The notes: generated by a model from the sequence alone, not told the origin. A stretch of DNA of 63,059 nt, filler included, from Octopus bimaculoides (GCF_001194135.2; 4 parts of 3 records of this genome joined end to end with filler, not necessarily neighbours in it); one strand, 5' to 3'; shown: positions 1 to 63,059, counted from the whole stretch's first letter. Numbers and translations: made by a program.

Positions 1-64
1 TATTGAGGAAGGATAGAAAAATAATAGATTTATAAGCCTTAAAATTCACCCCATAATTGCCCAC

Positions 65-137
65 GGGCATATGGCGTAGTGGTTAAGAGCGCGGGCTACT
101 AACCCCAAGGTTCCGAGTTCGATTCACGGCAGCGACC
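65..137 (+). other. tRNA-like Pol III head (not a functional tRNA)
   Basis: A box TGGCGTAGTGG (72-82) and B box GAGTTCGATTC (115-125). D stem, anticodon loop CTACTAA and T stem CCGAG/CACGG are recognisable, but the acceptor stem does not pair. Confidence 0.8.
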
Positions 138-139
138 TG

Positions 140-141
<2 letters not shown>

Positions 142-170
<29 letters not shown>

Positions 171-190
171 TAATAATAATAATAATAATA
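142..190. repeat. (AAT)n microsatellite inside the PLE 3' region
   Basis: Direct reading. Confidence 0.95.
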
Positions 191-234
191 GTAACATCGA
201 TAGGAATGAGAACCCAGGTTCGAAATTTCCCCAA

Positions 235-280
235 GACACCTGACGAAGGCTGGAGGGTATATCAGCCGAAACGTTGTGTT
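235..280 (+). ncRNA. Minimal type I hammerhead ribozyme, intact core
   Basis: Stem I GACAC/GUGUU, core CUGACGA plus A, stem II GGCUG/CAGCC, GAAA, loopless palindromic stem III (A)ACGU(U), cleavage triplet GUU (cut after 275). Confidence 0.8.
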
Positions 281-360
281 AACAACAAACAAGATGAGGA
301 CGAATATCCGTCAAATGTAGATAATGTAAATAATTCCTCATCTCTTAAATATAGAACTGT

Positions 361-745
361 ATCTATTTCTTTATTCAGAAATTATCCACCTTTGTTTCTG
401 GTCGACTGCATAGCTCATTTGTGTGGTCAAAGTTACCAGAAAGAAATTTTGCAAACCAATTTGATACTGTCTGCTGTATAATAACATTAGAATGAAATAA
501 CCCACTAATATTCCAAGCTGTCTGTGATGTTGTATTTTCAAGAAAGAACCCATATTTCAAAACTATATGAATTTTCAACTTTTCCATCTCTAAATAAGAA
601 TAGCAAAGAGTTAGAATAAAGAAATAGATGTGTCAGCTTTTTAACAAAAAATAAAGATTGCCAAAATATAATAATGGCGGAAAATGAGCAGCTGTCAAAG
701 TTTACTATATACCTTACTACAAATTTCATACTTGACAACCTAATA
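361..745 (-). mobile_element. mariner 5' fragment: TIR plus degenerate HTH of the transposase
   Basis: TIR TTAGGTTGTCAAG with TA near 731-745. ORF 375-587 MEKLKIHIVLKYGF...TVSNWFAKFLSGNFD...SRPETKVDN resembles a mariner N-terminus. Confidence 0.8.
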
Positions 746-767
746 TATATATTTATATATATATATA

Positions 768-2330
768 CTAGCAGAAGCACCCGGTGTTGCTTGGGAATGA
801 AATTTTTCATTATATATTGGAAGAAAAGAGCAAAATATGTTGTATAGAAATTTGTTATTCTAAATTCAATTTATTCTTCAATTGGGAAATCAATTCTGAA
901 TTCATAATACAAAACAATAATAATAATTATAATTATAATAATATTGAACAAAAATACAAAATTTGCCACTTTTATGAAAGGAGATAAATTCTACCACATA
1001 TGTTCAAGGAAATTACATAAGAGCTTCTGAGTAAACAACATTCTTTGTTTTCTGGTTTGGAGTATAGACAAACAAGTCTTGCAAACTACCTATCCTGGGG
1101 CAACCAACATAAAGGTGATCATGAGAAAAGCAAGCCAGTAGATTTCAAAGACAGACCTTGAACTTTATTAATAGACATTGCAAAGCAAAGTCACACTGGG
1201 AATTATGTTCATTTGAACTCAAATGGCATGTCTGTTGGTTTGATTGGAATTCTTGGATTGAAAGCCTCTTCCACTGAGGCACATCCATTGATGATGGTAG
1301 CTTCTTTCACATTAGGTGTCATTAGGTCTTCACAATCAACTTTGTCCCATTGAATAATTTAGGAGGATCTTAAATTTCTTAGAAGCATTATTGGAACTCC
1401 TACCTTCAGAAAAAGTTTGTGTGGAGGAGTTCCAGGTGGCTCAAGAGAAATAAAGAACTCTAATGGGTAATGGACAGCTTGATTTTCATCAAGGACTGAA
1501 ACAACTGATTTGTTCTTCTTAATGACTGTTGGAAGCCTGTATTTTAATTCATGGTTAGTTCTTGCTACTATCTCATTTTTTTGAGCAAGAATTGCTCTTT
1601 CACACAACCATTTATGTGAATTATAATTATTACGTAAGTCTGGAAATACCCTGTTCCTCAATTCAGCTGGGAAATTCACCATGGTAGCAATATGAGCCAA
1701 ACTGATATCACCATTCCCATCAAATGATATGGTACTTTCCCATTTCGTAATTGCAGGAGTCAGGTTGAAAACTGTTTTACAAATTAGTCCCCTTGTAATA
1801 AAGGTCGCACATTAGTATTGAAGGAGAATTTCAGTACTTTATTCTATAGGTGTGAAGACTTAATGAATGCTTTTATTTCATCAGATCTTGTTCATCTCAG
1901 AATGGCTGGTAATGTCTGTCTCAAGTCTCCTGATAAAACTAATGTAATTCCTCCCATAGATTTATTGTTGTCTCTGATGTCCTGTAAGGTCTTACCAAGA
2001 GCTTCCATTGCACCTCTATGTGATATGGTGCATTCATCCCAAATGATAAAATGACATTGGCACAACACTTCTGGTGAACCTGAATCTTTGCTTGTTACAA
2101 ATTCGACTGTCATTTGTGACCAGGTTTAGTGGTAATTTAAAAGCAGAATGAGCTGTTTGGGCTCCTGGGAGAATGGTGGCAGCAAAGGCAGACAATGGTA
2201 CAGCAACTGCAATTCTTTTTTGTTACCTTACCTTGGATAGAAGCAATGTTACAAATGTTTTACCTGTGCCACCAGGAGCATCAAGAAGGAAAATTCCTCA
2301 GCTATCTTCTGGCGATTGTGGAACGCCACA
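768..2330 (-). mobile_element. Helitron remnant: degenerate PIF1-like helicase domain with preserved 3' terminus
   Basis: Minus-strand motifs DAPGGTGKTF (Walker A), IIWDEC, SGDLRQTLP, LKVGVPIMLLRNL, FAMSINKVQG, broken by stops and frameshifts. Ends in a GC-rich segment then CTAG|T at 768-771. Confidence 0.92.
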
Positions 2331-3320
2331 GACATGCACACATACATATACATACAGTATCAAACATCAGATTATATATATNNNNNNNNNNNNNNNNNNN
2401 NNNNNNNNNNNNNNNNNNNNNNNNNNNNNNNNNNNNNNNNNATGTGTTGTTGAAAATTCACCTAAATTTCAAAAACTTGTAAATGTTTAAAATACATTTA
2501 TTTACATATATATCAAACTAGTTTCAACAATATTTTTTGTTTATCAATGGTAAAAGTTTAAAATTAGAAAAACATCTTGTAAAAGTTTTAATGTTGATAA
2601 ATTAAAATGTTTCAGTGTTGATAAGTTAGCATGTTCAAAAGAGAAGGTGTAAGTTTGAATGTTCATGGCAGTCAATAAAATTAAAACTGTATATCAATTT
2701 GTTTGAATGTACAAAGTTCATTCATTTTAGTGGTGGTCGACAAGTCATACTGAAAAAAACAAGTGTGAAATGAAAATAGTAAATAAATGGGAATTTGGTT
2801 TACAGTTTTTCTGATCCTCTTCTAATAGATGCTTTCACTTGTAGTGGTATGTTTTGGGATCAGATGAATTTATAGTTTTTTTCCTCGAGTGGATCTGATT
2901 TTTGATTCGTTAAAATTCTGGTGACATTTTTTTTCTGTGATCAAGCTTGTCATTCTGCTTGGTTGGTTTCCTTGTGGATACGGTCATAAGTCGTTCCAGT
3001 TGGTTGGTTCTCTTAAAGGGTCATTTCGTTGTATTCGCTGAAGTTCAGTTTTGATTGGTCTGTACTTAGGTGACATCAGCAACTGGTGTTTGTAGAATTT
3101 CATTGGACTGAACGTCAGCAACTGATGTTTGTATGGTGATTTGGAGTTGCAGTTTCGGAACCAGGGTGGAAGATTGTTACTAAAGTTTTCAGAAAAATTT
3201 TTTTTGTTGTTCCTGGTTGTTTTTTTTGAGTCTTTTTTTCTTTTCTTTTTACTGCTTTTTCTTCTTTCTAAAGGATATTCAGCTGTGGTTTATATTTTTT
3301 AATCAGTATGTTTTCCTTAT

Positions 3321-3532
3321 TTAACCCTTTAGTGTTTTAAACTGGCCATATCTAGCCCAAATATTCTACATGTTTTATATTTAAACTGCCTCTCACACCT
3401 AACCTCCATTGACATTCTAAAAATAAACATTATTGAAACCTCAAAGCTATAAGATAATGCATGATTAATTCAAAACAATTTGAGTGAAAAAGTATTACAT
3501 TTAACAGAATAATCTGAACACTAATGGGTTAA
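3321..3532. mobile_element. piggyBac-type MITE
   Basis: TTAA-CCCTTTAGTGTT ... AACACTAATGGG-TTAA: terminal inverted repeats with TTAA duplications on both sides. Confidence 0.75.
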
Positions 3533-3559
3533 ATAGAATTGGATTGAAGTGTTTCCAGT

Positions 3560-4170
3560 GCATTGATTTGGAAAGATTTGGGAAGATTTGGTATTTAGGG
3601 TTCATGTCTATGGAGCATTGGTCTATTTGCTTGCTTACAGGAATTTTCCTAGTGTTGGGGTCTCGGATTTGTTGGCTGTGCACTAAGTCTATCCCTCAAA
3701 GTTAAGCTGGTTTGACCAATGTAGTCACTACCACAACCTCCACATTTAAGAACATAGTTAAGAAGATGAAGGAGTACGTTGGACATTTATTTATTATTTG
3801 CTACAGGTGTTTTGATGAAACGTAGTTCTCCAAGAATACAGGTTTTAGATTATGCAACTGTTTGTTTGCATAATGAGATCTAGTTGTGCTTCCTTGGGCG
3901 ATATACGAGTGTTGTCACCATTAGTTTGAAATCATAGACTCCAAGGCCATCTTCTCTGTCCATCGTGGTTTGAATTTAGGAGCGGCTGATAGACCCATGC
4001 TGTGTGCCATGAGAACACATTTGTCGGACTGCTATGAATGGTACTAGATGGTACTGGCTGGCATTTAAATGGAATTGGCCTTCTATTTGGTTGTATCTCT
4101 GATCTGTTCTTTATGGTTGGCTACCCATGTTAATTTCTTAAGCTGACCTAAAGGTATGTATTCAGTGGTC
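3560..4170 (-). mobile_element. Penelope-like element fragment, GIY-YIG endonuclease region
   Basis: Minus-strand translation NYVLKCGGCGSDYIGQTSLTLRDRL..HSQQIRDPNTRKIPVS; frameshifted. Confidence 0.8.
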
Positions 4171-4242
4171 ATATACATACCCGCATACACACACAGAGAC
4201 TCATACATACACTCTCACACGCAAATGTATGTATATATGCCT

Positions 4243-4628
4243 TTGTTGTTGGCACTCCATTGCTTACGATGACGAGGGTTCCAGTTGATCCAATCAACGG
4301 AACAGCCTGCTCTTGAAATTAACGTGCAAGTGGCTGAGCACTCTACAGACACGTGTACCCTTAATGTAGTTCTCGGGGATATTCAGCGTGACACAGTACG
4401 ACAAGGCTGACCCTTTGAATTACAGGCACAACAGAAACAGGAAGTAAGAGTGAGAGAAAGTTGTGGTGGAAAAGTACAGCAGGGTTCGCCACCATCCCCA
4501 GCCGGAGCCTCGTGGAGCTTTAGATGTTTTTGCTCAATAAACACTCACAACGCCCGATCTGGGAATCAAAACCGCAATCCTATGACCACGAGTCCGCTGC
4601 CCTAACCACTGGGTCATTGCACCTCCAC
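4243..4628 (-). mobile_element. Full-length tRNA(Arg)-like-headed SINE
   Basis: Reverse complement of the copy at 47211-47601; tRNA-like head and (CAA)n tail. Confidence 0.9.
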
Positions 4629-4879
4629 CATATATGCCTATATACACACATACATGCTCTCATATACATACATAAATACATTCCTGTATATATGTTTATA
4701 TACATACCTGTATTTAGGCAACTTGATATCCATATATATATATATATATATACATGTGTACATATATAAATTTATGCATGCATGTATGTTTATATATATG
4801 AATAGATATACACACACACACACACATATATAATTTTGTACAAGGTATTAATGTCATTAAGTAACACCACATGCTCTTC

Positions 4880-6160
4880 AGAGATGGCATCTATCTCTCA
4901 AGAGGACATGAAAATTAGAGAGAGAGTTATGTCTCAACTAATTAGGGATAGAATTAAATTAGATGAGATGCAGTTTGGTTTTGTTCGAGGGAGAAGTACC
5001 ACAGATGCCATCCTCATAGTGAGATAGTTCCAAGAAAAGTATTTGACCAAAAGTAAGCCATTGTACTTAGCCTTCATTGACCTGGTGAAAGCTTTCAACT
5101 CTCTTATTTGATGATCTCTAAGGAAGCTAGGAGTAGAGGAGTGACTTCTTAGAGTGGTTCAGGCCATGTACAGTGATGCTGTCAGTAAGGTGAGAGTTGG
5201 ACTTGAATACAGTGGTGAATTTAACGTACAAGTTGGAGTACATTAGCGATCAGTTCTTAGTCAATTCTTTTTCATCGTAGTTCTCCTAGCCATAACAGAT
5301 GAATTCAAAACTGGATGCCCATGGGAACTACTATAGGGTGATGATCTTGCTCTTATTGCAGAATCTCAAGCAGAATTGGAGAAGTTCCGGGTTTGGAAGC
5401 AAAACCTGAAATCAAACAGCCTTTAAGTTAACTTAGCTAAGACTAAAGTTGTTGTTAGCGAGATAGGAGATAAGACTTTCATTCCGGTTGGCAAATGGTC
5501 CTGTTCAATATGTAGGAAAGGCGTGGGATGTAATTCCATTTGCTGCACCAAGTGTAAGCTATGGACGCATAAGAGATGCAGTGGAATTGTGGTAATGCTT
5601 TCATGTGTGGCAGGTGCGCAGGAACAATAAGTACTAAGAGTACGAGGGATTTAAACTCTCTCAAATACCCAGGAGGCTCTCTTGATGTAGTAGATAGTTT
5701 TTGCTATTTAGGTGACCAAATTAGTAACAGTGGTGGATGCTCTGAAAGTGTTGTTTCTAGAATAAGAATAGAGTGGAGAAAGTTCAGAGAACTATTACCT
5801 CTCTTGGCAGTAAAAGGACTCTCTCTCAGATAATGCTCATGTGAGAATGGCTATGTTACATGGTAGGGAGACATCAGTGTGCATGACTGCCAAAGCACAA
5901 CTGTGTTGAGAAAAAAGTTGGGCACGAGAGGGATTAAATGTGGTATGCAAGAGAGGAGAATGTGTTGGTTTGCACACGCGATGCGTGTGAGTGAAGACAG
6001 CTGTATGCAGAAGTACCTGTGGAAGAGGGAGACCCAGGAAGACATGAGATGAAGTGGTGAGGACTGGTCTTAGGATGTTGGGGCTTATGGAGGAAATGAC
6101 AGTGGCCCGAGATGTTTGGCAATATGAAGTTCTAGAAGACCCGTCAACAAAACTAAGTGC
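4880..6160 (+). mobile_element. RTE-clade LINE remnant: RT domain and C-terminus
   Basis: QFGFVRGRSTTDAI, YLAFIDLVKAF, VGVH.RSVLS, GDDLALIAES, FCYLGDQI; many stops and frameshifts. Confidence 0.9.
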
Positions 6161-6784
6161 TAGAAGAGTTGTGTCCCACCCATGTCACAACACACTTTTC
6201 ACCCACTCTACCCTAAGAAATCAAACTACAACTCCTCTTCCTTACATTTCTTCTTCATAAATTATGACTGTTTTCCAATCCCCTTTCTTGCCCTTACTAC
6301 CCTGCTAACTGTATCACTTCTCCCCACACTCACACCCAGTTTCTCTAACCAGGTTCAATGCTGATATTCTTGTTATTTATGTATATACCCTAGAACTACA
6401 CCATCTCTTTTACACTTTTGCTGTTTCCTACTCTCTCTCTCTCTCCTCGTTTTTCCGCTGACTAAGTAACCAAGTATCTCCTTTACATCAGCACACTTGT
6501 TTCTGACCTCTTTCTGTACCTCTCTCTCACTCTCTAGCTTTCCTCTCTGTCTCTCTCACTGGGTAACCATGTCCCTCCTCTATAGCAAGACACTTCTGCT
6601 TCTCTATTTCTCTGTTACACTCTAACCTTTCATCATTTGATATTGGATCACCTCCTCTAATGCCCCCTCTGTTGTGACAAGACACCTGCTTCTGTCTCTG
6701 TGTCTTTGTCACACTCTAACCTTTCATCCTCTGACACAAGTTCCCCTCCTCAAATTCTCTGCCCTTCTCTTGTGAGTTACTTGG

Positions 6785-7070
6785 TTACCCTGCCAGTGCT
6801 GATGCCACGTTAAAAGCATCCAGTCCACCCTGTAAAGTGGTTGGCATTTGGAAGGGCATCCAGCTGTAAAATTCGGGTCAAAACTAACTTTGCCTGTGCT
6901 AGTGCCACATAAAAAGCATTGAGTTCACTCTGCAGAGTGGTTGGTGTTGGCGAGGGCATCTAGTCATAAAATCCCTGCCAAAACAGACACAGTAGCCTTG
7001 GGTAGATTTTTTACCTTGCCAGCTCCTGTCATCCATCTTACTCATGGAAGATGGATGTTAAACAATGATG
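6785..7070 (+). repeat. Interspersed repeat with internally duplicated unit (probable LINE 3' tail)
   Basis: Two related units GTGGTTGG..GGGCATC.AG..TAAAA; follows the RTE remnant and a CT-rich tract. Confidence 0.4.
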
Positions 7071-7170
7071 ATGTATGTATGTTTATATGCATGCATGTAT
7101 ATTATATATATATATATATAAATAATAATAAAGGAGTTACGATGCAAAAACGTATATAATTAAATGAACA

Positions 7171-7265
7171 TATTTATCTTCTTCAATATATATTTCAGTA
7201 TAAAGAATTCATTAAGAGACTTAATAAATCAAAATTCTTTTACACGTCTTCAGGAAAAATAAATA
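7171..7265 (-). ncRNA. Type I hammerhead, intact CUGAAGA core, long stems
   Basis: Stem I UAUUUAUUUUUC/GAAGAAGAUAAAUA, CUGAAGA (7253-7247), stem II GUGUAAAAGAAUU/AAUUCUUUAUAC with a C-U mismatch at its base, GAAA, palindromic stem III AUAUAUAU, triplet AUU. Confidence 0.7.
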
Positions 7266-7399
7266 TAACACCAGAAAACCACATTCGGTTTAAAAATATA
7301 ATCCATTCATGGCGAAAAATTTCACAATTTTTTACAATTGTGAAATTTTTTGCCATGAACGGATTGTATTTTTAAACCAAATGTGGTTTTCTGATGTTA

Positions 7400-7494
7400 T
7401 ATTTATTTTTCTTGAAGATGTGTAAAAGAATTTTGATTTATTAAGTCTCTTAATGAATTCTTTATACTGAAATATATATTGAAGAAGATAAATA
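7400..7494 (+). ncRNA. Type I hammerhead, mirror copy with C3U core change
   Basis: Same fold as 7171-7265, but the core reads UUGAAGA (7412-7418). Confidence 0.6.
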
Positions 7495-8142
7495 TGTTCA
7501 TTTAATTATATACGTTTTTGTGTCATAACTCCTTTATTATTATAACCAAAAGGATCGATTCTTGAAGAGTCTACATACCTTCACAGTCGTTTTTTTCTGC
7601 TATTTTGGTGATGATTTTTTTGAGTTAGCTTACCAATTATTTTTGTTGGTAGTTAATTTTTAATATATTGATATACATATATATATAAACTGGATGTTTT
7701 GAAATAGAAACATAACCATGTTTCAGTTTTGTGTATGCTGACATTTATCAGTGCTTTCTTCCATTGTTTTCAACCAGTACTAAAATTATTTGGATGTCTG
7801 ACAACAGTAAATGTGTTTTGATCAAAGTATACAGTGTTATAGATCTGTTTCAGCTGATCTACCAATTGATTTCATACTGGGTATGAGATAACCATACTGT
7901 TATCTATGTCCTCTTTAGAAACAGATGCCATCTCTGAAGAGCATGTGATGTTACTTAATGGCGTTAATACCTTGTGCAAAATTGAAATGGATCTGTAACA
8001 CTGCATATTATAATATACCCACTCTGCTGACAAATATGTGTCCATATTTTTTCTGATTTATTGTTTCTTAGACTATACATATACCATAAAATGGGTTTGT
8101 GTGTATATATACATACACACACACATATTTAAAGATATATAT

Positions 8143-9703
8143 TATTGGGTCACCCCATAAATAATGTAATTTTTTTTATACTTCTTTTATTTTTCAAAAT
8201 TAAGATAAACAATTTGTTTTTTAATCTAAAATATACTCTCCTTCATTTTCTACAATGCTCTTCCATCTATCTGGTAGATTTGCAAGACCTCTCTTCCAAA
8301 ATTCACTTGTACATGACAAAAAATAATCTCCCAGTACTGTTCTGACCTCATCTACAGAATTCATATTTTTTTCCATCCAAATGATTTTGAAGACTGCAGA
8401 ATAAATGATGATCAGATGGGGCAATGTACATTGAATATGGTGGGTAAGGCATTGTTTCCCATTCAAACTGCTTCAGCCTTTGGAATCTCATCCTTGCTGT
8501 ATGTAGCTGAGCAATTATCCTGATGGAAGAACACTTTATGTCTTGAAACCAAAGATGGTTGCTTTTCTTCTAGTGCTGACTTAAGCCACTCAAGCTGCTC
8601 GCAGTAGATCTCCTTTGTTATCGTGGACTAAACCTTTCATATCCCACCAAACAGATAACAACACCTTATGTGGGTGAAGAACTTCTTTAGCCTGGGGTGT
8701 CAGTGTTTCTCCTTTTGTCGCTTGACATTTTTATTGAGAACCCATTTCTTGTCACCGGTCACTATTCGGTCCCAAAAAGATTCATTTGTGAGACATGACA
8801 GTAAAGATGAGCACACAATCACTTTTTGCATGCGATTAAACTCGGAAAGTGTGTGAGGAACCTATTGACCCAATTTGCTGACTTTTCCGATGGCACGCAG
8901 GTGTTGATGAATGGTTGAATGACCAAATTGAAGCTTTTCTGCTAGTCCCTCAACAGTTACGGTGGGATTTTGTCCCACCAGGGTTTGCAGGACACCTTTG
9001 TTTTGAGCTCTACAGATCTTCTAGGACTAGGCTGTAGCTTCCAGCTCAGAATTTCTGGAACCACTGTTGACACTGGCTTATGCTTATTGTCTGATCCCTG
9101 TATACTGCATTAATATTCCTTGCACTTTCCATTGTGTTGTTGTCTTGATTGAACTCATAAAGCAAAATATGCCGAATATGCTCCTGTGTCACTTCCATTA
9201 TAGCTTTGAAAAAATAACTGTTAAAATTGAACTGCACTCTTCAAAACTTGCACTAAGAATAAGTTTAAGGTAACATTACTACATGCTTTTATAGCAAGTT
9301 GATGCAGTTAAAAAAAAACATTATTGTGGCTGTGTGGTAAGTAGCTTGCTAACCAACCACATGGCTGCAGGTTCAGTCCCACTGTGTAGCACCTTGGGCA
9401 AGTGTTTTCTACTATAGCCTCAGGCCAACCAAAGCCTTGTGAGTGGATTTGGTAGATGGAAACTGAAAGAAGCCTGTGGTATATATATATGTATGTATAT
9501 GTTTGTGTGTGTCCCAACATCGCTTGATGCTGGTGTGTTTACGTCCCCGTAACTTAGCGGTTCAGCATAAGAGACCAATAGAATAAGTACTAGGTTTACA
9601 AAGAATAAGTCCTGAGGTCGATTTGCTCGACTAAAGATGGTGCTCCAGCATGGCCGCAGTCAAAATTACTGAAATGAATAAAAGAATGTGGGATGATCCA
9701 ATA
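8143..9703 (-). mobile_element. Full-length but degenerate mariner element, one TIR split by a SINE
   Basis: MEVTQEHIRHILLYEFNQ..., VTGDKKWVL, FHQDN, ...LPDRWKSIVENEGEYILD*. TIR TATTGGGTCACCCCATA at 8143; the other TIR is split into about 9310-9329 and 9687-9703. Confidence 0.88.
9330..9686 (+). mobile_element. SINE with CORE-like CCTTGGGCAAGT block and internal (TA/TG)n
   Basis: Head GCTGTGTGGTAAG, tail CCAGCATGGCCGCAGTCAAA..AAAAGAA. Other copies at 26975, 55655 and 59870. Confidence 0.85.
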
Positions 9704-10511
9704 GATATGTCATCGTCATCTTTATATGTCAATTTTCTATGCTTGCTTGGGTAGGACAGTCCAACAGAATTCATTAGACAGGACTATATCTTGCTCTAAT
9801 GTCTTGACATAGTTTCTGATGCTTTTCTACCACTTTACAGAGTTATTGGGTGCATTTTTACCTCCAGGTAGAGGGTGCTGTGTCAGCAGCAAAACTGAAG
9901 AGCTTGAATAAATTACAAGCCTGGTTACACTTGCTAAGTGTAAGAGGAGCACCATGATTGATAGAACAAATTTATTGTGAGCAGATGGTGATGTCAAGGA
10001 TAAGTGTGAAGTTGAGAAGGGGACAAAGTAATGTCATCTGTCACATCAGTATTTGAATGGAGTTTGTCAGATTTCAAGACAGTTCTTATTGGAGTTATAC
10101 AGGTTTATTTTTGAGAGTGGGTGACAGGGGAGAGATTTGAGGACAATGTTAGGGAAGTAGGTAATAGGATGGAAAGGGAAAAGTAGTGTCAAGGAACTAG
10201 CGAGAGTAAGTGGTAATGGCAGTGAGATGACAGAGGAGATGCAGTGCTTTTCTACATTTTAAATAGGTGGATAAATTGATCCATGGAAGCGAGATGAGAT
10301 GATGTGGTCATGTAGGTAACATATCTAAAAAGATGTAGTGACAGGAGAAATCAGTGAGAGTGGGTACAGGTTACAAGAGTGCAATCTATAACATATACAT
10401 GTGTGTGTGTCCATATATATAATCAAACTCCAAAGGACTGGTGTTGGTCTGCAGCAGCTGTTTAGTAAGATCAATAAAAAGAGAACAGTGAACTAGCTGT
10501 GGGAAATAGAA

Positions 10512-10544
10512 AATCCAATGTTTTGAACAAAGTCCTTCAGGAAA
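10512..10544 (-). ncRNA. Degenerate hammerhead-like motif just upstream of and antisense to the PLE RT remnant
   Basis: CUGAA-GGAC-UUU-GUUC-AAAA-CAUU-GG: core two nt short and G12A. Confidence 0.3.
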
Positions 10545-10569
10545 AAGCTGACAGGAGAGAAATTAACGA

Positions 10570-11570
10570 GAGATATTATTGTCAAACTGGCTGATGAAGA
10601 GGGAGCCATTGTAGTTTGACAACCTAACCTATACAGACAAAAAACACTCTGCAACTCTTGATTCTACAGCAAGATACCAAAAGATCTCATGAACAACTAT
10701 CAGAAACAAGTGTCCACCACTGTTCATAAATTTACCTCTTCCAGCTCACTTTCACTAACTTCATTGTGACCTTGTCCCAAAGCCCCACTATTTTGTCCTC
10801 AGAATTCACAAACCAGACAATTCTGGTCACCCTATCATCTCCACCTGTAACTACCCTACACAACTTTTATCATAGTACCATGACAAAATATTATCACCTC
10901 TCTTTGCCATCTTAAAGACACCAGCCATGCCCTAAACCTCTTCAACTCATTCTCTTTTGAATCTGGTGAATCCAAACTCCCTTTTTGCTATAGACAAAAT
11001 TGCTGTACAGTCCTTCTCTACAATGGTAGCCTCTCAACCCTAAGACACTTCCTAGACCATCACCCTCTACCCAGCATTACTGCACTCCTCCTCAGCTTAG
11101 TCAAGTTCATCTTTCATTGCTTTTCTTTCACTGGGGAATTTTACAATCAAATCAGCTGTGGCAACAATTAGTCCCAATTATGCCAATCTCATTGTAGAAT
11201 CTGTCCAATTCACTGGGAAGATTTGCCCTTCAGTGTAGCCTACAAAGAGATTGAAGCCACAATGAACCCTCAAAGTAGCCTATACAGTCAATGTAACCAC
11301 CCTCACCAAACACAAGCTCAATAGTTTTATCTATTTTGTTCGCTCCTTTCACTCTGCCTTGGAATTTACCCACACATACTTCTGTAGTGTTTTCCATCAT
11401 CATAAGTTTCAACATCCACCTTTGTCTGCTACAAGCTTACTGATTCCAATCTCCATCTCTTCTTTTCACTCAAAACATACAAAATTTACAGCACCATTCT
11501 CACAATTCCTCTGTTTTCATGTCTATAAATCGTATTTCACCTGTTTATCCTCCCAGTGAAAGATAAAACT
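10570..11570 (+). mobile_element. Penelope-like reverse transcriptase remnant
   Basis: IIVKLAD..GAIVV, RIHKPDNSGHPIISTCNYPT, LKDTSHAL, LRHFLD, PNYANLIV, LNSFIYFVRSFHSALEFT. The YID(D)CIG segment lies on the opposite strand. Confidence 0.85.
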
Positions 11571-12019
11571 CATTCCAACAACTGCTCCTTGGAAACCTAG
11601 TAAGAACCTCTACAGTGCCTAGCTCCACACAGCCACTAGTTTCCAAAATATTTCAAAGATTGGTAAATTTCTTGTTGCTGTAATGTAATTGCTATGTTGA
11701 GGGAATAAATTTGATTGCATAATTGTTTTCTTTTTTGGTAGCTTGCTACCATATTATCAGCATTGTTTACAGTCATAGTGTTGTATACATGCATTTTGGA
11801 GAAAGCTATACGAATATTTATAGAAGTAGACACACTATATAGTTTACTGGCTATTTAAAAATCTCAAGTGTTTTCACAACATAAGAAAAAAAAAAAAACC
11901 AAAAAAAAACCTGCTGAATTAATATTGCAAAGAATTTATTAAAACAGCTAACAAAACAAAATTCTTATGAGCCACATATGTATTAAATGTTTCTAAAAAA
12001 TGTTATTTTTCTTTTCCAG

Positions 12020-12138
12020 TGGTATGGGGTGAGTGCAATCACTCTTTTCATAACTGCTGCATGTCATTATGGGTGAAACAGAACAACAGGTGTCCCCTTT
12101 GTCAACAAGAGTGGGTAGTACAACGCATTGGCAAGTGA
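12020..12138 (+). CDS. RNF7: Last coding exon of RING-box protein 2 (RNF7/RBX2/SAG)
   Basis: Polypyrimidine tract and CAG acceptor at 12017-12019, phase-1 start. Translation (V)VWGECNHSFHNCCMSLWVKQNNRCPLCQQEWVVQRIGK* is, as I recall it, the human RNF7 C-terminus except D>E. Upstream exons were not found in the window. Confidence 0.97.
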
Positions 12139-13046
12139 TATAAATTGATCTTCAGCTGATTTAATAATTTAAAGAAGAAATAAAACCTTCTCACCACTGC
12201 CTTTCAAATGTCAGGACAATACCACCTGGTTGATAATGGATAAATTTATTTATTTATAGCTAACATTTCTTATTATGAAGTAATTATAAATACTCCTCAA
12301 AATAAACACACTTCATACTAAGACTGTGTTGTTCACTGATAGCATTAGAAAGACAAACACCTTTTTCTCCTGAATGTATTTATTTATTTTTTTCCTTTTA
12401 CAATATTTATAGTAAAGTAAGTTTAAAAAAAGAAAGAGACATTAGGATTTTAATTTATTACTTAAGAATCATTTTTAATACATTAGCCCTACCCAGTTTG
12501 AAAAATCACTTATCTATTTGAATATCATTAATTGTTACAAACTGCATGGAATTTAAGGCACAGGACTAGAAATCAGTCTTGACATTGGGTGTTAATCCAT
12601 TACTAGATTTCACAAACAATAATGGAATAGTTTTAGCTTGTAATTGGAAACATTAATGAACATTTTAAATTATGAATTTTGTTTTTATTCCAGTCACCGG
12701 TAAAGGTAGTTCTTTCCCCACATTAAATTGTTTGTACATTTTCTGATATTTACGAAACAATTTGCAGATACAGGTCATGGTATTTGCAATTACACTGAGG
12801 ACTAACTTCAAAAGTGAAAGTACTACCAACGGTGTATCACAAAGATTGGCCAAAATAAGCAGTAAATTATTTTGTGTTTGTCTTTATTAAATATTGTATT
12901 ATATAGGGGGTCTCATTTTAATAGGCAATATATTTAGCAAAATAATTGTGTTAATTCAGACTTTAAAAAAAAAAAAAAAATGATATACTGTTTTTCTTGG
13001 CAACTAGTTGTTCATATTTCAGAACATATGAAAAATGATTTATATA

Positions 13047-13077
<31 letters not shown>

Positions 13078-13330
13078 AATTCCCCCAGCCCCACAAAAAA
13101 TACAAAAAAGAAAAAAATTAATAACAGTACAAAGCCAATAATCATAAACATTTTATTAAATTTTTAAAATTAGGGTTGGTAACTTTTTTTTATTCCATCC
13201 TACCCTTATTTTTGGTTTGATAAGAAAGTCTTTTTAAAACTACCGAAGAAAAAAAGGGTCCTTGATTAAAGTTTGCAATTTTGATATATTTACAAATACT
13301 ACAAGCTTCCAATAAACATAATTAGAGGAG
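12139..13330 (+). promoter_or_regulatory. Probable RNF7 3' UTR with candidate polyadenylation signals
   Basis: AT-rich, TE-free stretch after the stop; AATAAA at 12179, 12301 and 13311. The site actually used cannot be determined. Confidence 0.45.
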
Positions 13331-14804
13331 CTGGTAGTTCTATAGCATAGATGCAAATTAAATTATAATACAAGGAATATCTGGTCATTGGCAGAGCAGT
13401 TTTTGAGAGATAGAAGCAAAATGTTGAATCCATTCTATGACATGACAAAATCAAAATAATTTTGGCAGTTCTGACCATGAAGAAATGAGAACCTACATAT
13501 AATGGCTTTCCAGAATTGTTTCAATATGGAAAAGGGAATAAATATAACATTTATTCACACACACATACACACACACACACACATATATACATACATACAT
13601 GTATATATGCTATAAAAATAGAATAAAACTCAGATACACGCAAATCAAATTTATATGAAGGACAAGGCAATATTACAAGCAAACATATTAAAATAAAATT
13701 TAATCTGGGTATTTGGCAATGTAATATAAACAAAAATTAAATAAAAAGAAAAAGATCCTAACTCAATTTTAATATAACCTTTTTTTTAAAAAATACTTCC
13801 AGACATAGTTGGACATTTTTAATATTTAAATAAGCAGGCAAATTAGAATTTCCTTGCTTCTCAGCAAATATTGCCTATTTTTGCAAATGTCTATCCCAAC
13901 CAAAAAAAGTAAGAGCAGCTGAAAAGAAATTAAGAGCTATTGAGAGTTGATCATTTTAGAATCTCACCAGAATCTTCAGCAAGGTCAATTTGAATAGTTA
14001 GCTTATTTAGTTGTTTGTTTTTTTTTTAACCATAAAACATACTGCCAATAGTTTAAAGACAATTGCTCAGATAGCATAAAGAATGCATCGTTGGATCATA
14101 ACAGCATGTAATGGTGCAATTATTGACTTCTTTTTATTTATTTATATCTATATACAATCACATTAAATGGCATAAAACACTGGATGTTGACTTGTAGCTG
14201 CTGGCTAGGTGACACCTCATTATGCAAGATATGTATACATTTTTCTGAAATAGAAAAACCATGGATTATAAATAGCTAATGTTTTGCTTTTATAGAAAAT
14301 AAAACTGAATATCAAAATCTTATAAATTGGTCAGTTTAACAAAAATCAAATATTCATGCCTTATCTTAGTTGAAGGTCTGTCAATTTGCAATGTACTTAC
14401 TTCCTCATTATCACTAGGAAAATATGTTGTACGTACATCACTAGATGTGGTCTCCTATTCACTAAGGTGATTGTTTCAACTTGAAATGTTAAATCATTAC
14501 ATTTAAATATGACCAATTCTGTTGGGAAAGATTCATAGGCAGAACCATGCTATATTTTACCATTTTATTAACAGTTACTTGTTTTTAATTGATATGTGAA
14601 ACTTATATGACAGTTCGTAGTGGCTAAAAACCATTCCTATACTGTGTTGAAAGCCTTCAGTAGACTCGAGCCTCTAATATAGGATGTTTTGGTCTAAATA
14701 TGAGTTTCCATAAAAAAGAAAATAAAACATAACCCATCCAAAAATAAAAGCATTTAAAAAAAACAAAAAAAATATCAACTAGATTAAGGCTGGTAGATAA
14801 CAGT

Positions 14805-15450
14805 TTACTCAAAGTAGCTGCCCTCAGCTTCCACCACAACCTCAAAATGGTTCTGGAACCTTGTGCATGCATTCTTGGAAGATCTTTGAACACCACCATG
14901 GCAACCAGCTTGGCCTTACAAGCAGAGCAGTTGGTGTCTTTCTCAATCATGCTGCACACTTAGCAATCCATGGGAAGGAGGCTAGAAATTGGAGCTGGTG
15001 AAGTTGAAGAAATTCTTTAACTACTTCTGACTCTTTCTGGAGGCATGGCAAGGTGCTGAATCCTGCTGCTACACATATGGCCTTCCAGTAGCTTCACATA
15101 GCTGCCTGAACTGAGCCTAAATCTCTGTTCAAAGATGTGGTGATGAATTCCAGCATGTAAACAGTCAGAACACCTGATGTGCCCTTTTCAACTGGCTATG
15201 TATGGCTTTGTTGTCTCCATTGCAGCTTTTATAGTGTTCACAACATTGAGCAGCAGTCATTTTGACACCTATTGTGAATCATCAAGATACTGGCAATCTT
15301 TTTCCAGTATTCAAATGGCTTCTGGTCCTCTATGTCAACTAACATTTTTTCAACTACAACTTCAATTACTATACTCTCCAACCCTTGACTATTCACCAAT
15401 ACATCAAACTGTTCCTGAAAAAAAGGAAACATACAAAAATGGTCAAATTT
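14805..15450 (-). mobile_element. Degenerate Tc1/mariner-superfamily transposase, C-terminal half
   Basis: GRPYV*QQDSAPCHASRKSQK*L...F*PP..., IEKDTN, ending EAEGSYFE* (stop 14805-14807). Confidence 0.8.
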
Positions 15451-15582
15451 AGTCTGAACACAGCTCTTCATTGGGGCAAATAGAAAGCAATGGAACCATA
15501 GTTATGTGCATGCAAGTAGAAAAAAAACTTTGCACATAGCTTAAATTATAGTGTATTATTCCTCCTAATCTACTGTTTAAAG

Positions 15583-16092
15583 CAGTGGTTCTCAACCTTT
15601 TATAGCTTAGTGCCTGAATAGAATTGTTTCAGAAGTCCCACTCCCAGATTTTGCATGAAAAAAGAAACAATACAGACAATTTTAAGTAAATAGCATGTAC
15701 CTCTTTTCAGGTATATGTGTGGACTAGTCTCCTTTGTTAATTTTTTATGGAAATTACCAAAGAGGGCAAGGACTTATATAATGAAACTGTGGTTTGTCTT
15801 GTGTTTGATAAGATTTTGCTTATTTAAAAATAAGTTCAGTATTTGACAATTAGAGCTTCAAGTATCTTTTTATTCAATGTTTAGCTAACTGTTACTATTA
15901 TGCTGAATAATAATAGAATAATTCTTTAACTAGACCTGAAGAAGGAAATGCTAATAACAGCTACTTCCAATGATAGGAATATTGATAATATAATGTCATA
16001 TGCATTCTAAACCTGGCAAAGATTTTTGAATAATTTGTTTAAAAATTATGTATTATACCTGGTATAAACATTGTCCAGTTTAAGAACCACTG
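15583..16092. mobile_element. hAT-type MITE
   Basis: TIRs CAGTGGTTCTCAA / TTAAGAACCACTG; 8-bp flanks GTTTAAAG and ATTTACAG (6/8 match). Confidence 0.7.
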
Positions 16093-16254
16093 ATTTACAG
16101 TAATGTTACAGATCTTTTATTGCTCTAGNNNNNNNNNNNNNNNNNNNNNNNNNNNNNNNNNNNNNNNNNNNNTTAATTAATTAANNNNNNNNNNNNNNNN
16201 NNNNNNNNNNNNNNNNNNNNNNNNNNNNAAAAAAAAAAAAAAAAATCGAGCCTC

Positions 16255-16505
16255 CTGCCAAGAGTAGAAAAGAATATGCTGGTTTCAAATATTGGCACAA
16301 ACTCAGCAAGTTCAGGGGTGGGAATAAGTCGATTACATCGACCTCAGCACTCAACTTGTATTTAGTTTATCGACCCCGAAAGGATAAAAGTCGAAGTTGA
16401 CCCCAGTGGAATTTGAAACCAGAGCGTAAAAAACGGGCGAAATAACTTTACGCATTGCAACCGGTGAGCTGCGTATTCTGCCAGCTCCCCGCCTTATACC
16501 AGTAA
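16255..16505 (-). mobile_element. SINE of the GCCTTTCATCCTTTCGGGGTCGATAAA family (resembles the Meta domain as I recall it)
   Basis: Reverse complement of the copy at 42092-42335. Confidence 0.75.
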
Positions 16506-17055
16506 TGTATTTAAGGAATTCATTCAACAGTACAAAATGATCGTAGGGAAAATAAGTAAAACTAAACTGGTCTCGAGATATCAATATAATGCGTATTAAA
16601 TTAATTGAAATTGTCACATATGTTTCCCACTATCTCAGTCAAATATCGATCCATAGGTAGGACAGATGCATTCATTCAATTCCAGGTGTGATACTACGAC
16701 ATAGCTCCTTGCGTATGTCTCGGTGAAAATGGTCTCAATGTAATCTAATGCTTATAGAAATAAATATAGACATACATTCTCAATTTCTAGGATAATTACG
16801 ACTGCCAAAAACATACATAAGACGATTGTGTTGAAATTGGTCAATCGAAANNNNNNNNNNNNNNNNNNNNNNNNNNNNNNNNNNNNNNNNNNNNNNNNNN
16901 NNNNNNNNNNNNNNNNNNNNNNNNNNNNNNNNNNNNNNNNNNNNNNNNNNNNNNNNNNNNNNNNNNNNNNNNNNNNNNNNNNNNNNNNNNNNNNNNNNNN
17001 NNNNNNNNNNNNNNNNNNNNNNNNNNNNNNNNNNNNNNNNNNNNNNNNNNNNNNN

Positions 17056-17081
17056 TTCTTCTTCTTCTTCTTCTTCTTCTT

Positions 17082-17112
<31 letters not shown>

Positions 17113-17800
17113 ATCCTTTTTGTCCCTTGTGGAGAATAGGGCCTCAACAGTTATTTTCCACTTTTTGCGGTCATTGGCGTGTTTCTTGGCTGCTTCCCAT
17201 GTCAGGCCGGTGGTCCGCAGCTCGTCCAAAATGCTCCGCTTCCACGTCTGCATTGGGCGTCCTCGCTTCCTTTTCCCCCGCGGGTTCCAGTCAAGTGCTT
17301 GTCGTGTCACATTTGAGGGTTCTTTCTGCAGTGTTTGTCCGATCCTTCTCCATTTCTCTTAGTCTAATCTGAACATGTATGGGCTCCTGGTTAGCCCTTT
17401 CCCACAGGTCGGTGTTTGGCGCTCTGCCGAACCACTTAAGATGGAGTATCTGCCAGAGACATTTGTTGATGAAGGTCCGGATGTTTTTGTAGTTGCTGCA
17501 GGTGGCTCTCCATGTTTCAGCGCCACGCAAAAGCACCAGTATCACCTCACGCTACTCGGCATGTGGGAAGTAAGGTGAAACTCCTTCGGAGAGATCAAAT
17601 TAGAGACAGGTGAAACACTTCTCTACTCGGGTAAAGACAATGAAGAGTTCCATCATGAAGCTGGGGTAGCGCTGCTGTCGAAGTCTTTTTAGCCGTGACA
17701 ATTCTGTGAACCATATGCTGTCGGGCCCCACTGCTGATATCGGGGGGTTGCGTTCTATGCCTTGACCCGTGCATAGGACAGAGCTCACCTCTTTGAGCTG
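17056..17800 (-). mobile_element. RTE-clade LINE 3' end with (GAA)n tail
   Basis: LLRGAETW, TFINKCL..IL, RQALDWNPRGKRKRGRP..TWKRS, then TAA and (GAA)n. Confidence 0.9.
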
Positions 17801-18009
17801 AGAAATGAATGGAATGACTGGTGCGTGTCTTGTGGCTACCCACTCCTAAAAAAAAATGGGAAATGTGCCTGGGTGCATATAAAGAAATAAAGAGCTCTTC
17901 GATTAGATTATTTCCTTTACAAAACTTTAGTGTTGTTTGGAGGAGATTTGAATATTATTGGTTTAGAATTTTGGTGCAATGTCAGCAATTTGGCGTCAAG
18001 AAGTAAGTC

Positions 18010-18560
18010 AATAACATCCATCCCAGTGTTCTACTGATATTTATTTTATCGAACCCGAAAGGATAGCTCGGCGGAATTTGAACTTAGAACGTAAAGATTG
18101 ACACAATGCCGCTAAGTATTTTTCCCAGCGGGCTAACGATTCTGCCAGTTCAAATCCTTATAATAGTAATACTACCTACTAGAAGCACAAGACCTGAAAT
18201 TTTGAGGGCTGAGAATACTCGAATATATCCACAACAATACTTAACTGATGCTTATTTCATCGACCCCAAAATGGATGAAAGGTAAACAGGACATCCAATG
18301 CATTTGAAACCAGAGCCAGAACTGTGGCTAAGTATTTTGTCGGGCGTGTGGTCAATTTTTCCAGCTCACCGTCCTGGAAATTTGAATATCATTTCTTATA
18401 GATCGTTCCACCACGTAGAGATTACTCTGACTAATATATTACGGATGTTAATGGTACCTTACAAAATATCTCAACGCTGCTAGAAATAGCAGCTAAATTT
18501 CCATGGGGGCCTACGCTTTCGTCTTAATGATAGAACATACTAGATAAGGTTAATAGAGTT
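18010..18560 (-). mobile_element. Cluster of degenerate Meta-like SINE units plus an associated repeat segment
   Basis: Repeated TTTATCGA.CCCGAAAGG and GGAATTTGAAC motifs. Confidence 0.6.
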
Positions 18561-18874
18561 ATACCATGCGAAAAATAAAGAAGTAACTGGGTGGTCAGAG
18601 GTAGAATGCGATTTAATCGAGGATGTGCTGCATAAAAACACTGGACGATTAACAACAGCAACAAACATCAAAACAGAAACGGTTATAAGGACAACTAAAA
18701 TAACATTTCATTTTAGTTGGCCAATGGAAGTCACAAAAAACTTTAAAAGTATGTCCATACGCCATTTTAGTCTCCACTGCATGTGCAAGAAACCAAGCTC
18801 ACACACACGCACACACACACACACATACACACATATCACTCTCACACGCACAAATCAATATCTCACACATAAAT

Positions 18875-18952
<78 letters not shown>

Positions 18953-19377
18953 ATAGGAATAATATTATCGATGTAGCAAATCGATAACGAAAATTACGAA
19001 TGTAACAAGCTACTACTTCGTGGAATCTTTAATTGCATCCATTTCTTTTTCCGATCTGTTTGGCCAGTGTTTTGGAAATCTATCTATCTATCTNNNNNNN
19101 NNNNNNNNNNNNNNNNNNNNNNNNNNNNNNNNNNNNNNNNNNNNNNNNNNNNNNNNNNNNNNNNNNNNNNNNNNNNNNNNNNNNNNNNNNNNNNNNNNNN
19201 NNNNNNNNNNNNNNNNNNNNNNNNNNNNNNNNNNNNNNNNNNNNNNNNNNNNNNNNNNNNNNNNNNNNNNNNNNNNNNNNNNNNNNNNNNNNNNNNNNNN
19301 NNNNNNNNNNNNNNNNNNNNNNNNNNNNNNNNNNNNNNNNNNNNNNNNNNNNNNNNNNNNNNNNNNNNNNNNNNNNN

Positions 19378-19413
<36 letters not shown>

Positions 19414-19892
19414 GCAGAACTAATGCAAATTAAATCCTATTGAATAAAAATGTAAAAAGGAAAAATATTATTGGCCAAGAGGTCACAGTTAACTTACCAT
19501 TAGATTGAAATTGGCCAGCTATATCATACCAATTAAGTTTGCGAAATTCCTTCGAAAATAACTGGTATTTAACATAATTTCTTCCCATTTTCTTTCTGCA
19601 CTTTTAATCTTACCTTTGGACATAACAACAACCAGCGTTTACACTTCTGTAATTTGGAATAAGTGTTTTTTTCTCTAATTGATACTACTATATCGGAGGC
19701 ATTCCCTTCTTTTAACAATAGTCCTAATTTTTAAAAGATACTGATCAATTGTATACCCAATTGAATCATTGCTACATTGATTTTCAAAATCTTTCAAACT
19801 TTCACAAATTAACAACACACTCTGAACTAGTATGATAAGTGTCCATCAATACTGAGGCATGCAATTATAATTAATATTGTTATTGTTCCTAA

Positions 19893-20860
19893 GGCAGCGA
19901 GCTGGCAGAAACGTTAGCACGCCGGGCGAAATGCTTAGCGGTATTTCGTTCTACCTTTACGTTCTGAGTTCAAATTCTGCCGAGGTCGACTTTACCTTTC
20001 ATCCTTTCGGGGTCAATAAATTAAGTACCAGTTACGCACTAGGGTCGATGTAATCGACGTAATCCCTTTGTCTGTCCTTGTTTATCCCCTCTGTGTTAGC
20101 CCCTTGTTGCATACTGGGGGTCAATAAATTAAGTACCAGTTGCGTACTGGGTCAATCTAATCGACTGGCACCCTCCTTCAAAATTTTGGGCTTTGTGCCT
20201 AAAGGAGAAAAGATTCGCTACATAGCGGTATTTCGCTTGTCGCTACATGCTGAGTTCAAATTCCACAGATGTCGACTTTACCTTTCATCTTTTCGGGTTC
20301 GATAAATTAAGTACCAGTTGCGTGCTGGGGTCGATCTAATCGACTGGCCCCCTCCCCCTAAATTTCAGGCCTTTTACCTATGGTAGAAATGATTATTATT
20401 CTTCCAAGTACGTGGTGAGCTGGTAGAATTGTTTGCACGCCGGACAAAATGCTTAGCGACATTTCGTTAGACTTTACTTTCTGAATTCAAATTTCTCGGA
20501 AGTCGACATTGCTTTTCATCCATCCTGGGTCAGTGATATAAGTACCAGTTGGACAGTGAGGTCGATGTAATCGACTTTGCCAATTCTCCGAAATTGCTGG
20601 CATAGTTCCAGGATTTGAAATCAACATTGTTATTGGCCCAAGGCCGTGAGCTGGGAGTATCATAAGCACACCGGGAGAAATTATTAGAGGCATTCGTCCG
20701 TCTTCAAGTTCTGATTTCAAATTAAGCCGAGGTCAAATTTACCTTTCATCCTCGGGATAAAATAAGTACAACTTGAGCGTTGGGGTTAAATTAATCGACT
20801 TACCGCTTCCCTCGAAATAGCTGGCATTTTGCCAAAATTTGAAACTAATATTAATGTTCC
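19893..20860 (+). mobile_element. Head-to-tail array of about five Meta-like SINE units
   Basis: Units start GAGCTGG.AGAA..GTT.GCAC.CCGG and contain CTTTCATCC..CGGGGTC.ATAAA..AAGTACCAG; ATT-rich spacers. Confidence 0.85.
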
Positions 20861-21181
20861 TATGTTGTTATACTTTAAGGCAAACGGTGCTAACTATCTG
20901 AAAAATGTTTGAGATTAATCTACGTATCAAGCAATAATTTATTTCGTCTTTTCCTTCCATGCACACACTCTGTCTGTCTCTTTGTCTCACACGCCGCGTA
21001 TATATATGTTCTAATGTTTCCATTGACTAACTAGAAACTTTCAATAAATAATTGTCGGTAGGATTATAACTGAAAGTTATTCATCCTCGGGAAATGAAAC
21101 CACAGTTTAAATTTTGTGTACAGGGAATCATCTATCAATGTATACAATGATATATATACATGTATGTGTGTGTGCGCGCGT

Positions 21182-21217
<36 letters not shown>

Positions 21218-21246
21218 ACAAACACATATATGCACACACAAAAAAG

Positions 21247-21820
21247 CACAGGCGTGGCTGTGTGGTTTGAAATTTGCTTCAGCAACAAATGGATCCGGGC
21301 TCAGTCACTTTACGTGGAAACTCAGGCAAGGGGCCATTTACACTGAATCTGTAAAACGTCCGTCGCATACACACATGCGCCCCCCACCCCACATAAAGGG
21401 TAAGGGTAAAAAAACCCTTTCGGTTATGAATGACCATGGGATTGCAACTAGAATGCAACCCTCCAAGTCACAAGTCCGGGCCAGAGTGTTTATGGATGAC
21501 CAGCAGTTGCCTATGTCTACCAGCCTCCCCTCTCCACGCCACTGATGTTATCCAAGGGAAAGGCAAAGGTCGATACAGCTTGGCAGTAGTGACGTCACAT
21601 CTCATTTCTACAGCTGAGTGAACTGGAGCAACGTGAAATAAAGTGTCTTGCCCAAGAACACAACACAGCCCGGTCCGTGATTCGAACTCACTTTGGCAAA
21701 ACTGACCTATAGATTATATCCCAGGCTTGAAAGTAGTACTGAGATCAAATCTTTTGACTACAATTCTTCTAGGTGGTCACCCAATATGGCTGCAGTCTAA
21801 TGACTGAAAATCTGAAAGAC
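21247..21820. mobile_element. Nested SINEs: CORE-like SINE (+; head 21247-21350, tail 21700-21820) interrupted by a different tRNA-SINE (-; 21415-21690)
   Basis: Head GGCGTGGCTGTGTGG and tail ATGGCTGCAGTCTAATGACTGAAA. The inner minus-strand copy has GTTCGAATC and TTCACGTTGCTCCAGTTCACTCAGCTG. Confidence 0.7.
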
Positions 21821-22231
21821 ACATTTCAGGACGATTCTGATTGTGGGTATGATTTCTATACTAAAAGACACCATTGATATTACAGCTGGTCCTTTTGTTG
21901 TTGCTGCAGTAGACTATACTATTCAACCGCATTTCGCTAAGAAGTGAGTGACATATATATTTTTGTGAAAGCTTTACAATAATTACTAAAATTGTTTTTG
22001 TTTCGTGTTAAGCTGTTTGTTATTCTACTTCCATTTTATTTAGATTATGTTAACTTTTTAGTCCTCTAGACATGGAATGTCGTACTTAGAAACATTTATG
22101 TGGTAACGAAAGAAGAAAAACAACAATATTAGTCAATATTAACAATAGATGATAATTATGTTTTCAGGGAAACAAAGGAACAATGATAGTCAAGAGACAA
22201 TATTATATTGTTTTAGAAGAGACGATAGTAA

Positions 22232-22271
22232 CTGTCACATGTTTCGAAATTTTCTAACCTCATCAGTGAAG
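22232..22271 (-). ncRNA. Hammerhead-like motif with intact core and damaged cleavage site
   Basis: CUUCA-CUGAUGA-G...C-GAAA-CAUG-U-GACAG: palindromic stem III ACAUGU, but G17 and a poor stem I. Confidence 0.45.
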
Positions 22272-23887
22272 TATGTACTTCAATATATGTGCCAATGCTG
22301 TGATGGCGTAATCACCAAATAACTAGACAATACTTTACGTTTATTGTTCGACAAAAATAGAACTGCTCAGAGATGTTTTTTTATGACGATGTAGAGGTAG
22401 TTCTCGTAGTTGGCATCTTCTTGTCAGTTTCGAATTTAAGTCTGGAAAACTTAGGAAAAAATTGTGAAAATCATGAAGGTCAAAGCTTCACATTTTATTT
22501 TTAACTTTTGAATTAGCATACTTAACTGCTGTAAATTACACCGTTAAAAACAGCCTTAAAATAGTGAGTGCTCAAACAGGGTGACTTGGGATTTTATTAA
22601 ACTATACGAAAATAAATTTATCCGCAGGTGCCTCCGCCAACAACGTAGTGGTTGTATAGGGCCTAATTCTGAATATTATTTTGCATTTCATGTTCATTAG
22701 TGAAGGTATGAGATTTCTTGACGTCTCATTAGCAATGATAGAGCTTATTCTATTGAAAATAAATTTAAAAAATAAAAATAATTCAGAAAAAAAGAAAGAA
22801 AGAAAATGAAACTGCAATTAGAAAATAGAAAGCTAATCAAAAATTACAGGAAAGAAAATTAAATAGTATTTTTGTTAATTAGCCATGCTGACATGAACAT
22901 TTAAACATTCGATTCAGAAAATATGGATTATTTTTACACACATAAAGAAGAAAAAAAAACAATCAAAACAAAATCAAATCATAAATAAGTTCAGCAATTT
23001 TTTAACGACGTAATTTTATGTTATTCATTTATCTTGAAATCGAATATGGAAGAAATTATTTTAAATACTCGTTACTGCAGTCACTTTTCTGAGGCCCCCC
23101 AGTTTTTGAAATAAGGAGAATATGAGACTGTATCATGCTCATAGCTTTCTTGGGCTCATTAGTGACGTTAATGAGGCAGAGTGGTTCTTAATGTAGGAAT
23201 GTCTTTTTAGAAAACTTATTGAGCTACATGCCAGGTTCTTATATTCGGTTTTTTAATACCTTCAAGGAACGAGAAGCAAATGTTCTCTCCCACATTTGTC
23301 TTTTCCCACATGGTAAACTGATCGAGGCATGTCATCAAGGTAAACTATTGTCACCCCGTAGAAATGTACTCCTAGTCATCTATACAATACTACACATTTA
23401 CAAGATATATTAAATTATTTCAGTATTAAGTTTCAATCTAAGCTACAGAATGAAACGTAACCCTGGGCATGAACTTTAGGCACTGATTTTTTTGGCTGTT
23501 TCTCTGGGATCCTCTTGATTCCACCATCGACACTGCTGGTATTGTTGTTTATGCCTAGTTCACATCTGATCGAACAAGAGTATATTTGAAGGTGCTACAA
23601 ACACCGCCACCCATTCTATTAATGGTAACGTATTATTCCCTTTTTTTTAGATGGCTGTCATTTCTATTAGATTGGCTAAGTGATTAGAAATGTTCTTTCG
23701 TACAACACCACCATCCATGTTCTTGTTACTTTCAGATCAGCTATAAAAGCGCAGTTCCATGATACAACGCTTATAATCCTCGTCCATCTCGTCCATCTCT
23801 AAGATAATGAGTAGTTAATGCTAACACTATTATCTATTATGCGTCTCCTGTTACAGTACAGCAATGGGTAACTTTTGACTATAATTA

Positions 23888-37133: not shown

Positions 37134-37610
37134 GATAGTTATCGCCAAGCTTACATGGCAGTCCAGAAAAATAGGACGAATGCTGCCGTTGATTAGCTCC
37201 AAGAGGCCATCGCCTCTAGCTAGGTATGTGACACACGAACCTGTGTCCATTATAACCTTCGAACAGGGGAGGTCAGCCCTTGCTGGTCTGGCATCTACAG
37301 GCTAGTTTCAGGGCATTTGCCCTTTATCAATGTAGAGCAGCCGAACCGAGCAGGTGTCGCTACTGACCGTCTGTTCGAAGGATTATTTACCTAAATTCAG
37401 TGGAATACATCCACAGGTTTTCAAAAATAGAAATATTGATATTTCTAAGTCTCTCTAAAAGAGACTACGGCAGCGGTACTGGATATTAATAGTTATTGCC
37501 AAGCTAACATGGCAGTTCAAGAAATAGGACGAATGCTGCCGTTGATTAGCTCCAAGAGGTTATTGCTAGTTCTAGCTAGCTATGTGACACACGAACCTGT
37601 GCCCATTATA
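37134..37610 (-). mobile_element. Short element with about 115-nt direct repeats (37134-37254, 37489-37608) and a hammerhead on a long interrupted helix; pLTR-like
   Basis: The repeats align directly; inverted repeat CCTTCGAACAG (37256) / CTGTTCGAAGG (37381) encloses the HHR. Confidence 0.6.
37294..37336 (-). ncRNA. Type I hammerhead with U3-A8 core and C16.1
   Basis: UCUACA-UUGAUAA-AGGGCA-AA-UGCCCU-GAAA-CUAG-C-C-UGUAGA: 6-bp stem I, 6-bp stem II, stem III ACUAG(C). Confidence 0.65.
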
Positions 37611-37829
37611 TATATATATATATATATATATGACGAAGTATACAAACTTCCCTTATTAAGTGCCAACCTGACGTAAGTTGAAACAGCGCCGCTGAAAGAG
37701 AGAGTATTGTCCAACTCGAGACACTTACTCAAGGCGCCACACAGTGCAGTCCAACCCGGATCCGCATGATTTGCGAAGCAAACTTCATAACCTCCACACC
37801 AGGTCTGCGCCTGTATATTTGTTTCTGGC

Positions 37830-38590
37830 ACAACGCTAGAAAGATCAAGAGAGGGGGGGGGGTAAGTCGATTTCAACCGGTACTTATTTTATCGACTCCG
37901 CAAAGATGAAAAGCAAAATCGATCTCGGTGGAATTTGAACTCAAAATGTAAAGACAGACGAAATGTCACTAGGTATTTATCCCAATCCACTAACGATTCT
38001 GCCAGCTCGCCAACCTTCGTCTTCACCTGTATATTAGTCTATTATACGTGCTGATGTGCTGGGATTAAACAGCGTCCAGACGACAGTTTCCTTCTAGCAT
38101 TGACATTTATCAATTGTTTATGAATGAATGCGAAAGGGATGCCGATCTCTAGAGACACATGAATGTCCTTGTGATCATTAGATTAAATCAGTCGTCGCAT
38201 TCGTTTAAGGAGCGATGGGAACTACAGATTGGGAACGAAAAAAATCTCATCAATTTGCATTGACTTCATCGATTTTCCACTGCATTATCGAACACTACAG
38301 ATCCTAATATTTTTTTCTGCTCATATCATGGCTTCATTATTTTGAATCTAAGTTAGACGACTATACTCTATTTTTCCTTGGCAAGCTATGATATATCGGT
38401 TTCAAACTTAGGCACAAGATCAACAAGCTCGGGGGAGACCCCAGTATTCAGCTGGTACTTATTTAATCGACCCCCTAAAGGACGGAAGGAAAAGTCGACC
38501 TCGGCGGAATTTGAACTCAGAACGTAAAGACGAACGAAATGCTGCTAAGCATTTTACCCGGCGCGGTAACTATTCTGCCAGTTCACCACC
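37830..38590 (-). mobile_element. Two Meta-like SINE copies (37830-38015, 38395-38590)
   Basis: GTACTTATTT..ATCGAC, GGAATTTGAACTCA, TTCTGCCAG.TC motifs. Confidence 0.8.
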
Positions 38591-38608
38591 ATGTTTCTCA
38601 AGAACAAT

Positions 38609-38644
38609 GCAACTGATGAATCGTATGATAAAACCGTCTGTTTT
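38609..38644 (+). ncRNA. Weak hammerhead-like motif
   Basis: CUGAUGA-AUC-GUAU-GAU-AAAA-CCG-UC: G12A and a poor stem I. Confidence 0.3.
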
Positions 38645-39326
38645 ATGAAAGACGACATTCAAGTGACTTGCAGCAATGTCAGGTACAATAGCTGCAATTT
38701 CAGATGTGGATACATCGTTATAGAATGAATTCGAATAAATTTTTACCTCAGAAATAACATTTATATTCCAATTTTTTTTTTTTTTTTGTCTGATATCAAA
38801 AACATATATATATTCTTTAATTCAGTATTTTGTTTTGTTAAAACTGCTACTGGGTGACGATTGTATTTCAGACAATTTGAAACTCCATTCTTCTGATATT
38901 GATTCATTAGGTTTTGTTGTGTGCACTGCTTCTAGGGGGCATTAAATTGTAATTATATATTTAAAAACTAATTTTTATTCACCACACATAAAGATACTTA
39001 TTTTCACGAAAACAATTCTACTGTTTATGCTTTCAGACGACAGAAGTTGTGACCATACCGAAAAAAATCACACTCATTTCCCACAGTGCATTTTACGTCA
39101 ATTATAATTAAATTCCAGAGTTGTCTCCTCTACTTCTCTTGATAATAATTAATTAAGATAACGAATGTTCTTCATCACGACGGACGTCAATTTAATTCAT
39201 TTAAATATTGGCTTATTATATATGACAATGTCCAATTTGCTAGTAATTATGTAGAGATCTGGATATATTTTCACCAAACATTTTCCCTCTATATATCTTT
39301 CTATATACATAGATACACACACAAAT

Positions 39327-39398
<72 letters not shown>

Positions 39399-39604
39399 CA
39401 AAGAATATATATACATGTATACACACATATATGTACATACTTACATCTACATGTGTATATACATGCATATCAGGGTACAGGACGTTAGAACAATAAACTA
39501 CAGACAACGGAACGAACACATAGGAAAACGGAAAGCCCCTTGATGCGTAAATGTATGTCTCTGCGTTTGTTTGCCCCCTCCACACACACACACACACACA
39601 CACA

Positions 39605-39770
39605 CACCGTTTGACAACCGGTGTTAGTGTCTTTACGTCTCTATAAGTTAGCGGTTCGATAAAAGAGACCTGACTTTAAAAATAAGTGCTGGGTTGATTC
39701 GTTCGACTAAAATTCTTTTGGGCGGTGCCCCAGCATGGGTGCAGTGTTATGACTAAAATAATAATAAAAA
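39605..39770 (+). mobile_element. 3' half of a CORE-like SINE following (CA)n
   Basis: TTGACAACCGGTGTTAGTGT..., GGTGCCCCAGCATGG tail. Confidence 0.7.
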
Positions 39771-39775
39771 ATATG

Positions 39776-39937
39776 TGCTGATACCTGATTCATCCAGAGA
39801 CGAGGGAGATGTCAAGCTGAATTGTTTGATTCGAGAAAATAAAAACACGACATACTATTCATCCATCTAGACATCTTTTTATTTGTCTGCTTATTTCTTT
39901 GCAGCTTAGTAATCGTTTGCTTGTTGGTTACACTTTA
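39776..39937. repeat. About 160-nt direct repeat, copy 1 (copy 2 at 41730-41891)
   Basis: The copies differ at only about 4 positions by eye. Confidence 0.9.
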
Positions 39938-40493
39938 TACATATATAAACGTGCGCGCGTACACATACATACAAAAGCAGGCTTATATATATACACACAT
40001 ATTATACATAAATACGTATGTGTGTGTATTTGTGTGTATGTGTGTTTGTTAGGATTTTGAGCTCACAATCATAAGTTTGTGGTTTCGCATCCCGGAGCAA
40101 ACAAGGTTTTGTGTCTTTGAGCAAAGCCTTTTAATGGACGTTGGTTTAGCTGAAAATGAGTACCAGCGTAATGCTGGTGCAACCCTTTCTCTTTCCATCT
40201 TTTAATATCTTTAAATGTAAGTGGGAAGGATGGGAGTGCATCTGTGTCTGTTTGTGAATTCACAGGCACTTAAAACAGTTTGGCAAAGTAAGGAACATGC
40301 TATCACCATATTCGCTTCAGAATGACGCTTGTGGTATTTTTAAATTTTGTCAGCTATATTTGTCTGGAAATTATGGCTTCCAGATTCTACACTACAATCG
40401 TAAACCTAGAAAACTATTCCAGTAATCTGCTTTCAAGTGTCGAAATCCATGTTTCTGGATCCTCGGCAGATCCTGACCTTCCAAAGAAATCGC

Positions 40494-41690
40494 ATATCTA
40501 AGGTGATGTAATTATAGCCATGGGCGGTCTTGACGAAAATCCGATGAAAAGATATTTATGTCGGTTTACGTTGAGCAGTCGAAGAGAACAATAGTGAAAA
40601 CCAAGCTATTTGACTTAGACCAGGGCACAACAACAAGGTGTCGTCTGCACGCGACAAGCCTGATACGTTCTTCAAATAAAGAAGAGAAAGAAGTGAACTT
40701 TCTTATTGGTGTTCTTGGAAAGTCACTGATTTTATTAAGAATGACACTTGAAAATTTTGAAGTTGTACGAAATATTGCTAAGATCTGTCACGCCATATTG
40801 TCAACGTAGCATAGTCTATCAACTTAACTTCTAAGAACTTTTCTTTTTCCATAGCACGCTTAAGTAGTGTTGAAAGGAATTACAAGACGATCGCAAATAC
40901 TTTCAGTAGTTGCTACCAGCGGCATTTTTATTGTTTTAGGTCGAGGAATGAGACATTCCACTTCCGTGTCTCGGTTTACATGAGAATAGAAACCAAGATA
41001 TCTTAGAGAATTTCGGTGAGTATTGAGAAGAAAAAATTTGTTCTCTGTCGTAGCAAGAACATTTAATTCCAAAATATATAATGAAATATTTATTCGCTAA
41101 AACATCTTTCAAAACAGTAATCGTCACGACTAGTGCTACCTACTAATTAACTGCATTACTAAGTAAATAAAGTTCAACATTGTTCTTCTCTATTTCCAGC
41201 CATCTATTATCGTTCAATGAAGTATATTTTTATGGAGACAACAGAAATCTGAATTAACTCTCGCAATTTGAATGTCTTTTAATTTTCTTCAAAAAATCAC
41301 TGAAGTTAACTATGTAGAATGAAAAGTTCTTAGAAATTAAGTTGATAGATTATGCTACGTTCACAGTATGGCGTGATAAATGTTGGCAATAATATATATT
41401 TCGTACAACTTCAAAATTTTCAAATGTGTTTCTTTGTAAAACTAGTGACTTTCCAAGGGCGCCAATAAGCAAGTTCAGTTTTCTCTTCTTTATTTGAAGA
41501 CAGTATCTAGCTTGTCGTGTGCAGACGACACCTCGTTGTGGTGTCCTGTCTAAGTCAAACAGTTTGGTTTTCACTATTGTTCTAATCAACGTTTCTTCTC
41601 TTCGATTGCTAGACGCAAACTGATATAAAAATCTTTTCATCAGATTTTCGCCAAAACTGCCCTTGGCTATACTTACATCACCTTAGATAT
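40494..41690. mobile_element. Foldback-type non-autonomous element with about 350-nt inverted arms
   Basis: Arms 40494-40842 and 41322-41690; termini ATATCTAAGGTGATGTAA / TTACATCACCTTAGATAT; no ORF in the spacer. Confidence 0.8.
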
Positions 41691-42091
41691 ATTCATGGTG
41701 GCCTCATATCGAGGCATGTCTGCAAACTCTGCTGGTATCTGATTCATCCAGAGACGAGGGAGATGTGAAGCTGAATTGTTTGATTCGAGAAAATAAAAAC
41801 ACGACATACTATTCATCCATCTAGACATCTTTTTATTTGTCTACTTATTTCTTTGCAGCTTAGTAATCGTTTGCTTGTTGGTTACACTTTAATGTTAAAT
41901 CTCCTTAGCAATGAGATCTGTAATATAGATAGGGACAAAACAACTACAAAAATGTTAGCTTGACTCTTAGACGTAAAACAACCACTGCCGCCCTAGACCG
42001 ATTTTGAAGGAATAACAATCGCTGATAAACAGCTCCGAAATAGTGTTATTTGCTATGGCAGATCTCGTCACAGCAAATCAGAAAATAGTCA

Positions 42092-42335
42092 AGTGCGGCG
42101 AGCTGGCAGAAACGTTAGCACGCCGGGCGAAATGCTTAGCGGTATTTCGTTTGCCGTTACATTCTGAGTTCAAATTCCGCCGAGGTTGAGTTTGCCTTTC
42201 ATCCTTTCAGAGTCGATTAAATAAGTACCAGTTACGCACTGGGGTCGATATAATCGACTTAATCCCTTTGTCTGTCCTTGTTTGTCCCCTCTATGTTTGG
42301 CCCCTTGTGGACAATAAGGAAATAAGAAAATAGTC
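42092..42335 (+). mobile_element. Well-preserved Meta-like SINE
   Basis: GCGGCGAGCTGGCAGAAACGTTAGCACGCCGGGCG...GAGTTCAAATTCC...GCCTTTCATCCTTTC; AAGAAAATAGTCAAGTGC occurs on both sides. Confidence 0.9.
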
Positions 42336-42436
42336 AAGTGCATTTACATGTATGTAAAGTGTGAGCGGACATATAAGTACACGTTTATATACTCAGCATG
42401 TGGTAGAAATAGCTGTCAGATCTCCCTTAAATTATA

Positions 42437-43330
42437 TCCCCGGTGTCTCAGAAAAGGACATTTTCTAATGTAGTCCATAGTTCTTTGCACATCCCCGGTG
42501 TCTCAGAAAAGGACATTTTCTAATGTAGTCCATAGTTCTTTGCACATCCCCGGTGTCTCAGAAAAGGACATTTTCTAATGTNNNNNNNNNNNNNNNNNNN
42601 NNNNNNNNNNNNNNNNNNNNNNNNNNNNNNNNNNNNNNNNNNNNNNNNNNNNNNNNNNNNNNNNNNNNNNNNNNNNNNNNNNNNNNNNNNNNNNNNNNNN
42701 NNNNNNNNNNNNNNNNNNNNNNNNNNNNNNNNNNNNNNNNNNNNNNNNNNNNNNNNNNNNNNNNNNNNNNNNNNNNNNNNNNNNNNNNNNNNNNNNNNNN
42801 NNNNNNNNNNNNNNNNNNNNNNNNNNNNNNNNNNNNNNNNNNNNNNNNNNNNNNNNNNNNNNNNNNNNNNNNNNNNNNNNNNNNNNNNNNNNNNNNNNNN
42901 NNNNNNNNNNNNNNNNNNNNNNNNNNNNNNNNNNNNNNNNNNNNNNNNNNNNNNNNNNNNNNNNNNNNNNNNNNNNNNNNNNNNNNNNNNNNNNNNNNNN
43001 NNNNNNNNNNNNNNNNNNNNNNNNNNNNNNNNNNNNNNNNNNNNNNNNNNNNNNNNNNNNNNNNNNNNNNNNNNNNNNNNNNNNNNNNNNNNNNNNNNNN
43101 NNNNNNNNNNNNNNNNNNNNNNNNNNNNNNNNNNNNNNNNNNNNNNNNNNNNNNNNNNNATCCCCGGTGTCTCAGAAAAGGACATTTTCTAATGTAGTCC
43201 ATAGTTCTTTGCACATCCCCGGTGTCTCAGAAAAGGACATATTTTTTTAATGTAGTCCATAGTTCTTTGCACATCCCCGGTGTCTCAGAAAAGGACATAT
43301 TTTTTTAATGTAATCCATAGTTCTTTGCAC
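42437..43330. repeat. 55-bp minisatellite with 58-bp variants at the right end, spanning a gap
   Basis: Unit TCCCCGGTGTCTCAGAAAAGGACATTTTCTAATGTAGTCCATAGTTCTTTGCACA starts at 42437, 42492, 42547, 43161, 43216 and 43274. Confidence 0.95.
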
Positions 43331-43759
43331 AAAGAAAAAACTGGATATTCACGGCTGGAATATCTTTGATCATAAGTGACCTGGTGCTAAAACACAACAC
43401 AACACCATCCATCACTGTCAATCAGATCGACAAGAGTTAGGCGTTTATGCTAGTTCTCCGTCGCTGCTAGAAACTCGCCGCCCTGCTATTAATATTTAAC
43501 AACATTTTATCAGAGTTTGTTCTCGGCTTCTTGAGTCAGTGATGGTAATTACTTCTCGATCCGTGATGTTTGACTAACTCATAAATATCGGGAGATAATT
43601 GTTATTAATTGTTTCACCCCGGGTCAGCTTTGATCAAACAGGCCTAATAATGGTGAAAGATATTTCAACTTGAACCATCCTGTAACTTTTCTATTTCTTT
43701 ATTATTTTTTTTTTTCAATGAAGTATTGTAGTATTGTAGAGGATACCAGGAATATTGAC

Positions 43760-43955
43760 TTCGAATTTTGGCACAAGGCCATCAGTTTCGGGGATGGGGT
43801 AAACCGATTACATCGACCCCAGTGCTCGACTGATTCTTATTTTATCGACGCCGAAAGGATTAAGGGAAAAGTTGACCTCCGTGGAATTTGAACACAGAAC
43901 GTGAAGACGGACGAAACATTTTTCCCAGCGTGCTAACGATTCTGCCAGCTCGCCA
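43760..43955 (-). mobile_element. Meta-like SINE
   Basis: Family motifs on the minus strand. Confidence 0.8.
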
Positions 43956-44739
43956 CCGTAAAAAAAATCAGAAATATTGCAGTTGGCTTACTGAAGGTAG
44001 TTTAAGGACCATTTAGGATATAAATATTTTATTGAACAATTTAAATAAAATCATTCATTTGTATGTACTAGATTTTGGAGTAGGGGGTAATTATAACTGA
44101 TAAAGATAATTTTTCTTTTAATTAATTATTTTATTGTTGCATGTCTTGGACAACATTATTCAATGTGTTCTTTGATCAAAAAAAAAAAAAAGACAGTGTT
44201 ATGTGATTCGAGAGAGATTTGACTTCTGTTTCTGGTAGATCGAGCGATCATGTAAAGGCTTTTTAATTGTTGCTTACAACAGGGATTGCTATAGACGTGT
44301 TTGCAGAGACAATGGTTAAGATGCAGTGATTGTTGTAATGTTGGTGATTGCTGCAGAATGTTTGGTTGAGGCACTTGTCGTAGTTGTGGTGACGGTGGTG
44401 CTGCTATCAGGATAATGATTATAACAGGCGTAGTGGTGTGATACCAATCGTGGCTTTAGTGATGATGGTGACTATGATAGTGGTTGCGGTTATGGTTGAG
44501 GTGGCAATGAGTCGGTGACTGATGTTGAAATGGTAAACTACACTGTGTTACAATTTCTCTTATTTATTTTTATTTTTTAATTTTATTTTTTTTTTAGTCT
44601 TTGCTCAGTAAGTATTATTTACTATTTGCTTCTATCTCGAAATCAAAGGGAATGACGCGACTATTCCCCTCGTGCTTTTGTCACCTGGACGTCAATGTTT
44701 TTAAACTGACCTATTTTCCATTACATTTCAGACACATTC

Positions 44740-44940
44740 AGCGCTGAGTTGCTGAAGCAAAAATATCATTATGGCAAATATTCTGCTCAATACTACAGAT
44801 ATGCTTGCCAGTTGTTTGACCTTCACCACTTGAGCATGTCCCTTAATGACTGACAATATGTGCACCTCTGATCAAGAGCAGGAGAAGTGGGAAAAGCATC
44901 ATAGTTTTGCATTGAGAGGGATTCTTTGAGATTTGAATAA
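44740..44940. repeat. Unclassified interspersed repeat; longer relative at 62035-62530
   Basis: Shared AATATTCTGCTCAA.AC.ACAGAT.TGCTTG.CAGTT and CTCTGATCA.GAGCAG blocks. Confidence 0.65.
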
Positions 44941-45689
44941 ATATAACAAAAGCAAAACCTGAAGGGAATCTTAGCCATTTTTCATACTTTCTAGGGGTAA
45001 GTAAATAGGAAATAACAGTTACTATCCAAGAACAAAAATCGTATTACACAATGTTATAACAGATGCAGTGGTGTGATACCAACTGTAGTTTTGGTGACGA
45101 TGAGTCGGTGACCACTAGTGAGATGATGAATTATAATAGAAGTGTCAAGAGCACTAGGTGTGATTATAGGTGACCACATGACTTTTGTGATGTTGGTGAT
45201 TATTATAGAAGTGTCAGTGGTTGTGATTATAGAACTGTGTTACGGGTTAGTGACCGTTTTGACATGACGAGATAATAACTTAATGATTGTTTTGCTGAGC
45301 GTTTACCGTTTGTATTGTAACTGCTGTTGTTATAGTAGTAGTAGTAGTAGTAGTAGTAATAGTCTCTCCTTCCATCTCTCTCTCTCCCTCCCCNNNNNNN
45401 NNNNNNNNNNNNNNNNNNNNNNNNNNNNNNNNNNNNNNNNNNNNNNNNNNNNNNNNNNNNNNNNNNNNNNNNNNNNNNNNNNNNNNNNNNNNNNNNNNNN
45501 NNNNNNNNNNNNNNNNNNNNNNNNNNNNNNNNNNNNNNNNNNNNNNNNNNNNNNNNNNNNNTCCCTCCCCCCGCCTCTCTCTCTCTCCCTCCCCCCGCCT
45601 CTCTCTCTCTCTCTCTCTGATATGCATAAATGTTTTATTGTATAATAATAAGGTGCCGACTTCAAATTTTTCTTTTGTTACATTTATCC

Positions 45690-46340
45690 AAACCCTAAAG
45701 AATCCCTCTCAACACATGACTGTCATGCTTCCCCCCACTACAAAGGCGAAACATGCGGCCCCCCTTAAAATAAGGGTAGAGGAACATTGTAAAGCTGTGA
45801 CACGAGGAGATATTGAAAAATCGGGTATAGCCGATCATGTATGGAAAAACGGAGACCCCCACCCCAACGCCGTGGGATGAAGTTAAAATAATAGACTGAG
45901 AACACCACTGGAAAACACGAAAATTAAAAGAGGCAGCACATATGCTAGGACACAATAACTTCCTTAGCAGACCTAGTGCAGATATGAATGTAATTTGGGA
46001 ACCGGTATTAAGAAATGATAAAATATCAGGTTTATAAGCCCTAAAATTGACTCCGTAATTACCTACGGCATATTGCGTAGTGAATAAGAGCGCGGCTACC
46101 AACCCTCGGATTTTGTGTTCAATCCCTGTCAGGGACTTGGGTTGTAATATCAACAAAAAAAATAACATCCACAAAACACGAATACTTGAGGAATGTGAAC
46201 AGAGTACTGCATTAGTCAAATAATGGGCTGGGTTCGAAATTCCACCCGAACACCTGATGAAGGCTGGAGAGTACATCAGCCGAAACGTTGTGGTAACAAC
46301 AAACAAGGTGAGGATACTTGTCCGCCTATTGTAAATAATG
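45690..46340 (+). mobile_element. Penelope-like element 3' part: GIY-YIG domain, tRNA-like module (46066-46137), hammerhead
   Basis: YKGETCGPLKIRVEEHCKAVTRGDIEKSGIADHVWK...WDEVKIID.EHHWKTRKLKEAAHM...VLRNDKISGL* (stop 46035-46037), with frameshifts. Confidence 0.88.
46249..46294 (+). ncRNA. Minimal type I hammerhead, intact core
   Basis: AACAC-CUGAUGA-A-GGCUG-(10 nt)-CAGCC-GAAA-CG-UU-GUGGU; homologous to 235-280. Confidence 0.75.
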
Positions 46341-47069
46341 GACTTTCCCTTTTATTTGTCCCTTCCTAGGTCGAGAAAATAAAGTACTGGAATCAATATA
46401 ATTGACAATACCCCAGCGAGAAAATCCGTATGATTATGTTACATATCAGTATTCGATTAAAGTTGAAAATATTTAAGATTTTGAAACTGAATCGGTGGCA
46501 AAATATTCTGGATTGAAAGGCGGCGGAAGAACAATTCATGTTAAGTAAACCATGTGTTTGTTCTTTTAACGTAATTTATTATTTTAATCAATACAACTGT
46601 GCATACGAAGTAATACATTTCTGGTAATCTAATGTAATATATTGTTGCTATTGTTTCTGCATATGTCAAAAGCAGTGTTTGCTGATAAACTCCGACGTAA
46701 CGGGAAAACAATTGGACTGAACATCGGCCATAAGGGAGACAATCGAGTTACTTTGTTTAATCAATGAAATAAGAGGCGAAAATGAAATAAAAATACATAA
46801 AATAAAAATAAATATTTATTGAAGCAATCTCTTCTTCGTAAGTAAATTGAAAGGAAGTAGCTATTGAACAATGCGAACGCAGAGGGAGATCATTCAAAAA
46901 TCGATATCTGTTAATGTTCTAGTGTTGTTGTTTAACCCCAGGTCACTCCTGATTAAGTAACCCAATTTGTAAGGCGTTCTAAACATGATCATTACGTCTC
47001 ATTTTTAGTTGTTTCAACGAGGACTACATTATCTACGCGAGCTCATACGGATTGGCGTACAGATCTTGT

Positions 47070-47129
47070 AGGCCGACGATCGTTACGTGGTTTTATATCG
47101 GTGGGAACTGTAAGAGACTCATATGACCT
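47070..47129 (-). ncRNA. Degenerate hammerhead-like motif with stem III ACGAUCGU
   Basis: AGGUC-AUAUGA-GU...AC-GUAA-CGAUCG-UC-GGCCU: stems I and III are good, core damaged. Confidence 0.35.
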
Positions 47130-47210
47130 CTGGCTCGTCGAAACTAACGGAATCCTTAGCGGCATACATATACATACGTATATAGAATTATATATGTGTA
47201 TGGATGTTCA

Positions 47211-47601
47211 GTGGAGGCGCAATGGCCCAGTGGTTAGGGCAGCGGACTCGTGGTCATAGGATCGCGGTTTCGATTCCCAGACCGGACGTTGTGAGTGTTT
47301 ATTGAGCGAAAACACCTAAAGCTCCACGAGGCTCCGGCAGGGGATGGTGGCGAACCCTGCTGTACTCTTCCACCACAACTTTCTCTCACTCTTTCTTCCT
47401 GTTTCTGTTGTACCTGTATTTCAAAGGGTCAGCCTTGTCACACTGTGTCACGCTGAATATCCCCGAGAACTACGTTAATGGCACACATATCTGTGGAGTG
47501 CTCAGCCACTTGCACGTTAATTTCATGAGCAGGCTGTTCCGTTGATCGGATCAACTGGAACCCTCGACGTCGTAAGCGACGGAGTGCCAACAACAACAAC
47601 A
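47211..47601 (+). mobile_element. Intact tRNA(Arg)-like-headed SINE with 11-bp target-site duplication
   Basis: A box TGGCCCAGTGG, B box GTTTCGATTCC, (CAA)n tail; ATGGATGTTCA at 47200-47210 and 47602-47612. Confidence 0.93.
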
Positions 47602-47619
47602 ATGGATGTTCATCAACCC

Positions 47620-48060
47620 CAAAGTGGTGTACTAGAGAATCGTCAGCAAAATGTTTAGCGGCATTTCGTCCGTCTTTACGTTCTGAGTTCAAATTCCCCT
47701 AAGGTCGACTTTGCCTTTCATCCTTCCAGGATCGATGAAATAAGTACCAGTTGAACACTGCGGCCGATGTGATAGACTGTTCCCCTCCCCCAAAAATTTT
47801 CACGCCTTGTGCCTATAGTAGAAAGGATTATTATCATCACCACGCGGAGCCGACCTGGCAGAATCGTTAGCAGACCGGGGAAAATGCTTAGCGGCATTTC
47901 ATCCTTCTTCACGTTTTGAGTTCAACTTCCTCTATGGTCTCGACTTTGCTTTTTATCCTTTCGGTGTCGCTAAAATAAGTACCAGTTGAGTACTGGGGTC
48001 GATGTAATCGACTTGATCCCTGTCCCCGAACTTGCTAGCCCAAAATTTGAAGCCATTATT
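47620..48060 (+). mobile_element. Tandem Meta-like SINE units (2-3)
   Basis: Family motifs repeated, with ATT-rich spacers. Confidence 0.8.
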
Positions 48061-48064
48061 GTCA

Positions 48065-48580
48065 TCAACTCGTCAACATTATTGTCTCTAGCTCTAGGAT
48101 TCATGAGGCCAATTACTCCATGTTGTGTAAGCCTCCACTCAATAGGACACCAGTACGTAGCAAGGCTACTCATTTACAGCTGAGTAAAGTGGAGCAACAT
48201 GAAATAAAAGGTTTTGCTCAAGAACAAAACACCCGGTCCATGACTCGATACCACGGTCTAGCAATCGCGAGTGAAACACCCTAACCACTAGGCCACGCGC
48301 CTCCACTTCTAAACAGTATACGTCCCTTAATATCAATTACAGTGGAGGCACATGGATTAGCAGCGGTTAAGGTGTTGGGCTCATGATCGTAAGATTGTGG
48401 TTTCGATTCCAGGACCGGGCGATGTGTTGTGTTTTTGAACAAAACGCTTCCATTTCATTTTGCTCCATTCCACTCAGCAGGTGAGAATGAGTAATCCTTC
48501 GACGGGCCGGCGTCTCGTCCCGGGAAGTATATATACGTTAGAGAAACCGGGAAACCGGCCCTATGCAACTTACGGAGAAA
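48065..48580. mobile_element. Two tRNA-headed SINEs back to back (48065-48307 minus; 48341-48580 plus)
   Basis: Both start GTGGAGGC.C.TGG and share the TTTCA..TTGCTCCA..CACTCAGC block. Confidence 0.75.
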
Positions 48581-49611
48581 TGTGGACTAACCAATACCAT
48601 TTACAAGGCTGCTGTTGATCCGAAAATCTTGTGGCAGACATTCACCCGAGGTTCCATGCAACGAGATTGAACCCAATACCTTATGATTGCGAGGCTAGTT
48701 TCTTTATCATTTCATTCTGCCTGCATCCACAGTTTTGATATTTCATAATTACTCTGTTAACTGTTTGGCTCATTCCATTCTATTAACTGTATTCCTTTCT
48801 GTTGGCGTTATGAGGGAGTTGGAATATTGCCAGTTTGTTGACGTTTGTGCTTGCCTCAAATTGCCAATAGTTGCAGATATCTAAAGACAGCAACGTTTTA
48901 AAATTCTTTTTTTTTTTTTTTATGGAGAAACTGGATACTTGGTTCGTAGCTAATGAAATCTACATCACTATATCCTTGAACCAAAATAATTAGTGAAAAG
49001 CGTTGCATTTCACAATGGTGGTGTAAGACTTAATACTGTAATTAGCAGGGGTATAATATGACTCCCAAGGGTTTATATAGGCATTAAAGTCCGAAACAAA
49101 CTCATTGTCCTAGATATATTCAACAAAGGTCATAGTAAGGAACGGGAACATACACACGCATACATACACACATACTCACTCACTCATATATCTATATATA
49201 TATATAAATATTTGTATATATATATATATATNNNNNNNNNNNNNNNNNNNNNNNNNNNNNNNNNNNNNNNNNNNNNNNNNNNNNNNNNNNNNNNNNNNNN
49301 NNNNNNNNNNNNNNNNNNNNNNNNNNNNNNNNNNNNNNNNNNNNNNNNNNNNNNNNNNNNNNNNNNNNNNNNNNNNNNNNNNNNNNNNNNNNNNNNNNNN
49401 NNNNNNNNNNNNNNNNNNNNNNNNNNNNNNNNNNNNNNNNNNNNNNNNNNNNNNNNNNNNNNNNNNNNNNNNNNNNNNNNNNNNNNNNNNNNNNNNNNNN
49501 NNNNNNNNNNNNNNNNNNNNNNNNNNNNNNNNNNNNNNNNNNNNNNNNNNNNNNNNNNNNNNNNNNNNNNNNNNNNNNNNNNNNNNNNNNNNNNNNNNNN
49601 NNNNNNNAGTT

Positions 49612-49698
<87 letters not shown>

Positions 49699-49731
49699 TA
49701 TTTAGAAGGTTGTTTGTTATGACCGGTGAGA

Positions 49732-49791
49732 AAGTGACGATCGTTTTCCCGCCTAGACAGCGTTTAGCTGTCTAGGCGACTCGTCAGAGTT
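49732..49791 (-). ncRNA. Type I hammerhead-like motif with 12-bp stem II and GUC site
   Basis: AACU-CUGACGA-GU-CGCCUAGACAGC-UAAAC-GCUGUCUAGGCG-GG-AAAA-CGAUCG-UC-ACUU; stem III ACGAUCGU. The junction around positions 11.1/12 is imperfect. Confidence 0.6.
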
Positions 49792-50664
49792 GTTTACTTG
49801 GACATTATGGGCGCGAAACCAACGGTCACTCTCTGACCGGCCAGAGCAAACAAGTCTTCTAAATATTACTGGTCTAATGTTTTAGAGTATACTTCTTTTC
49901 GGATATATGAAATACTGACCGATCATATTTTCGTGTGTGTGTGTAACGTTCCCAATTATGACCTTTGTTGAATATATCCAAGACGAGTTTGTTTTGGATT
50001 TTAATCCATATATAAGCCCTCGGGAGTCATACTAAGCTCCTGCTAACTATAGTACTAAGTCTTAAGGGGAAATAAAACGTCGTATCAGATTGCTTACATC
50101 ATAAGAATTGACATTGGGTATCGGACTGTGCGAAGCGGGTATTTCGGCTGGTGACATCCGATTTCAGTGAAAGAATGATCTGCTGGAGGCCCTTTAAGCC
50201 ATAAAGATACACGTTTTGTTTTTTGTTTTTTTTTTTGGGGGGGGGGGAGTTCGGTTTGGTTACTGGATATGGAATGTGGAATGTGGGCGTATATTTATGA
50301 TCTAGTAGCGAAGGCCCAATCCATGGAATGGTGTCACACCTTTTTTCNNNNNNNNNNNNNNNNNNNNNNNNNNNNNNNNNNNNNNNNNNNNNNNNNNNNN
50401 NNNNNNNNNNNNNNNNNNNNNNNNNNNNNNNNNNNNNTAAAACCTCATGGTGACTGTTTTCGGAATGGAAAAAGGTATCATTCTCTTTGATTTTTCTGGA
50501 ACGTTGTTGTACCATGGACAGAGAGTGGTGGGGGGGAGGAGTAGAGAATAAATGACCCTACTACTTCATTGGTACTTATCCGAATTAAATAGCGATAGTT
50601 TAAAGCATTGTACGCAACGCTCTGACAACCCAGCCAATTTGCCTATTGCGACAAGAATTTGTTT

Positions 50665-50872
50665 TCAAATTTTGGCAAAATAAAAGAACAGCAAATTCGG
50701 AGGGAGGGGTAAATAGATTACATCGACCCCAGTCCTGAACTTGTACTTATTTTATCGAAGCCCGAAAGGATAAGTCGACCTCGGCGGAATTTGAACTCAG
50801 AACTTAAAGACGGACGAAATGCCGCTAAGCATTTTGTCTAGCGTGCTAGCAATTTTGTCAGCTTGCCGCCTT
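50665..50872 (-). mobile_element. Meta-like SINE
   Basis: Family motifs on the minus strand. Confidence 0.85.
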
Positions 50873-51204
50873 AGCCGTGAAAAGTATTAATAGATATTTG
50901 TTTCACCCTATCAATGTTTAAACAGAGACCAAGTTCACAGCATCTTTTTTCCCCGCCTACTTCATTTCACCAACAGTTAACGATCTTCCTCCTCATTATA
51001 CGTTATTAACTAAACATTGTCTCAAACAAAGGAAAAAACATCTGTTGTTTTTTTGTTTTTTTTTGTTTTTAAAGAAAGGAAAAATAGAATCATAATGTTC
51101 GTATAAAGTTTATCTCTATATTTATGTATGCGTAGATGATTAGATGCATGTGTGCTTTAACAAATTACTTGTAATGAATTGAAGTTATATATCAATGTCA
51201 AGCT

Positions 51205-51228
51205 GCTAATGATGATAATAATGATAAC

Positions 51229-51287
<59 letters not shown>

Positions 51288-51301
51288 TGATAATAATAAT
51301 G

Positions 51302-51363
<62 letters not shown>

Positions 51364-51440
51364 TGATAATAATAATAATAATGATAATGATAATAATAAT
51401 AATTAATAATAATAATAATTAATAACAATAATATTAATAT
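51205..51440. repeat. Long (AAT)n with GAT interruptions
   Basis: Direct reading; explains the poly-I and poly-L ORFs. Confidence 0.95.
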
Positions 51441-51538
51441 TATCGCATAACGATGTAAATTTGCCTCTGTTGATCGATGTATGGAGTAGGACATATATTT
51501 ATCTATATCTAAATATCTATCACTTTAAACTTGTGTAT

Positions 51539-51577
<39 letters not shown>

Positions 51578-51904
51578 TGTGTGTGTGAGTGAGTGTGTGT
51601 GTGTGTGTGTGTGTGTGTATGAGGCTGTGTGTTTGAACGTATAAGTATGTATTTATGTTTGTATTCATGAATGTATATACATCATATTTACATGTATAGT
51701 TACGTATGTGTCCTTATATACAAACATGTATATCATATATGCATATATATTTACCCACACATATCTATATGCATGCGCAAGCGTATGTGTATGTATGTAT
51801 ATGCATGTATATCCGTGAGTGTAATTATATACACACAGATACATATATTATCCTCGTATAAGTGTGTGTTTGTCCGCACATAATTATATGTATATATGTA
51901 TATA

Positions 51905-51935
<31 letters not shown>

Positions 51936-52077
51936 GCATATATATATGCATATATATATATATGTGTGTGTGTGCGATACAGCTTTCATTTAAGTATTTG
52001 TATATGCCACTTCTACATTAAAACACTTTACGCCTACTTTTGTGTATCTATATTTTTTACTAATGTATATATGTGAG

Positions 52078-52124
<47 letters not shown>

Positions 52125-52635
52125 ATGTATGAATGTCATTATTCAGTTTTATTTCAAGAATTCTTGNNNNNNNNNNCAAACACACATGTATGAATGTCAT
52201 TATTCAGTTTTATTTCAAGAATTCTTGCCAATAGAGAAAGAGCCGGTTTCTAACCGAGATCCAAGGCTCCTTCATTAGAAACGGCTGTAAGTCAAGATGA
52301 CTAATTTGCTGTTAATAATAAACAATTATTAACTTCCCAATCTCTATTTTCTTCTCCTTTTAAATGGATATAAACTATATGTCTTTATATATACCTATTA
52401 TTTTAAAGAAATTCATTCCCCAAAAGTACTAGGTATTTAACCAGCATTTCCTTGGATGAAACCATCCCTTCATGAGGTTAACATAGCCTCTAATTAAATT
52501 TATATATATTATACAGAGAAAGAGAGAGAGGGGGAGAGGGAGAGGAAGAGATGCAGGCTTGGCTGTGTGGTAAGAAGCTAGCTTTCTAACCACATGATTC
52601 TGGCTTTAGTCGCAATAAGTGCCACCTTGGGCAAG

Positions 52636-53191
52636 TGTCAATATATATAGAAGGTCATGGTGACTGTTTGGTGGTTTGCGGCCGGTCTCATCCATCACAG
52701 CTTTTGGATCCAGGCGAAACCATTACGACAGAGAAGTACTGTCAGCAAATGGATGAAATTCATAAGAAACTCCGACAACAGCCAGCGTTGGTCAGTAGAA
52801 AAGGACCAATTCTTCTCCACGACAACGCTCGGCCGCACGTCGTACGACTGACCCTGCAGAATTTGAACGAATTGGGCTACGAAACTCTGCCTCATCCACC
52901 ATACTCACCAGACGTCTCGCCTACCGACTACCACTTTTTCAAGCATCTCGACATCTTCCTGCGTGAGAAATGCTTCAAAAACCAAGACGATGCCAAACAC
53001 GCCTTCAACGACTTCATCGCCACCAGAACGCAGGATGTTTACGCTACTGGCATAAATAAATTTGTTCCGCGTTAGCAAAAGTGTGTTGATTCTGATGGAG
53101 TTTATTTCGATTAATAAAGTTTTGCCTGAGCCGAGATATGTGCATCTGAATTTAAAGATTAAAAACTGCAAGAACTTTCTTGACAACCTAA
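52636..53191 (+). mobile_element. mariner (DD34D) transposase C-terminal half with 3' TIR, joined to a CORE-like SINE head (52553-52635)
   Basis: KVMVTVWW, GPILLHDNARPH, HPPYSPDVSPTDYHFFKHL, *QKCVDSDGVYFD*; one frameshift and one stop; TIR CTTGACAACCTAA. Confidence 0.93.
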
Positions 53192-53879
53192 TTAATACTT
53201 GAGCTTTACATCAAAAATCAAAATTTACTTCGGTGCCACGAAAAATCTTGTAGAAATTGGGTGTAAGAATCAGTTGAAAATATTCTGGGACGAAACTCGC
53301 TCCAACNNNNNNNNNNNNNNNNNNNNNNNNNNNNNNNNNNNNNNNNNNNNNNNNNNNNNNNNNNNNNNNNNNNNNNNNNNNNNNNNNNNNNNNNNNNNNN
53401 NNNNNNNNNNNNNNNNNNNNNNNNNNNNNNNNNNNNNNNNNNNNNNNNNNNNNNNNNNNNNNNNNNNNNNNNNNNNNNNNNNNNNNNNNNNNNNNNNNNN
53501 NNNNNNNNNNNNNNNNNNNNNNNNNNNNNNNNNNNNNNNNNNNNNNNNNNNNNNNNNNNNNNNNNNNNNNNNNNNNNNNNNNNNNNNNNNNNNNNNNNNN
53601 NNNNNNNNNNNNNNNNNNNGTCAAGAGTAGGACATCTCAATTCAATCTGAGGAGGCTTATTCGGGTGGGGATCTGGAATGTTCTCTCTCTGCCAGAAAAG
53701 TAATCGAAAATAATATAAACAAATCGCTGCTGCCATCACAAAATTTCCGTGTACCTTCAAATGAAGCTTAGAAACATCTTGACACTATAGTTCGTGAAAA
53801 AAACTTTTCAAATTTTTCGAAGACATCGTTCAGCGACAGGCTTTTTTCAACAAGATTAAGGAAAAATTCAGCTGCTCTA

Positions 53880-54960
53880 ATATGGTTAGTTATCAACGAT
53901 TTTGCTGGAGAGCACATGGAATCATGTGATGTTAATTACTGAAATATTAATACCCTCATATACACAGCTGCTATCACTCTTATAGAACGCCTGGGAGAAA
54001 TCTGCAGTATACATGGTTATGAAATTACTAAACGGAAGCAACTTTCATGGAAAACAAAACTTGAAGAAAGCATCAACAATTTCTGCTGCCATATTGAATA
54101 CTAATGAAGATAATAAAATGAAAGGAGAAAAATGACGTAACTAGTTATATTTTATGCAAATAATAGCAGAGGTCTATGGTGACCCTTTACACTGAGCTCT
54201 TGATGAAAAGCTAATTTCTCTAGAGCACGAACCTAGAATGCTGAGCGAAAAACTCTGCTAACGCAGGCGAAGCTTTGAACATTCCAGTATGAACCACAAA
54301 TTTGCTTCCAATTCACAGGCATTATGCAGAGATAGAGGAGTAAGACATTACTGTTAAGGAAGGTATCTCTCAAGATCTTGAATCATTCTGGTCTAAAATC
54401 TGGAATGAAAAAAGGATTTTAACTTTAAGGTATCGTGGCTACATACAGTTTGGAAAGAATATTATACCAATATTCACAGTAAAACACAATTATCCGGAAA
54501 TTTTCGCCATAGTTGTATGCAAACTGCATAATAGGAAGACACATAGAAGAGGCCTAATAGTTGGATATTGGTGCAAGGGGCCGACGTTTTTCAGAAAACC
54601 TTTAATAAATATATTCAAAAGGACTATGGAAGGTAAGGTTGACATACGAAATTGGAATCCTATTACATGGATGAATATTGTAGCTAAGTTGGCAGAAAAC
54701 TATAGGTTTATTGCTTGCCTAAACATTATGTACAAACTTACACAATCTGTCACAACCAATTTCTTCAGAATTGCTTTGAGTCCAGCAACATAGGAACTGA
54801 TGAGGAGGGGCAAGTTGAAAGAAGAGAGTGTGATGATGTGCCGAACAATTTTTGATAAATAAAGCTGTACTGTCTGAAACAAGAAACCATTGTAGAAACC
54901 TTGCGACAGTACGACTTGATTATAGGAAAGCATCCGACTCTTTTCCATACTAATGGCTAC
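53880..54960 (+). mobile_element. R4/Dong-like (RLE-type) non-LTR retrotransposon RT fragment
   Basis: WSKIWNE, NYRFIACLNIMYKL, CAEQFLINK, DYRKASDSFPY*WL; truncated by a SINE. Confidence 0.75.
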
Positions 54961-55110
54961 AGCAGGGTTCGCCACCATCCCCTGTCGGAACCTCGTGGAG
55001 CTTTAGGTGTTTTCGCTCAATAAACACTCACAACGCCCGGTCTGGGAGTCGAAACCGCGATCTTATGACCGCGAGTCCGCTGCCCTAACCACTGGGCTAT
55101 TGCGCCTCCA
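54960..55110 (-). mobile_element. 5' portion of the tRNA(Arg)-like SINE
   Basis: Matches 47211-47360; anticodon-loop region GGACTCGCGGTC. Confidence 0.9.
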
Positions 55111-55654
55111 CTCAAGTGTAAATATAACAGGCCGGATATTGTTATTTGGACAGACGAGAAAAGTGTGTGCCTTTACAGAAGTCAGTTATCCTGCTAATGC
55201 GAATATCTCTTCGAAAATCAAAGAGAAAGAGGATAACTACGGACAGCTACATCAGAACTTCTAGCTTCTATATTCAGATTATAAATTCACATTTATACCA
55301 ATAATAATTTATGCACTTCGTTTTGTAAGTAAATATTGTTGTTTGTTGGACACAGCACGAGCCATATTTCCTATAAAGCATTAACTGCTGCCATAAGATT
55401 TGATATATTTTCCAATTAAATTTCATGTATTATCTTTATAATTAGCTTGCCAACATGTCTGTGTATGTATAGGTTGACGATGGTGGTGGATGTTTGAAGG
55501 ATAATTTGTTATTTTTGCTCCGGGGCATCAGATTAAAACACATTGGACATTTTCATAGTATTAATTATAAGGTTGCAATAGATATTTATATGACACTAAT
55601 TCGTTCGTAGTGATTTTTAATATTTGAAATATTTTCATGATGGCACACTTAGCA

Positions 55655-56100
55655 GATATATAAGAAGTTTGCTTCTTGACCACATGGTTCCAGGTTCAGT
55701 CCCACTACGTAGAAACTTGGTCAAATATCTTCTACTATAGACTCAGGCTGATTAAAGCCTTGTTTGTGGATTTTGCAAACGGAAACTGAAAGAAGCCCGT
55801 TGTATATGTGTGTGTGTATGTCTGTGTGAGTGTGTGTGTGTGTGTGTGAAGGCGCATGGCCTAGTGGTTAGGCTCTTGCATTCACAATCGCAAGATCGTG
55901 GATGCCATTCCCAGAACGGGCGGCGCGTTGTGTTCCCTTTCGATCCAGTCTTCTTTCGATCAAGGAGGAGTGTTGGCCTGCTCGCCTAGTCAGCCGGGTG
56001 GTGTCATTTGATGTCTAAAATGATGCAAAGCGCATTATGACCAGCGATGTGTAACAGCATCTGAAAGTCTGTAGTCTGGTTGGTTACGTAATCACGTGCT
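55655..56100 (+). mobile_element. CORE-like SINE 5' half (55655-55800), (TG)n, then a different tRNA-headed SINE (55848-56100)
   Basis: Second head GGCGCATGGCCTAGTGGTTAGG; its tail recurs inverted at about 60830-60990. Confidence 0.75.
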
Positions 56101-56238
56101 ATATATATATATATATATATATACACATACATACACACAAGTAAGGTGGAAAAAATAGTACACTAATACCAATGGTACAGTAATATTTTTTTTTAAGGCA
56201 GAAAAAATCTTCACAAATTGTTACTCAGAGTTTCACGT

Positions 56239-56274
<36 letters not shown>

Positions 56275-56469
56275 TCTCTCTCTCCATCTCTCTCTCTTGA
56301 AGTGAAATTTATGAAGCTACTTCTCTCAGTAAATTATGCATGAAATTACTTTCATCAATAATTGTAAACTTTTTGTCAGTAATTTGTCGTTGTTGTTTGT
56401 AAATAGCGATTGAACTTAAAGTGGAAACAGTAGCGTCTGAAAAATGAAAGTGAAGACAATAGAGTGAGT

Positions 56470-56660
56470 GAGATATAGAGAGAGGGGGATAGAGAGCTAG
56501 TTAGACAAATAAGATAGATATAGATAGATAGATAAAATATAGACAGATAGATACAAAGTGATAGATAGAGAGATATAGATAGAGAGATATAGATAGAGAG
56601 ATAGAGATAGATAGAGATAGATAGAAAGAAATGGATAGAGAGATATAGAGAGATATAGAC
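56470..56660. repeat. (GATA/GA)n compound microsatellite
   Basis: Direct reading. Confidence 0.9.
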
Positions 56661-57299
56661 GTCACTGACGCTAGAAAACCGGAAGTAAATATTTCAAAAA
56701 ACTTTCAAAGACCTGAATCTAATATAAAAAGCAATGTTTATTTATGACCAATGGATGTAAAAGAAACAATCAATTTCTGAAAGTTACTTCGCAAAGAGTT
56801 ACCTCCCTTCTCTACGTAACCCAGGAATGGGTGTTTTCTTCCCCCAAGAGGCCCGTTACTCATTATGTGAAAAATGTAAAGAGTCTAAAACAACCCCTGG
56901 AACATAAGTGATGCATGTTCCAAGTTAGGAGAAAATCAGTTGAAAAATACGGCTGTTATAATCTTTTACACACGGAGACAGAACTGGATTTATATTATAG
57001 ATATAATATATANNNNNNNNNNNNNNNNNNNNNNNNNNNNNNNNNNNNNNNNNNNNNNNNNNNNNNNNNNNNNNNNNNNNNNNNNNNNNNNNNNNNNNNN
57101 NNNNNNNNNNNNNNNNNNNNNNNNNNNATATATATATATATATAAGGCAGTTATTTTGAGTCTAATTTTAAAACTGTAGGGCCATAAATTTTTCAGATAG
57201 ACCATGTCATTCTGCGAGAGGTATCCAAATTTCGCGAAAAGGGGGTTGAATTGCATAAAATCTAGAGCTTGCCTAGAAAACCTAACCTCTGATTTGAAT

Positions 57300-57655
57300 T
57301 CAGCTCACTCAGATGAGTTAAGAACAAGTGCTGGTATTCATGCAATAAAAACTTTGCTTCCCTGTGTTATCAGTAATGTCCACCCGCTTTTCAACGTTCT
57401 TGTAAAGAGACATCATTTTGCACTTGCAAAGATTTGTAAAACGAAACTGGGGTCGTTCTTGCGTTCTCTAGTTGAAGGCCATATCACCATAGAATAGGTC
57501 TTTTGCGATCACTGCCGAAGATCAGTTTGCTGATGGCATAGGCTCTGTCAACTGCAGACTTAGTGTGCGTTGTTAGCACATTATTGTTCTCCAGACTCTT
57601 ATTGTCAATCTAGCTAGCGTTGAAGCAACTCTTCTAATACGGTTGTTATTCTCAG
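57300..57655 (-). mobile_element. RTE-clade LINE remnant
   Basis: NNRIRRVASTLARLTIRVW and AKDLFYGDM...ERPQFRF resemble the RTE C-terminus. Confidence 0.55.
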
Positions 57656-57664
57656 ATTCTTGGG

Positions 57665-58006
57665 CACTGGTTCTCAGTCAGGGTCCATGTGACCTCTGGT
57701 GGTCCATATAGGATTTTCGGGGGTCCATACAAGCAAAATAGTAAATTCGGTCCTTAGTAATATTTTGTGAGTCCATGAAGAAATTTTGCTTTAGGTATAT
57801 TTCTGGCAAGAAACAATTAGGTTTCTTTCTCTAGCGTTTTACATAGCACAGCCTAAACAAGTTAATGTGTGATAAACAAAATATGAATTTTAAAAGATAT
57901 ATCTATAAAACTAGTTTTTAAACATTGAGTGACTATTGGGGTCCACCAGAATAAAATAGTAATCAAAGGGGTCCATAGATGAAAGAAAAATGGTTGGGAA
58001 ACACTG
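57665..58006. mobile_element. hAT-type MITE with internal GGGTCCA repeats
   Basis: TIRs CACTGGTTCTCA / TTGGGAAACACTG; several GGTCCA motifs. Confidence 0.65.
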
Positions 58007-58386
58007 TTCGGTATGTAGAGCAGATGTAAACTTGTGGGCTGCATCTCGCTCATAGCTGTTAATGGTGTGGTAGATGAGGGCTCAATACCTTTGTCCAGTA
58101 CTGTTGTTCTCAAGACTTATGGTCAAGTAGAAGTTTTGAAAAGCTCTTGTGAGCCTTTTGTCCATGAGGCGTTGCAGTTGCTCCACCGAGTATTTGCCAG
58201 TGACGGCGCAGTAACTTATCTGATGCCCAATCGAGCGGGAGGACGCCGTGGCAAGCATTAAAGCCGCGGACGCGAACCCAGGAGAAACCGACTGCTGGTG
58301 CAATAACCTCATGTGCAGTCTTTGCTAGCATTTGGGATGGGCAGTAATCTGTGGTGGTCTTCGTCGGTCATGAGCGGACAGCCATC

Positions 58387-58421
<35 letters not shown>

Positions 58422-59869
58422 TGTATCATACATATATACGTGTATATATTATATATATATATANNNNNNNNNNNNNNNNNNNNNNNNNNNNNNNNNNNNN
58501 NNNNNNNNNNNNNNNNNNNNNNNNNNNNNNNNNNNNNNNNNNNNNNNNNNNNNNNNNNNNNNNNNNNNNNNNNNNNNNNNNNNNNNNNNNNNNNNNNNNN
58601 NNNNNNNNNNNNNNNNNNNNNNNNNNNNNNNNNNNNNNNNNNNNNNNNNNNNNNNNNNNNNNNNNNNNNNNNNNNNNNNNNNNNNNNNNNNNNNNNNNNN
58701 NNNNNNNNNNNNNNNNNNNNNNNNNNNNNNNNNNNNNNNNNNNNNNNNNNNNNNNNNNNNNTATATATATATATATATATATATGCTTAGGTGTGTGAGA
58801 GCATGTTGTATGTATGTTATGTATGTATGTATGTATGTATGTATGTATGTATGTATGTATGTATGTAGATGCAAACAAGTAAAGTAGAACTCAAAATATG
58901 AGTATATGTATATTTGTTATTAATATGTAGCAGAAACAACACAGTGACTCAAGTCCCGAGAGTTTCGTGTATTGGCACGTGTATGTATATATGTGATGTG
59001 TTAATCCCGGAGCAAAACAATGATCAAGAAGTGAATATATATTCAGTGAATATATATACCGATGCTTCCATCTGAGTGTCAAAGAAAATATTAGAATATA
59101 TAAATAACAATTTGAGCAAAAAGTATCTGGATAATTTTTCTGTATTTCTTTAACGCTGGAATGGTGTTGGGGAAATGTTTGTTTTAGCTTCCAACTCATT
59201 GGTCTTATGTCAGACAGAAAACTAGAAGAGAGAGAAAAAAGTGTAGAGCATCAAATTCAATGCAAAACTTTTCGATGTATTTGTTGTCCTGGTGTCGTTA
59301 TTATTATAGTTTTGAATAGACTATACATACATACATACACATGCACACAGATACATACATACATACATACATACATACATACACACACACAGACGATCAC
59401 ATATATAAATATATATGTATACATATATATGTACGTATGCATATATGTATGTATGTATGTATGTATGCATGTATGCATGTATGCATTGTATGTATGTATG
59501 TATGTATGCATATTTTATATATCTGTATATCTTATTCATTTCAGTTTTGAATGAGTTATACATACATACATACATACATACATACATACATACATACACA
59601 TAAACATATATGTGTGTGTGGGTGGGGGTTTACAATGTATACTTCCTTTTTTACGAGGCCGGGTGTGATTTAAAGGTAATTTTTCTGCTATTCCAAACAG
59701 GGTGTGCAAACACTTTGAGGCAGCTTCGGTTGTTGGTAAATATAGTTCTTTGCGAGAGGTATAGATTGGCAAAGCCAGAATGGTTGAGACATATACTGCA
59801 GTATTTGGTTTATCCTTTTTAATTATCTTCTACTTGCTTCAGTCATTAGACTTGAGGAATTTTAGTCGA

Positions 59870-60180
59870 AGCCTGGTATTTATTGTATCGGTCTTTTTTA
59901 GCCGAACCGCTAGGTGACAGAGAAATAAACACATTAACACCGATTATCACGTGGTAGTGAGGGGCAAACGCATACACAACGAAACACACTCATATGTATG
60001 TACACGCACACACGCATACACAGGTCTTCTTTCAGTTTCTGTCTACCAAATCCACTCTGAAGGCTTTAGTCGACCCGAGGCTATAGTAGAAGACACTTGA
60101 CTAAGATGCTACGCAGTGGGGTTGAACTCTGAATCATATGGTTGGGAGGCAAACTTCTTACCACACAGCCAAACCTGCGC
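59870..60180 (-). mobile_element. CORE-like SINE with internal (CA/TA)n
   Basis: Reverse complement of the 9330 family. Confidence 0.8.
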
Positions 60181-60986
60181 CTATATTTCTTTACGATCTG
60201 AATTTAAATCTCAACGAAGTTGATTTCATTTTATATTTCTTCAGCATCAGTAAATTAAATAATATTAAAATTCTTATATCGAAAGCGATACAATCGTCTT
60301 TCTTTTTCTCCATCCCTCACAATTTAAGTTTTATACCTAAGTTAGAAATCAATATGATCATATTCTGTATATTTTTCTAATTCCGTTGCCTGACACATAT
60401 CGGCAGGTGTTTTAATTTGTCGCTGTTACACAACTACAGGGGTTCAAAATGACCCCATTTCCTACCCTCAATATGTCATAGATCCATTAAAATGAAGTGT
60501 TTTAATTCATTCTCTCAAAATTAATTTTCAAATTCAATCATGTTTAATCTAAATTAGGATGCATCCGCGAAATTCTAATATCAGCTTTAGTTTTAGCAGA
60601 GTAAATTTACACGACATAAAGCAAATCAAAAATATAAAATTAAAATAATAATTATGCAAACAGAACATTTTCCATTACCAATGCATCTCAATATTTCTAT
60701 ATCTATTTTTAAAGAACGCAAATGAAGGTTTTTTAAAAAGAAAAATTAATTTAGAATGAAAATAACATTTTTCACGTTTTATATTAAAATCCTGTAGATA
60801 AGGTAATAAATATTAGTTAACCATTATGTGTCCGTTGACCTGCTCGGTTCTGATCTACATATACGCTGTATCAATGAGTGTGTATACATGGATCCATATC
60901 ACGAGACTGACCAGACTATCAGATGATGATCCACATCGCTGGTCGCAATGCGCTTTTGCATTGTTTTAGCTTTCAAATGACGCCAC

Positions 60987-61023
<37 letters not shown>

Positions 61024-61469
61024 CCTATATATATAAATATATATATTTATGTGTGTATATATATATATATATATACATTATTTATCATTATATTTAACTG
61101 AACGCCACGTATCCATTTCCAAGTATATATACATATATATATNNNNNNNNNNNNNNNNNNNNNNNNNNNNNNNNNNNNNNNNNNNNTTAATTAATTAANN
61201 NNNNNNNNNNNNNNNNNNNNNNNNNNNNNNNNNNNNNNNNNNTAAGAAGAAGAACACGAAGAAGAACAAGAACAAGAATAAGAAGAAAAAGAAGAGGGGG
61301 AGGGGAGGATGATGGGAGGGGAGGAGGATGAGGGGAGGAGAAGAAGAAGAAGAAGAAGAAGAAGAAGAAGAAGAAGAAGAAGAAGAAGAAGAAGAAGAAC
61401 GGATTTGCAGAAAATGTGTGTATGGGGAGAAGTTATCAGCAAAAAGTAGAACGTGTAGAATTTGGGTTG

Positions 61470-61900
61470 AAACAATGGCACACGTCGTTGCATGACGAAT
61501 GACAATCGACCACGAAGAATAGAAGAAATGAATAAATGGTCAAGTTGTGAAAGTTTACTCCGGAAGCTTTGTCAAAGACGAGTGTTTCGAAGAGGAAGTA
61601 AAGGGTACAATCCTCCCGTAGAAAGAATACTTGAGTCGGCAAGATGCAAGATTTTATGGGATTTTCCCATTCAAACGGATAAGAAAATGAAATAGAACGA
61701 GCGAGATATTACGCTATTAAGCAAACACAATCGTATAGGCGTACTGGTTGATTCATCATATCCATTTGAAATTCGGATTGTGAATTGAAGCAGATGAAAC
61801 GTTGAAAACATACAACCCCAAAAATGCGTGATTGGGGGCATTTGAAAACTGAAATTGTAAAGATTATATCTGTGATTCATGATTTATTAATGAGGTCTGT
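61470..61900 (+). mobile_element. R4/Dong-like C-terminal restriction-like endonuclease fragment, preceded by (GAA)n
   Basis: VERILESARCKILWDFPIQTDKK..NERDI...VLVDSSYPF. Confidence 0.75.
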
Positions 61901-62544
61901 TAGAAACAGGAAAAACCATCAAGCATTTTGAACGCTTGAAGGTTTGTTGAAAGCAGGAAATATCTAAGGTTACACACAGTGACCCACTAACCTGAGCCAA
62001 GTTGATGATGATGACGATAATAATATGGCCTGATGCAGGCAGTGGCTTTCATGACTTTTGATCTTCACTGATCGGAAGCGTTAACATGTACATTGATTTG
62101 TTTTGGCATAAAAGATGGGCTGTAGAAAATATTCTGCTCAACACCACAGATTTGCTTGTCAGTTATTTGCCCTTAAACAGATGAGCATGTCACTTAGTGG
62201 TTGACGATATGTGAATCTCTGATCACGAGCAGAAACGGTGAGGGGGCATCATAGCCATGCGTTGAGAGGATTTCTTTGGGGGTTGAATAATTCACTTCTG
62301 GAAACATGAGTGCTTCGCTCATCATCCTTAAAGAAACCTTACTCAGGGACCTTTTGAACAGAATGGGCTACTCAATCTGCTGAAAATTCTAACTGGACCC
62401 CATCATCAAGGTTATGTGCTGTTTATCTTGATATAAGATCACCATATCGCGTACATATGGTTGTGACGCATGTGCCTCGTCTACCCTTAGCAGACGGGTA
62501 GTCATGATGGGTATACTGGGCTTTATATATTTTACTCCAGTCTC

Positions 62545-63059
62545 ACTTTGAAGACATATACATCTCTCTCACACATGAAAGAGAAGGTTAGGAAGGAATG
62601 TTATAGAAGAGCTCGAGCAGTTCTGAAGTCTCAGCTGAATGCATATAATAAGGTGTTAGCCATAAATTCCTTAGCAGTCCCAGTTGTTCTTTATAGCTTC
62701 AATGTGCTTAACTGGAATACCAGTGAAATAGTCAAAATTGATAGAAAAATCGGCAAGCTACTGACTTGTAATAAGATGCACCATCCAAAGGCAGACGTGG
62801 ATCGTCTTTACCTTCCCAGAGATCAGGGAAGTCGAGGCTTTATCTAGCTTGAGCTTACGCACAAAACCACCACAATCGGACTGGCCAAATACCTTGAAAC
62901 AACCAACGATTGGATGCTGAAACTTGTTGAAAAATATGAAAGACCGAAAAAACTTCACTCTATTCTGAAAGAGAGCAAATAATTCGCTACCGAACTCTTA
63001 GATACCCACCAGCTTGATCAGGTTGAAGGAAATGCGCCAACTGCTGCTGCAAAGAAAAT
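62545..63059 (+). mobile_element. R4/Dong-like RT thumb region, runs off the window
   Basis: KECYRRARAVLKSQLNAYNKVLAINSLAVPVVLYSFNVLNW...IDRKIGKLL...HHPKADVDRLYLPRDQGSRG. Confidence 0.85.

What the first reader, a model, noticed from the sequence alone, without database searches (positions are those of the whole stretch)
235..49791. Dense set of hammerheads from unrelated repeats, each with its own palindromic stem III: a possible dimerisation code
Seen: about 13 HHR-like motifs (235, 7171, 7400, 10512, 22232, 25414, 30202, 33868, 37294, 38609, 46249, 47070, 49732) plus two lacking stem II, roughly one per 4-5 kb. Their flanks represent many families. Stem III variants are ACGU, AUAUAUAU, ACAUGU, ACUAG(Y), ACGAUCGU and ACAGCUGU. 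Established: loopless palindromic stem III HHRs of PLEs cleave as dimers (Lunse et al. 2017). Inference: distinct palindromes would make dimerisation family-specific, so co-resident elements would not cross-activate. If this density were typical of a roughly 2.7-Gb octopus genome, it would imply on the order of 10^5 motifs (rough extrapolation from one window).
Basis: partly seen in the sequence, partly recalled or inferred. Interest (0 to 1): 0.75.

Follow-up and report, generated by a model that had tools for sequence, protein, structure and literature searches.

The report
Penelope dimer hammerheads, no exclusive code
This DNA holds ten or eleven hammerhead (self-cutting RNA) motifs, likely left by several families of Penelope-type jumping genes and predicted to cut only as pairs; each family keeps one self-complementary arm, but unrelated families reuse the same arms, so they are unlikely to be a selected family code, and the design is already published.

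Summary
Partly confirmed. Nine of the 13 listed sites belong to multi-copy families whose majority sequence is a type I hammerhead with a palindromic helix III; one is probable; three are not supported (10512, 38609, 47070). The ACAGCUGU pair is one full motif with a long helix II plus its inverted fragment. ACGAUCGU at 49732 is decay of ACCAAUGGU. In 1.22 Mb of genome sample a descriptor gave 23 hits against 0-2 in shuffles: about 38,000 intact motifs, about 90,000 with decayed copies. Family A ends a Penelope/Poseidon-type RT plus GIY-YIG element. Helix III is constant within families, but 25 clusters use only 18 palindromes, no more distinct than chance, and three abundant clusters share ACGU. 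In a double hammerhead helix I also pairs in trans; it separates families better (31 of 600 cross pairs fit, the chance rate) than helix III (172 of 600). Published tables show the same reuse. So: known Penelope dimer hammerheads, with family specificity as a by-product of divergence. The scan noted this before on other DNA. Side finds: a 5,030-copy family with a fixed A6U core, and a tRNA-like cassette in family A's 3' UTR where 5' ends cluster.

The parts
1..64 (+). End of the family A endonuclease ORF and start of its 3' UTR
   Evidence: 64 nt continue the upstream sequence of family A copy L003; L007 and L010 translate there as the C-terminus after a CVYSIPC motif
65..140 (+). tRNA-like segment (A and B box look-alikes) inside the family A 3' UTR, followed by (TAA)n
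   Evidence: Present in 19 of 20 copies picked by the endonuclease region; not called by ARAGORN; box identity is my reading from recalled consensus
235..280 (+). Family A minimal type I hammerhead, intact; helix I 5 bp, helix III ACGU, predicted cut after 275
   Evidence: at least 40 copies 100% identical over 131 nt; 5,473 exact pattern matches, control 0
7177..7259 (-). Family C hammerhead, long helix II, helix III AUAUAUAU, core intact
   Evidence: 24 of 27 copies keep the palindrome
7406..7488 (+). Family C hammerhead, inverted partner, C3U change
22231..22272 (-). Probable old hammerhead (family D), helix III ACAUGU, H17 is G and helix I lost
   Evidence: One other copy, which shares both core boxes and the palindrome
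25414..25450 (+). Family B hammerhead-like motif, core CUGUUGA (A6U), helix III ACGU
   Evidence: 5,030 exact matches, control 0
30202..30236 (-). Family B2 motif, decayed (A9C, ACGU to AUGU)
   Evidence: Five homologues in the random sample, one passing the descriptor
33866..33903 (-). Family B motif, A6U core, ACGU decayed to AUGU, 3' end next to (TA)n
34471..34558 (-). Family G hammerhead with long helix II, helix III ACAGCUGU
   Evidence: 21 of 32 copies keep the palindrome
34600..34650 (+). Family G 5'-truncated inverted partner (no CUGANGA box)
37293..37337 (-). Family E hammerhead, U3-A8 core, helix I 6 bp, ACUAGU (here ACUAGC)
   Evidence: 28 of 32 copies ACUAGU
45873..46010 (+). C-terminal remnant of a Penelope-type ORF upstream of the 46249 motif
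   Evidence: tblastn of P0002, 74% over 46 aa, E 1e-26
46249..46294 (+). Family A-related hammerhead (83% to 235), ACGU
49731..49792 (-). Family F hammerhead, decayed; family helix III is ACCAAUGGU
49808..49835 (+). Family F truncated inverted partner

Best explanation
These motifs are type I hammerheads with a self-complementary helix III, likely the 3' ends of several Penelope-like retroelement (PLE) families, and they are predicted to cut only as double hammerheads when two same-strand copies lie in one tandem transcript. Shown: the fold, the family structure, RT and endonuclease remnants upstream of family A, mostly single or inverted insertions. Inferred: in the dimer one copy's CUGANGA/helix II/GAAA core acts on the other copy's cleavage site, so both helix I arms and the palindrome pair between copies. 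Selection would keep helix III palindromic within an active lineage because it must pair with itself; lineages then drift to different palindromes and helix I arms, with length following clade (4 nt in Penelope/Poseidon, 8-11 nt in Hydra-type). Family specificity would follow as a by-product of that divergence, mostly through helix I, not as a selected code. Nearly all genomic copies are 5'-truncated relics that decay neutrally and have no partner in cis.
For: Descriptor 23 hits against 0-2 in 6 shuffles; palindromic helix III 19 real against 0-1, non-palindromic 11 against 2-4, several of the 11 near-palindromes. Hairpin helix III is unfavourable for 19 of the 21 representatives long enough to form one, and 4 ACGU/AUAU-type cannot or barely can. 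Family A: RVT_1 match E 3e-5, below cutoff, homologues with PF00078 and PF26215 up to 70% identity, CVYSIPC motif; PLE ORF remnants also lie upstream of motifs in L165, L035 and window 46249. Of 150 loci, 95 single, 47 inverted, 5 with a same-strand copy, 3 none. First 100 of 5,473 family A matches: 65 ACGU, 21 simple CpG decays, no other palindrome (counted by hand). Reuse: ACGU x3, ACAGCUGU x3, ACACGUGU, ACGUACGU, AUAU x2 each; 8 of those 9 sharing pairs are no more alike in flanks than other pairs. P(null distinct >= 18) 0.97. Helix I fits 3 bp or more in 31 of 600 cross pairs and in 4 of 18 same-palindrome pairs; helix III in 172 of 600. Published: 29 of 56 representative motifs ACGU; 5 of 14 Hydra magnipapillata families share ACUUUAAGU.
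Against: No cleavage was observed: two RNA runs cover families A and B but show no pile-up of ends at the predicted site (fragmented cDNA, 6% read, weak test). Nearest-neighbour energy does not favour the family A dimer (-22.1 against 2 x -11.9 kcal/mol, or 2 x -15.1 for the best monomer fold). No ORF was tied to families B, B2, D, E, F or G within about 1.5 kb, and family C's PLE remnant rests on motifs read by eye (Pfam and homologue search blank). 17 of 25 clusters rest on one descriptor hit. The 18 palindromes are real diversity, and long ones supply much of the dimer energy.
Confidence: 0.78

Rival explanations
1. Helix III palindromes are a selected orthogonal code that stops co-resident elements from activating each other.
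For: 18 distinct palindromes among 25 clusters, constant within families; for 8-10 nt palindromes helix III gives 11 to 21 kcal/mol in the model, as much as both helix I arms; no paper on such a code in searches.
Against: Distinct count is at or below chance; the three ACGU clusters make up 35 of 62 sampled sites; unrelated clusters share 8-nt palindromes; the same palindromes recur across phyla and among families of one genome; helix I mismatch already blocks 14 of 18 same-palindrome pairs at the rate chance gives.
Confidence: 0.07
2. The fold is kept mainly as an RNA pairing or RT-recognition module (helix I plus palindrome joins two templates of one family); cutting is slow or dispensable.
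For: Family B spread to at least 5,030 exact copies with U at core position 6, no other letter reaching 5% of reads there, while keeping ACGU and a helix I that covaries with B2 (C-G against G-C); a natural A6C variant had low activity (PMC3088659); minimal PLE motifs cleave poorly even as dimers (PMC4209133); family A copies extend 55-85 nt past the predicted cut; no ends at the cut site in RNA.
Against: Most families keep a canonical core or the known compensatory U3-A8 core, which points to selection on catalysis; family B may be a passenger element whose motif is vestigial; its mobilising partner was not found.
Confidence: 0.12
3. The motifs are chance matches in AT-rich repeats.
For: True for weak calls: 3 of 13 sites fail, and low-score hits occur in shuffles at 14.4 against 23.
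Against: 23 against 0-2 in shuffles; family majority sequences keep both boxes and three helices; pattern controls 0.
Confidence: 0.03

Closest known systems
Minimal and small-palindrome type I hammerheads of metazoan PLE pseudo-LTRs (Cervera and De la Pena 2014, PMC4209133; main text parts 1-2 of 4 and supplement parts 1-2 of 3 read)
   Same: Type I, extra nucleotide after A9, palindromic 15.2-16.2 and loop 3, several consensus families per genome, mostly single or opposite-strand pairs, U3-A8 variant, ACGU the commonest helix III (29 of 56 rows).
   Different: About 38,000 intact motifs estimated here against 2,000-9,000 reported per genome (different descriptors); more long helix II and 8-11 nt palindromes; an A6U core is not among the 56 rows.
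Hammerheads of Hydra-clade PLEs (Craig et al. 2021, PMC8557442; passages and Files S1-S2 read)
   Same: 8-10 nt palindromic helix III, often with an unpaired centre, (TA)n insertion. Hydra-1_Obim has ACCAAUGGU like family F; ACUCGGAGU occurs in a coral and a hydra family and in a cluster here. Family C's ORF remnant resembles the Hydra alignment by eye.
   Different: Family F's helices I and II differ from Hydra-1_Obim; helix II domains of C and G (50-57 nt) are longer than in File S2; clade not tested by a tree.
Repeat-type dimeric hammerheads with palindromic stem and loop III (Perreault et al. 2011, PMC3088659, passages and Fig. S8 legend; Lunse et al., seen only as cited in PMC6765202 and PMC7761336)
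   Same: Self-complementary helix III and loop read as dimer interface; natural core variants U3-A8 and at position 6.
   Different: Position 6 variant there is A6C in a phage; here A6U is fixed in a high-copy animal repeat.
Schistosoma SINE-like elements with promoter plus hammerhead (review PMC6765202, passages)
   Same: tRNA-like segment followed by a hammerhead, as in short family A copies.
   Different: Here the segment sits inside the 3' UTR of an autonomous PLE, and the motif is minimal rather than canonical.

Membership tests
PLE type I minimal/palindromic hammerheads | CUGANGA and GAAA boxes, UH site, type I order | tested here: met
   Families A, B2, C, F, G canonical, E with U3-A8; family B deviates (A6U)
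PLE type I minimal/palindromic hammerheads | Helices I and II formed, extra nucleotide after A9 common | tested here: met
   C and G have an irregular 10.1-11.1 junction
PLE type I minimal/palindromic hammerheads | Helix III absent or short and palindromic | tested here: met
   19 palindromic against 0-1 in shuffles with no palindrome required
PLE type I minimal/palindromic hammerheads | Sense strand, downstream of an RT plus GIY-YIG ORF | tested here: met
   Family A only by tool; two further sampled motifs
PLE type I minimal/palindromic hammerheads | Same ORF link for families B, B2, C, D, E, F, G | tested here: inconclusive
   C by eye only (blanks in 52, 54, 85); none found for the rest within about 1.5 kb
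PLE type I minimal/palindromic hammerheads | 5'-truncated, inverted and tandem insertions | tested here: met
   48 of 150 loci with an inverted partner, 5 with a same-strand copy
PLE type I minimal/palindromic hammerheads | Cleavage as dimer, not as monomer | not testable with these tools
   RNA reads show no end pile-up, a weak test
Orthogonal helix III code (proposed) | Palindrome constant within a family | tested here: met
Orthogonal helix III code (proposed) | Palindrome unique to a family, or shared less than chance | tested here: not met
   12 of 25 clusters share; P(null >= observed distinct) 0.97 and 0.99995
Orthogonal helix III code (proposed) | Heterodimers fail because of helix III | not testable with these tools
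   Pair counting points to helix I as the stronger filter
Rfam hammerhead families | Gathering score | tested here: not met
   0 matches; none among the 150 of 160 E<=10 rows shown
Non-LTR retrozymes | Tandem 150-300 nt repeats with canonical hammerheads | tested here: not met
   No such array in the window; 5 of 150 loci have a same-strand copy

The most novel reading that the evidence does not exclude
The PLE hammerhead works as a two-part RNA address (helix I arms plus palindrome) that couples two templates of one family for reverse transcription, with catalysis optional. Family B would be the natural proof: thousands of copies spread with a fixed A6U core yet a kept palindrome and a covarying helix I. 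Family A would add an autonomous PLE whose internal tRNA-like promoter spawns SINE-like, hammerhead-bearing short copies (16 of 31 measurable 5' ends fall at the start of that segment).
Probability: 0.14. Interest if true: 0.65.

Novelty: new member of a known kind. Interest (0 to 1): 0.24.

Why it matters
The role of PLE hammerheads in vivo is stated as unknown in the reviews read. This genome offers at least 25 motif clusters, a young family with identical copies, and natural pairs that share helix III but not helix I (A and B) or nearly share both (B and B2), so homo- against heterodimer cleavage and the need for catalysis can be tested with natural sequences. The census (about 38,000 intact, about 90,000 in all, none found by Rfam in this window) shows how much annotation misses. 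The code idea itself would have mattered as self-recognition among retroelements, but the data do not favour it.

Tried and rejected
Rfam: no hammerhead hit, only microsatellite-driven miRNA matches. ARAGORN: no tRNA. Sites 10512, 38609, 47070 rejected as hammerheads; the homologue search skips common words, so 'single copy' is a lower bound. First strict descriptor missed long or bulged helix II (16 hits, 3-6 in shuffles) and was replaced. ORF hunts upstream of B, B2, E, F, G found no PLE ORF. Pfam blank on five fragments and on five of seven; protein search with the family C fragment blank. No RNA holder listed on record in the run index; two raw RNA runs laid gave no end pile-up. Lunse et al. 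and Arkhipova et al. 2017 could not be read, so either may already discuss palindrome diversity, heterodimers or A6 variants; bioRxiv supplements were not seen. Searches (A6U; heterodimer, family-specific; tRNA-derived, SINE; orthogonal) found no paper on these points, listings only. Look-ups of earlier notes by sequence were blank. The sample is 140 evenly placed 10-kb stretches of contigs C1-C23; a larger one was not obtained.
Full report
Setting. Rfam found no hammerhead, so I wrote type I descriptors and checked each site against its family in the genome.

Observation. A scored scan gave 6 window hits at score 8 or more against 0.33 in 12 dinucleotide shuffles, while low scores were near chance. 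Genome searches seeded with nine window stretches and a blast against a random sample sorted the 13 sites. Nine belong to families whose majority sequence is a hammerhead: A (235, 46249), B (25414, 33868), B2 (30202), C (7171, 7400), E (37294), F (49732). 22232 is probable on two copies. 10512 has no GAAA box in the majority of ten copies, 38609 is the antisense of a Helitron-like remnant, and 47070 is a lone broken match. Family G at 34471-34558 is a whole motif with a long helix II, not one lacking it, and 34600-34650 is its truncated inverted partner. Window copies with core and helix III unchanged from their family are 235, 46249, 7177, 25414 and 34471; the others carry decay. The listed ACGAUCGU is an accident of decay at 49732; the family reads ACCAAUGGU.

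Density. In 140 evenly placed stretches (1,218,275 called bases) the final descriptor gave 23 hits against 0, 0, 2, 2, 2, 1 in shuffles, or about 38,000 genome-wide (24,000-58,000). Homology to the 138 hits found 53 full-span and 62 partial-or-full sites, about 89,000 and 104,000, a lower bound since only 25 clusters served as queries. Exact patterns count 5,473 for A and 5,030 for B, controls 0.

What carries them. Family A lies 3' of a reverse transcriptase (RVT_1 E 3e-5; homologues with PF00078 and PF26215) and a CVYSIPC...YKGET endonuclease motif, which I read from recall as Penelope/Poseidon type; the window itself has such a remnant at 45873-46010. At least 40 copies are identical over 131 nt, so it is young. 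Family C has ORF remains in one locus that resemble the Hydra-clade alignment of PMC8557442 by eye; tools did not confirm it. No ORF was tied to B, B2, D, E, F, G. Across 150 loci of five families, 95 were single, 47 inverted pairs, 5 had a same-strand copy and 3 showed no motif, the arrangement described for PLEs.

Palindromes. With only two base pairs required, 19 sampled motifs were perfect palindromes (shuffles 0-1) and 11 were not (shuffles 2-4), several of these near-palindromes. Within families picked by homology, 134 of 187 copies had the family sequence; the rest were nearly all point changes or small deletions, with no compensatory switch except a changed unpaired centre in one F copy. 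In the first 100 family A matches I counted 65 ACGU, 21 simple CpG decays and no other palindrome. So constancy holds. Uniqueness does not: 25 clusters use 18 palindromes, 12 clusters share, and random draws of the same lengths give 22.3 (uniform) or 20.0 (C15.2 bias) distinct ones. Eight of nine sharing pairs are no more alike in flanks than other pairs; B and B2 are relatives. Seventeen clusters rest on one hit and about one of those is expected by chance; shared ancestry too old to see could also explain reuse, but reuse by descent is equally against selection for orthogonality. Published tables agree: I count ACGU in 29 of 56 representative motifs, with repeats inside single genomes (PMC4209133 Fig. 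S3), and 5 of 14 Hydra magnipapillata families share ACUUUAAGU, several also sharing helix I; ACCAAUGGU and ACUCGGAGU seen here recur in those tables (PMC8557442 File S2). Palindromic loop III as a dimer interface was already noted in 2011 (PMC3088659 Fig. S8 legend).

Mechanism. In a double hammerhead, A15.1 of one copy pairs with U16.1 of the other, so that copy's 3' helix I arm must pair with the first copy's 5' arm (topology, my inference; modelled). Specificity is helix I plus helix III. Among 600 ordered cross pairs, helix I gives three or more pairs in 31 (5%, the chance rate), helix III in 172, both in 16; among 18 same-palindrome pairs only 4 fit in helix I. Mean model energies are similar, -12.2 for the two helix I arms and -11.6 for helix III, but only -2.5 to -5.8 for 4-nt palindromes. 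The family A dimer (-22.1) is no more stable than two open monomers (-23.8), so pairing likely needs a tandem transcript or protein help, in line with the low activity reported in vitro. Two RNA runs laid 5,063 and 3,998 reads on family A and 2,813 and 2,798 on family B, mostly diverged copies, with no place where many molecules begin or end; this neither shows cleavage nor excludes it.

Side finds. Family B has U at core position 6 in thousands of copies; a natural A6C variant was slow and one search listed no paper on A6U hammerheads. Family A holds a tRNA-like segment in its 3' UTR at whose start 16 of 31 measurable 5' ends cluster. These support the bolder reading that the fold is a pairing address with optional catalysis, which I put at 0.14.

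Papers seen. PMC4209133: main text parts 1-2 of 4, supplement parts 1-2 of 3. PMC8557442: passages, supplement part 2 and searched rows. PMC3088659, PMC6765202, PMC7761336, PMC6962438: passages. Lunse et al. and Arkhipova et al. 2017: only as cited by others. Earlier notes of this scan reached the same reading on other DNA and pointed me to the Hydra File S2; they are not independent support.

Verdict. Real, abundant, known in kind. Family-constant palindromes are confirmed; an exclusive helix III code is not. Interest 0.24.

Noticed in passing
window 65-140; L001-L030, L286-L305, random sample: Family A carries a tRNA-like segment plus (TAA)n between the ORF stop and the hammerhead (19 of 20 copies). 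Of 31 copies not bounded by gaps, 16 have their 5' end within -7 to +12 of its start, 4 further inside and 11 extend upstream: internal Pol III initiation giving SINE-like copies, or RT stalling at a short hairpin there.
   Followed up: partly
window 25414-25450, 33866-33903; 5,030 sites in G000: Family B has a fixed A6U core; its relative B2 has A6 and a compensatory change in helix I. Mobilising partner not found.
   Followed up: partly
window 37230-37400 (-): Family E motif is enclosed by an 11-nt inverted repeat that would close a long stem around it; 1,489 first-look candidates.
   Followed up: no
window 38573-38758 (-); L275: Helitron-like coding remnant; the CTGATGA on the other strand is incidental.
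   Followed up: yes
window 10470-10570 (-): Old repeat (144 candidates) that keeps a U-rich run and CUGAAGA like family C but no GAAA box in its majority; possibly a long-dead hammerhead.
   Followed up: partly
L041, L045, L135, L136 (random sample): Motifs whose helix III is palindromic only with central G-U wobbles or a short mismatch; a strict palindrome filter misses them.
   Followed up: no
window 47235-47350 (+): A second, different tRNA-like SINE head.
   Followed up: no
window 42436-43331: 55-58 nt tandem repeat spanning an assembly gap.
   Followed up: no
window 272-274 in RNA reads: A 3-nt deletion across helix III in about 10% of RNA reads but about 0.1% of contig depth in run X15, likely one or a few highly expressed host transcripts holding a decayed copy.
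   Followed up: no
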